Shown piece by piece: positions 1 through 64,000 of a stretch of 64,000 bases of DNA. A program made the translations under genes and the position numbers. A model generated the notes under the pieces. It was not told the origin of the DNA. It made no database searches and saw only the letters and a program-made list of their open reading frames with translations. The first letter of the stretch is position 1. Each line of letters starts with the position of its first letter. Location: assembly GCA_036785375.1 (NCBI GenBank), contig JAWMAR010000033.1, positions 9,548,001 through 9,612,000 of the forward strand, given 5' to 3'. This DNA comes from Leucoraja ocellata (Eukaryota).

Positions 1-725
1 CGTGATTACAATCGAGTCATCCGCAGCGTACAGATACATGATAATGGGAATAATATCTACAACGTTTGGTGCAAGATCATGCAAATAAAGTCCAATCAAC
101 GATTATCTGAGGGTCTCCAGTGAAGCAGATAGTAGCTCAGGACTAAAGGTAGACAAAAATGCTGGAGAAACTCAGCGGGTGAGGCAGCATCTATGGAGCG
201 AAGAAAATAGGTAACGTTTTGGGCCGAACCCTTCTTCAGTAGTTCAGGACTGCTCGTTTGAGAAAGAACTGCAGATGCTGGAATAATCGAAGGTAGACAA
301 AAATGCTGGAGAAACTCAGCGGGTGAGGCAGCATCTATGGAGAGAAGGAATAGGTGACGTTTCGGGTCGAGACAGGTCTGAAGAAGGGTCTCAACCCAAC
401 CCTATTCCTTTGCTCCGTAGATGCTTCCTCACCTGCTGAATTTCTCCAACATTTTTGTCTACCTAGTCCAGGACCGCTCTCTCGTTGTGGTAGGATGGTT
501 CAGTTGCCTGATTGTAGTCGGGAAGAAACTGTCCCTGAATCTGGAGGTGTGTGTTTTCACACTTCTATACCTCTTGCCCGATGGGAGAGCAATGTCTGCT
601 GGCCTTGCCGAGGCAGCGTGAAGTGTAGATGGAGCCAATGGAAGGGAGGTTGGTTTGTGTGTGGTCTGAGCTGCGTCCACAATTCACTGCTACTTCTTGC
701 GGTCTTGGATGGAAGCTGTTCCCAA
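1..725 (-). mobile_element. Rex1/Babar-like (L2-group) LINE 3' fragment interrupted by hammerhead-bearing repeats
   Basis: LPSGKRYRSVKTHTSRFRDSFFPTTIRQLN-type C-terminus on minus; related copies at 32635-32900 and 63825-63950. Confidence 0.6.
146..465. mobile_element. Cluster of Penelope-type hammerhead repeats (one single copy and one inverted pair)
   Basis: gtagacaaaaatgctggagaaactcagcgggtgaggcagcatctatggag...cccttcttcag and its reverse complement. Confidence 0.75.
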
Positions 726-1114
726 AACATTGTCTTGGACATTGGCTTGGATGAGCATTGGACACTTGCAGCACCACCCCACGTGGCCTTCACCTTTGGC
801 AAACTCCTTTGTAAATTATTCATGCAATCAGAATTCAGATTCAGATTCAGATTCAATTTTAATTGAATCTGATGAATTGCAATCTTTTCAGTAGAAAGAA
901 GGAACTGCAGATGTTGGCTAATGGATAAATGGATGCAAAGTGCTGGAGTAACTCAGCAGGTCAGGCAGCATCTGTGCAGAACATGGATAGGCGATATCTG
1001 CATGTAATCCAACCAAATCAGAAAATACTACACATAAATACAATCAAGCCAACCTCAAGTATAACCGTAAGAACAAAGGGAAAGATACAGAGTGCAGAAT
1101 ATAGTTCTCAACAT

Positions 1115-1375
1115 TGTAGTGTAGCAGAGACACAGTCCAATGTCCGCAATGGGATAGGTTTGTGAATCGAGACTGTACCCTAGCTTGGTCCCGTTGTTCC
1201 AACCTACCCCATTGTGGACGTCCACTGTGTCACTGCTACTTCTTGTGGTCTTGGATGTCTTGTGGTCACGTGTAGTGTAGCAGAGACACAGTCCAATGTC
1301 CGCAATGTGATAGATTTGTGAATCGAGACTGTACCCTAGCTTGGTCCCGTTGCTCCAACCTACCCCATTGTGGAC
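1115..1375. repeat. 105-bp direct duplication (1115-1219, 1271-1375)
   Basis: Near-identical copies differing at about 3 positions. Confidence 0.9.
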
Positions 1376-1671
1376 ATGCCCTTTTTTAAATTTGCATTTT
1401 CTTTATAAACATAATGCTATACCACTATTGTGCATTACTCTGGTATTTTGCACTATCTGTTGTACTTGTGAATGGCTAGATTGCACTCATGATTTGACTG
1501 GATAGCACGCCACAAAGATTATCACTGTATTTCAGTGCAACTGACAATAATAAGCCATGAGCAAGCTCATGTGTGTGCGGAGAACGGAGTGCGTACATTT
1601 ATGGGAGGTGTGTGGAAGGGCAGAGCTGGGATAATCGATTGTGAAATGCATGTCCTCGTTCTTCCCTTCAG

Positions 1672-1771
1672 CGAGGAGTCGCTGGTGATGATTGAAGAAA
1701 GTCAGAACTACCGCAGCCAGCTTCTGACCGTCATGCAGGAGACAATCCAGGACCGAGATAACTCCTTGCAG
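1672..1771 (+). CDS. IKBKB: IKK-beta penultimate coding exon (EESLVMIEESQNYRSQLLTVMQETIQDRDNSLQ)
   Basis: ttcAG acceptor and CAG|GTAAG donor; helical segment preceding the IKK NEMO-binding motif; splices in phase 0 to the LDWSWL exon. Confidence 0.85.
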
Positions 1772-2391
1772 GTAAGATCGGCCACACAGCACCTCACTTG
1801 TTTGTATTCACTTACAGCGGTTCCCCTTGCTACATTTCATTCACTTCCGTGGGGCTACATGTGCTGCCACTGCTCCTGTGTTATCAATACGGCACTTTAG
1901 GAAATTTTACTCTACGTTTGACCCTGTACAGGGACTGTGAGTTGAAGAGTTTTACCTTAAAAAAGACACGAAGTGCTGGAGTAACAGCTGGTTAGGCTGC
2001 ATCTCTGGAGAACATTTCATGGTCCCTTCTTCAGACTGGTGATGTTTAGGGTTGGGACCCTTCTTCAGACTGATGTAAGGTTGAAGTCGGGTCCTCTCTT
2101 CAGACTGGTATGTTTCAGGTCGGGACCCTGCTTCTGATGCAAATGGTTTTTCAGTTTTACCAAACCTGTGCTGGGTTAGAGCTACACATGTCTGATGGAA
2201 ACACAAGTTACGATGCCTTGTGTTGACCTCAAGACACTTATAGGCCTAAGTCAGCACAGGTTAGGTACAGTAAAACTCTTCATGCTTATTCCCAATGCAC
2301 GCTTCCAGTAGTGGATCAAGCTCAAAGTTTACGGCCAAAAATAACAAACAAACTGTCAGCTTTCTTCATCTGTTTTTATTCCTTGTTTCAG

Positions 2392-2421
2392 TCACTGGAT
2401 TGGAGTTGGCTGTCCAGCTAA
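2392..2421 (+). CDS. IKBKB: IKK-beta last coding exon SLDWSWLSS* (NEMO-binding domain)
   Basis: Pyrimidine tract and AG at 2390-2391; LDWSWL is diagnostic of IKKalpha/beta; neighbours POLB and DKK4 favour IKBKB. Confidence 0.88.
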   Translation, partial: SLDWSWLSS

Positions 2422-3112
2422 GAGGGAGAAAGCAGTGGAGGTGGATGTCTGTGATCAGCGGTGAACTCAAGCCTGCCTCCCACCCACGTGGACTTGCGGT
2501 ACATCAGCTCCCTCTTGTCTTGGGAGGAAACGACATCCCACATTCTTAGCGAACTGGTGACCAGTGCCAGGAAACCCGATTCTCTAGCCCGATGCTCTAA
2601 TCTTTCCTAACTCCTGGAACCAGGAAGAAATCAATCTGAGGAAGGGTCTCGATCTGAAACATCACCCATTCCTTCTCATCAGAGATGCTGCCGGTTCTGC
2701 TGCGTTACCCCAGCATTTTGTGTCTATCTTCGAAAATCAATCAGCTCCTGGAAACCACCCCAAGTGGACACTTGGCAACATGTTCAGCAGAGGGCTTGGG
2801 TCTGTTCTGTGCTGTACTGTTCTACGTCCTAACGATCCTAAATGCGTCTCGGTCTGCCCTCTCCATGGTGTGGCTCTTGTGGGAGAAGGGCTGTTCCATC
2901 TTGTGTTGGGAGAGGAGGGCTGGGTAGTGGGAGCATGCTCCCACACAGGACTACACTGGCCAGAAGACTTCTGATTCCAGCTTATTGCTCATTCCGCGGC
3001 GGGCTTGCGATAAAATGTTTCGTTCGAACAGGTTGCAGACACGGCTAATGACTAATTGTAGTAAAACATGTAATCAATGCACTGCACAGATCCACCAGCA
3101 AACTATTTTTAC

Positions 3113-3118
3113 AATAAA
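3113..3118 (+). terminator. Candidate IKBKB polyadenylation signal AATAAA
   Basis: First AATAAA downstream of the stop codon at 2421, with T/GT-rich sequence after it. Confidence 0.5.
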
Positions 3119-3584
3119 TAAAATTCCGTTATATGTGCCTTATAAAAGTGCAGTCACAATCTTATCTGTATGTAATGTTATAGTTAAGTGATGCCACTGT
3201 AACGCTGATGTTTTAACTAAATAGTCACCTTTGTGGATGTAGGTGAGTATTGTTATATACACCAGGGTGCAAAAATATGGAGACCTAAGAGACTGCAGAT
3301 GCTAGTGTCTTGTGCAAAAACAAAGTGCTGGAAGAACTCAGTGGGCCAGGCAGCATCTGTGGAGGAAAATGGACAGATGATGTTTCAGGTTAGGATCTGT
3401 CTTCAGACTGATGGAATACAGGGGAGAAAAGTGAGAGGGGAGGGGGCAAGAACAGCTGTTCCCTCCCCATCCTCACCTCCTTACCAGCTTTCTTCGTTCC
3501 AGTGAAGAAGGATCCCAATCTGAAACATCTCCTGTCTATTTCACCCTACTGACCCACTGTGGTGAGAGATGGAGACAATAATAA

Positions 3585-3925
3585 TGTGTGGTCCTCACCC
3601 TTTCTCCCACCTGCCTTCCGCATCTATTCTCCGACAGTTCTGCCACCTTCAATGTGATCCCGCCACTGCTCACATCTTCCTGCCATCACCCCTTTCTGCA
3701 GGAGGTAGGGACAATGCTCTCCAGAAGTCTCACTGACTCTGCCCCTCCCCAAGCACTTTCACCAGCAACCTCAGGGGATATAACACCTGCCCCTACACCT
3801 CCTCACTCACCTCCATCTTCTAGGGACCCCAGTAATCCTTCCAGGTGAGGCAGAGGTTAACATGCACTTCATCAAACCTCATCTCCTGCATCCAGTGCTC
3901 CTGATGTGGTCCTCTCTACATTGCC
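3585..3925 (+). mobile_element. Penelope-like element remnant (GIY-YIG endonuclease region)
   Basis: QVRQRLTCTSSNLISCIQCS*CGPLYI resembles the PLE consensus FTCxSxNxIYCIxCxxCxxxYIG. Confidence 0.7.
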
Positions 3926-4450
3926 AGGACCTGGGTCCAGAGCCTGGGGCTAGGTCGGTCCCGGAGGCCGGACTTGGGCGATGTCCCGGGATGGGGGTCC
4001 CAGCAAGATCAAAAACTTAACCCTAATGCAATTACAGTTCCTTCCTACACATTAAAAATACTAATGGTAACTGATAACCTTTTCTTACACAGACTATTCA
4101 TAATTTGATCTATCATGTATACAACATCATTATTTACCTGCTCTTATCCTCAACTGACATCCTAAACCTGTAGAATTTGCTTGTGTTGTTAGAGTATTGT
4201 TTTTCTAAGACTGGAAAACTGGGCTGGAGATCAGGGGAGCACTTTGTACATTGGGGCTTGGATGATATTTCTTATCACGTCCTCTTGGCTCATGAGTATC
4301 ATAAAGCTAGCTGGATAAAGGATCTAATATCTCCATTGTAAAAATGCAAGGCTGAAGATCAAGAGAGTTTCATTGTCATGTGTCCCAGACAGAACAATGA
4401 CATTCTTACTTGCTGCAGCACAACAGTATATGTACACATAGTGCACTGTA

Positions 4451-5731
4451 TAGGGAGGTTTCACGGCAGTCGGGTCACGACTGCACCATGACCCGTACTG
4501 TTGCTAAGCTATTCCAAATGAATTGCAGATGGGCACTTACCATTGTTTCCAGCGTAGCGGGCCTGTTAAAACCCGCTGAAATGGTCAATTTTTATGCTGT
4601 AAATAATTATGGAAATCTGGATAAGCGTGTGAGACATTTAGCCTACTTCAGAATTCCAAAAGTGAGGAGAAATGACGGTAGATAGGAACGAGAGCTGAAG
4701 GGACAACAACAGCCAGAGTGCTTGGCGAACATTGGCCGTTTGCTCACTGCATTTCATCAACAGTAAGGCATTATTTGTGTTTTTTCTTGATTCCTTTGGC
4801 ATCTAAAAAGTTTCAGAAGTGATAAATGTGGCTGTAATTTTTTTAAATCGCCCATGGTTCTCGTGGGTTTTTACATACAAAATGGAAACGCCTCTGAAGA
4901 CACATTTACAACCAGATTTATCACTTCTGAGAATTCTTAGATACCAAAGGAATCAAGAGAAAACACAAATAATGCCTTACTTGATGAAATGCAGTGAGCA
5001 AACGCGATAATTCCCAATATTTTCAATGTTGACCAAGCACTTTAGCTGCTGTAGTCCCTTCAGTTCTCGCTTCTCTATACCTTCATTTCGCTTCACGTTT
5101 GGAATTGTGAAGTTAGGTACATGTCTCTCACACTTACCCCGACTCCCACAATTTTTTTCAGCGCAAAAATTCAACATTTTGGTGGTTTTTAACAGGTAGG
5201 AAAGTACACATTTCTTGCATTAATAACATATACCTGAAGTGACGGATGTCTTCAATAGAGCATGTCATTATACATTGTGATAGGTATGAGGAAGAAGACA
5301 AATGAGTGAACGATTCAGAAAAGAAAAAGTACAATTTGATTTAATAGATATTTTACAAAATAATTCATATAAGTGCTATCAAATCCTATTGCTTTTTCTC
5401 AGGGTAACCAATTTGTTTGAAAGATATAGGTTATTTGTAGGTAGACAAAATTGCTGGAGAAACTCAGCTGGTGCAGCAGCATCTATGGAGCGAAGGAAAT
5501 AGGCGACGTTTCGGGCCGAAACCCTTCTTCAGACTGATAGGTTATTTGTATATAAGTTATAATGTTATTTGATCCACACTCCACACCAGTTGGTGGTGGT
5601 AATGCACTAAAAAGTTGTTTGCCGACCGCCAAAAAAAACTACATAGAAGAAGATAGATGTCTTCCAGTTGGATTTTTGTGGCTCGGTGCATCGAGCCCTA
5701 TGACCCGGTGACCTTTCGTGCAACCCCCCTA
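4451..5731. mobile_element. Non-autonomous fold-back DNA element with TAG...CTA ends
   Basis: Imperfect TIR TAGGGAGGTTTCACG / CGTGCAACCCCCCTA; internal ~280-bp inverted arms (~4563-4837, ~4907-5194); flanking direct repeat catagtgcactgta. Confidence 0.7.
5440..5536 (-). mobile_element. 97-bp hammerhead-bearing short element with 14-bp TSD
   Basis: ataggttatttgta at 5426-5439 and 5537-5550; minus strand reads CTGAAGAAGGGTTTCGGCCCGAAACGTC. Confidence 0.85.
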
Positions 5732-5929
5732 CATAGTGCACTGTATACAATATGATAAACGAGGGAGAAACAAAGAAATAAAATAATGAATGATTGGGGA
5801 GTGAAGAATGTGGAGAGAGATCTGATGAGATTGGGGTGATATTAATTGTGAACGCTTTAACACCTCCAGTTTAAATTCCATTTGGAATATTTTGGAGGAC
5901 CAAGAACCAAGAACATCTCCTGCAGGGAC

Positions 5930-6230
5930 TCTGACCCCGGGCCCAGGACATCACCTACCCCGGGACATTGCCCCAGCCCCCCCCCCCCCCTGAGGCCCGA
6001 CCTTGCTGGGACCCCCATCCAAGGACCGACCAAGCCCCAACTCGGGCCCCAGGCTCCAGACCCGGGCCCTAGGACTAGGCCCCCCCCGCCCGTTGCCCTG
6101 GCGACCGCCGCCGTTGCCGGGACGGAAGCGGCTGCCATGACGATGGCGGCGGCAGCGTGCGCGCCCCCGCGGCCGGGCGTGCGTGCGGGCGGTTGGACGG
6201 TGACGCTGGAGCGGTGGTGAGTGAGTCCGG
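5930..6230 (+). promoter_or_regulatory. CpG-island promoter and probable non-coding first exon of ENKD1, with RFX X-box-like motifs
   Basis: GC/CpG-rich island; GTTGCCCTGGCGAC at 6092-6105; CGGAAG ETS-like core; GTGAGT donors at 6217 and 6221. Confidence 0.6.
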
Positions 6231-6231
6231 G

Positions 6232-7304
6232 GACGGGGGCAGTGGGGCTGGGGGGGGGGGGGGTAGAGGGGGCAGTGAGGGGGGGTGGGGTAGAGGGGCA
6301 GTGGGGCTGGGATAGAGAGGGCAGTGGGGGGGGTAGAGGGGGCAGTGGGGGGGGGGGGTAGAGGGGGCAGTTGGGGTGGAGGGGGGGGCAGTGAGGCTGG
6401 GATAGAGGGGGCAGTGGGGGTGGGGTAGAGAGGGCAGGGAGGGACAGGATGCAGGGGGGGCATGAGGGTAGAGGGGTAGGGGGCAGGGGGTAGAGGAGAC
6501 AGGAGGGTAGAGGGGACAGGGGCAGTGGGGCTGGTGGTAGAGGGTTAGGGGGGGACAGGAGGGTAGAGGGGACAGGGGGCAGTGGGGCTGGTGGTAGAGG
6601 GTTAGGGGGGGACAGGAGGGTAGAGGGACAGGGGGCAGTGGGGCTGGTGGTAGAGGGTTAGGGGGGACAGGAGGGTAGAGGGGCAGGGGGGTAGGAGAGG
6701 GTGTGGGGGGGATAGGGGTGGACGGGGCTAGGGGGGGTAACAACATGCAGGGGGTAGAGGGGCAGGGGCGGATGCAGGGGGAAAGGAAGATGGAGGGGAC
6801 AGGAGGATAGAGGGAGGTAGGGATGGGGGGTGGAGGACGGGGCTGGGGGGGACAGGATGCAGGGGGGGCAGGAGGGTAGAGGGGGCAAGGAGGTAGGAGA
6901 GGATGTGGGGAGGGGGAGAGATAGGGTTGAGGGGGTGGGGTAAAGGGGCTCGGGACAGAGCTAGGGGCGAACAGGATTTAGGGGGAAGGAAGATGGAGGG
7001 GACAGGAGGGTAGAGGGAGATAGGGATGGGTGGGACTGGGTTAGGAGGGTTGAGGGGGGCTAGGGACAGGGTAGGGGGAAACATGATGTAGGGGTACAGG
7101 AGGATAGAGGGGACAGGGCAGTGGATGGGGGCCGGTGGCAGGGGGCCAGGGTCAAGGGCGAAGGACAGGAGATGATGAGCCGGGGCAGGAAGCAGGGTTA
7201 CAGTAGGGACCAAGGGCAATGGAAGAGCAAAAGGACAGTGGTCTGCGCAGACGGTAGAGTAGGGGGCAAGGGCAGGGGTGGCAGTGAGCACAGGGAGAGG
7301 CGAG

Positions 7305-7337
<33 letters not shown>
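6232..7337 (+). repeat. G-rich low-complexity/minisatellite tract in ENKD1 intron 1, ending in a long C run
   Basis: Repeated ggggcagtgggg and gggtagagggg motifs; ~57-bp unit x3 near 6500-6680; C homopolymer 7306-7337. Confidence 0.9.
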
Positions 7338-7339
<2 letters not shown>

Positions 7340-8058
7340 GACCATCCTTATATTGACTTAAGGTAATCAAAGATATGGAATAAAGTTGAGGTAGAAATCA
7401 GACATCTAATTAAATAGCATAATGTGTTTGGAGTAATCTTGAGCAGGAAACAAAGTGCTGGAGGAACACAGCGGGTCAGGCAGCAACTGTGGTGGGAAAT
7501 GGACAGACAGCATTTTCACAAGTTATGGGAGCAGAATTAGGCCATTCGGCCCATCGAGTCTACTCTGCCATTCAATCATGGCTGATCTCTGCCTCCTAAT
7601 CCCATTTTCCTGCCTTCTCCCGTTAACCCTTGACACCCGTCCATCTCTGCCTTAAAAATATCCACTGACTTGGCCTCCACCGCCCTCTGTGGTAATGAGT
7701 TCCACAGATTAACTACTGACTAAAGAAGTTCCTCCTCACCTCCTTTCTAACAGAGCACCCTTTAATTATGAAGCTGTGACCTCTGGTCGTAGTCTCTCCC
7801 ACTTTTGGTTTTGGACCTTTCTTCAGACTGATGATAGTTGACGTTTGACATTATCGGCTCAGTCTGAAGAAGGGTCCTGATTCAAAACATTGTCTTTCCG
7901 TTTCCCTCCACAGATGCTGCCTGACCCACTGTATTCCTCCAGCACTTTGCATGTTAAGTGTAGCGTCTTTGTACGGCTAAATGGATTCTCGGTCTTTGTT
8001 CCTCTCTTTAACCAAGCTACTTTGACAATGCTTTGTTACAGCATTATCAGCAAAGAAA

Positions 8059-8143
8059 ATGTCTGAAGGACCCTCCAACATATCTGGACCTATTCCACCA
8101 GACCCAACGCTGTTCCCAGACTTTTACCGACGTCCGATATCAG
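8059..8143 (+). CDS. ENKD1: ENKD1 coding exon 1
   Basis: MSEGPSNISGPIPPDPTLFPDFYRRPIS; acceptor at 8041 (or 8050), donor CAG|GTGAAT. Confidence 0.9.
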
Positions 8144-11100
8144 GTGAATGATTATTCCGTTTTTTTTCCCCAGGTAAAATTGCTCCAATTTTCCACTTTA
8201 GTAGAGTTAGTTAAATCACCACTTCTGATCTGGGTGGCCATGGCCTTAAAGCAGAAGGCAGTACAACTGGATGGCAAAGGGGGAGGGAGGGGGGGGGGGG
8301 AAATATCTGGTTGTCACCCGATACAAGCTTTCTGTCATTCTATACACCAGGAAATAGTTTGCAACACACAGTTAAGGAAAGGCAAGGAGTAAGAAAGAGA
8401 CAACAAATAAATTCTTATGGTAGACACAAAATAAATTCTTATCTTGTCAATAAAAATAGAAAATGCTAAACGTATTCAACAGACCAGTTAATATCTATCG
8501 GGAAGGGTCTCGACCTGAAAAGTCACCTGTTCCTTCTCTCCAGAGATGCTGTCTGACCCGCTGAGTTACTCCAGCTTTTTGTGTCCATTGACAGAGAAAC
8601 AGTTAACAGAGCAGGTCGATGATTAGCTGTTTATCTTGTTAAATTAGCAAATTTGCTGTAAGCGTCACAGTGTTGGACACTGTGAAGAATTTAATGGATG
8701 GGTTCTTAGTAAAAGGTTAAGATCTTTTATGGGATAATGGGATACCTGTGTGTGATTACAAGGCAGACATTGGATGAAATGTGGAGTTGGATTAAATTAA
8801 TCGGAGTAGTGAGGTGGCCTATTCTTTACTCCCCATTTTTTATTGGACCTGGTTTACAATATATGTGAATCTTTTTATGGTGCATTCTTTTGTGGGTGGA
8901 TCCTATTGATCTGGTTATGTAAAGTGACAGAGAAATGTCTGTAATTGGGGGAGGGGGGTGGGGGTGGGAAGAGTATGGTGGGGGGTGGGAGGGGGGTTGG
9001 GGGGATGGGGGAGGGGTCTCAACCCAAAACGTCGCCAATACCTTCTCTCCATAGATGCTGCCTCACCCGCCGAGTTTCTCCAGCAGTTTGTGTCTACCTC
9101 CCATCTAAGTTTATTTTCCTTCTGTTTCTGCCCGCAGCTCGGGGAAGGTTAGAAGGGAACAGCCTAAAGCTAGACTTCCTCACAGGACCACTGGCTCCGG
9201 ACCCCACTTTGTACCCGTCATGCTACAGTGCCCGTTTGCCCCGGCCAGCCCCTCGTGTACGTGCGGATGCCCGGGAGATCCTCGAGAGGGGACAGAGGGG
9301 CTCTGTGGGCGTGCTGCTACAGTTGGAAGGAGTGTCACTGCACAGGCAGCCTCCGCCAAGAAGTTAGTGGACTCTTTTACTGCTTACATCTGTGTATCCT
9401 TCAGCAGCAACAAGGAACTGCAGATGCTGCTTTATAAAAATAGACACATAGAGTTGGAGCAACTCAGAATGTCAGTCAGTTGGGTCGCCAACTTCCTCAC
9501 TCCCAAATAAGGGACAAAAGGTTAAAATAAAGGACAAATTCCTGACAGCAATTCCTTAACCGACTCGGCCGTGGCTGGGTGAATGATGAGTTGGCCCGGG
9601 TGCTGGACTGCACACAAAGCCCAGCCGGCGGGCCAGTTGAAGTCCGGCACCCCATCCAACTCGTGAACCGATGATCGGCCATGAGAAGGAGGGGTGGTGG
9701 TGGTGTCGGTCACAAAGGGCGGACAGCTGGCCGGGCTGCCGACCGACGGGGTCACGGGCGAGGCGCTGCTGCTGCTGCACTCCATGGGCTGCACTACGTT
9801 GGGACGGGTGAGGCGGGGCCGGTCGCGGCACTCCCACCCGACAGTCCCCTCGACCCGAGTAGTAGCACTCAAATACGGGACAAGGGCGGTCCCGTACGGG
9901 ACAAACCAATTTAGCCCAATATACCGGGATGTCCCGGCTAATACGGGACAGTTGGCAATCCTATCAGTCAGCATCTCTGGAGAACATGGATAGTTGATGT
10001 TTTGGGTCGGAGCCTATCCTCAGGGTCCTGAGCAGAAACGTTACCTATAATTGTTCTCCAGAGATGTTTCCTGACCTTCTGGTTTTACTCCAACTCTTTG
10101 TGTATCCATTAGTGTTGGGTCTGCAATTTCTTGTGCTGAACAGCCTTATTGCTATAGTGGGATATCTCCATAAAATGAAAAAACATATTAAAGAACACAG
10201 TAATTAAAATAAATAAATGAAACAGCTTTTGATGATGGGACGGCAACAGTATGTGTTTGGCTATTGCTTGGTGATTTGGTGATTTATCCCAGACACCTGG
10301 CGGTTCATCTGTGCATCCCAATTTATAGAACAGGAACAGGCCCTTCGGCCCACAGTGTCTGTGCCAAACATGACGCCAAGACCATCTCCTATCAGCCTTC
10401 ATTCCCCGCATTATCCATGTGCCTATCAAAACATCTCTTCTGCCATATTATGGAAATGTTTACAGAAATCCCAGTGATGGTTAGATGACTTCAGTCAATT
10501 AGTACTGTATATCTCTCAGCTCACTAGAGATGTTTTTATTCCAATTGCATGGACCAGTATTAGGACAGGAACAGACCGTTCGGCCCACAATGTCCACACT
10601 GAACACGAAGCCAAGTAAATGAACCTCCTCCAAATGAATAATAATAATAATAATAATCTTTATTTATATAGCACTTTTCAACAAAACCAGTATTTGAACC
10701 AAAGTGCTTTACAGAGATTGATTAAATTAATTGAACAGATCAAATGTCAATAAATCCATAAAAACAAAAAAAGAGAAAAAAGAAAAAAGACACAAGGAAA
10801 TCAAATCCTGAGGATTGGAAGGGCCACCTGGCTCGAAGGGCCGAATGGCCTCCTCCTGCACCTATTTTCTAAGTTTCTATGATTGCCCTCCATTAGTGCC
10901 CAAACCACTGCCACGAGGCTCACCGGACTATAATCTCCTGGATTTAAGAAGGATTTTGTTTCTTGCTAGAGAAGGAGCCCAGGGACCACGAGAAGGAGAA
11001 CGTGCGGCGAATGAGGGAGATCCAGAAAAAATGCAGAGAGAAGGACCAGGAGCGTGAACAGAGCGGCCCCAAACCGGTGAAAGCGTTGTGGAAATCCACA

Positions 11101-14100
11101 AGTATGAATCCGTTCCATCAAAAGTGATGGCTCGCTTACAGGTAAAGGCCCGGCCTAGGTGTGAGAGAAGCTCCTGGCAGGCAGGAGAGTAGTGGGAGGC
11201 TCCTGAATGAATAGTGAGATGGATAAACTTGCACAAAGCAGAACAGAGTAAATGACTTGTGTGTGGGCTCCGTATGAAGTTAAGTCTCTCTCGAAAGCAT
11301 CCAGAGAACTGGCCTCCACCGCCCTCTGAGATAGTCTTGGAGATAAAACTTGGAAACCTGTCTTTCAGCCCAACGAGTCCAGGCCGACCATCGATCCCCC
11401 GTTCACACTAGTTCTATGTTATCCCACTTTTGGGTCTCGCTTTTGGCACTCAGCCATGATCATATTGAATGGCGGTGCAGGCTCGAAGGGCCGAATGGCC
11501 TACTCCTGCACCTAACTTCTATGTTTCTATGTTTTGCATCCACACCCTACACACTAGGGGGCAATATACAGAAGCCAATGAATCTGCAAAGCTGCAAGTC
11601 TTTGGGATGAAACCCCAAAGGGAACGTGCAATCGCCACACAGACAACGTCCGAGGTCAGGATCAAACCCGGGTCTGTGGCATCGTGAGGCAGCATCTCTA
11701 CCAGCTGTGCCACTGTGCCACCTGAAAGTGTACCACTGTGATAGCAAAGAAGTGACAATCATGACATGCCAGGAGCACTCTACTCTCAAGAGAGAGCTAG
11801 ATTGTATCTGGTCAAAGACAGTCACAGTGAATACATGCCTGTAACCAGGTTGCAGACTTGCAGACTTTCCCAAATGCTGACTGATTCCTTTTCTGTCTTT
11901 TCTGTCATTTCTCCTCAGGACAACACATCCCCCAAGCCTTTGGATAATCAGCACTACCTTAAAGCTCACTCGCGATGTGGGACTGGGGTCGGTCCCAAGA
12001 GATCCACATCCCCGAGCCCAACAAAAGCAGAGGCGTGTGTCGAGGCTCCAGAGGATTCTATCGCAAATGTGAGTGAAATATTGGACAGAACTCACGAAGT
12101 ATTTAAACGTAGGTAGACAGAAATGCTGGAGAAACTCAGCGGGTGAGGCAGCATCTATGGAGCGAAGGAATAGGTGACGTTTCGGGTCTTGACCCGAAAC
12201 GTCACCTATTCCTTCGCTCCATAGATGCTGCCTCACCCGCTGAGTTTCTCCAGCATTTCTGTCTATCTTTGATTTTTCCAGCATCTGCAGTTCCTTCTTA
12301 AACATTGCGTATTTAAACATGACTGTTTCATGCTTTGTTTAGTTTAGTTCAGAGATACAGCACAGAAACAGCCCCTCATCCCATTGAGCCTACAATCACC
12401 TGTTCACACTAGTTCCAAATTATCCCAATTTTCCATCCACTCCATACACACTAGGGGCTATTGACAGAGAGCAAATGAACCTGCATGTCTTAGGGATGTG
12501 GATGTGGGAGGAAACTTACTCGGCCACAGGGAGAATGTGCATACTCCACACAGACAGCATCCGAGGTCAGGATTGAACTTGCGCCCTGGCACTGTGAGGC
12601 AGCAGCTCTACCAGCTGCGCCACTGTGCTGCCCAAATGATCAAACTGAAGCGTTACTCAATCCAAGGACAATGTTACCAACTTGCAAACTCATTGCCCTG
12701 GGAAAGTGTCTGGGAAAGACTTTTGTGGGAACGTCTTGATAATCATAGAGCATAGAACAGTACAGTACAGGAACAGGCCCTTCAGCCCACAATGTCTGTG
12801 CCGAACATGATCTCAAGACCACGTATATTCCTGCACATAATCCATATCCCTTCATTCCTGCATATCCATGTGCCTATCTAAATGTCTCTTAATTTGCCAG
12901 GCACCCTTCACCATGCACATCTTTACACTTTGCCCCTTCACCTTGAAACTATGCCTTAAACCTCTGATATAACCTCTCTGTAAATTTGCTGTTATTGCAA
13001 CTAATGAAAGTGAATTTTGTTTCCTGGTGATAATTACTAACCTGCTTGTTTTTTTAATTGCAGGCTCAAATCACAGGCGTTGGTATAGATTTCATCAGGC
13101 ACAACGCCCAGAATGCAAGGAAAATGCCAGTACGACGCTCCAAATCTCTGCAGTCCCTGACAGACGTGCTGGACAGGAAAGAGAAAGAACAGCAGGACTA
13201 CATCAGCCAGAATAAAGGACAGCTACCGCAGTAGTAAGGAATGCATTATTCATCAATCCTTTTCCTTCACCTATTCCGCTGCAACTGGGTGCTATTGGTA
13301 GCTTTTATCTCCAGAAATTATCCCAGCCTCACTCACCTTAACCTCCTACTCAATCCCCGACATAACCTTCCACATATCTCCATACAGCGCCAGAGACCTA
13401 GGTTCAATCCTGTCTGTACGGAGCTTGTACGTTCTCCCCTTGACCTGTGTGGGTTTCTCCGGGAGCTCCGGTTTCCTCCCACACTCGAAAGACATACAGG
13501 GTTGTAGGTTAATTGTCTTGGGAAAATTGTACATTGTCCCTAGTGTGTGTTGGATAATGTTAGTGTGCGGGGATCACTGGTCGGCACGGACTCGATGGGC
13601 CGAAGGGGCTGTTACTGCACTGTGTCTCTAAACTAAATTAACCAAAGATGCCGTGCTCTGCTCTGCCTTGAACGGTCTTGCATTTGATCATCCCTGCTTC
13701 TGGCGATTCCTTTACATCTTTTCCAGAGCTAAATTTGCCGTTTGCTACCCTGTGAGATCGACCAATGTTGAATCACACATGCCGAGGCCGACCACGACTG
13801 TCCATGACTGTCCATGACCTCAGGTGGTGAACCCAGAGTCTTGCACCTGTGGCCCTTTGCCCTCTCACCTGTGTCAAGTACGACACAGTACAGCACAGGA
13901 ATAGGCTCTTCGGCCCACAATGTCTGTGCTGGACATGATGCCAGAATAAACTCTTCTCTCCTCCACAAGATGCATATCCCTCCATTCCCTGCATATCCAC
14001 CATCATATCCAAAAGCCTCTTAAATGCCACTATTGATTCTGCCCCCACCACTGCCCTGGCAGTGCATTCCAGGCATCCACCACCTTCTGTGTAAAAACAA

Positions 14101-16416
14101 AACTTCCCTGCACATGTCCTTTAAACACTGCATCTCTCACCTTAAAGCTAAGCTCTCCGGTCTATGACATTTCCATCCTGGGAAAAATGTTCTGTCTGCT
14201 TACCCTATATATATATACGCCTCTCAAATGTTATAAACTTCTATCAGGTCTCCCCTCAACCTCTAACGTTACAGAGAAAACAATCTAAGTTTGTCTAAGT
14301 AGTTAATACATTCTTCCACCATCCCCTCAGCATTGAAATCAACTTATACTGAAGGGTTTCCAAACTTGACCATCTTACAGTCAGGAAGTTTTTACAACTC
14401 AGCTTTGGATTCTCTCACTCACCCACAATTAGCTGCTGATTAATCTTGTTCACTCCATTTGCAATAATGATGGTTACATACCTCGGTCTTGCCCAAATCC
14501 TTTAGCAAGGTTTTGGGCCTTGCAAATTGAATCTTGAATCTTGAATCTTGAATCTAAGTTTGAAAAGTGGAACATGTACAAGGCATGTCCTTTGTTCCAG
14601 AGTGACATTGTCAAATTGAATGTTATTTGCTTTTCTTCCTTTAATTAAAAACTATGTTTTCCTTTTTTCTTCTCTCAGAACATTCAATAAACTTATCGAA
14701 TAGTGAAAGGCTTGGATAGAGAGGATGTGGAGAGAATGTTTCCACTAGTGAGGGAGTCTAGAGTCTAGAGGCCGTAGCCTCAGAATTAAAGAATTAAATT
14801 CTATGTTTCTATGTTTCTAAAGGACGTTGCTTTAGGAAGGAGATGAGGAGGAATTTTGTTAATCGGGGGTGAATCTGTGGAATTCTTAGCCAAGTCAATT
14901 GATATTTTTAAGGCAAAGATAGATAGATTCTTGATTAGTACGGGTTTCGGGGGTTATGGGAAAAGGCAGGAGAATGGGGTTAGGAGGAGAGATAGTCAGC
15001 CATGATTGAATGGCGGAGTAGACTTGATGGGCTGAATGGCCTAATTCTGCTCCTATCATTATGACGTTGTAAATCCTCTCATAAATCCTCTCCGTGTTTC
15101 CAGTTTAATTGAACGGCGGAATCAATGGAGGAAAGATGCGGAAGAGCGGCAGAAAAATATCCCTGACCCCAGCATGCCTCCAGGTCACACCAGGATGCCA
15201 GAGAATGAAAGACTGGAAACACTCAGTTCCCTCCAACAAAGTAAGTTTCTGTGCTCTCCCTGCTGTAGAGGATAACATCTGTAGGATGACCCGAAACGTC
15301 ACCTATTCATTTTATCTGACCCGCTGAGTTACTCCAGCACTCTGTGTCTATCCTCTTATGAATTATTGACAGGGTAACAGTTTGTGGATAACACTTGCTC
15401 CTGTACCAACTCTACATTTGGGTTAAACAAGCATTTCAGTCCAGCTCGCCCCATACACCGTGTACAGATCATGCTCGGACAAAGCAGTGCCTAGTGATTG
15501 CAAGTTTTAAACAAATAAGTACAGCCATTTTCCATTTCAAAAAGCAAGAGCTGCAGATGCTGGAAGTCTCAATTAGAAGCAGAACATGGTGATAATATAT
15601 GGTAGACAAAAGTGCTGGAGAAACTCAGCGGGTGCGGCAGCATCTATGGAGCGAGTTTCATAGATGGACCTCCGCTCCGTAGATGCTGCTGCACCCGCTG
15701 AGTTCTCCAGCATTTTTGTCTACCTTTGATTTCCAGCATCTGCAGTTCCTTAACCATATAACCATATAACAATTACAGCACGGAAACAGGCCATCTCGGC
15801 CCTAGAAGTCCATGCCGAACAAATTTTTTTTCCCTTAGTCCCACCTGCCTGCACTCGTACCATAACCCTCCATTCCCTTCTCATCCATATGCCTATCCAA
15901 TTTATTTTTAAATGATACCAATGAACCTGCCTCCACCACTTCCACTGGGAGCTCATTCCACACCGCCACCACTCTCTGCGTAAAGAAGTTCCCCCTCATA
16001 TTACCCCTAAACTTCTGTCCCTTAATTCTGAAGTCATGTCCTCTTGTTTGAACATGGTGATAATATGCAGCAGGTCAGGCAGTATCAATGGAGAAAACAG
16101 ACAATATTTTGGGTTAATGACATTTCATCAGAGCCCGTGAACTATTCAAGGTACATGGGTGATGCAAGTTGAGTGTTTAAAGTATTTATGTTTTAATTAA
16201 CTTGAACTACCTGCTCACCTTGTTTAATCTGCTTCCTGCCAACCCCTACCCCTAGCCCAAAAGCAGCTGATCAAGCAACTGCTGATGTTTCCTGTGCGAG
16301 TGGATACGATTGGCATGCAGAATAGACGAGCTGACCTGGAGAAGAAATTGGCAGAGATCGAAGAGGCCATTAAAATCTTCTCTCGGCCCAAAGTTTTCAT
16401 CAAAGTTAATGTCTGA
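8059..16416 (+). CDS. ENKD1: Enkurin domain-containing protein 1, join(8059-8143,9138-9362,10970-11141,11919-12068,13064-13233,15104-15240,16256-16416); ~366 aa if one missing base near 11097 is restored
   Basis: MSEGPSNISGPIPPDPTL..., RLEGNSLKLD, ILERGQRG, DHEKENVRR, DFIRHNA, DPSMPPGHTRMPENERLETL and IKIFSRPKVFIK match vertebrate ENKD1; all introns GT-AG; exon sum is 1100 nt, one short of a multiple of 3. Confidence 0.92.
9138..9362 (+). CDS. ENKD1: ENKD1 coding exon 2
   Basis: ARGRLEGNSLKLDF...LLQLEGVSLHRQPPPR; phase 1/1; donor GTTAGT. Confidence 0.88.
9480..9963. mobile_element. hAT-type MITE nested in a hammerhead repeat
   Basis: TIR ttgggtcgccaact / agttggcaatccta; 8-bp TSD tcagtcag (9472-9479, 9964-9971). 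Confidence 0.8.
10970..11141 (+). CDS. ENKD1: ENKD1 coding exon 3 (apparent 1-bp deletion)
   Basis: KKEPRDHEKENVRRMREIQKK...ALWKS, then KYESVPSKVMARLQ in a shifted frame; 172 nt where phases require 173. Confidence 0.88.
11919..12068 (+). CDS. ENKD1: ENKD1 coding exon 4
   Basis: DNTSPKPLDNQHYLKAHSRCG...; strong acceptor, GTGAGT donor. Confidence 0.88.
12109..12308. mobile_element. Fold-back (inverted pair) hammerhead repeat
   Basis: Perfect 75-bp arms 12114-12188 / 12191-12265; flanking repeat gtatttaaac. Confidence 0.85.
13064..13233 (+). CDS. ENKD1: ENKD1 coding exon 5
   Basis: AQITGVGIDFIRHNAQNARK...KGQLPQY; phase 0/2. Confidence 0.9.
15104..15240 (+). CDS. ENKD1: ENKD1 coding exon 6
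   Basis: LIERRNQWRKDAEERQKNIPDPSMPPGHTRMPENERLETL, enkurin domain. Confidence 0.92.
15750..16049 (-). mobile_element. CR1-clade LINE 3' end with (GTTATATG)n tail
   Basis: Nearly identical to the plus-strand copy at 27421-27782 ([10 protein letters not shown]...[14 protein letters not shown]). Confidence 0.8.
16256..16416 (+). CDS. ENKD1: ENKD1 coding exon 7 (stop)
   Basis: TQKQLIKQLLMFP...LAEIEEAIKIFSRPKVFIKVNV*. Confidence 0.92.
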
Positions 16417-16747
16417 GCAGCTCAGAAAGGTAAAGTTCAGGTTGCAGCAACATTTCTGTTTCTGGTTATTGCTTGGAATAATGGTTATGATGTGAAAGGC
16501 TTGGTTGTGATGTGAATGGGGAGAAGAGAGTTGAGGTGTATGAAAACAAATTTGAATCAGTTACCAAATACACAGGATAAGATGTTAAAAAAATCCAAAG
16601 TGCCAAATATCAACTTGCTCCCGGTGGTACACGATACAAGATACATTTATTTGTCACATGTGCCAGTTGGCACAGTGAAATTAGATAACCATACAGCCAT
16701 ACAATAAAAATAAAGAACACAACACACGATAAAGTTAAACACAAATT

Positions 16748-17113
16748 TCTTAAGGGGTTGGACAGGCTAGATGCAGGAAAATTGTTCCCGATGTTGGGGA
16801 AGTCCAGGACAAGGGGTCACAGTTTAAGGATAAGGGGGAAATCTTTTAGGACCGAGATGAGGAAAACTTTTTTCACACAGAGAGTGGTGGCTCTCTGGAA
16901 TTCTCTGCCGCAGAAGGTAGTTGAAGCCAGTTCATTGGCTATATTTAAGAGGGAGTTAGATGTGGCCCTTGTGGCTAAAGGGATCAGGGGGGTATGGAGA
17001 GAAGGCAGGAACAGGATACTGAGTTGGATGATCAGCCATGATCATATTGAATGGCGGTGCAGGCTCGAAGGACCGAATGGCCTACTCCTGCACCTATTTT
17101 CTATGTTTCTATG
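16748..17113 (+). mobile_element. CR1-clade LINE 3' end with (TTCTATGT)n tail
   Basis: [13 protein letters not shown]...[10 protein letters not shown]...[14 protein letters not shown], typical CR1 ORF2 C-terminus. Confidence 0.85.
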
Positions 17114-17941
17114 TAAACATAAAACATCCCCACACAGCAGAATCAAAGTTTCCCACTGTGAGGGAAGGCGCCAAAGTCAGTCTCTTCCTCTAATGTTCCC
17201 CAATGTTCACGCGTGGTCGGGGCCTCCCCGAGCCCTCCGAAGTCGCCGCTACGGGCGGCCCGATATTCAGGCCCGGTGATGGGAGCCTTATGCACTCACC
17301 TATGCTCCTCCGATGTTGAGAAAGACTAGGCAGACACGTCATTGTGGTTATCAAGTGGGCACCTTTTCACTGGTGCAGCGAGCAGATCTACTTCCTCACA
17401 ACAGCAGCGACCTGGATTGATCCTGATCCCAATCCCGAGTGTCGTGGAGTTTACATGATCTTCCTGTGACTGTGTGGATTTCTTCCGGTGCTCCGGTTTC
17501 CTCCCACTTCACAAAGACACAAAGAAGATTTGTAAGTTAATTGGCTTGTGTAAACTACCCCTAGAGTTGTTGCAAAAGTGGAATTGTTGTGAATGGGTGA
17601 TCGATGGTCGGTGTGGATTTGCTGGGCCGAAGGTCCTGTTTCTATGCAGTATCAATCATATTAAATGTAGGTGCTGGCTTGAAGGGCCAAATGGCCTATT
17701 CCTGCACCTATTTTTCTATGTTTCTAATTTTCTACGAAAATTAGAAACATAGAAAAATAGGTGCAGGAATAGGAAATTTAGAGTAATTTCGTAATTCTAC
17801 AAAAATTACCTTTTGAAAACTAGTGATGTTGTTCATCTCTGAATTAAATTTAGTTTATGGAAAATTAAACCTATTTTGTAGCCAAATGAATCATTTGAAT
17901 CCTCTGAATTATAGTTTTGTTCTTGTTCCTTTACATTGCAG

Positions 17942-18065
17942 GCTTTTAAACAGAGACATTTCTGGACTGCAGGAAACAAGTTGGAGCTACGGCACACTTT
18001 GCTTTCTGAGTCTGTTGGTAATGTTTCTCACAGATCTGTAAATAAACTGACAGAATATTTTTTTA
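17942..18065 (+). other. Probable non-coding terminal exon of ENKD1 with AATAAA at 18041
   Basis: Donor AAG|GTAAAG 13 nt after the stop (16430); long pyrimidine tract and CAG at 17939-17941; AATAAA followed by a T-rich tract. Confidence 0.5.
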
Positions 18066-18319
18066 TTGTAATTAAATGTTCATTTTGTGATTCCAATGTT
18101 ATTAAATTGATCAATTTTTGAAACAACATGTTTTTGTTCTTTGAGACCTATAATAAGAGAAATGTTTGGATTGTCAAAACTTCCAAGGAGTGGTGGAATT
18201 TTTACCTTGTTTATGTGGCATTCACAGACCATCCTCCTTTCCTTGCAGCCCCCTGACTCAATATCAAATTTCCCAACCTCCGATAACTTGCATTCTTTGC
18301 CTATATCAGAACTGTGTGC

Positions 18320-18614
18320 GGCATGGTGGCGCAGCGGTAGAGTTGCTGTCTTACAGCACCAGAGACACGGGTTTGATCCCGACTACGGGTGCTGTCTGTA
18401 CGGAGTTTATATTTTCTCCCCGTGACCTGCGAGGGTTTTCTCTGGGTGTTCTGGTTTCCTCCCACATCCCAAAGATGTACAGGGTTGTAGGTTAATTGGC
18501 TTGGCAGAAATGTAAATTGTTCGGTAGAATAGTGTCAATGTGCGGGGATCGCTGGTCGGCGTGGACTCGGTCGGCCGAAGGGCCTGTTTCCGCGCTGTAT
18601 CTCTAAACTAAACT
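18320..18614 (+). mobile_element. HE1-type V-SINE (tRNA-derived head, V domain, CR1-like tail)
   Basis: A box TGGCGCAGCGG, B-box-like GTTTGATCC, ggtttcctcccacatcccaaaga V core, (AAACT)n tail. Confidence 0.8.
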
Positions 18615-20094
18615 GGTCACTTTTTGCTACAAGTCATTATCTGTTATTTTTTTCTCTTTTGTTCCCTCTCCATTAAAACACGTATTTGCAACTCATCACA
18701 CTTCTTTATAGCAACAAACAATCAGCCATGAGGGGAAAATAATTGCCGCCGATACTGCTCAACCCACAGATCCTCCAGCATACTGTTCCACACCTAGTTA
18801 TCCCCTCTGACTGGCCTCATTAGCAATATATTCCCTTTGCAGAATGTGACCAAACTCTACTTGGCAGCAAAGTGTGAAGTGGAAACGTTTGTGGCATTGA
18901 TGCATTGTAAATAAAATGTTAATGTAACAACCTTTAAGTTTGTTATTATATATACAGAAGTGCAGTGAAAATCTTTGTGTTGCATGCTATCCAAGCAGAT
19001 CAGATATACCATACATGGATACAATCAGTTCAAAAACAGATACACTAAATAGAGCAAAGAGGAAGATACAGAGTGCAGAATATAGTTCTCAGCGTATATC
19101 ATTTCTTTTCACAATGTTCCCAATGTTCTAATGAGCTCTAAGGGCTAGTGAAGTCGAGGGATTTGGGGAGAAGGCAGGCACGGGTTATTGATAAGGGACG
19201 ATCAGCCATGATCACAATGAATGGCGGTGCTGGCTCGAAGGGCCGAATAGCCTCCTCCTGCATTTATTTTCTATGTGTCTATGTCCTCAATGGGATTAAG
19301 GTGAAATGGAAAGTACCCTTGCTTATGGAAGGAGTGTTCAGAGGCCTGTTAACAGACACTCGCTGAACAGGGATAGGGATAGGGAAGGTTTTGAGGGATA
19401 TGGATCAAAGGCAAGCAAATGGGACCAACTTAGATGGGGCATCTTGGTCGGCATGGCCGAGTTGGGCTGAAGCCTGTTAGTGCTGTATTTCTATTGAAGG
19501 CACAATGAATGTGACTCTATTTGATGGCACAAATACAACGTCCAGGTTCAGGAATAGCTACTTCCCCACAGCCATCAGGCTATTAAACCTGGCTCGGACA
19601 AAACTCTGATTATTAATCCCATTTTTTGTTATTTGCACTTTATCAGTTTATTTATTCATGTGTGTATATATTTATATTATGATATATGGACACACTGATC
19701 TGTTTTGTAGTAAATGCCTACTATGTTCTGTGTGCTGAAGCAAAGCAAGACGGGACTAGAGACGGAAATTAGCTGCTGATTAGCTACAATCTCGCATATT
19801 TACATGCAAAATGTTAATTAATATGCACTGTCCCTATAAACAAAACATTATTATTATTATTATTGTCCTATATAGGGACACATGACAATAAACTCACTTG
19901 AACTTGAACAATGACAGCATTTTCTCTGCATATTTCTGAAATAATGTGCAGTGCTCCCCATGCATGTGGACGTGGCATTCCCAGGGACACGTTGCCAGAC
20001 TTTCTATTGGGGTTTCTGCACTATCTCTCTGCAATAAAGCCAATAGATCAACCGTATAAAGAGGTTTATAAATATAGTGTAAGGCAGGTTGCAG

Positions 20095-20365
20095 CCAGAG
20101 CGGGCGCGCGCACGGTTTAAATCCCCGGGCGGCGGGGGCGCGCACGCGGCCTAGCGACGCAGCAGAAGCCTGGGCTGACATTGTGACGGCGGCGCCTGCC
20201 CGGGACCGACGGGGACGGGGACGGAGACGGGGAAAGGAGGCTGCCGTTCGGGCGGGCCTTGCACCGAGAGCCGCCGCCATGAGCAAGAGGAAAGCGCCGC
20301 AGGAGTCGCTGAACGAGGGGATCACCGACTTCCTGATCGGTAATGGAGGCCGGGAGACAGCGCGT
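20095..20365 (+). promoter_or_regulatory. POLB CpG-island promoter and 5'UTR
   Basis: CpG-dense; GGGCGG GC boxes, GCGCGCAC NRF1-like motifs, TGACG CRE half-site near 20184; Kozak GCCGCCATG. Confidence 0.65.
20279..20339 (+). CDS. POLB: POLB exon 1
   Basis: [20 protein letters not shown]. Confidence 0.95.
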
Positions 20366-23300
20366 TCATCCCCTTCCCCTCCTCTCCACCCCCCCCTCCT
20401 TCTCCTCCTCCTGCCCCTCCCCTCCTCTCTCCCCTCTCCTCTTCCTCTCCCCCCCTTCCCCTCTCCCCCCCTTCCCCTCCTCTTCCCCTCCTCTCCCCCC
20501 TCCCCTCTCCTCTTCCTCTCCCCCCCTTCCCCTCTCCCCCCCTCTTCCCCTCCTCTCCCCTCTTCCCCTCCTCTCCCCTCTTCCCCTCCTCTCCCCCCTT
20601 CTCCTCCCCTCCTCTTCCCCCTTCCTCTCCTCTTCCTCTCCTCTCCCCTCTCCTCTTCCTCTCCTCTCCCCTCTCCCCCCTCCCCCTCTCTCCTCTCTCC
20701 CCTTCCCCTCTCCACCCCTTCCCCTCTCCTCTCCTCTCCCAGGGGTAACAGTCGCCCTCACCCCACTGTCCCCACTCTCCCCAGGGTAATAGTCATCCTC
20801 ACCCCCTCCTTTTCCTGTGGTTATAGTTACACCCTCTCCCTGGGGTAACTGTGGCCCTCACCCCCCCACTGCCCTCTCTTTGAAACATACCTGGTTGTTT
20901 TATTTTGCAGAACTGGCTAACTTTGAGAGGAATGTGAATCGAGCAATGCACAAGTACAATGCTTACAGGTAATCCTCACTATCAGCAACATTGACGTCCG
21001 TAAGATCCCAGCTAACCTAATCAACAATCACTGTGGTGGATGAGCTCAGTGGGTCAGGCAGCATCTGTGGAGGGAATGGACAGGTGATATTTTGGGTCGG
21101 GACCCTCCTTCATACGGATGGAGTTGGGGGGGAAGTAAGCTGGTAAAGAGAGGTAGAACTGGAGCAAATGATCGGTGTATGCAGTTCAGTTGACTTGGGT
21201 CAGTGGCTCCTGCTTAATATTGGTCCCCTCAGTAAACCCAGTTCATCATCCCTATCAGGGGGTGCTTCCAATTGGATCCAGAATGATGTTCTGGACAAGC
21301 AAATGAGTTACTCTAGCAATGGTTCCTAATATGAACCACATGATCAGTACACTTCAAACTTTAATTTCACATTTTAATTGGTTTAGTTTATTTAGTTTTG
21401 AGATACAGCGCGGAAACAGGCCCTTCAGCCCACCGAGTCTGCATCGACTAGCGATCCCCGCACATTAGCACTATCCTACACACACTAGGGACAATTTACA
21501 CATATACCAAAGTCAATAACCTACAAACTTGCATGTCTTTGGAGTGTGGGAGGAAACCAAAGATCTCGGAAGAGACCCACACAGTCACGGGGAGAACGCA
21601 CAAACTCCATAGAGACAGCACCTGTAGTCGGGATCGAACCCGGGTCTCCGGCCCTGCAAGCGTTTAAGGCAGCAACTCTACCGCTGCGCCACCGTGCCGC
21701 AGTTGTCCCGTGGTTGCTGGGTTATAAATAGAAATACACTTTCAATCTGAGTTTGTCATCTGTAAATTAGATTCTTAATTTGCAGTATACCTGCTTTCTA
21801 TGCGAGGCTCACATGGAAAGGGAAAATGCGTGTAATACAATTTTACAAAATTATTACTGTATCGAGGCTTTCTATTCTGCAGAATGATTACCAAAAACAA
21901 AGTAGATATTTGGAATGCAAGTTTGTACTTTTTGTTATCTTCTGACAGGAAAGCAGCGTCGGTTATCGCAAAATATCCAACAATAATCAAGAGTGGTGCA
22001 GAAGCTAAAAAACTGGTGAGCATTTCAATACTAAAAAAACATTTTTGTAACATTTCAAAATGTTGTAAACTTTAGTTATTCTTCCCAATATTTGCATCAT
22101 TTAAAACACCTTAAATGAGTTTAAATGACAGGGTATCCGAGTGGTGTTTTGTGAGATAGAATGCATTAATTTATATTTGCAATATGTTTCAGGAAGGAGT
22201 TGGTGACAGGATTGCTAAGAAGATTGACGAGTTTCTAGCAACAGGAAAGTTGCAAAAGCTGGAAAAGGTACAGCATGGATTATTTATTCAATTAATCCTA
22301 TCGAGTGTTAATCACCTGTTTAGATTTATTCCAGATTAATGGTACGGGATGATCGAACAATCATCCAAAGTAAGAAATCTATCAGGCGTGAAAAGAAAGC
22401 CATGTATGTTTTGCAAAGAAGATCTTCAGTACACTTAAGTGGATACAAAAAAAGACACAAAGTGCTGGAGTAGCTCAGCGGGACAGGCAACAGCTCTGCA
22501 GAGAAGGAATGGGTGACGTTTCAGGTCGAGACCCGAAACGTCACTCATTCCTTCTTTCCAGAGTTGTTGCCTGCCCCGCTGAGTTACTAAAGTATTTTGT
22601 GTCTATCTTTGGTTTTAACCAGCATATGCAGTTCCTTCCTATACAAAAAAGCACTGTACATTTTGAAAAGAGAGTAGTCCACACAACCCCAATCCCATAT
22701 GTTTACCAGCGGGGTTGGTATACTTACTGTTGTGAAATCTTGCTCTAACTAAAATTGATTTCCACATTTTCTATAAATGTAGAACTTCAATTTTTTTTTA
22801 AATGGTTTAAAAATTAAGAAGGGACTTGACCCAAAACGTCGCCCATTCCTTCTCTCCAGAGATGCTGTCTCACCCGTTGAGTTACTCTAGCGTTTTGTGT
22901 CTATCTTCATTGGTGTAAATGGTGTAAAAAGAAATTCCACATCACATCGAGTAACTGGGAGCACATTGCACTGGACAGGCTCTCCTGGAGGAAATCCGTG
23001 CAGGAAGGAGCTGCACGTCACAAAATGGAACTACGCTGTGTCGCAGAGACAAAGCGACAGCACCGTGAGGAGAGAGATAGAGAGAGAAGGGGGCTCGACG
23101 ACTACCAACCACCGCCAGTCTCCACTGTCCACGTTGGACCAAGGTGTGTGGATCGCAGATCGGCCTCTACAGACATCTGCAGACCCACAAGTAGAAAACC
23201 CTATGGAGAGGAGAGGAGAGGACAGTCGTACTCGTTTCCAGTGACTGCGATGATGATGATGGAGTTTAGAATTTTCATATGTTGATGGTTACATTGAAAT

Positions 23301-26300
23301 TTTGCTTTCTTTTCTCGCAGATTCGTCAAGATGATACCAGTTCATCTATTAACTTTTTAACAAGAGTAACCGGAATAGGGTAAGTTCTGACGGTAATAAC
23401 ATTTATCACAGTGGAACTTCATTATCTGGCAAAATGGAGGGGATTCCATCTATCCCAATAATGTTTGTTGCTAATGCCAGTATAGTTTAGTTTCTTATTG
23501 TCACATGTACTGAGGTACAGTGAAAAGCTTTTGTTGTGTGCTAACAACACTCAATAGAAAGACAATATGGATATCAATGGATTTAGTGCTTTGAGAGTTA
23601 CAGCAATGACAGTAAGAAAAAACTGCAGATGCCGGGTATAAATCGAAGGTAGAGACAAAATCCTGGAGTAACTCAGCAGGTGAGGCAGCATCTCTGGAGA
23701 GAAGGAATCTGCGATGGTTTGAGGATGTTTACCAGGAGGCAGTTTAAGAGATTGGAGACCTCGGAGGTTTTCAGCTCGGAATAAGGAAAAAATATGTTTA
23801 ACTGATGGCATAAGGGCTAAGATATGCCACGTTAAGTGAGTTGGTGTCCTGATCAATTTAAAATAATGGGCAAAAGAAAGATAACGGTTATATAAAAGAA
23901 AGATAAGAGGTGAAATATTTTGGAAGGTATTTAAACGGGATTGAACCCAGTCACGTACTGATGCATGTTGCTACTTTGCAGACCTGCCGCAGCGAGAAAG
24001 TTTGTGGAGGAGGGAATCAAGACTTTGGATGGTACGGTATTTGAGCCCACATTTTTGTAAACTACAACAACACCAGGCTGTAAAGTTACAATCTTAACTA
24101 AAAAAAATTATTGCCCATAAATAAAATTACATATGAAAATGTTCCTTTAATACTTTACTATGTATGTGCAATCTATTTCCTGAAAATGCAAATTATTTAT
24201 TTCACTTCAGCATTTTGTTAATGATTGGTCATTCATAATGAAAAGCAAAAAATCAGAAAATGCTGGAGATACACAGCAGGCCATGCAACATGTCTAGTTT
24301 AGTTTAGTTTAGTTTAGTTTAGAGATGCAGCTGTTTGGAAGACCGAGTCCACGCCGACCTGCAATCACTCCTATGCTAATTCCATCCTACACATTAGAAT
24401 GTGGCAGGAAACCAGAGCACCCGGAGGAAACCCACGTGGTCACAGGGAGAACATACAAACTCCAGTAGTCAGCTTCGAACACAGATCTCTGATGCTCTGC
24501 AGGGCCCTCCATTTTGAGCATTTACAATTGGGGATGAGTAAGAGGTTACATCTAGAGAACTATGGGGCTGGAGTTGAATATAGGGATGGGAAGGTAAAGT
24601 GTTAAGTGCACAGCTCAAACCCATTTACATGGCCACTGTGATGATCATCTTTAAATGTACCGCTCTTTGAGAGAGGAACAGTTAGCCCTCTGGAACGGGA
24701 AACCAATTTGATCTAAGTCTTGGCAGTAATTTTTTCCTGTCATTTGAAGTCTAAATGGCTATTAATGATTTGAAATATAATTTCTCTGATCTACAGATCT
24801 GAGAGAGAATGAACACATACTGAATTACCATCAGCGGATTGGCTTGAAGTAAGTGTTTTTGTAGTGGAGCCATTTTGTCATAAATGAAATGTGATACAGC
24901 ATGGGATCAAGTATTAATGGTGAAAGATTTGGTGCAGTGAGCAACTTTGCTTGCTGCACATTGTTTGTTGCGTTGCCTACAATCATAGTGTTTTACACAG
25001 GCTCTTCAGCCCAACTTACCCACAATGACCGACGTGGCAACGTGAGCCTGAAGTCTAACGTCCAGGTTCAGGAACAGCTTCTTCCCCACAGCGTTCAGGC
25101 TATAAAACACAACAAATAAGCTATGAGCTCTGAACTGCAAAAGACTATATTATTATTTGTTTTGCACTATATTTGTTATTTATTGAACTTTTTTATTTCT
25201 CTCGCGTTATATGTGAATATGTAAACATTGTATATTCTGTTGTGCTGCAGCAAGTAAGAATTTTATTGTCCCGTCCGGGACATATGACAATAAAACACTC
25301 TTGACTCTTGACAAGCCCCATCAACACTCGTCCCACCTGCCTGTGTTTGGCCCACATCCTTCTAAACCAGACCTATTCACGTACCTGTCCAAACATTGTC
25401 TTCTAAACATTGTGGTCATACCTGCCTCAACTACCTCCTCTGGCAGCTCGTTCCATACACCCACCACACTGCGTTTAAAAAAAATAAAAAATAAAAAAAG
25501 TTGCCTCTCGGGTTCCTATTAAATCTTTTCCCTCTGCGAGTTTGTGAGTTTGCCAGAATAGCAGAGAGAGCAAAAGTGAGAGTCTGAAAGAGGGCACCAC
25601 TCTCTGTCTTAAATTATTGTTAATCACTAAAACCTTTTGCAGTCCCCTTTGGACCCAGACATTCACCTTTATTCTCCTTTGTCTTCTCCTGCCACATACC
25701 TTTTCTCTGCAAGAGTGTAAATGTCTATCTGTTGGTCATTTTGAGGAAAATTACTTTGAAGGGACAGTAATATTGGCAAAGAGCTTGCGGTCAAAATTAT
25801 TTTATACAACACAAAATGGGCGGAATACGATTTTTAGAGAATTGACAGGCAGGTGTATGTTCCATTTAAATCTGAAAGGCGAAGTATATCTTTGTAATCA
25901 GAGCCTTGCAGCCATTAATTAAAGTTTGACTGTACCCATTGTAATTTCAAGTTGGAGGAAGTAGTTTTAAGGGAATTCACGATTCAGCCAGCTATTTTGT
26001 TTTACTCCTTGGTTAAGAAAGCTAGTTTGCACCTGCTAAATCTTCCTGTTGTGCTTTAAAGGATATGGAGACTAATCTGAAATTATCCACAATGATTGAG
26101 CATTAATTTTCCCAATAGATTAACCTTCAAGACTTCAAAATGTTTTACGTTAAGGACACATCCTTTGCGTTTAATTTGTTTGCTGATTTGGTACACAGGC
26201 TAAAATTGTTGGGGAAAAATGTAATCATTTCATTTCATTTTTTTAGATAGTTTTTCTTAAATGTGAGCAATTGTGTAGTGCAGGTATTTGCTCGATGTGC

Positions 26301-29300
26301 TAAAGCCCTCTGGTGGCAAAAAAAAAGGGATAACTAAACAACTTCTAGTTTTGGACAATAAGATCCTGTGATAGGTGGAGAATTAGGCCATTCGGCCCAT
26401 CAAGTCTACTCTGCCAATCAATCATGGCTGATCTATCTCTCCCTCCTAACCCCATTCTCCTGCCTTCTCCCCATAGCCTTTGACAATAACTTAGTCACAC
26501 TGCTACATGTAATAATCGCGGAAATATTTATCTTGTAATGGGTTTCAAAACGGAGTCTGGGTAATAACACAATGTTTAATGTGGATTGCACAATTATAGT
26601 TTGGATCTGAAACTTGAGTTTCTACCTTGTGCTTCATGTTAGTTAGTATATTATATGCGGTGCAGGAGGATTGGCGAGATATGAAAGTAGTCCCTTGCTA
26701 TTGTGGCAAAGTAGTTGTTATTTTTCATTGATGCTAAACCTGAACCATTTAAAAGTAAGGGGTGACCTGAATTAAGTCATGCAGGATAACAGAGAGAACT
26801 TTTAACTGAACATTTAACCTACAGGGGTGACCTATAATAGGCCAGTTCAGGTGGAATTACTTTCCAATTACTAAATGCTCATAGTTATTTTATTGATTTC
26901 TGTAGGTATTTTGAGGACTTTGAAAAGCGAATTCCTCGGACAGAAATGGTGAAAATGCAGGTAAGGCAAAGAGACCTCAAACTGGGTAAGATATGTAGGA
27001 AAGAACTGCAGATCGAAGATAGACACAAAATGCTGGAGTAACTCAGCTGGACAGGCAGCGTCTCTGGAGAGAAGGAATGGGTGACGTTTCGGGTCTCGAT
27101 TAGAGATACCGTGCGGAAACATGCCCTCCCCACCGATCAGCGATCCCCGCACACTAACACTATCCTACACACACTAGGGGCAATTTTTTACATATACTGC
27201 AAGCCAATTAACCTACAAGCCTGCACGTCTTTGGAGTGTGGGAGGAAACCGAAGATCTCGGAGAAAACCCACGCAGGTCACGGGGAGAATGTACAAACTC
27301 CGTACAGGCAGCACCCGGGACTCTAGCGCTATAAGGCAGCAACTCTACCGCTGAACCACAGTGCCACCCTTAAACTTTGTAGTTACTTCATTGGTCTCAA
27401 GGCTTGGGAGGTTCTTTTAAAATGATGAGGGATAGACAGAGTTGATGTGGACAAGCTTTTCCCTTTGAGAATAGGGAAGATTCAAACAAGAGGACATGAC
27501 TTCAGAATTAAGGGCCAGAAGTTTAGGGGTAATATGAGGGGGAACTTCTTTACGCAGAGAGTGGTGGCGGTGTGGAATGAGCTCCCAGTGGAAGTGGTGG
27601 AGGCAGGTTCATTGGTATCATTTAAAAAATAAATTGGATAGGCATATGGATGAGAAGGGAATGGAGGGTTATGGTACGAGTGCAGGTATATGGGACTAAG
27701 GGGAAAAAAGATTGTTCGGCATGGACTTGTAGGGCCGAGATGGCCTGTTTCCGTGCTGTAATTGTTATATGGTTATATGGTTCTGACGTAATGGAAGGAA
27801 TTGCACAAATGCGTTTTATTTCCCCTTTGACCTCTACTGCAATTTTTGTTTTAATCGAAAATTCTTGTTCTCTTTTGAAAACTTGTTGAAATTGGTTCTA
27901 AGAAGCCATCAGTCAAATTTTCCTGTCTTTAGTCCTCTGGTTTTTCACCATGAGCCATTAGAAACTATTTCATGCTACTTATTTAAACCTTTCATGATTT
28001 TCACACTTGCATCTAATCTCCAGTTAGTCTTTCCCTGCTACAAACTCTATGGATGATTTATAAATCACCGATGAATAGTTGGGAATAATGAATTCCTGTA
28101 ATCATTTAGTAAATCTCCACTCTTTAGGAAAAACTCTTGTTGCCAAATTTCTTGTTTTATTTCAGTCCATATTAAAAACATGGCAGTCCATATTAAAAAC
28201 ATGAATTTCTGGCTGGAAGAAATGGATCAACAACCAGAGGTTACACAAAAAAGCTGGAGAAACTCAGCGGGTGCAGCAGCATCTATGGAGCGAAGGAAAT
28301 AGGCAACGTTTCGGGCCGAAACCCTTCTTCAGACTGGATCAACAACCAGATTGGTTAAGGATGGAAAAGGAAGGCTGTTTACCTTTTGAAATTAGTCCGA
28401 TTATATTTGCTCCCACAAAACTGCACAAAAAAACCTATAAGGAAAACCCTATAATACAGAGTGGAATACGAATTTGGAAACAATTAAAAAAAGCTTTAAA
28501 ATTGAATAATATACCACTATGCCTTCCCATTGTAACTAATCCTTTATTCAAGCCATCCATATTGGATAAAGGTTTCACACAAAGGAAAAACTGCCACACC
28601 ATTCCTAAGTTTGGTCCTTAGCAATTATCATTCCCTGAATATCTATGTGCCGATCCAGACCCCTATTAAATGCCACCATTGTATCCACCACAATTGGCAG
28701 CGTGTTCCTGGCACATACCACCTTCCTTCTGTGTAAGACTAAAACACTTGCCCCGCACATCCCCAAACATTGCCTGCACATGATCCCTGCATATCCACTT
28801 AATTTTACCACAGTAGAGTTGAAGTAAATGAAAGATCTGCCACACAGTCACGAATGTCACTTCTGCTTTTACTTAGCATCGTGAATTTTTATTATTTTTG
28901 TCTCTTTTACTCTTTAGGCTATAGCTCTGCGGGAGGTGGAAAAATTAGATTCTAAATATGTCGCCACCGTTTGTGGCAGCTTCAGACGAGGTTGGTACAT
29001 TCCGCTTTCTGCATTAGCAAAAAGAAAAATAGCAAATGGAATACTTGCTCTTTTGCCAAAACCAGGATACCATTTGATGATTTATCTGCTTTAAAAGTAG
29101 ATAAATTAAAAAAAATTGGATCAAATTGCTAAGGATGTGTGCAAATTCACAGTGTGCTGAAGGGGACTGGATAAGCTCTCACTGGGGCTGACCGCGGGGG
29201 TTGAAAAAAACAGGAGAACTTATCACTTGTGATCTTGAGACTTATCCACTCCTCTTCAATGTCTCCATCTCTACCACATCTGCTCCCAAGATGAGGCTTT

Positions 29301-32300
29301 CCATCCAAGATGTCTTCTTTCGTTAGTAAACGTGGTTTCCCCTCCCCCGCTGACACAGATGGAACCTTGAACCATGTCTCCTCCGTGGCCAGTGTTTCTG
29401 CTTTTGCTCCCCCTCCCCCCAGGCGCAACTAGGACAGAGTTCCCCATGTCCTTATTTTTCACCCGACTTGCCTCCGCATCCAACACATCATTGTCTCTAC
29501 TTAATAACATTTATAATACTTTCCTTTAAAGTGATTGAGCTGATAGAGGATGTGCTGTTACAGTTTTATGATCACCAGTTATTCTTTATCTGTTCACTAT
29601 TTCTATTTGTTTAATGACTACTAAATGCAAAAAAAAATGTAGGGAGAATGGATCAAAAGCAATATTCCTCAGTGTTCTCTCTTGCTCTCAGGCGCTGAGT
29701 CCAGTGGTGATATGGATATTCTCTTGACTCATCCGGACTATACCTCGGAATCATTAAAAAGGGTACGTTGCTTTCTAGAGATGTCAGTTTACAATGTCAT
29801 GTGTTAGTATTCATCATGTACATAATCACCAAGTCATGTCATATGGGTTTCAGTTGTACAAGAAGGTGATTCATCATCACAGGTGCATTTGGCAATGGAT
29901 GGACAACACTTGTTGGCCTTGGATGTGAATGAATAATGAAAAGCTATACCTGTTTCTGCTGGCCTGCAGTGTAGTCTATTATAATAATCCCTGAATACAT
30001 TTAAATGGTTTCATTGACATCTCCCCATTTTGTTTATTAAAACACAGAGTGCCGGAGGAACTCTGCAGGTCAGGCAGCATCCGTGGGAGAGTGGACACTG
30101 CCTGATCTGTTGACTTCCTCTGGTGTTTTGCTGGAGCTTCCAGCATCTGCAGTTTCCCATTCTACCTACCCTGGGACAAGGTGTGTGCTTCCTATACTTA
30201 GTCATGGCCATAGCATTGTTCAACAGCAGAGGGCACTGTACTTCTTCCCTAGGATGCAGATAGACTGAAGGAATTAGATGCCAGTGCTGAACTCAAATAG
30301 CTTTAAACATTTTTTAATTGCTGAAAACCGTGTCTTTGCAAGAGGATGCTCACGTTGCAGTATTAAACTACAGAATAAAGACTGAATGCTTTAATATAGG
30401 AAATAAATCCTGCAGACATGGCTATGATTAAGGTTACCTTTGGTCACCTTTTGAAGGAATTTGTGAAAAGTTCAGTTTAGTTTATTGTCACACGTACCGA
30501 GGGACAGTGAGCCTGCCATACCAATTTGCTGGGAGTTGAGGGAGAGTAATTAGGTCAAACTTTGCAATGCAAGAATAATTTCAAAGCTACTTTCATATGA
30601 CATCTTTAGGCCATTCTCAATATTGAATGTGGACAAAAATGCTGGAGAAACTCAGCGGGTGCAGCAGCATCTATGGAACGAAGGAAATTTTTTCCTTCGC
30701 TCCATAGATGCTGCCGCACCCGCTGAGTTTCTCCAGCATTTTTGTATACCTTCGATTTTCCAGCATCTGCAGTTCCTTCTTAAATAATATTGAATGGATT
30801 GTTCTGATTCCATTTTCAGGTTTCTTGCATAAATAACTATCACCTGGATGGTGTCTAGTTTATTTTTTAATTGTCACGTGTACCGAGGCAAGGCTTTTTT
30901 GTTGCGTGCTGTCCAGTCAGCGAAAAGACTATATGTGGTTACAATCAAGTCATCCACAGGTCTGCTCGATGATGAGCCAACACCTTTTTGAGATTCATTT
31001 TGAAGATACAAAATAAAGGATTTCCCAAGGAGTAGAACATTAGCAGAAAAAGAGTGGGAAAATTGGCTGGGAAAGAAATCTGACAAAAATGCTAAGCGAC
31101 TTAAAAGTTCCCCTTTAAACCATTTAGACGGTTTCATGTTAACATCATGTAGCAACGTTACAAAATTTTGAGATTTAAAAAATCAAGTCTGTAATTTATC
31201 CCATCAGATAAAGCATAAAAAGAAGTTTAATTTGACACCTAATTCACTTTCATATCTCAAGTATTTAAAAAGTTATGGCCATTTTCATACTCGGAAATTA
31301 GCATCTTGTTCCCTATTGATTTTCTATGGACATAACAAAAAAGCTGTGATCGTGTGCTGTCAAAAGGCCATAACCTTCTTAAAAATTAAGAGAACTGAAT
31401 GAAATTTTCAGTTATCGTAGATTGAACCATTCTGAAACAAATATAAAATAATCTTACTTGGATGACCTGAAATTAAAATATATAATTAGTTAGTTACCCA
31501 AGTGTAGCTAATTTCAACCTTCAATTACTAGATCTAAACGTCTATTCATTTCTTAATAAATGATTAACATTTTTAAATAGCCCGTGTCCAAATAATATTC
31601 ATAAATAATTCTCAATAAAACATGATTTTGAAATCTCATTTACATTAATTTATAGGCCAAATGGAAGGAATTTAGTGTTCAATTGCTGTAAATTAAAGTC
31701 CATTTTAAATCGGCTTTCTAGTGGGTTCCTGTGAACGCGCTGGTTTAGAACGTTCACATTGCAGTAGAATTGTGCCTTCAAATGCCCAGAAAAATACTGC
31801 GGGATATAAAGAGCCCAAAATTAGCTACTCGCAATAGTAACTTTGTATAAAGGGTTCTAAAGAAGCCCTTTTTAATGTAAAAATAAGGTACATACCTTTA
31901 ATTGTTTGCTTTATAAAACCCTGGGGCTGCGAGAGGTCACGGGTTTAGAGAGTGATTTTTAAACTACTATAACTATTATACAAGGCCATAAAAACTAATA
32001 TTACCTTTCGCGACGGGGTCTTTCAGCGATTTTTCGTTAATGATTTACTAGGCTGAACATTTTCGATTGCAACAGCCTAGTAAAAATCGCGTTTTAAACC
32101 CGCCCCCTCTAAACAGCGCCAAAATCGCGCACACGGGCTGGGGCAGATTCTCAATGACGATTCAGGTAGGTTTTGCAACATACCTACATCATGCCGTGCA
32201 ACTTTACCACATTTGGAAATTAATTTGTTTACAATCGTTGAGGCTACATGTGCATTTAATTTTAATCCCACTTCACTAGCCATGGTAAGGAACCAATTCC

Positions 32301-35300
32301 CATTTGACTTTTCACCTCATTAAACCATGCATAGTGTCACCATTATAGTATGTCATTTGATAAATGGGATTCTAGTTTGATCACTGACATTACTAATTCA
32401 CTCCTGGCACCACGAGTGGACACCGCAAGGAAACTAAATCCAGCATTGCCAGGCTACTTACTAGAATGCCAGAAGAAGATTGGAGCAAAGTGGTTTGGAC
32501 AAATGGGAATGGTGCATAGTTGGTGAAACTAACTGAGAAGTTGAAAATATTGCGATGGGCATTAATGACAGACCTAATGGTTGAATTTGATCAAACTGCC
32601 CCTTCACTGAATTTTAGCACCATGGAATTCATAGGAGTTTAGTTTATTGTCACGTGTGCTGAGGTTCAGTGAAAAGCTTTTGTTGTGTGCTATCCAGTCA
32701 GCAGAAAGACAATACACGATTACAATCGATCCATTCACAATGTATAGACCCATGATAAGGAATAACGTTTAGTGCAAGGTAAAGCCAGCAAAGTCCGATC
32801 AAGGATAGTCTGAGGGTCGCCAGTGAGGTAGATAGTAGTTCAGGACTGCTCGCTTGTTGTGATAGGATGATTCAGTTGCCTGATAACAGCTGGGAGAAGT
32901 GCTGCCCATTAGAAGTGATATTTTGACCTGCCATTTAATGATCTCAGCAAACCTCTGTGTGAAGGCCTTTTACTGGTGGATTTCTGCCTGACAGAACATT
33001 GTAGACACTGATAGTAGGAATGGGTGACTGAAGAAGGGTCTCGACCCGAAATGTCAGCCATCCCTTCTATCCAGAGATGCTGCCTGGCCCTTTCTATAGG
33101 TGAGAAATAAAAATGAAACTGTGATTGACTACAAGATGTCAACTGTCAGTTTGTAAATTGTGAGAGGAAGGGAGGGCTGAAGGAAGGGTTGAGCTCCGAG
33201 AAATCCTAGATCGAGGTTGGCAATGATGTGATGAGTTTTGATTTCAACAAAGTGGCCATGAGTCACAGAGTTGTGTGGAAGCAGACCCTTTCAGCCATTG
33301 AGAAGGAAGAGCTATTAGTTATCAGGGTGATATATTGCCTGGCGTGGATGAGATCTCTCCTCAGTTGCCATGGCAAACAAGGGAGCCCTTACAAAGATTT
33401 TTGCTGGATTGGTGTGGATGAGAAAAATGTTGGCATGGACTCGATGGGCCAAAGGGCTAGTATATGAGCTGTGCAATTCCATGACTGTATACTGAATCAC
33501 AAACTCAGCTGTTTGAGAAGTCAGGAACTCAATAGTTCAGACAGCAGTTGCAGAGGGAATGGGCAGACAACATGAAGTGCTGGAGGACCTCAGCATGTCA
33601 GGCAGCAACTGTGCACGCTTCATCACTCCCTCCCTAGATGCTGACTGTCCCTCTGTGATCCTCCAGTACTTGGTTTATTTGCTCAAGATTCAGGCATCTG
33701 CAGTTTTTTGTGTCTCTTTATTTCTGAATATGCAATGAGTTGTCTTTTAATATAAAATAATCAATAAATGCAGCAAAATATCTCTCCTGAATAGCAAGTT
33801 TAGCCTGATCTTTGCCAATTTCTATTGACTTATCCATTCACATGCTGTTCTTTCATTTGTATTTTATTTATTTGGGCTGTGACCACAGGATTTATGTTGT
33901 TCCCTTTCAAATATACTTTCCCCACAACAAAACTGCTGCTAATTAAGCAAGTGAGAAAATAAATAGAATTCTCACATCTTGATGAGATTATGTTAACCTA
34001 TATATAGAAATGCAATATTATACTCTCATGCTTTCCAGAACAGAAAAAAATAGAAAATATTCACCAGTTCTAGCCATTTATGTCACAGTTGAAATAGAAT
34101 AACAGACTTAACATTTAGTCAGTGATAGCCATTTGGCACAAAGGATAATTCCCGTATGTGCCATGTGTGCCTAATACTGTGACCCAGCATTTTAATTGAA
34201 TGTCATTTGGGATCAGAGGAGATTTGCAAGGCTAACAAATGCAGTGATCATAAGGCGTTTAGTATTTAGATATCTTTACAGCCTAGGATTTACAGTATTA
34301 AATTCATTGTCGCTTTCCATCCCTTAGCATAGAGGATAAATTCCAGACACTGGAAAATAATGTATGAATGGAGAGAGAGGAAGCAAGCATTCTCTTTATG
34401 GTTTACTATAATATAGTCATACAGCACGGAAACGGGCCCTCCCTTCAGCCCGACACGCGTCTACACTCGTCCCACCTGCCCATATCTCTCTGATCCTTTC
34501 CTAACCATGTACCTGTCCAACTGCCTTTTAAATGTTGTTTATAGCACTTTTATCAACTACCTCCCCTGGCAGCTCGTTCCACTTACCCACCACCCTCTGT
34601 GTGAAAAGTCACCCCTTGGGTTCCTATTAAATCTTCACCCTCTCACCTTAAACCTATGTCCTCAAGTTCTTGATTTCCCCTTGTCTCATTAAAGCACTCA
34701 CCCTATCTAGTCCCCTCGTCTTATACACCTCTATAAGATCACCCCTCGTCCTCCTGCGCTCCATGGAATAAAGTCCTAGCCTGCCCAACCTCTCCCTGTA
34801 GCTCAGTCCCTCGAGTCTTGGCATCATCCTTGAAAATCTTCACTGCACTCTTTCCAGCTTAAGGGCATCCACCGTCCGATATAATTAAGTAAAAACATCA
34901 AAAAGATCGATTTGTATTAGCACCAACAGATAGTGCTCTCAGGGTTATTTCACTAGCCTTTCTGTGGAATAGAAATATTTGGACAGCATGGTGGCACAGT
35001 GGTAGAGTTTTATATATTCTATGTTTTGTGTTATTCTGTAGATTGGCAAACCTCTTAGAAATGTAGACGGTGGTTTATGGTATGAACTGCAGTTTGTTGA
35101 ATTAGCCTTAGAGCTCTCACTGCCAGTAAAGTTATGGGGAGCAAATGAAATTCTTATTAAATATTCAAGTGAGTTGTGTAAAAGACTTGGCAACAATACT
35201 GAAGTTTTGTGTTCTTTCAAAATGGCAATAGATTTGAACTGTATAAGAATAAAATGAAGAACATATTAATGAACTTGCAAGTGTGTTAGTATGGCCTCCA

Positions 35301-38300
35301 ATTGTCCCCACCAGCTAAATAATTGCACAAATGATTATTATTTGAGATCCACTGGAGCTCAGTTACTGAGATTTTTATTGGATCTTTTTCAGCCAAAGCT
35401 TCTACATAAAGTTGTGGAATGCCTGGAAGCAATAGACTTTGTCACCATCACCCTTTCCAAGGGAGATTCCAAGTTCATGGTAAGTAATATTTCTCCAGTT
35501 GCTGCAATGAGAAAACAATAAACAAAAGCAGAATTTTACTTTTTTGTCAGTCTGGAATTGTCTCCCTTTCACCCATTGTATTAAAATCACAAATAAAATG
35601 ATGGAAGAGTGGATTTTAGATGACTTCATCAAATATGTATATACCAACATCCTAGTCATAATCATATTCCTGTGGTGGCACGGTGGCGCAGCGGTAGAGT
35701 TGCTGCCTTACCGCGCTTGCAGCGCCAGAGACCCGGGATCGATCCCGACTACGGGTGCTGTCTGTACGGAGTTTGTACTTTCTCCCCGTGACCGCGTGTG
35801 TTTTCTCCGAGACCTCCAGTTTCCTCCCACACTCCAAAGACGTACAGGTTTGTAGGTTAATTGGCTTGGTTTTGTATACTTGGTATAAGTGTCCCTAGTG
35901 TGTGTAGGCTTGTGTTAATGTGCGGGGATCGCTGGTCCGTGCGGACACGGTGAGCCGAAGGGCCTGTTGCTGCACTGTATCTCTAAACTAAACCGCATGG
36001 AAGCAGGCCCTTCAGCCTACCTTGTCATATTGAGCTAGTCCCATTTGCCTGTGTTTGTCCCATAGCCCTCTAAACCGTTCCTATCTATCTTGTCCAAATG
36101 TCTTTGAAAAGTCATAATTTTATCCACTTCCATAGCTTCCTCTGGTTCTTTCCAGATATGGACTACACTCTGTGAAAACAATTCTCCTGAATTCCCTCAT
36201 AAATCTCTTCCTTATGACATAGGCTTAGATTCATCAGGATCTTAAAGTTATGCCGTCTAGGTTTAGATTCCTCGACTCTGAAATAGATTGTGAGCGTTCA
36301 CATTATCCATGCCTCTCAGGATCTTGTACATCTTAATAAGGTCACCCCTCGGCCTCCTATGCTCCAAAGAAAAAAGTCCTTGCCTATCTAACCTCTCCAT
36401 GTAATTCAAACCTGCAAACCCAGGCAACATCCAGATGAATCTCCGCTGCACCCTTTCCAGCTGAATGATATTTTCATTTAGCTGGGTGACCAGAACTCCA
36501 TATTGTACTCCATTCAGTACTGGATAGTTTTGGGGCCATTGCTTTGATGACAAATTAGACTGTCTGTGGAACTGATGCGCTATAATACTGAGAACTAATT
36601 CTGCACTCTGTATCTTCCCCTTTGCTCTATCTATTGTAGAAACATAGAAAATAGGTGCAGGAGTAGCCAATTCGGCCCTTCGAGCCTGCACCGCCATTCA
36701 ATATAATCATGGCTGATCATCCAACTCCGTATCCTGTACCTGCTTTCTCTCCATACCCCCTGATCCCTTTAGCCACAAGGGACACATCTAACTCCCTCTT
36801 ATATATAGCCAATGAACTGGCCTCAAATACATTCTGTGGCAGAGACTTCCACAGATTCACCACTCTGTGTAAAAAATGTTTTTCTCATCTCAGTCCTAAA
36901 AGATTTCCCCTTTATCCTTAAACTGTGACCCCTTGTTCTGGACTTCCCCAACATCGGGAACAATCTTCCTGCATCTAGCCTGTCCAACCCCTTAAGAATT
37001 TTGTAATTTTCTATAAGATCCCCCCTCAATCTTCTAAATTATAGCGAGTACAAGCCGAGTCTATCCAGTCTTTCTTCATATGAACGTCCTGACATCCCAG
37101 GAATCAGTCTGGTGAATCTTTGTACTTGAGTTGTACTTGAGTTTAACTTAATTGTATTTATTTATATCCAGTATTACCTGATCTGATTAGATAGCATGCA
37201 AAACAAAGCTTTCCACTGTACCTCAGTACAGGTGACAATTATAAACCTGAAGTTAAACATGTTAAATGCATCGATACTATTCACTTCACCCACTCCCTGG
37301 AGCAGGGAGTTGCACATTTTCACCACTCTTTTGATACAGGTATAACAATTTCTTTGGAATGTTCTAATTTCTTGGTAATTGAATCGTGATAGCTTCTGGT
37401 AATACTGTTTCCTGTTTTCCTAAATCTACTCTATCAAAACGATTTTCAATTGCCGTTTCAAAACAAGGTCCCTTAAAACAAACGGGTTGAGCTTGAGTTA
37501 TTGCTAATCAATATGAACCTCTACAAAGGAATGTAAGAGGATGCACTTTGGGTTTCATCCAGATCTTTGAAATCAAGTCAGTAATGTTTATCTTAAATTG
37601 CTTCCTGTGGGTAAACTGACACCTTCATTTTATCATTTCAGTCTTTGCTATTCTTTTAAACTTGAAGCACCTGATCTGTGGAAGGTTTTGAACTTTTAAT
37701 CACATGTTTTCCCTCTGCTTTTGAAGTATTCTGACAAGTGTGGCGAGCTTTCTGTAGGAGTGGCAGAACACTGCTGGTTTACACTTCAGAAGTCTGTTCA
37801 TTGATCTTGGTTTAAGATCATCATGAAAGACACTGTGGTGTCTGTTCACCTGCAACTCTCGTGGCTTTTGAAAACACGAGTTAATTGACTTTCCTCGTAA
37901 AGAGGTGTGAAGTACAATTTGATATATAAATATCAAAATTAATTTTGGTGTTGAATTACAAGCACAATAACGGTGTCTCCCAAACAAAGATCTTATTATC
38001 TCTTGTCAAGATGTGAAGTGATTTTGTTGATTGTGACACGGCTCAGATTGCTGTAACAGGCTACAGAATGAAGTCGGCAGAGTTTGTGGCAATGACACAT
38101 CTCTCCCTGATGAGCGCAATGTGTTTTGTGGTGATTTTGAACAGTAGATCAATGGGCTGATGTTGACTGCACCAACAGCCTCGGGTGTATCTCTACACAC
38201 AGTCACCATCACACACATCAGATCGGTCTTTCTGAGATTGGAAACCCCTGGAAACTGACTGGCAAGGAAGGAGACTTGTCTGTGTCCTCAGAACCTGTAC

Positions 38301-41300
38301 GGACTAGCTGGCAGGAGCATCCGCTGACATATTTAACTTAGTCCTACTCCAAACTGAGATTCCCACCTGATTGAAGAAGACCGTTATCCTCTTGGTGACA
38401 AGGTAGCGTGCCTTAGTGACTACTGCCCAGTGGATCTGACATCCATCATCAATCAGCATGTGCTTCAAGAGGCCGGTCATGGTGCACATCGTCATCAGAC
38501 TCCCAGACAGCCTTGATCCACTGCCACAACAAGTCAATACACAATAGGTGCAGGAGTAGGCCATTCGGCCCTTCGAGCCAGCACCGCCATTCAATGTGAT
38601 CATGGCTGATCATCCCCAATCAGTACCCCGTTCCTGCCTTCTCCCCATATCCCCTGACTCCGCTAGTTTTAAGAGCCCTATCTAGCTCTCTCTTGAAAGC
38701 ATCCAGAGAACCTGCCTCCACCACCCTCTGAGGCAGAGACCTTGGCAGATGACATCTCCATGGCCCCACCCTCGTCCCCAGAACATCAGGATAACAAGGA
38801 CATTGATGTAGATGTGACTCTATTCACTATGGGTCCACATTCAATGCCATAATTCCAACCAAACTCAAGTCCAGACTCCTGGACTAGGGCTCAGTGCAGC
38901 CCTCTGCAACTGGATCCTTGACTTCCTGATCCGGAGACTGCAATGAGCAAGGATAGGCAACGAAACATCCTCCACAATTCTCAACACCAATGCCCCAAAG
39001 GGATGCATTCTTATCCCCTTACTTTCCTCCGTAAACTCTCAAGACTGTGTGGCCAAATTCAACTCGGACCCCGTTTATACATTTGCAGATGACAGCGCCA
39101 TGCTGAGCTAGATCTCGACCAATGATGAAACAGAGAGCTTAGTAGCGTCACGTCAAGACAACAACCACTCCCTCAGTGACAGCAAATTCCAAGAGTTGGT
39201 CAATAACTTCAGGAAGTGGGGTGGTGTACACGCCCCAGTCTACATCAGTGGGGACGGTCAGAAGCTTCAGGTTTGCTCGGTGTAAATATCACCCACGGCA
39301 AGTATCACCTACTTTCCCAGCACGGCCAAGAAAGTACACCAACACCTCTACTTCCTCCGAAAGGGGCAGCGTTAGAGTTGCTGCCTCACAGCGAATGCAC
39401 GCTGGAGACCCGGGCTCAATCTTGACTACGGCTGCTGTTTGTACGGAGTTTGTACGTTCTCCCCGTGACCTGCGTGGGTGTTCTTTGAGATCTTCGGTTT
39501 CCTCCCACACTCCAAAAACGTACAGGTTTGTAGGTTAATTGGTTTGGTAAATGTAAAAATTGTCCCTAGTGGGTGTAGGATAGTGTTAATATGTGGGGAT
39601 CGCTGGTCGACGTGGACCCGGTAGGCTGAAAGGGCGTGTTTCCACGCCATATCACGAAACTAAACTAAAAAAAATTGATATGTCTCCAATAACTCTTACC
39701 AATTTCTACTGATACTCCAATATAATGTGATGTGTTGGAATGTATCACAGGTTGATGTGGCAATTGTTTGGTCCATCACAAAAATAGCAGAGTTGTGAAA
39801 GCAGCAGGTCCAAACTTTAAATGTGATGTATTCATTAGCCATTTGAGTTACTTCTGTTAACTCTTTCTGCTTTCTGTTTTGTATTCAGCTTGCTTTTAAT
39901 TCTGCTACTTCTCATTCACTCCATATGTTCTATCATGGTTTGAATCTATTTTACAGTACCTTTTTGAAGGCCTTATAATCAATTCCTGTTTTCAATAGAG
40001 TTGTGGTTCAGAACTTTTACAGTTCTGCTGGAGGTTCAACTTTTATAATTAGTGGTTTTTCTTTATTGGGATGCGTCGCAGCTTGGTTTGGGGCCAGCTT
40101 CATCCAAGACTGCAAGAAATGGCAGAGAATTGTGGACGCAGCCCAGACCATCACACAAACCAACCTCCAGCATACCACAAACCAAGGCCACCAGCATAAT
40201 CAAGGATGAGTTGCACCTCTCTTCTCCCCTCTCCCATCAAGCACGAGCTACAGAAATGTGAAAACACACACCCCCACATTCAGCGAGTTTCTTCCCAGCT
40301 GTTACCAGGCAACTGAACCACCCTACTGGATAATTAGACAACTGGGATTCTTGAAACTTTAGACAGCACAGTGGTGCAGCAGTAGAGTTGCTGCCTTACA
40401 GCGCCAGATCCCCAGGTTGGATCCCAACCACAGGTGCTGTCTGTATGGAGTTTGTACATTCTCCCTGTGACCACATGGGTTTTCTCCGAGCACTCCGATT
40501 TCCGCCTACATTCCAAAGATATAGAGGTTTTCAAGTTAATAGACTTCTGTAAATTGCCCCTAGTGGGTAGGATACAAAACTGGGTAACATGGAACTTGGT
40601 GCTTGGGTGATCATTGGTTTGCACAGACTCGGTGGGCACAAGTGCTTGGTTCCATGCTGTATCTCTAAAATAAACTAAATTCTAATGTGATGTTTATATT
40701 CAACTAAACTCTTTATAATTTCTTGGGAACTTTACTTTCAAAAAGAAAATAAATCTCTCTGAAAGGAGAAACAAAGTCAACCTGTATGGGTAGGAACGGT
40801 TTAAATCGAAGACAGACACTCAGCGGGACAGGCAGCATCTCTGGAGAGAAGGGATGGGTGCCATTTTGGGTTGAGACCCTTTTTCAGACTGATTAGATTC
40901 AGTCTAAAGAAGGTTCTCGACCCGAAACATCACCCATTCCTTCTCTCCAGAGATGCTGCCTGTCCCGCTGAGTTGCATTTTGTGTCTAACAAAGTCAATA
41001 TTTCAGGTTAAGACCAATCACCTAGTTACATTAATTCTTTGCTCTGGCCACAAGGCTGATGGCCTGATTAATCTTTCCAGCATCTTCGGTTTATCTCAGA
41101 TTTGCCACGTTCCTACGGCAGCTGAGGAAACACACAATCTGCCACAGGCAATGATGGTCCAATTCTATACTGTCATCATAGAGTCTGTCCTCACCTTCTC
41201 CATCATGGTCTGGTTTGGCTCAGCCACCAAGCACGACATCCAGAGGCTGCAGCGAATAGTCCGATCCGCGGAGAAGGTTATTGGCAGCAACCTTCCCTCC

Positions 41301-44300
41301 ATTGATGAACCATACACTGCAAGGGCCAGGAAGCGAGGGGGTAAGATTGTCTCTGCCCCTCACACCCTGGCCACAAACTCTTTGAATCACTTCCCTCTGG
41401 AAGGCGACTCCGGACTGTCAAAGCTGCCACCGCCAGACATAAAAGCAGGTAGTAGCTCTACTTAATAACCAAAGGTCTAGCCTCCATTTGCTCTGGTATT
41501 TTATTTCATTCACATGTTTAAACTAAAATGTCTATTCTTAATGTTTTATGTTTTGTTCTTAGTTGTTTACTGTATGTCGTGTTGTTACTTGTGAATGGAG
41601 CACCAAGGCAAATTCCTTGTATGTGTACATACTTGGCCAATAAACTTCCTTCATTCATTCATTAGTTCATTAATTAATTCATTCATTCATCTGCGGTGTT
41701 TTGCTTTTGAAAAGGTTTGAAATTCATGTTGCTGCCAAGCCCAAAGGCACGAGTTGATTTATGGAGAACTTGAAAAATAATATCTACCTGGCCGTCTGCT
41801 CCTGTAAAAAAACGTTTGTTTTTTTTATTATTGAAGTGGGTGGGGTGAAGATCAATGAAAACTAAATGATCAGTACAGCTGCTGACATGCCTGAAGCTAT
41901 GGCTGCACTCCCATTAAAACCTTTTGGTTTTATGCCATATGCATTGCCCTCCATAATGTTTGGGACAAAGACCCGTCATTTATTTATTTGATCTGTGCTC
42001 CACAATTTGAGATTTGCAATAGAAAAAAATCACATGTGGTTAAAGTGCACATTGTCAGATTTTAATTAAGGCCATTTTTATACATTTTGGTTTCACCATG
42101 TAGAAATCACAGCTGTGTTTATACATAATCCCCCCATTTCAGGGCACCATAATGTTTGGGACACAGCAATGTCGTGTAAATGAAACTAGTCATGTTTAGT
42201 ATTTTGGTGCAAATCCTTTGCATGCAATGACTGCTTGAAGTCTGCGATGCATGGACATCAACATTTGCTGGGTGACTTCTCTGGTACGGCTCTGCCAAAC
42301 CTGTATTGCAGCCATCTTTAGCTTATGCTTGATTTGGGGGCTAGTCCCCTTCAGTTTTCTCTTCATCATATACATAGAAACGTAGAAAATAGGTGCAGGA
42401 GTAGGCCATTCAACCCTTCGAGCCTGGACCGCCATTCAATATGATCATGGCTGATCATCCAACTCAGTATCCTGTACCTGCCTTCTCTCCATACCCCCTG
42501 ATCCCTTTAGCCACAAGTGCCACATCCAACTCAAAATTCAGATCGGGTGATTGACTTCACCATTCCAGAATTGACCGTTTTTTAGCTTTGAAAAATTACT
42601 TTGTTGCTTTATCAGTTTGTTTGGGATCATTGTCTTACTGTAGAATGAACCGCCGGCCAATGAGTTTTTAGGCATTTGTTTGAACTTGAGCAGATAGGAC
42701 GTGTCTATACACTTCAGAATTCATTATGCTACTACCATCAGCAGTTGTATCATCAATGAAGATAAGTGAGCCAGTACCTTCAGTAGTCATACATGCCCAG
42801 GCCATAACACCCCCACCACTGTGTTTCACAGATGAGGTGGTATGCTTTGGATCTTGAGCAGTTCATTCTCTCCTCTATACTTTGCTCTTGCCATTATTCT
42901 GATACAAGTTAATCTTCATCTCATCTGCCCGCAAGACCTTTTTCCCGAACTGGGGTTGCTATTTTAAGTACTTCTTGGCAAACTGTAACCTGGCCATCCT
43001 ATTTTTGCAGCTAACCAGTGGTTTGCATCTTGCAGTGTAGCCTCTGTATTTCTGTTCATGAAGTCTTCTGCGGACAGTGGTCATTGACAAATCCACACCT
43101 GACTCCTGAAGAGTGTTTCTGATCTGTCGGACAGGTGTATGGGGATCTTTCTTTATTATAGAGAGAATTCTTCTGTCATCAGCTGTAGAGGTCTTCCTTG
43201 GCCTGCCAGTCCCTTTGTGATTAGTAAGCTCACCAGTGCTCTTTGTTCTTGATGACGTTCCAAACAGTTGATTTTGGTAAGCCTAAGGTTTGGCTGATGC
43301 CTTAACAATTTTATTCTCATAATGGATTATTTGACTTTCATTGGCACAACTTTGGTCCTCGCGTTGATAAACAGCAATAAAAGTTTCCAAAGGTGATGGA
43401 AAGACTGGAGGAAAGACTAGTGATGAGAGCTCTCTTATACCTGCATTAAGAAGGCAATTAAACACACCTGAGCAATACAATGAGGCCACCAAACATTATG
43501 GTGCCCTGAAAAGGGGGGACTATGTATAAACACAGCTGTAATTTCTACATGGTGAAACCAAAATGTATAAACATGGCATTTAATCAAATCTGACAATATG
43601 CTTTTAACCACATATGGTTTATTTCTATCACAAATATCAAATTGTGGAATACGGAGGCAAATAAATAAATGATGGGTCTTTGTCCCAAACATTATGGAAG
43701 GCACTGTATGCTGGATGTAATTCATGTAATTATGCAATTTAATTACAGGGCTGTTTACTTTAAATTGGTTTTAAATGGCGTTAAAAGAGAGGACATTTGC
43801 ATAAATATTGTGAGTGTGTATGTGAGGGTTGTGGCTGTTACAAAATGTACTTTGAGGTCTGCCAATGATGGTAGTTGGGATTACAATAAACCCGCTTAAT
43901 GACCGCAGTCAGCACGTGAAGTAAGAAACAATTATTCTGATTTATATTATCTCCTTTAGGTTCTTGTGATGTTCCTTCAACAGCATAGAAATCATTTGTT
44001 CTCATCCTCTGTCTCGGCCTGAAATGTCACTTATCCATGTTCTCCAGCACTCGGTGTCCTTTAGTGTATTAACCAGCATCTGCAGTTAGGGCATAAAGTC
44101 CTATGGGCTGCACAGTGGATGTGAATGCAGTCCTGAGTAACGTGCCTTACTCACCTTTACCTAACATGAGCGAGTACTGATAATGTCATAGCACAGCAGC
44201 AGCCTCAATATCCATGTCCCCATTGTACCCATCCATGCTAATCTCAGTTATCCACATTAAGTCCGTAACCTTCTCTGCCTTGGTGAATCAGGTGTTTGTC

Positions 44301-47300
44301 TCTTGATGCTTCCTAAATATTGTGTCTGTGCGTATGTCTGTGCGTGTGTGTACGCGTGTCTGCGTGTATACCTTCCCCATCTCTAGAACAACATATTTCA
44401 GACTGCACCAATCCTCTGTAACGAAAATTCCCCCTCACATTGGTGTGACGTCTGTATGGTCGTGAGTAGTCACCCAAAGAGTCGTACCTTTTTCTGGTCG
44501 CCGCTGGATTTTCAACATATTGAATATTTTCGGCGACCTGCTGCGACTATGACAGGTGCCGGCAGTCGGCGAATAAAACGCATAAGTGGAACAGGTCCAT
44601 AAGCATGCTACAACCCTGCAGGTATGCACGCCTGTAGCAGTGATGAAGAAATGAGATTTGAGAACTACATACCATGAAGAAGGATAAGAAGGCCTTTCAC
44701 AACAGAAAAAAAGAATTGCAGGATGTGGTCTCTCCAAACCCTGTGAATGGTATGCTCTGTAGGAAGCAGGAGACTACTAGCTAATTGGCTGCAGGTCTCA
44801 TTTTGGCCTGATAATTGATTTAATTGTTACTTTGAACTCAGTAGCTACTTCTTGAAAGTACAGGTTTAATGAAACGCAATGCTTGCAGCTGTAATTTACA
44901 GAGTCGATGAAAAATCTTGTACAAATTGTTAAAGGTAGTTTTACATGCATTGACGTTATTTTCGAAGTACCTGAATACAAAGGTGTCAGCTGTAATTGAT
45001 TTAATGTTGTACATGTAACTGCCCCAAACCAATTTCATTTAGTATCTCAGAACAGAAAGACGTTTTTTATTCCTTTAATCATTTTAAGCTTTTAACGTAT
45101 TGGTTAAAAATGTAAAATTCCATCAAAGTTTTCAAATCTCCATGTTAATATTCTTCAGAGCAGTTATAAAACGGTGGAGTTCAAAATACTTGACCTCGTT
45201 GTAAGGAGCTGAATGGTGCTGGTCTGGCCCCACACCTAGAATTGTCAGTGGCGCAGTAGTGGAACCGCTGCCTCACAGTGCCAGAGACCCAAGTTTGACC
45301 CTGACCATGGGTGCTGTCTGTGCAGAGTTTCTACGTTCTCCCAGTGACCGCTTGGGTTTCCTCCCACATTCCAAAGACGTACGGGTTTGTAGGTTAATTG
45401 GCCCCAGTGCGTAGGATGCAAAAGTGTGATAACATAGAACTAGTGTACGGAAATAGACACAAGCTGCTGGAGTAACTCAGCGGGACAGGCAGGAGAGAAG
45501 GAATGGGTGACCCTTCTTCAGACTGATGCAGAAGTGCAGTGTAGTTGTTCAGACTAGTGTATGGAAGATGGATGGTCGGAGTGGACTCAGTGGGCCAAAG
45601 GTCTGACACTAATCTACCGGAGAAGAGAACTAATCTCACTTGCCTTCTGTACCAGTACAATACAATACAATACAATACAATATATATTACATGTCATTTG
45701 AACCTCAGCGAGGCTCAAACGAAATTCCGTTTCCACAGCCATACAAACAAAGATAATTTCCCACAGACATACACACAATTCAATTTACAGAAACATCCAT
45801 CACAGTAAACCCACTGTGATGGAAGGCAAAGTCTTTTCTCTCCCCTGTTCTCCATTTCTCTCCTGATGTCGAAGCCCCCAGGCGGGCGATGGTGAGTCCC
45901 ACGGCCATTTTAGGCCGCGCCGGTCGATGTACGGCCCCGCTCCCGGTCTAAAAGTCACGGAGTTGGAGCCCCCGGCGGGCGCTGGAATGTCCCGCGGCCA
46001 TTAAGCCGCGCCAGGCGATGTACGGCCCGGCGCGGCTTAATATCGTTCCATCCCGCGACACGGGCGGGAGAAGTCGCGTTGCGGGAGCTCCGGAAAGCGG
46101 TCTCCATGCGGACCCGCGAGCTCCCGATGTCCCATTCCACCTGGAGCCTCCAAGCTACGTGGTCGGGCTGCAGCAGCGAGTCACCACCGCTCCCCACGAT
46201 CCGATGCCGGCCAGCCCCACGGTGGTAAGTCCGCAGCTCCGCAGGCTCCGTGACTGGAGCCCCCAGGTCGTCCAGGCTGCAGGCCGCTCCACGGTGCTAG
46301 GCCCCAAGACAAGAAGAGATTAAAAAAAGTTTCCCCCTTCCCCCGCCCCCCGTCCCCCACATATACAGATTTAAAAACACTTTTAAAAAACACAAACAAC
46401 TACATTTAACTAGACAGAAAATAAAAAAAAGACAGACAGGCTGTAGGGGCCACTGCAACAGGTGAGTTACACCGCCATCCAAATAAACCGTTGAACAGTG
46501 AAGTCTGAGTGACGACTTGGTTTCACCGATGCAGTGCTGACACTGTCACCCAGACAGGCTCAGACAGAAGATAAGGTGGGCAGCAGAGATTTGGCTCAAC
46601 ATTTGTTCTCTGATATTTAAAAACACAAAATAACTAAAACATTAAAAAAAAAACTCATCTTTCTCTCCCCGTTCAAACCCATCAAAGTCTTTAGAATCTC
46701 AGATCTAAATTGTGTCTTAGTGTCGATACTGCTGTAGATTGGAAGGTAGTGATGAATTTGCTGCTATATGTTAGTCAATATGTTTTGGAATTCTGCAATG
46801 GCAAATTCAGTCCAAAACTTACTAAAATGTGCCAATAATATTTAGCCCAATCATTTAGCGATGGATCCACCAGAATCACAGCGATCCAGACCACATTTAT
46901 CTGGTGGAGAAAAGGAATGGGTGACGCTTCGGGTCGAGACCTTCTTCAGAATGAGGGTCGGGGGAGAGGGAAAATAGGGATATGAAAAGTGTTCCTTTTT
47001 CCGCGCTGTGTCTCTAAACTACACTAAACTAAAAGAAAGTGACCAAATAGCTAGCCTGCCATTTTTGGCTTCACGTTTCTGGCAACTTGTTCAATGTGTT
47101 TTTTGCTGAAATGAAAAATTTGCAAAACCCTGAAATAAAATGATTTGTGGAATTTAATCATGCCCATACACTGTCACTTTTTAATTACAACCTATTTCTC
47201 AGCGGAAAGAGCCATTGACCACTTTTTGTAATAAAAGTGGATGCTGGCCGGGTGGTATAGATTGTGGTGAATTGTAACTGCGCTAAATTGAATACAGTGT

Positions 47301-50300
47301 TATTAGTGGTGAGGCAGGCAGCTGCTGCCTGTTGGTCTGTTTAGAATGAACTATTATCAGATAGTTGTGCATCTTTGAAGTGCTGGTTGAGACTTGGCCT
47401 GAAGCTTTGATAGCGGAGGCATCGATCAGGCATTAGTCTGTTTTACTACCTTGTCTGAATATTGATTGCCCGTTGAATCTCTGCTTTCTCTGCTTCCTTG
47501 CTTACCTGCTGGCACAGCCGGCCCAAGAAGTCTTTTTGTGACAGCTGCTTTGGAGACACAGGAAGTATTATTAAGTTTTAAACAACAGAGCCATTGTAAA
47601 CTTCATTTGGCTCAGACCGACCTTCCCTTACTGTGGTCTTACAGTATATTCTGTAACCATAATATCCTGATTTGACCTATGTTTCCAGACCCTTGCTGCG
47701 ACAATAAATGGCCTTCCCCACTTGCGCAATTTTCTTCGGCGACTGCCGGCACCCGTCATAGGTCGCCAAAAATTGTCAAAATGTCGACATGTATGTATGG
47801 TTGTGAGCAGTCGCCCAAAGAGTCGTACCTTTTTCTGGCCACTGTAGGATTTTCAACATTTTGAAATTTTCGGCGACCTGCTGCTACTATGACAGGGGTG
47901 GTCGGTGAGATTGCCACACACTAAAGGCAAATCTCCAGTCTATTTAATGTGTTGCCTTTAATGATGAGGATCAAAGAATCCCTGAACTACTTGGCCCATT
48001 GATCATTACAGGGTGACAACCACTACACACCTCAGTTTGCAACTCACCATTTCATAATGGATATCATAAAGGCTTTTTAACTGGATACAGTCTTGACCTC
48101 CTCACATCAAGAGTAACTGGCAGCATGCGTTTCTCAAAAGCGTTTGTTTTGTGATAGACTGAACCCATAGGATGGCCACAGCTCCACATAGAACCACATG
48201 GTACATCTGAACGACTACCTGAACTAAAAATCATAGCCTCAAACACATTGCTCCTTTGTGAGACTGGCATAGAGTCTTTGCTCACAGAAGATTCTTAGCA
48301 GATCAGCCCTCGTTGTGTGTACTTTGTAAGCAACTCTTGGTCGATGATTATTGGTGTTCAACTACATTGCCAACAACATTGCATTGATGAAGTAATAGGT
48401 GTCCTATTCCTTCTCTCCAGAGACGCTGCCTGCTCCGCTGACTTACTCCAGCTTCTTGTGTCTATCTTCACTGTAAACCAGCATCTGCAGTTCCTTCTTC
48501 TCATTCTATTTATAATTTGTATTTGCATAACACTAATGGCCCTGTCCCACAGTACGAGTTCATTTCCAAGAGCTCTCCCGAGTTTAAAAAAATCAAACTC
48601 GTGGTAAGCTCGGAGAATGAACGTAGCGGGTACGTCGGAGCTCGGGGACGTCGCTTAGCGGCTGGTAACGCTAACGGCAGGCACTCGGGAAGACTCGCTA
48701 ATGGCAGGTAAGCTCGGGAAGACCCGTGAAGATTTTTCGACATGTTGAAAAATGTCCACGAGAGCCCCGAGTACCGACGAGCGGCCATTACCGTAAATAT
48801 CCGAGTTCGAATCAGGGCAAACTCGGGAGAGAGCTCTTGGAATGAACTCGTACCGTGGGACAGGGCCGTTAAATTGTCAGTATTAAATCCCAAGGAAGAT
48901 GGATAAGGCCCATCAGACGACATGAATGAATTTGGTGAAGCTGACACAGGCGGCCTTTAATGAAGGAGCCATGTACAAGCAGCTGCTTGTAGATGCTCTA
49001 TTCTATGCTCAGTGTACATTGAGGAGGATTGCATATCTGTGGTTAGTAATAAAACCAGGTTGGATTATACTTAAGTAAAATATTTCTTCAGCGTGTAAGT
49101 TATGAACAATGTCACTAACAGCATTGGCGTTGCAGTTTTAGAAAGTCGGCAGCTCAATCTCCCTCCTGGGATAAATAAAGTTCTATCGTATTGTAAAAGT
49201 TCTCCTGTAATGAACTGCAGAAAATAGATTAGATATTTTCACTTGCAACTATTTTTCTAAAAGTAGGATTGCAGATTGTTTCATAATGCTCATGGTCGGT
49301 TAGAACTTATGAACAGTACAACCATGTGTCGGAGGGAGATGCAGATATTGGTTTAGATGGAAGATAGACACAAAAAGCTGGAGTAACTCAGCGGGACAGG
49401 CAGCATCTCTGGAGAGAAGGAATGGGTGATGTTTCGGGACATTTGTGTCTAACAGTACACCCATGATCCTTTTCTTTCTGAATGAACAAAAATACTTTGG
49501 ATTCAACACTTTTTGCTTCTCAAATGAAATTGCTCCTGTCAGGAACAGTTTGTTGTGCCCGGATGGAGCGTTGTGCATGGATTTTCCAGGAGCTACCTTG
49601 TCTCTCAGGCATAACACACACTGGTCAAAACGTCACCCATTCTTTCCCTCGATGCTGCCTCACCCGCTGAGTTACTCCAGCATTTTGTGGCTACGATTGC
49701 TCGTAAGGAGTTTGTACGTTCTCTCCGTGACCTGCATAGGTCTTCTCTTGGTGCTCTGGTATCCTCCCACATTCCAAAGACGTGCAGGTTTGTAGGTTAA
49801 TTGGCTTGGCATAATTGGAAATTATCTCTAGTGTGTGTGGAATAGTGTGAGTGTGCGGGGATCGCTGGTCGGCGCGGACTCGGTGGGCCTTTGGACCGGT
49901 GATTTAAAGTGTATTAAATATCGACATGCCCTGCCTGTTTTACCATAACATTTATAGTCTCTTGCAACTTATCACTATTCTCTTTACAGTTCACAATATT
50001 GCCACAAATCATCCCAAGAATTGTTTTTAAGTGAAACAAAATTTGAAGACGCCAATCTTTAGAGGACAGAATGTTACTTGTTTAATGATGCATAAATTAG
50101 TGTTAATGTTACTGTTTTGAGCAGGTTTAAACTATTCCCCACTTGGTGTTTGGCAAAAACGGAGTTGTTTAAAGATGATGTGGCTTGTGGTTCGAGTGGA
50201 ATATTTAATCAATCTGTATCATCCAGGTCATCAAGACAATCCCTTTCACAAAGATAAGCACACAGTGCTGGAGTAACACAACAGGTCAGGCAGCATCTCT

Positions 50301-53300
50301 GAAGAACATGGATAGGTGACGTTTTCTTCACATCCGAAACATCACCCGTTCATGTTCTCCAGAGATGCTCCCTGACCCGCTGAGTTACTCCAGCACTTTG
50401 TGCTTATCTTTGGTATAACCCAGCATCAGCAGTTCCTTTACATTACATCCTTTCGTTGAAGGGTTTTGGCCCGAACATTATCTATTTCCTTCGCTCCATA
50501 GATGCTGCTGCACCCGCTGAGTTTCTCCAGCATTTTTGTGTACACTGATCTGTTCTGTATTCATGCCTTCTATATTCTGTTGTTTTGTTTTTTTTTGCCC
50601 GACTGTTCAGGAATTGATTTTTTACTTGTGCTGCTTGTTTTACTGACAATTGCTAAAGATTGGTGAATTGTTTACTCTCTCTTTCCCTGCCTTTTTTGAA
50701 CAGGGTGTCTGCCGATTACCAGAAGAGAGTGATGGCACTGAGTATCCATTCAGGAGAATTGACATCAGGTGAGTTAATGAAATAATGATGAATCAAAATG
50801 CTCTATCCATCGGGTATTGGACCAGCAGGTAGAAGATGGGTGGCACCGGTTAAAATAAAGGAACCAGGAACTTTAATTAAACTCACACTAAAGTGTCTGC
50901 AATTAATTAAAAACATTAAGATCAAGAAAACATAGAAACATAGAAACATAGAAAATAGGTGCAGGAGTAGACCGTTCGGCCCTTCGAGCCTGCACCGCCA
51001 TTCAATATGATCATGGCTGATCATCCAACTCAGTATCCCATCCCTGCCTTCTCTCCATACCCCCGATCCCTTTAGCCACAAGGGCCATATCTAACTCCCT
51101 CTTAAATATAGCCAATGAACTGTGGCCTCAACTACCTTCTGCGGCAGAGAATTCCAGAGATTCACCACTCTCTGTGTGAAAAAGGTTTTCCTCATCTCGG
51201 TCCTAAAAGATTTCCCCCTTATCCTTAAACTGTGACCCCTTGTTCTGGACTTCACCAACATCGGGAATAATCTTCCTGCATCTAGCCTGTCCAACCCCTT
51301 AAGAATTTTGTAAGTTTCTATAAGATCCCCCCTCAATCTTCTAAATTCTAGCGAGTACAAACCGAGTCTATCCAGTCTTTCTTCAATAGTAGATAAACTG
51401 TAGATAAACTATAGATTAAGATAAAGAGAAAAGGGTAGTATGGTGGAGCAGTGGTAGAGTTGTTGCCTTACAGTGCTTGCAGCTCCGTGTGCTGTTTGTA
51501 GGTAGTTTGTACGTTCTCCCTGTGACCCACGTGGGTTTTCTCTAAGATCTTTGTTTCCTCCCACACTCCAAAGATGTACAGGTTTGTAGGTGAATTGGCT
51601 TGGTGTAACCTTGCTGTCTCCTCCCCTTCTCAGCTCTCCCTCAGCCCTTGGGCTCCTCCTCTTCCTTTTTCCTTTCTTCTCCCCACCCTACATCAGTCTG
51701 AAGAAGGGTTTTGACCCGAAACGTTGCCTATTTCCTTGCTCCATGGATGCTGCTGCACCCGCTGGGTTTCTCCAGCACCTTTGTCTACCTGGTATAAATG
51801 TAAATTGTTTCTTGTGTGGGTAGGATAGTGTTAATGTGCGGGGATCACTGGTCGGTGCAGACTCGGTGGGCTGAAGGGCCTGTGTCCGCGCTGTATCTAA
51901 ACTAAAACTAAAGTAAAATCAATTTTAACCTTGGAATAAAAATAAAGATGATTGAGAGGAACTCAGCAGGTCAGTCAGCATCTGTGGAGAGGAATAGCCG
52001 ATGAACAAGTGGATTGCTAAATTGCACATGAGATTAAAACATTAAAAAATGATTTTGGTTTAGTGCATAACTGTAAAAATTAACAATATATGCCGAAATC
52101 TAACTCTTTGTTGGCTGTTTCAGGAAGAAAGGATGTTAGTCTTCAATTGGTTTTATCTCGATGGTCATTAGGAGCGCTTTGTTGCTCCCAACAATAGTGG
52201 TCGTGATAGCTAGCTTTGCCATTGCCTTTATGTACTTGTATTCATGTATATTTAAAAGGGATATACCAAATGGAAACTATTTCAGAAATTGGGCAAGTGA
52301 ACACGATCCCAAACGCAAATGATTTGAGGAATGAACCACCTCCATTGTTCAGTAGCTTATGGTCCTTTGGCTAAAGGTTGCTAACTGTGGACGTTTCACC
52401 TGCAGGCTCATTCCAAAGGATCAGTATTTCTGTGGCGTGCTTTATTTCACCGGAAGTGATCTTTTTAACAAGAACATGAGGACCCAGGCCCTGGAAAAAG
52501 GCTTCACATTGAATGAGTACACTATTCGTCCATTGGGAGTGACAGGTAGGAGCTGAATCCTTTTGGAAGCATAGAAACACAAGAAACTGCAGGTGCTGGA
52601 ATCGTGAGCAAAGCATAAAGTGCTGGAGGAACTCGGCTGGTCAGGCAGCATCTGTGAAGAGGACAGATGGACCTGAGGACCTCCTGGTGGGGAGCGGGGG
52701 TGCAAAGGGACTGGACATCATGGTGAAGATGTGGAGATGGTGCCTAAAAACTGAGGTTGCTGACATGTTGGAGAACATGTGAGGTGTCTCGGATGTAGAT
52801 TAGGACTGGACAAGGTAGAACTGAGCTATTTGGTGATGAGTTACTGGAGAGTATTCTGAGGGGTAAGACAAATATATGCATTTGGGTAGACAGGGGCTGA
52901 CCAGGCTAGTCAACATGGTTTTGTATACGGGCGATTGTGCCTTATGAATCTGAGTTTTTTGAGGAAACAAAGCAAAAAGATGATTGAGAACAAGGCCATG
53001 GACGTCTATATGGACTCGACAAGCATTTGATAAGGTGATTTGATTTGGTAGGCTGGATTGAGACACTTCTTCAGATGTAGGTTAGATCTTATGGGATTCA
53101 CAGTCAAATAAATGTGCAGTCTTTTACTCCGAGTAGGGGGATTCAAGAACCTGGGGAGAGAGGTTTATGATGAGATTTGAAACTTAATAGGAACCTGAGG
53201 GGCAACCTTTCCCACAGAGGATGGTGGGCATATGGAATGAGCTGCCAGAGGAGGTGGTTGAAGCAGGTATTATAGCAACATTTAAAAAACATTTGGACAG

Positions 53301-56300
53301 GTTCATAGATAGGGAAGGTTTAGATGGGCATGGGCCAATTGTGGGCAGGTAGCACTAGTAGATGGGGCATCTTGCTCAGCATGGGCAAGTTGGGCCGAAG
53401 GGCCTGTTCCTGTGCTGTATGACTCTTATTTTTATTTAGCGAATGCAAAGTCCTTTAGCCAAGCAGTTGCCTCTTGATCTGCTGTATGAAGGGTGACAAG
53501 TCCTCCTTTGAGTCTTTGTTGAGGGCATGCTTCAATGATGTGTTGCATTGTTTGCTGCTCTCCACAAGCACACCATGGGGTTGGAATGCTGCCCCATTTG
53601 TGAAGGCTGGCCAAGCAGGGGCCATGTCCAGTCCTGAATCTATTCAGCGTCGTCCACTGCTTCCTTGGGAGATTAGTGCCAGGGACCGGTAGGGTGGGGT
53701 CTGACACCAGATGTTTATTTGGGACGTCCTTGGACTCCCATTCCTTTTTCCAAGCTGATTGGATGGTGAAATCAGCTGGTGGTGGGTTCTTCCAAATTGG
53801 TCGTCTAGATGGAAGTCGAGCAGTGGGTGGGTTGAAGATGTCCGTGTGAATTGGCAGGTGAGGGGAGTTTTTGGTCTTTTGGAGCATCCTTTGAGTGAGG
53901 ACTACTCGCCGGATGTGTGGAGGGGCTATGTTGGATAGGACAGGGAGCCAGGGGAGTGGTGTTGAGCGGATTGTTCCTGTGATGATCCTCATTGTTGAGT
54001 TCAGTTGAGTGTCCACATGGTGTGTGTGGGATGACCTGGACCAAACAGGGGCACAATATTCGGCTGAAGAAAATGCAAGGGCTAGTGCTGAAATGCGCAG
54101 TGTGGGGCTGCTGCCCCCCACTTTGAGCCAGCAAGCTTTCTGAGGAGATTGTTTCTGGAATTCACCATAGCTGCTGTTCTTTTGAGATGTTCCTTGAAGG
54201 ATAGGGTCCTGTCAAGGGTCACTCCGAGGTAGGTTGGAGTGGGGGCATACTTCAGTTTGGTCCTGCTCAGATAGATGTTTGGTTCTCTTGTGGCTTCTGC
54301 ATTATGGAGGTGGAACACACTGGAGACCGTTTTTTCTGGGCTTGGTTTTAGGCGCCAGGTTTTGCAGTACTTGTCCAGTTTAGCAAGGTCTTTAGCATGA
54401 CTCTTATTACTTTATTATAACTATTTTGCAGAATGTGCAAAGTTTTAAACTTATCATTTATTCTCATATAACACTCCAAACCATGAAGGAATTGTAGCCA
54501 ATATTACCAATGCTGGTGAGCGATATGGGAACAAGAGCGTGCTTAAAATATTGCGGCTAAAATCACTGAATAGCTGACAAAATTATGTGGTCTCAATGCT
54601 GGCATTGGTGAGAAGCAGATTATCATAATGTGCCAACGCCAAGCTTCATCTGCAAGTGAAAAAAGATCAACAAACATCAAAGATGGACACAAAATGCTTT
54701 AATAACTCAGAGGAACAGGCAGCATTTCTGGATGGATGGAATGGGAGATGATTCGGGTCAAGACCCTTCTTCAGATGTCAGCGTCTGAAGAAGTGTCTCA
54801 ACCTGAAATGTCACCCACTCCTTCTCTCCAGAGATGTTCCCTGACCCGCTGAGTTAGTCCAGCTATATGTGCCCAACGTTATCGCTAAGAAAATCAAGGG
54901 ATATGGAAAGAAAGCATTTGGATGATCAGCCATGATCGTATTGAAAAACGTACAACTCTTTGGGCGACTACTCACGACCATACAGGCGTCATGTGTCGAC
55001 ATGTCGCGGGGTGACGCCCGTATGTCTGTGAGTAAGTAGTCACCCAAAGAGTCTTCCCTGTTTTTGGTCGCCTCTGGATTTTCAACATTTTGAGACATTT
55101 CGGTGAACTGCACACAATACTCCTGATGCTGTAAACTCCTTGTGTGGAGGAAATTGATAACAATCTGGAGAGAGTAAAGTTGGATATGATTGGTGTGTGG
55201 TTGATGGTCAGTATGGAGTCAGTGGGCCGAAGGGCCTGTTTCAGTGCTGTATTTCTCTTTGACTACAATAGTTTATGAAGTTGGGAGTAGAGGATGGGAG
55301 GCATATGTCGAGCAGGAGAACTTGGTTGAAAAACTCGTTTATTATAGATTTGATACCACGTATGTTAGACAACATTTAAAGATGTTGGTTTCAATAAAAT
55401 ACTTTTTTTTAAATATTTCTCTACTCAAAGAAACCTTAGAGAGAATTCAATAAACTTCTGTAGTGTGGTATGATATGTTTTTGATTGTGGTGTGAAAATA
55501 GCTCTCCAATCTCACCGAGTTATATCTATTTTTATGGTTTGGGTCACCCTTACTAAGAGAAATGCAATTTAAATAATTTAGTTCTGGGTGGTAAGAAAGG
55601 GATGCTTCCACAGATGGTCATTGATGGGAGAGATTCTAAATTACAAGTGGTAAATACATTGAAAACTGAAAGGTCTGTTTCATTGTGAAGTTACATGTGT
55701 GGGAAGAAGGTTTCTATGCCAAACTGACCACTTTCTGATGTGAAATTAGTGTGTTAGGCTGCCCTAGACTGCATGGGATGCAAATGAATGTCTGGCACCA
55801 GACCTACCAGTGAGGTTTTCAAATCCCTTGTACAACATAAACTGTGGAGAAAAACACAAAATGCTGGAAGTCAGTGGGTCGAACAGCATCTGGGGGGGAA
55901 TCGACAGACTAAAGGACCTGTCCCACATGCGTTTTTTATTTTTTTTGGCGACTGCCGGCACCCGTCATAGTCGCAGCAGGTCGCCGAAGATTTTCAAAAA
56001 TGTTGAAAATCCAGAGGCGACCAGAGAAAGGTACGACTCTTTGGGTGACTACTCACGACCATACAGGCGTTACCCCACGACATGCCGACACGTGATGCCT
56101 GTACAGCGGGTGAGGCAGCTTCATGCAATCCTTGCATCTCACCTCCTGACTTTCTCCTGCATTTTTGTCTACCATCGATTTTTCCAGCATCTGCAGTTCT
56201 TTCTTAAACATATTGACAGAAGGTGCGTGGTTGTGCCGGGGGCTTTGCGCAGGATACGGTACGGCCAGAGTTAGGGGTAGCATTCAGCCCGGGGGCCGCA

Positions 56301-56566
56301 AGTTGCCGACCTCTGCTCTACACGTTGTACAGACAGCACCTGAGGGAAGGATCAAAGCAAGGTCTCTGATGCTGTAAGATGGCAACTCTAGTGCCATGCA
56401 GTTTTCTTGCACACTGATGTATTGAGTGAAATGATTGTTGCATCATTGACATTGTGCTGTGTTGGCGGCAGGAATCCCTGGCGAACCACTACCAGTGGAG
56501 AGTGAAAGCGACATCTTTGAATACATTGAATGGCGATACAAGGAACCGAAAGAACGAAGTGAGTGA
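20279..56566 (+). CDS. POLB: DNA polymerase beta, 14 exons, 1008 nt, 335 aa, intact
   Basis: MSKRKAPQE start, lyase K72, GSFRRG, catalytic D190/D192/D256, YFTGS, NEY; exon sizes 61,58,67,75,59,50,52,55,73,71,87,65,140,95 sum to 1008. Confidence 0.97.
20370..20740 (+). repeat. Polypyrimidine (CCT/CCCT) low-complexity tract in POLB intron 1
   Basis: About 370 nt almost free of purines on the plus strand. Confidence 0.92.
20911..20968 (+). CDS. POLB: POLB exon 2
   Basis: [20 protein letters not shown]. Confidence 0.95.
21381..21700 (-). mobile_element. HE1-type V-SINE, full length
   Basis: Reverse complement of the same family; further copies near 11340-11720, 12335-12632, 13384-13640, 27100-27369, 39364-39670, 40364-40680, 45248-45605 and 51435-51912. 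Confidence 0.85.
21949..22015 (+). CDS. POLB: POLB exon 3
   Basis: [22 protein letters not shown]. Confidence 0.95.
22193..22267 (+). CDS. POLB: POLB exon 4
   Basis: [25 protein letters not shown]. Confidence 0.95.
22935..23261 (+). mobile_element. RTE-clade LINE 3' fragment
   Basis: [20 protein letters not shown]...[15 protein letters not shown] (degenerate C-terminal zinc finger); (GAT)n tail. Confidence 0.7.
23321..23379 (+). CDS. POLB: POLB exon 5
   Basis: [20 protein letters not shown]. Confidence 0.95.
23982..24031 (+). CDS. POLB: POLB exon 6
   Basis: [16 protein letters not shown]. Confidence 0.95.
24797..24848 (+). CDS. POLB: POLB exon 7
   Basis: [18 protein letters not shown]. 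Confidence 0.95.
26906..26960 (+). CDS. POLB: POLB exon 8
   Basis: [18 protein letters not shown]. Confidence 0.95.
27421..27782 (+). mobile_element. CR1-clade LINE 3' end
   Basis: [46 protein letters not shown]. Confidence 0.85.
28130..28600 (+). mobile_element. L1-like ORF2 fragment containing a 96-bp hammerhead element (28239-28334, 16-bp TSD)
   Basis: [16 protein letters not shown]...[17 protein letters not shown]; TSD tggatcaacaaccaga at 28223-28238 and 28335-28350. Confidence 0.65.
28918..28990 (+). CDS. POLB: POLB exon 9
   Basis: [24 protein letters not shown]. Confidence 0.95.
29260..29495 (+). mobile_element. Penelope-like element remnant (RT thumb/linker region)
   Basis: ICSQDEAFH..., KRGFP and [20 protein letters not shown] resemble PLE motifs (RICS, RGYP, PLVLTYHP). 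Confidence 0.65.
29692..29762 (+). CDS. POLB: POLB exon 10
   Basis: [24 protein letters not shown]. Confidence 0.95.
31150..32186. mobile_element. Non-autonomous DNA element with TAG...CTA ends and 7-8 bp TSD
   Basis: TIR TAGCAACGTTACAAAA / TTTTGCAACATACCTA; flanking (a)catcatg. Confidence 0.65.
35393..35479 (+). CDS. POLB: POLB exon 11
   Basis: [29 protein letters not shown]. Confidence 0.95.
35677..35993 (+). mobile_element. HE1-type V-SINE, full length
   Basis: GGCACGGTGGCGCAGCGGTAGAGTTGCTGCC head, V core, ctctaaactaaac tail. Confidence 0.85.
36638..37120 (-). mobile_element. CR1-clade LINE 3' end
   Basis: [24 protein letters not shown]...; same family at 50926-51385. Confidence 0.85.
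41105..41690 (+). mobile_element. Rex1/Babar-like LINE 3' fragment with (TTCA)n tail
   Basis: [41 protein letters not shown]; older related pieces at 38330-39360 and 40060-40320. Confidence 0.75.
41942..43706 (-). mobile_element. Degenerate Tc1-family DNA transposon (IR/DR type) with a CR1 insert at ~42372-42532
   Basis: ~220-bp TIRs, each with two cataatgtttgg repeats; right end CACTG|TA; transposase C-terminus [18 protein letters not shown] on minus. Confidence 0.88.
45655..46480 (-). mobile_element. GC-rich non-autonomous retroelement with (ATTGT)n tail
   Basis: Begins ggatggcggtg on minus, CpG-rich body, tandem tail; a related piece at 16630-17280 is split by CR1. Confidence 0.5.
48537..48868. 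mobile_element. PIF/Harbinger-type MITE
   Basis: ~50-bp TIR ggccctgtcccacagtacgagttcat...; TAA/TTA flanks; related fragments near 44440-44598, 47710-47900, 54950-55110 and 55913-56105. Confidence 0.8.
50704..50768 (+). CDS. POLB: POLB exon 12
   Basis: [22 protein letters not shown]. Confidence 0.95.
50926..51385 (-). mobile_element. CR1-clade LINE 3' end
   Basis: [32 protein letters not shown]...VVNLWNSLP. Confidence 0.88.
52406..52545 (+). CDS. POLB: POLB exon 13
   Basis: [46 protein letters not shown]. Confidence 0.96.
53431..54396 (-). mobile_element. Young 5'-truncated non-LTR retrotransposon (I group, Vingi/Ingi-like)
   Basis: [27 protein letters not shown] and C-terminal CACG...HIIEAC knuckle; no RNase H; 12-bp TSD atgactcttatt (53419-53430, 54397-54408). 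Confidence 0.8.
56472..56566 (+). CDS. POLB: POLB exon 14 (stop)
   Basis: [31 protein letters not shown]. Confidence 0.95.
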
Positions 56567-56777
56567 TTGCGTGCCACCTGACAACCACGCACAGTCACCT
56601 CACAGAACACGCCGGGGTTTAGTGGGAGCGAGAATGTGCTGAATCTTGACGAGTAAAGAACCAAGTGAAATATTCCAGAAGGAATTCTCAATAACTTTAT
56701 TCAAGACCTGGGTTTTGGCTAGCATGTTATGTATTTATAGAGATCAACTTTTGTACAAGGTCCCATGCAGTAATATC

Positions 56778-56836
56778 AATAAAGCACAATTAGGGATCTG
56801 CGGTGTAGTATTTAATCATGAATGAAAAATAATAAA
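56778..56836 (+). terminator. POLB polyadenylation signals (AATAAA at 56778 and 56831)
   Basis: Two AATAAA hexamers 210-270 nt after the stop. Confidence 0.6.
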
Positions 56837-57984
56837 TACAAATATTCACATCATGTTGGTAAAAAGAGTGGAGCAGAAGAGAAGTACTGGTCAGATAACA
56901 TCATAGAAACATAGAAAATAGGTACAGGAGGAGGCCCTTCGAGCCAGCATCGCCATTCATTGTGATCATGGCTGATCGGCCCCTATCAATAACCCGTGCC
57001 TGCCTTCTCCCCATATCCCTTGACTCCACCAGCCCCTAGAGCTCTATCTAACTCTCTTAAATCCATCCAGTGACTTGGCCTCCACTGCCCTCTGTGGCAG
57101 GGAATTCCATAAATTCACAACATCAAACTATGCAAATCACTGCAACATTCACAGTTAGACCATCTCCAAACTTAACTCAACATCACTGATAATTTCCAAT
57201 CAATCCCCTTTAATTCTTTTGATAAATGAATACAGTATATAGATTGTTTACTTAGTTGATCATTGCAAAGACAATAAATATTAGTGTCCCATTCTCCGCT
57301 TGGCTTGTACGCGGAATACTTTCACAAAAGATTTGCAAGAGGTCAACTTTGTGGTGGCAATGTGGGCCATCGTACCTCTGGCTAACGTGGATACTCTGAG
57401 TCGTACAGAGCTCCCACCTGGCTGTATGCAGCCATGTTGAGTTAGAGGGTGGTGAACTACATTGCCTCGGAAGGCTGTGGAGGCCAAGTCAATGGATATG
57501 TTTAAGGCAGAGATGGATAGAGTCTTGATTAGTACGGGTGTCGGGGGTTATGGGGAGAAGGCAGGAGAATGGGGTTAGGAGGGAGAGATAGATCAGCCGT
57601 CATGGAATGGCGAAGTAGACTTGATGGGCCGAATGGCCTAATGTTGCTCCTCTCACGTATGAACTCATGTCTGTCTCACAAGTTAGAGTGATAGAGTCAT
57701 CACTTTGGCCCAACGTACCCATGCCGACTAAGATGCCTCATCTAGGGGGATCTTGGCCGGCATAGGCAATTTGACCCATGCCGACCTGCCTGCTTTTGAC
57801 CCATATCCCTCTAAACCAGTGTCACCTTGCCACATTTGGCTCAGATTCCTCTACATCCAGCTGTCCAAGTTATGATGCTTTAGGTCACCTGCAACAGTGC
57901 TTGGAGCATAGCTTCTCTATCCATGGCATGAGCACCATTCAGCTGCTGTGTCTTGCTCTGTGAGCCTGAACTGTTTCTGGCATG

Positions 57985-58117
57985 TGTGGGAAGGAACTTG
58001 CGCGTGCTGGTTTAAACCGAAGATGGACACAAAATGCTGGAGTAACTCAGCGGGACAGGCAGCATCTCTGGAGAGAAGGAATGGGTGACGTTTCGGGTCG
58101 AGACCCTTCTTCAGACT
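57985..58117 (-). ncRNA. Putative minimal type I hammerhead ribozyme motif in a short repeat (core 58087-58114)
   Basis: Minus strand: CTGAAGA A GGGTC TC GACCC GAAAC GTC; stem I is weak, so activity is uncertain. Confidence 0.55.
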
Positions 58118-61100
58118 GTTGATAGAACCTAGATTTTTGAAGAAGGGTTTTATTTCCAGAAACTTGAGACGTTGTTTTGATTTGAGTTAAACTATGTGAC
58201 GTATACTATGAGCCCAGTTCTCTAAAAATCATGAAATATTACCTGAAATTTGGCAAATGTTTGTTTTACTAATTGAGTGCATGCATCAATATTTTGAGGT
58301 TGGATGTAAGTGATGGATGTGTGATTCTTCTTTCAGTTTGTCAGATCTTTAGGTTGTCTACTCTGTTGGTGGGTGGGGTGGGGGGGGAACATGAACTATA
58401 TATTACGGCTTTGAGAGGAAACATTCATTAGATTTAACGGAGGTTAGACTGCAGGTATTGTAATCTGGAGCAAAAAACAAACTGCACCAATCTCTCCCCC
58501 CCCACCCCCCCTCCCTCAATGTCAGTAAAATAGACAATAGATAATAGGTGCAGGAGCAGGCTATTTGGCCCTTCGAGCCAGCACCACCATTCAATGTGAT
58601 CATGGCTAATCATCCCCAATCAGTACCCCGTTCCTGCCTTCTCCCCATATCCCCTGACTCCGCTATTTTTAAGAGCCTTATCTAGCTCTCCCTTGAAAGC
58701 ATCCAGGGAACCTGCCTCCACCGCTCTCTGAGGGAGAGAATTCCACAGACTCACCACTCTCTGTGAGAAAAAGTGTTTCCTCGTCTCCGTTCTAAATGGC
58801 TTACTCCTTATTCTTAATGAAGTGGGGTGGCTATATCAACGGTGCTGAAGTGGTGATGGTTGAGAGTGTCAGGTTCCTCGGCATAAATCCCGCCAACAAT
58901 TGATCCTCATCGAGACACCTTGAAGCTGCAGCCAGGAAGGCAGGACAATGCCTTTAGCCTCGGAAGGCTAAGGAAGTTCGGCATGCCACCTCTCCCTCCT
59001 ACTAATTTCTACAGATGCACCATAGAAGGCATCTAGTCAAGATGCAGGTAGACAAAAATGCTGGAGAAACTCAGCGGGTGAGGCAGCATCTATCAGGATG
59101 CAGCACAGCTTTGCCCAACACTGCACTGAACTGCAGACAGTTGTGAATCACGTAGACCTCCCCCGACTCTCAGTCTGAAGAAGGGTCTCGATCCAAAGAA
59201 GGATCTCAACCCGAAACATCACCCATTCCTTCTCTCCAGAGATGCTGCCTGTCCCACCGAGTTACTCCAGAATTTTGAGTCTAGTACTAACTTTTATTGT
59301 TGTATTTTATACTTGTCTTATTTTATTTTAGCATGTTTTTATTTTCTATTCTTTTTAGTAACTGTAATTGCTTTTGATTGCTCTTTAATGCTTTGTGTAA
59401 AGCACTTTGAATCGCCTTGTTGTTGAAATGTGTTATATAAATAAACTTGCTTGCTATCTTTGGTGTAAACCAGCATCTACAGTTCTTTCTTACACATAGA
59501 CCAGCCCCTGTTAACTCCTTCTATACTTCCAGTTGATCTCTCAGTCTACCTTGTTTTGGCCCTTGCACTTTTCATGTATCTGCAGTTCCTCTGTTGCTGT
59601 TACACTATTCTCCACTCTGTTTATTTTCTCTGTTGCACTACCTGAGGTACTCGTGTCTGCCGTGAATCGCTTGGATAGCACACATCAATGTCTCTTGCTA
59701 CACACAAGAATTAACAAACACCAATATTCTTATGAGTGACACACATTCTAGATTGGGTTGAGAGCTGCTTACTTATGGTAATAAAATATGAGTGGTGAAA
59801 AGTTCTGCTCCTCTCCCAACTTATAAATTGAGTAGCTTATGTTCCATTTTAAGGACAGTATCACTAATAACTTTGTGCTACAAACTTCACAAGTTATGTT
59901 CAACTCACAACCTTTTATCCTTTGATGTAAGTGCTGGCGTTTGTGGACAGAAACTTTATTTTTCTTTTTGCACTCATTTGCAGAGGTATAAGAAGAAAGA
60001 ACAGCTTGGTTGACTTTACTGTTGTGTGTGTAATAGTGTGCGTTCTCTTTCACTATACTTTATAATATATGTTCCCTTTCAGCTAATAAAATATTAATCT
60101 GAATTGACATTGGAAGAAGTTGTATCAAATTTAATTTCACATTGGTCATGCAAAATTCTATTTAATGTAGAAAATAATATGAACATCTGCAGTTCCAGAT
60201 ACAAACATATCACATTTAGAAATTTGAACACTCCACACAACTGCTTAAAAAAATGAATTTTCATTTTTGCGCCATTTCAAGTGATTTTGTTTATTTGATC
60301 TTTTTGATTGATTTGAAATATTTTAAGTTTATAAATTATTAGAGTGTGAGATTATTAAATTGTTAAATAGCTTGAAATGCAGAAATAGTTACATAGTTTT
60401 GAAAAATAATAATACAAAATCAATTGATTTAACAAAAGATAGCATTTGTATATCGTTACAAATTGATACAGTAACTGAGCAGTGTATCCTGTAGCTGCGG
60501 AAAGCTAGACTGTACGAAATATATTTTTGGACAAGCTATGTTTGGAGTATTACATGGTGGTTTGGTCACCCTATTACAGGAAGGATGTGGAGGCTTTGGA
60601 GAGGGTGTAGAAGATGGTTTGAGGGGAGAAATATATACAATTTTGAGAGGCATCAATAGAATATTCAGGCAGAACCTTTTTCCCAGGGTAGTCACGGCTT
60701 TACGGCCAACGAGATGTGTGACAACTTTACCACAATCCACCACAGTCCCCAAGAATCTCTGCGTAGGAAGGAACTGCAGATGCTGGTTTAAACCGAAGAT
60801 AGACACAAAATGCTGGAGTAACTCAGCGGGACAGGCAGCATCTCTGGAGAGAAGGAACGGGTGATGTTTCATCAGTTTCGACCCAAAACGTCACCCATTC
60901 CTTCTCTCCAGAGACGCTGCCTGTCCTGCTGAGTTACCCCAAGAATTTCTGTTATCTTTGGTGGTGGATATAATCCTAGCACACGCTGGAGTGGCTAAGT
61001 CTTTATCCTGTTGCAGCATCTCCGTGTTCATTAAGTAATGAACCCTGCACATCCATGTTACAGCCATTTCAAACATGTTACATATGTCATTATACTGGAT

Positions 61101-61143
61101 GTGTCTACTTTCGATTTAAACCAGCATCTACAGTCCTTTCTAA

Positions 61144-61360
61144 GCCCCCGTCCCACTTAGAAAACCTGAACGGAAACCTCTGGAGACTTTGCACCCCACC
61201 CAAGGTTTCCGTGCGGTTCCCGGAGGTGGTTGCCGGAGGTTGCAGGTAGTGGAAGCAGGTATGGAGACTGACAAAAACCTCCGGGATCCGCACGGAAACC
61301 TTGGGTGGGGCGCAAAGTCTCCAGAGGTTTCCGTTCAGGTTTCCTAAGTGGGACAGGGGC
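61144..61360. mobile_element. PIF/Harbinger-type MITE, almost wholly palindromic
   Basis: ~85-bp TIRs gcccc(c/t)gtcccacttag...; TA-rich flanks. Confidence 0.82.
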
Positions 61361-62295
61361 TATTATACTATCGTTTGATTTATCCTTTAATTATTTTGTT
61401 ATTTGTATAGGTTCAAGACTGCAACCCTTTTTTTGTTCGTGAATCTACACAATTGGATTTATTTTTAGTATCTGTGTGCTGGATTGCTGTTGATACAGTG
61501 TTACTGTAAATCAGATGTCAAAAATGGGAACAAAAGTTGTTGAATATTTCAACAGAAAATACTCTTTCCCCCCCCCCCCCCCCTCCCAAAAAAGACTTTT
61601 CATTTAAAAAAAAAATCAGAAGATCCATAGTGTACTTTTTCAAGTACATGTCTAAATCATTGTGCTGCTGCAAGTAAGAATTTAAGCGTTCTATCTGGAA
61701 TATATGACACTAAAACACTCTCGACTCTTGACCAAGCTTCATTGCTTATAAAGAGGTCGCTGTAAGTTTGTGTAACAGGGGATGTGCACTCGATAATTCC
61801 CTCTCTGGGACACTTGCCTACAAAGCTATTTTGACTATTGAATTACAAACAAAAGTAGTGGAAAGAAAGAAATGCTGCCAGCACTGGAGATGTGGAATAA
61901 TGCAGGTGATAACAGCATGAAAGATTTAAATTAATGCCAACCATAGGTCTTCCTCAAAGAAGGTCCACAAGTAGCAGAATGTTTGTTTTTTCATGTATCC
62001 TCGAGATTGGGCTACTGTCTACAGCCATCTATATTTTGATGCACCAATTTATTTGGTATACAAAAATGCTGGAGAAACTCAGAGGGTGAGGCAGCATCTA
62101 TGGAGCAAAGGAATAGGCGCCTATTTCCTTCGCTCCATAGATGCTGCCTCACCCACTGAGTTTCTCCAGCATTTTTGTGTACCTTCGATTTTTCCAGCAC
62201 CTGCAATTCATTTGGAACAGCTTTGCTTAATGGTTTTATTGTGATTGGTGCAGTTTGCGACGTGGCTGCAGCAAGTATTCGGAGCTCAGCCCTCA

Positions 62296-62549
62296 CTAGA
62301 CGCGTTGGCAGACCCGTAGCCTGGAGTTGCCTTGAGACGAGTCTTCGTTCTGGTGGCGGCAGGCCAAGCCTGGTCCGCAGGCACACCGCTGGAAGATCTC
62401 TGGCCCCTGAGGGCCATCCTTCCTCCCTCGTTTCGAGCAGACCTGGCCTTCTTTCAGGACAGGCCGGCAGATCTTCGACCAGAAGTGACGGGCGCAACAC
62501 AGTCCAGCGGAACAATCTGAAGTTCTCAGGCACGTCTCCCCTTCCAGAC
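62296..62549 (-). CDS. DKK4: Dickkopf-4 last exon (CRD2, colipase-fold domain); upstream exons lie beyond the window
   Basis: [64 protein letters not shown]...RLRVCQRV*; ttgcAG acceptor on minus; DKK4-type RGxKD, PEIFQRC and RLRVCQ; convergent with POLB; AATAAA on minus at 62240-62235. Confidence 0.88.
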
Positions 62550-63189
62550 CTGCAAGGTAAAGAGTATTTATGAGCAAGGACATTTGCTCAGCTTATATCA
62601 TTAAATCTCCATATACACAGCTTGCACGCGCACATATTTCAAAGTCAAAGTCAACTTTATTCGTCACGTACACATATGAGATGTGCAGTGAAATTAAAAG
62701 TGGCAATGCTCGCGGACTTTGTGCAAAAAGACTGCAAAACAGAATGGAATAGAATCACATATTCACATATTGCATATTTGTGGGAGGAATAAAAGAAAAA
62801 AACAGCAATTTTAAAAAGTCACCACACAACAGTAAAGTTAGTCCCTGGAGAGATAAGTTTACAGTCCTAATGGCCTCTGGGAACAAACTCCTTCTCATCC
62901 TCTCCGTTTTCAGCATTTGCCTGCAGGATGTTCCATCACACAGCTAGCAATTGGTTACCACAGTTTAGTTTGCCCACACTGAACAAGAAGGGTCTCGACC
63001 CAAAACGTCGCCAATTCCTTCGCTCCTAGGCGCTGCCTCACCAGCTGAGTTTTTCCAGCATTTTTGTCGACCTTCAGGGAGATCGCATTCATCGAAACAG
63101 GTGTAGGTTGCAATCAACCTGGCGGCAACAATCAAATAGAACAACTTGTCCTACAACATTAGGCTGTGCACGCCATACGCAAGAAGAAG

Positions 63190-63575
63190 AGGTCTACCTT
63201 TGATTTTTCCAGCATCTGCAGTTCTATCTTCTACGGTCTGGAGAAGACTGGTCTGTACAGCAATATGTTTAAGAAGGAACTGTGCAGATGCTGGAAAATC
63301 GAAGGTAGACAAAAATGCTGGAGAAACTCAGCGGGTGCAGCAGCATCTATGGAACGAAGGAGCATCTATTTCCTTTGCTCCATAGATGCTGCTGCACCCG
63401 CTGAGTTTCTCCAGCATTTTTGTGTACCTGTACAGCAATATGTCTGGAGAAGGGTTTCGGCCTGAAAAGTCACCTATTTCCTTTGCTCCATAGATGCTGC
63501 TGCACCCGCTGAGTTTCTCCAGCATTTTTGTCTACCTTCGATTTTCCAACATCTGCAGTTCTTTCTTAAACACTC
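63190..63575. mobile_element. Nested hammerhead repeats (inverted pair inside a rearranged copy)
   Basis: Several copies in both orientations; duplicated ctgtacagcaatatgt flank. Confidence 0.7.
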
Positions 63576-64000
63576 TGGACTGGTTTGATTTCACTGAAGT
63601 TTTAGTTTATCTGTGTATTGAGTTAGCATTAATTTCAGGGATTTAACTATCATCCTTGTCATAAACAGTTGACAGGAAACAATATTCTTCCTTTTTATAT
63701 TATAGCCCATAATTTAAAAATGCAATCTAATTGACAAGACAAGATTTATTCAGACATAATCTTAAAATCAGAAATCTTATTGTTATAAAATTGTTGATTT
63801 CACAAATTGATTCATCCAGTTTCAATTTGGTTTACTGTCACGTGTACCGAGGTACAGTGAAAAGCTTTTGTTGCGTGCTAACCAGTCAGCGGGAAGGGAG
63901 TACATAATTGCAATCCAGCCAGTCACAGTGTACAGATACATGATTAGGGTAAGGCTATATTTACGAGGGAGTTAGATGTGGGCCTTGTGGCTAAAGGGAT

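What the first reader, a model, noticed from the sequence alone, without database searches (positions are those of the whole stretch)
146..63575. Very abundant ~100-bp repeat carrying a minimal hammerhead-ribozyme core (Penelope-derived, retrozyme-like family)
Seen: roughly 45-50 loci in 64 kb share one short sequence whose end reads CTGAAGA-A-GGGT(CTCG or TTCG)RCCC-GAAAC-GTC. The cleanest copies are on minus at 58087-58114 and 5506-5533. Known: this matches the hammerhead core CUGANGA-stemII-GAAA...UH. An extra A after A9 occurs in natural hammerheads, and a loop-less palindromic helix III (ACGU) is typical of the minimal, dimer-cleaving hammerheads of Penelope-like elements. Penelope GIY-YIG and RT-linker remnants lie in the same window (3585-3925, 29260-29495). 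Inference: a high-copy, non-coding, PLE-mobilised ribozyme element. Caveat: stem I has only about 2 contiguous bp (CAGT vs ACCT/GCCT), so many copies may be inactive.
Basis: partly seen in the sequence, partly recalled or inferred. Interest (0 to 1): 0.82.

Follow-up and report, generated by a model that had tools for sequence, protein, structure and literature searches.

The report
Abundant Penelope-type hammerhead mini-repeat
A 97-base retroelement fragment that starts with a minimal hammerhead-ribozyme motif is scattered about once per kilobase here; its insertion scars match Penelope-like retrotransposons, a known kind, and the scattered copies look like decaying relics.

Summary
A profile search finds 64 copies of one short repeat in 64 kb, 7.4% of the window.

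- **Motif:** The 5' end reads CUGAAGA-A-(4-bp stem, tetraloop)-GAAAC-GUC. Only 6 copies keep core plus stem II, and 2 are fully intact.
- **Match to published class:** It has all four sequence features published for metazoan Penelope-like-element (PLE) minimal hammerheads (PMC4209133).
- **PLE insertion signature:**
  - 5' truncation and no poly-A.
  - 13 head-to-head inverted pairs against 1.1 expected.
  - An optional 32-nt 3' tail, never on both arms of a pair.
  - AT-rich 10-16-bp target duplications around 96-97-bp units or whole pairs.
  - Head-to-tail junctions.
- **No sign of ribozyme activity or selection:**
  - No Rfam hit.
  - No covariation and no excess core conservation.
  - The predicted fold is not a hammerhead.
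  - No RNA-read ends pile up at GUC.
  - Unit ends are not at the cut site.
- **Unconfirmed:** The Penelope ORF remnants.
- **"Retrozyme-like":** weakly supported.

First-stage readers noted the same repeat on other pieces of this genome; none was followed up.

Verdict: a new member of a known kind, notable mainly for its density.

The parts
146..63539 (.). Span holding all 64 copies of the repeat family (29 on +, 35 on -)
   Evidence: nhmmer census
58022..58118 (-). Best-preserved full-length unit. It starts at C58118 (CAGTCTGAAG...); a decayed tail follows, down to about 57985
   Evidence: (score 98.1). Contigs of three organisms lose likeness at 58116-58118 (table 7)
58087..58114 (-). Intact minimal hammerhead motif: C3UGAAGA9, extra A, stem II GGGU/ACCC with loop CUCG, G12AA, palindromic A15.1-C-G-U16.1, C17. 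Predicted cut after C58087
5440..5536 (-). 97-bp full-length unit with intact motif, flanked by a 14-bp target-site duplication (5426-5439 and 5537-5550)
28239..28334 (-). 96-bp full-length unit flanked by a 16-bp target-site duplication (28223-28238 and 28335-28350)
12109..12308 (.). Head-to-head inverted pair inserted as one event (10-bp duplication). Arms are 96% alike, the turn lies in the stem II palindrome, and only the right arm has a tail
22453..22640 (.). Head-to-head inverted pair with a 10-bp duplication; tail on the right arm only
30630..30785 (.). Head-to-head inverted pair with an 11-bp duplication; both arms 5'-truncated just past the cut site; tail on the right arm only
40781..40987 (.). 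Head-to-head inverted pair of full-length arms with an 11-bp duplication
60763..60794 (-). The optional 32-nt 3' tail of copy 60795-60883. Contigs of three organisms lose likeness at 60795 (short end) or at 60763 (tail end)
   Evidence: (table 7)
146..464 (.). Complex insertion: two head-to-tail units on - (the upstream one tailed) plus an inverted unit on +
50251..50543 (.). Complex insertion: an inverted pair followed, after the tail, by a further unit in direct orientation
62055..62186 (.). Inverted pair whose two arms both begin at the first nucleotide after the predicted GUC cut (palindrome centre between 62118 and 62119)
   Evidence: a single case, about 0.26 expected by chance by my estimate
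3566..4105 (+). Possible decayed Penelope RT-EN linker and GIY-YIG remnant, broken by stops. Not part of the repeat unit and not confirmed
   Evidence: By-eye pattern. Pfam found 0 families, HMMER representatives gave 1 unrelated hit, PDB gave 0

Best explanation
The repeat is the short product of Penelope-like-element (PLE) retrotransposition.

Shown:
- The unit is 96-97 nt, or about 130 nt with an optional 32-nt tail.
- Its first 32 nt are a PLE-type minimal hammerhead motif.
- It inserts at AT-rich sites and leaves 10-16-bp target duplications.
- It occurs singly, as 5'-truncated copies, as head-to-head inverted pairs made in one event with the tail on one arm only, and sometimes head to tail.

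Inferred, by analogy with the Anolis Poseidon element:
- A PLE RT/GIY-YIG protein nicks the target.
- It starts reverse transcription inside the RNA at either of two sites about 32 nt apart.
- It copies towards a fixed RNA 5' end lying 3-4 nt upstream of the hammerhead core.
- It often turns back on its own product, preferentially at the stem II palindrome or at the RNA end.

The hammerhead would act, if at all, as a weak, dimer-dependent and probably protein-assisted ribozyme in tandem source transcripts. It did not define the ends of the copies. The dispersed copies are non-coding, decay mainly at three CpG sites, and are carried passively in host transcripts.
For: Motif. [quoted passage not shown]

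Insertion signature.
- 28 of 64 copies reach the 5' end and 56 of 64 keep the 3' end.
- 0 of 56 have poly-A or a microsatellite downstream.
- There are 13 head-to-head pairs against a random mean of 1.1 (max 5 in 1000), and none tail-to-tail within 30 bp.
- Arms resemble each other more than other copies in 10 of 13 pairs.
- The tail is on one arm in 8 of 11 scorable pairs, on both in 0, and on neither in 3. It is present in 5 of 32 unpaired copies.
- This is the arrangement drawn in PMC8557442 Fig. 2 (legend seen).
- Duplications of at least 10 bp occur at 6 of 48 insertion complexes (null 99th percentile 10). They bracket 96-97-bp units or whole pairs.
- Their GC is 0.25 against 0.44 for the window (share of random draws at or below this: 0.002).

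Family-wide ends. Contigs of three coded organisms diverge at 58116-58118 (5' end) and at 60795 or 60763 (two 3' ends 32 nt apart), with A/T-rich, low-agreement flanks. Dozens of contigs per run join a tail end directly to a 5' start.

Parallel. PMC11167929 (main text read) reports an HHR at the pLTR/ORF junction, two internal RT start sites whose spacing equals the 30-40-bp tail, AT-rich nicking, both strands extended, an HHR dispensable for insertion and active only with protein, and no RNA-seq ends at the cut site.
Against: - No autonomous PLE carrying this unit was seen. Homology stops at the unit's 5' end in every full-length copy of the window.
- The nearby ORF remnant is unconfirmed.
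- Helix I has about 2 bp.
- No Rfam hammerhead model matches at E up to 10, even on 161 nt.
- The predicted MFE of the unit is not a hammerhead. The CUGAAGA box pairs with a downstream CCUUCUC stretch; z-scores are 0.38 and 0.57.
- Core positions are no better kept than the rest of the unit.
- Across three subfamilies, 0 of 12 core columns differ against 9 of 68 elsewhere, Fisher p 0.34.
- Stem pairs co-vary no more than shuffles do.
- What fixes the RNA 5' end is unknown.
- Oligo-dT RNA reads show no pile-up of starts there or at the cut site (table 6). Short non-polyadenylated RNAs would be missed.
Confidence: 0.75

Rival explanations
1. It is a non-LTR retrozyme. Tandem units would be transcribed, cut by the hammerhead, ligated into small circular RNAs, and reverse-transcribed into new tandem or monomer copies.
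For: Head-to-tail arrangements exist. There are 3 same-strand adjacencies in the window, and dozens of contigs per run join a tail end to the next unit's 5' start. That would put two motifs about 130 nt apart, as a dimeric hammerhead needs. The bioRxiv preprint 10.64898/2026.07.22.740005 (abstract and Results part 1 read) derives vertebrate retrozymes from PLE pLTRs.
Against: - Ends of TSD-bracketed units are fixed and lie 28 nt upstream of the cut site, not at it.
- Only 2 of 64 copies start within 2 nt of the cut site.
- Most copies are dispersed or inverted.
- The motif lacks the 6-bp helix I and the loop contacts of canonical type I retrozyme hammerheads (PMC7229834, passages seen).
- No RNA read ends pile up at GUC.
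Confidence: 0.12
2. It is an ordinary LINE-dependent SINE or LINE 3' tail, and the hammerhead likeness is chance.
For: It is short, extremely abundant, 5'-truncated and flanked by target duplications. LINE-like ORF fragments lie in the window (by eye). No hammerhead covariance model matches.
Against: - 0 of 56 3' ends are followed by poly-A or a microsatellite.
- ARAGORN finds no tRNA-like head.
- Inverted pairs, a one-sided 32-nt tail and two discrete 3' ends are PLE hallmarks, not LINE ones (PMC8557442).
- The descriptor hits 0.08 times per 128 kb of shuffled sequence. By my estimate, chance would need roughly 1e-5 or less per repeat consensus to give the whole motif.
Confidence: 0.05
3. The inverted pairs are fold-back or MITE-type DNA transposons, and the single units are their halves.
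For: 13 near-palindromic pairs, several with target duplications. They score against microRNA-precursor models below threshold.
Against: The inner junction differs from pair to pair (profile positions 1 to 42). Arms are asymmetric, with the tail on one arm only. Single full-length units have their own 14-16-bp duplications, of variable length. There is a graded 5' truncation series.
Confidence: 0.03
4. The dispersed copies are active cis-cleaving ribozymes that the host uses, for example to process or regulate transcripts.
For: Two sense-strand copies with an intact core (33028+, 51698+) lie in the same strand as a DNA polymerase beta exon.
Against: - Only 6 copies keep core plus stem II, and decay follows CpG sites.
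- There is no strand bias: 29 on + against 35 on -.
- There are no read-end pile-ups.
- Monomers of this class are reported inactive in vitro (PMC4209133).
Confidence: 0.03

Closest known systems
Minimal hammerhead ribozymes of metazoan Penelope-like elements (Cervera & de la Pena 2014, PMC4209133)
   Same: CUGANGA/GAAA/UH boxes; one unpaired nucleotide between A9 and G10.1; G10.1-C11.1; palindromic 15.2-16.2 with no loop III; short helix I (2 bp, as reported there for D. virilis). Copies are mostly single and dispersed, with some close pairs on opposite strands.
   Different: Stem II is only 4 bp with a tetraloop, where the paper reports 6-8 bp for several families. The density is far higher: 17 core-like matches and 6 strict motifs in 64 kb, against about 4,000 and 9,000 per genome reported for coelacanth and Xenopus. 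Location inside a pLTR was not shown here.
Poseidon PLE of Anolis carolinensis, PAc (Frangieh et al. 2024, PMC11167929)
   Same: The hammerhead lies about 70-100 nt upstream of two alternative cDNA start sites, whose spacing equals the optional 30-40-bp tail. Targets are AT-rich and both strands are extended. No RNA-seq ends appear at the cut site.
   Different: In PAc this stretch is the pLTR/ORF junction of a coding element, and the ORF starts in stem II. Here no shared ORF runs through the unit, and copies end 3-4 nt upstream of the core.
PLE insertion architecture (Craig et al. 2021, PMC8557442, Fig. 2 and text)
   Same: 5' truncation, partial tandems, an inverted 5'-truncated copy abutting the unit, and a 30-40-bp tail often at one end only.
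   Different: Those descriptions concern 3-4-kb coding elements. Here the whole insertion is 96-207 bp.
Metazoan non-LTR retrozymes (Cervera & de la Pena 2020, PMC7229834; Li et al. 2026 preprint)
   Same: Short non-coding hammerhead-bearing repeats that co-occur with PLEs and are thought to be mobilised by them. Target duplications are longer than 4 bp, and monomer derivatives are dispersed.
   Different: Retrozymes carry canonical type I hammerheads in 150-450-bp tandem arrays and are expressed as circular RNAs. This unit is shorter, has a minimal motif, is mostly non-tandem, and its ends are not at the cut site.

Membership tests
Metazoan PLE minimal hammerhead (min-HHR) | Catalytic boxes CUGANGA ... 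GAAA ... UH in type I order | tested here: met
   Present in the majority sequence and in 6 copies that also keep stem II; 2 are fully intact
Metazoan PLE minimal hammerhead (min-HHR) | [quoted passage not shown] | tested here: met
   The extra A is kept in 32 of 35 copies covering that column (column 18)
Metazoan PLE minimal hammerhead (min-HHR) | G10.1-C11.1 pair closing stem II | tested here: met
   G-C in 18 and G-U in 5 of 28 full-length copies (pair 16/28)
Metazoan PLE minimal hammerhead (min-HHR) | Palindromic 15.2-16.2 and no loop III, so helix III can form only between two motifs | tested here: met
   ACGU in the intact copies; the CpG has decayed in many others
Metazoan PLE minimal hammerhead (min-HHR) | Lies in the pseudo-LTR of an element encoding RT and GIY-YIG endonuclease | tested here: inconclusive
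   No copy extends into other shared sequence. The candidate ORF remnant at 3566-4105 is unconfirmed. The genome outside the window could not be searched
Metazoan PLE minimal hammerhead (min-HHR) | Self-cleavage after H17 as a dimer | not testable with these tools
   Indirect evidence only: no read-end pile-up in oligo-dT RNA reads (table 6), and the MFE is not a hammerhead
Rfam hammerhead families (covariance models) | Score at or above the family gathering threshold | tested here: not met
   No hammerhead match at gathering or at E up to 10 on the window, nor on 161 nt around the best copy. That these models expect helices I and III is my recollection
PLE-mobilised insertion | 5' truncation with a preserved 3' end and no poly-A | tested here: met
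   56 of 64 keep the 3' end, 28 of 64 reach the 5' end, 0 of 56 have an A-run or microsatellite
PLE-mobilised insertion | Adjacent inverted 5'-truncated copy | tested here: met
   13 head-to-head pairs against 1.1 expected; 4 are bracketed by one duplication
PLE-mobilised insertion | Optional 30-40-bp tail, often at one end only | tested here: met
   32-nt tail in 13 of 56 copies (strict score). One arm in 8, both arms in 0, of 11 scorable pairs. Two family-wide 3' ends 32 nt apart
PLE-mobilised insertion | Partial head-to-tail tandems | tested here: met
   3 same-strand adjacencies in the window; tail-end to 5'-start joints in contigs of three organisms (table 5)
Non-LTR retrozyme | Canonical type I hammerhead (helix I about 6 bp, loop 1-loop 2 contacts) | tested here: not met
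   Helix I is at most 2 bp, standard in 60.7% of cells; the unit begins 3-4 nt before C3
Non-LTR retrozyme | Expressed as unit-length circular RNA cut and joined at the hammerhead site | not testable with these tools
   Only oligo-dT short reads were laid; genomic unit ends are not at the cut site
LINE-dependent SINE | tRNA/7SL/5S-derived head and an A-rich or microsatellite tail | tested here: not met
   ARAGORN finds 0, no Rfam small-RNA match on the unit, and 0 of 56 tails

The most novel reading that the evidence does not exclude
The 97-nt unit may not be mere debris of full-length Penelope copies. It could be a dedicated, separately transcribed ultra-short parasite of the PLE machinery, a 'PLE-SINE'. 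Its RNA would consist of little more than the minimal hammerhead plus the downstream hairpin and start sites that the PLE protein recognises. On that reading the hammerhead motif is kept as part of the protein-binding fold rather than for cleavage. Its spread to roughly one copy per kilobase would make this lineage by far the most hammerhead-rich vertebrate genome known.
Probability: 0.3. Interest if true: 0.6.

Novelty: new member of a known kind. Interest (0 to 1): 0.4.

Why it matters
PLE minimal hammerheads and PLE insertion scars are both in print, so the kind is known. This family adds a very large natural sample of tiny, cleanly bounded PLE insertion products: 96-97-bp units, one-event inverted pairs, one-sided tails and target duplications.

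From these the poorly understood PLE integration steps could be read genome-wide. Those steps are the internal start sites, the turn-back at the stem II palindrome, and the choice of tail.

The family also bears on the open question of what the PLE hammerhead is for. Here the copy ends ignore the cut site, which agrees with the in-vitro finding that the ribozyme is dispensable for insertion.

For annotation, the repeat fills about 7% of this gene-bearing window on both strands. It creates many hairpins that mimic microRNA precursors.

Tried and rejected
- **Rfam.** Gathering and E up to 10 on the window, and E up to 10 on 161 nt, gave no hammerhead. Only sub-threshold microRNA-like hits came up on the inverted pairs.
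- **Confirming the Penelope ORF remnants.**
  - Pfam on 7 stop-free pieces gave 0 families.
  - HMMER with the 56-aa piece against 1.84 billion representatives gave one unrelated low-complexity protein.
  - PDB sequences gave 0.
  - I did not read the remnant through its stops.
- **Longer parent element.**
  - Coverage profiles from five long seeds showed no shared sequence upstream of the unit.
  - All-against-all comparison of 200-nt upstream flanks showed none either.
  - A second very abundant repeat (58525-58820) is not linked to it.
- **Tail preceding the next unit.** This holds in only 2 of 28 full-length copies in the window.
- **Selection tests.** All were negative or inconclusive: per-column identity, subfamily majorities, pair counts.
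- **Folding.**
  - The monomer MFE is not a hammerhead.
  - The imposed dimeric hammerhead could not be scored, because it crosses as a pseudoknot in two-strand notation.
- **Literature.**
  - The exact 28-letter motif string occurs in 0 papers.
  - Searches for Penelope with shark, elasmobranch or cartilaginous found no description of this family.
  - Lunse et al. (PMC5785218) is not held, so I cite it only through a review's reference list.
  - Supplements are closed. The supplementary alignments of PMC4209133 and the supplementary tables of the 2026 preprint, which sampled one chondrichthyan, may already list this family.
- **Organism.** Names are coded. My impression that this repeat is typical of cartilaginous fishes is recollection only.
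- **Metagenome contigs.** 0 matches.

Full report
**What is there.**
- The core pattern with up to 3 mismatches occurs 17 times, against 0.00 in shuffles.
- A single copy finds 61 blastn HSPs.
- An iterated nhmmer profile finds 64 copies, 29 on + and 35 on -, covering 4,734 bp or 7.4% of the window.
- The window has no N.
- It carries at least one exon of DNA polymerase beta on the + strand.
- No tRNA-like gene is present.

**Anatomy of the unit.**
- Coverage profiles from five long seeds show homology beginning abruptly a few bases before CTGAAGA. It ends in two steps about 35 nt apart.
- Two young single copies are bracketed by target duplications. 5440-5536 is 97 bp with a 14-bp duplication. 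28239-28334 is 96 bp with a 16-bp duplication. The element therefore starts at CAGTCTGAAG.
- It ends near ...TGTCTACC.
- A fraction of copies continue for about 32 nt, the 'tail'. By a strict score, 13 of 56 copies with a 3' end have it; by eye the number is higher.
- 28 of 64 copies reach the 5' end and 56 of 64 keep the 3' end.
- 0 of 56 are followed by an A-run or a microsatellite.
- No reading frame is shared between subfamilies (my reading).

**Arrangement.**
- Thirteen minus/plus pairs face each other 5' end to 5' end within -40 to +30 bp. The random mean is 1.1 (max 5 in 1000), and no tail-to-tail pair lies that close.
- The inner junction differs from pair to pair but is nearly symmetric within a pair.
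- Three junctions lie in the stem II palindrome and four at the full 5' end.
- Arms are more alike than either is to other copies in 10 of 13 pairs.
- Four pairs are bracketed as a whole by 10-11-bp duplications, so each is one insertion event.
- Across all 48 insertion complexes, 6 have a duplication of at least 10 bp (null 99th percentile 10).
- Those duplications have GC 0.25 against 0.44 for the window (share of random draws at or below this: 0.002).
- The tail is on one arm in 8 of 11 scorable pairs, on both in 0 and on neither in 3. Two pairs could not be scored.
- Three same-strand adjacencies occur. In two of them a tailed copy precedes the next unit.

**Evidence from reads (runs found; organism names coded).**
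- I laid contigs of three organisms (X1, X5, X16) and oligo-dT RNA raw reads (X23) on 57900-63700 at 90% likeness.
- Bins holding the repeat have summed word depths of about 1e6 to 2e7, against 12-50 in unique bins. The tool warns that this is not a copy number. It does show very high abundance in all three.
- Hundreds of contigs per run lose likeness at 58116-58118, the unit's 5' end.
- Hundreds more do so at 60795 or 60763, the short and tailed 3' ends. The flanks are A/T-rich and of low agreement.
- Dozens of contigs per run join 58113-58118 to 60763. This is a tail end followed directly by the next unit's 5' start, so head-to-tail arrays exist.
- RNA reads cover the repeat equally in both mate orientations. 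92% of them run on into unlike sequence, which suggests passive read-through from many loci.
- Table 6 lists no place where many molecules begin or end, so there is no sign of ends at the GUC site or at the unit's 5' end. Short non-polyadenylated RNAs would be missed.

**Is it a hammerhead?**

By sequence features, yes, of the PLE minimal class:
- C3UGAAGA9.
- One extra A.
- A G10.1-C11.1-closed 4-bp stem II with a tetraloop.
- G12AA.
- A loop-less palindromic A-C-G-U.
- C17.

PMC4209133 (whole text read) lists the extra nucleotide, G10.1-C11.1 and the palindromic 15.2-16.2 as features that emerged without being searched for. It reports a 2-bp helix I in D. virilis, mostly single dispersed motifs, and close pairs on opposite strands. 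It also reports inactive monomers with weak dimer activity.

A strict descriptor hits 6 copies here, against 0.08 per shuffled window. By my estimate, the whole motif arising by chance in one repeat consensus has a probability of order 1e-5 or less.

By every functional proxy available, nothing supports activity:
- No Rfam hammerhead model matches, even on 161 nt at E up to 10.
- The unit's MFE pairs the CUGAAGA box with a downstream CCUUCUC stretch; z-scores are 0.38 and 0.57.
- Core columns are no better conserved than the body. Losses concentrate at three CpGs.
- Three subfamilies (25, 24 and 11 copies; 4 unassigned) differ at 0 of 12 core columns against 9 of 68 elsewhere, p 0.34.
- Helix I and stem II pairs behave like shuffles on all five measures.
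- Only 2 of 64 copies begin within 2 nt of the cut site.
- One inverted pair (centre 62118/62119) has both arms starting exactly after GUC. This is a single case.

**Who moves it?** The scars match published PLE behaviour.
- PMC8557442 (passages and the Fig. 2 legend seen) describes strong 5' truncation, partial tandems and an inverted 5'-truncated copy abutting the unit. It also describes a 30-40-bp tail often at one end only.
- PMC11167929 (main text read) shows the following for Anolis Poseidon:
  - The hammerhead sits at the pLTR/ORF junction.
  - Reverse transcription starts internally at two sites whose spacing equals the tail.
  - AT-rich DNA is nicked.
  - Both strands are cleaved and extended.
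  - The hammerhead is dispensable for insertion and cleaves only with protein.
  - RNA-seq shows no ends at the cut site.
- The present unit reproduces this geometry in miniature.
- What I could not show is the autonomous partner. No copy in the window extends into other shared sequence.
- The by-eye linker and GIY-YIG pattern at 3566-4105 got no support from Pfam, HMMER representatives or PDB.

**Rivals.**
- A retrozyme reading is kept alive by the head-to-tail joints. Three points argue against it: the fixed ends away from the cut site, the minimal motif and the mostly non-tandem layout (PMC7229834 passages; preprint abstract and Results part 1).
- A LINE-dependent SINE is contradicted by the lack of any A-rich tail or small-RNA head, and by the inverted and tailed structures.
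- A fold-back DNA transposon is contradicted by variable inner junctions, asymmetric arms and single units with their own duplications.
- Host-used cis ribozymes are contradicted by decay, by the absence of strand bias, and by sense copies with intact cores sitting on the polymerase beta strand.

**Novelty.** Two things are new here: the family itself, and its density together with its very small, cleanly bounded unit. I found no paper printing the motif or describing the family. Closed supplements may hold it. First-stage notes report the same repeat on other pieces of this genome, none followed up. Two of them, on this window, gave me the target-duplication lead and the 12099-12318 fold-back, and I checked both.

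**Verdict.** It is a new member of a known kind, of moderate interest.

Noticed in passing
window 29682-29765 (+); also 28936-29094 and about 20600 (+): An exon of DNA polymerase beta: the 41-aa piece matches PDB Pol beta chains at residues 183-210, E about 2e-7. Other pieces look like further Pol beta exons and the N-terminus by eye, so much of the window is probably intron of this gene.
   Followed up: partly
window 58525-58820 (+), with 17 further hits, e.g. 16824-17112 (-), 36644-36921 (+), 50937-51228 (+): A second, unrelated repeat about 300 bp long. Its summed read depth is as high as that of the hammerhead unit in all three organisms. The copy here is truncated at 58817, where reads continue with a consistent sequence. 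It is not adjacent to the hammerhead units.
   Followed up: partly
window 61198-61391: A third very high-depth repeat, with an 'opposite strands' joint at 61227/61286 in contigs of all three organisms.
   Followed up: no
window 17693-17775 and 4736-5003: A near-perfect 83-nt hairpin and a roughly 270-nt long hairpin. Both score against plant microRNA-precursor models well below gathering (E 1e-10 and 4e-11). The first overlaps a copy of the second repeat family. They are probably inverted repeat insertions, not microRNA genes.
   Followed up: no
window 62088-62148 (centre 62118/62119): An inverted pair whose two arms both begin at the first nucleotide after the predicted hammerhead cut. That is what a turn-back at the end of a cleaved template would give. 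It is one case in 13 pairs.
   Followed up: partly
window: upstream of copies 46943(-), 51701(+), 59196(+), 21110(-), 3403(-): A few, mostly older, copies carry a C-rich stretch of about 15-25 nt just upstream of CAGTCTG. Loose-end consensuses at 58118 in the read data also look G-rich on the + strand. It might be a longer 5' form of the element or a target preference. BLAST finds no significant shared upstream sequence.
   Followed up: partly
window 5860-7357 (-) and 19897-20857 (both strands): Long stop-free low-complexity stretches (Pro-rich; Gly/Glu/Arg-rich) with strong GC skew in 4001-8000. They are probably simple-sequence DNA rather than genes.
   Followed up: no
window 53435-54211 (-) and 16689-17276 (+): Stop-free stretches of 259 and 196 aa that look by eye like C-terminal parts of LINE ORF2 proteins. 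Pfam gave no significant family.
   Followed up: partly
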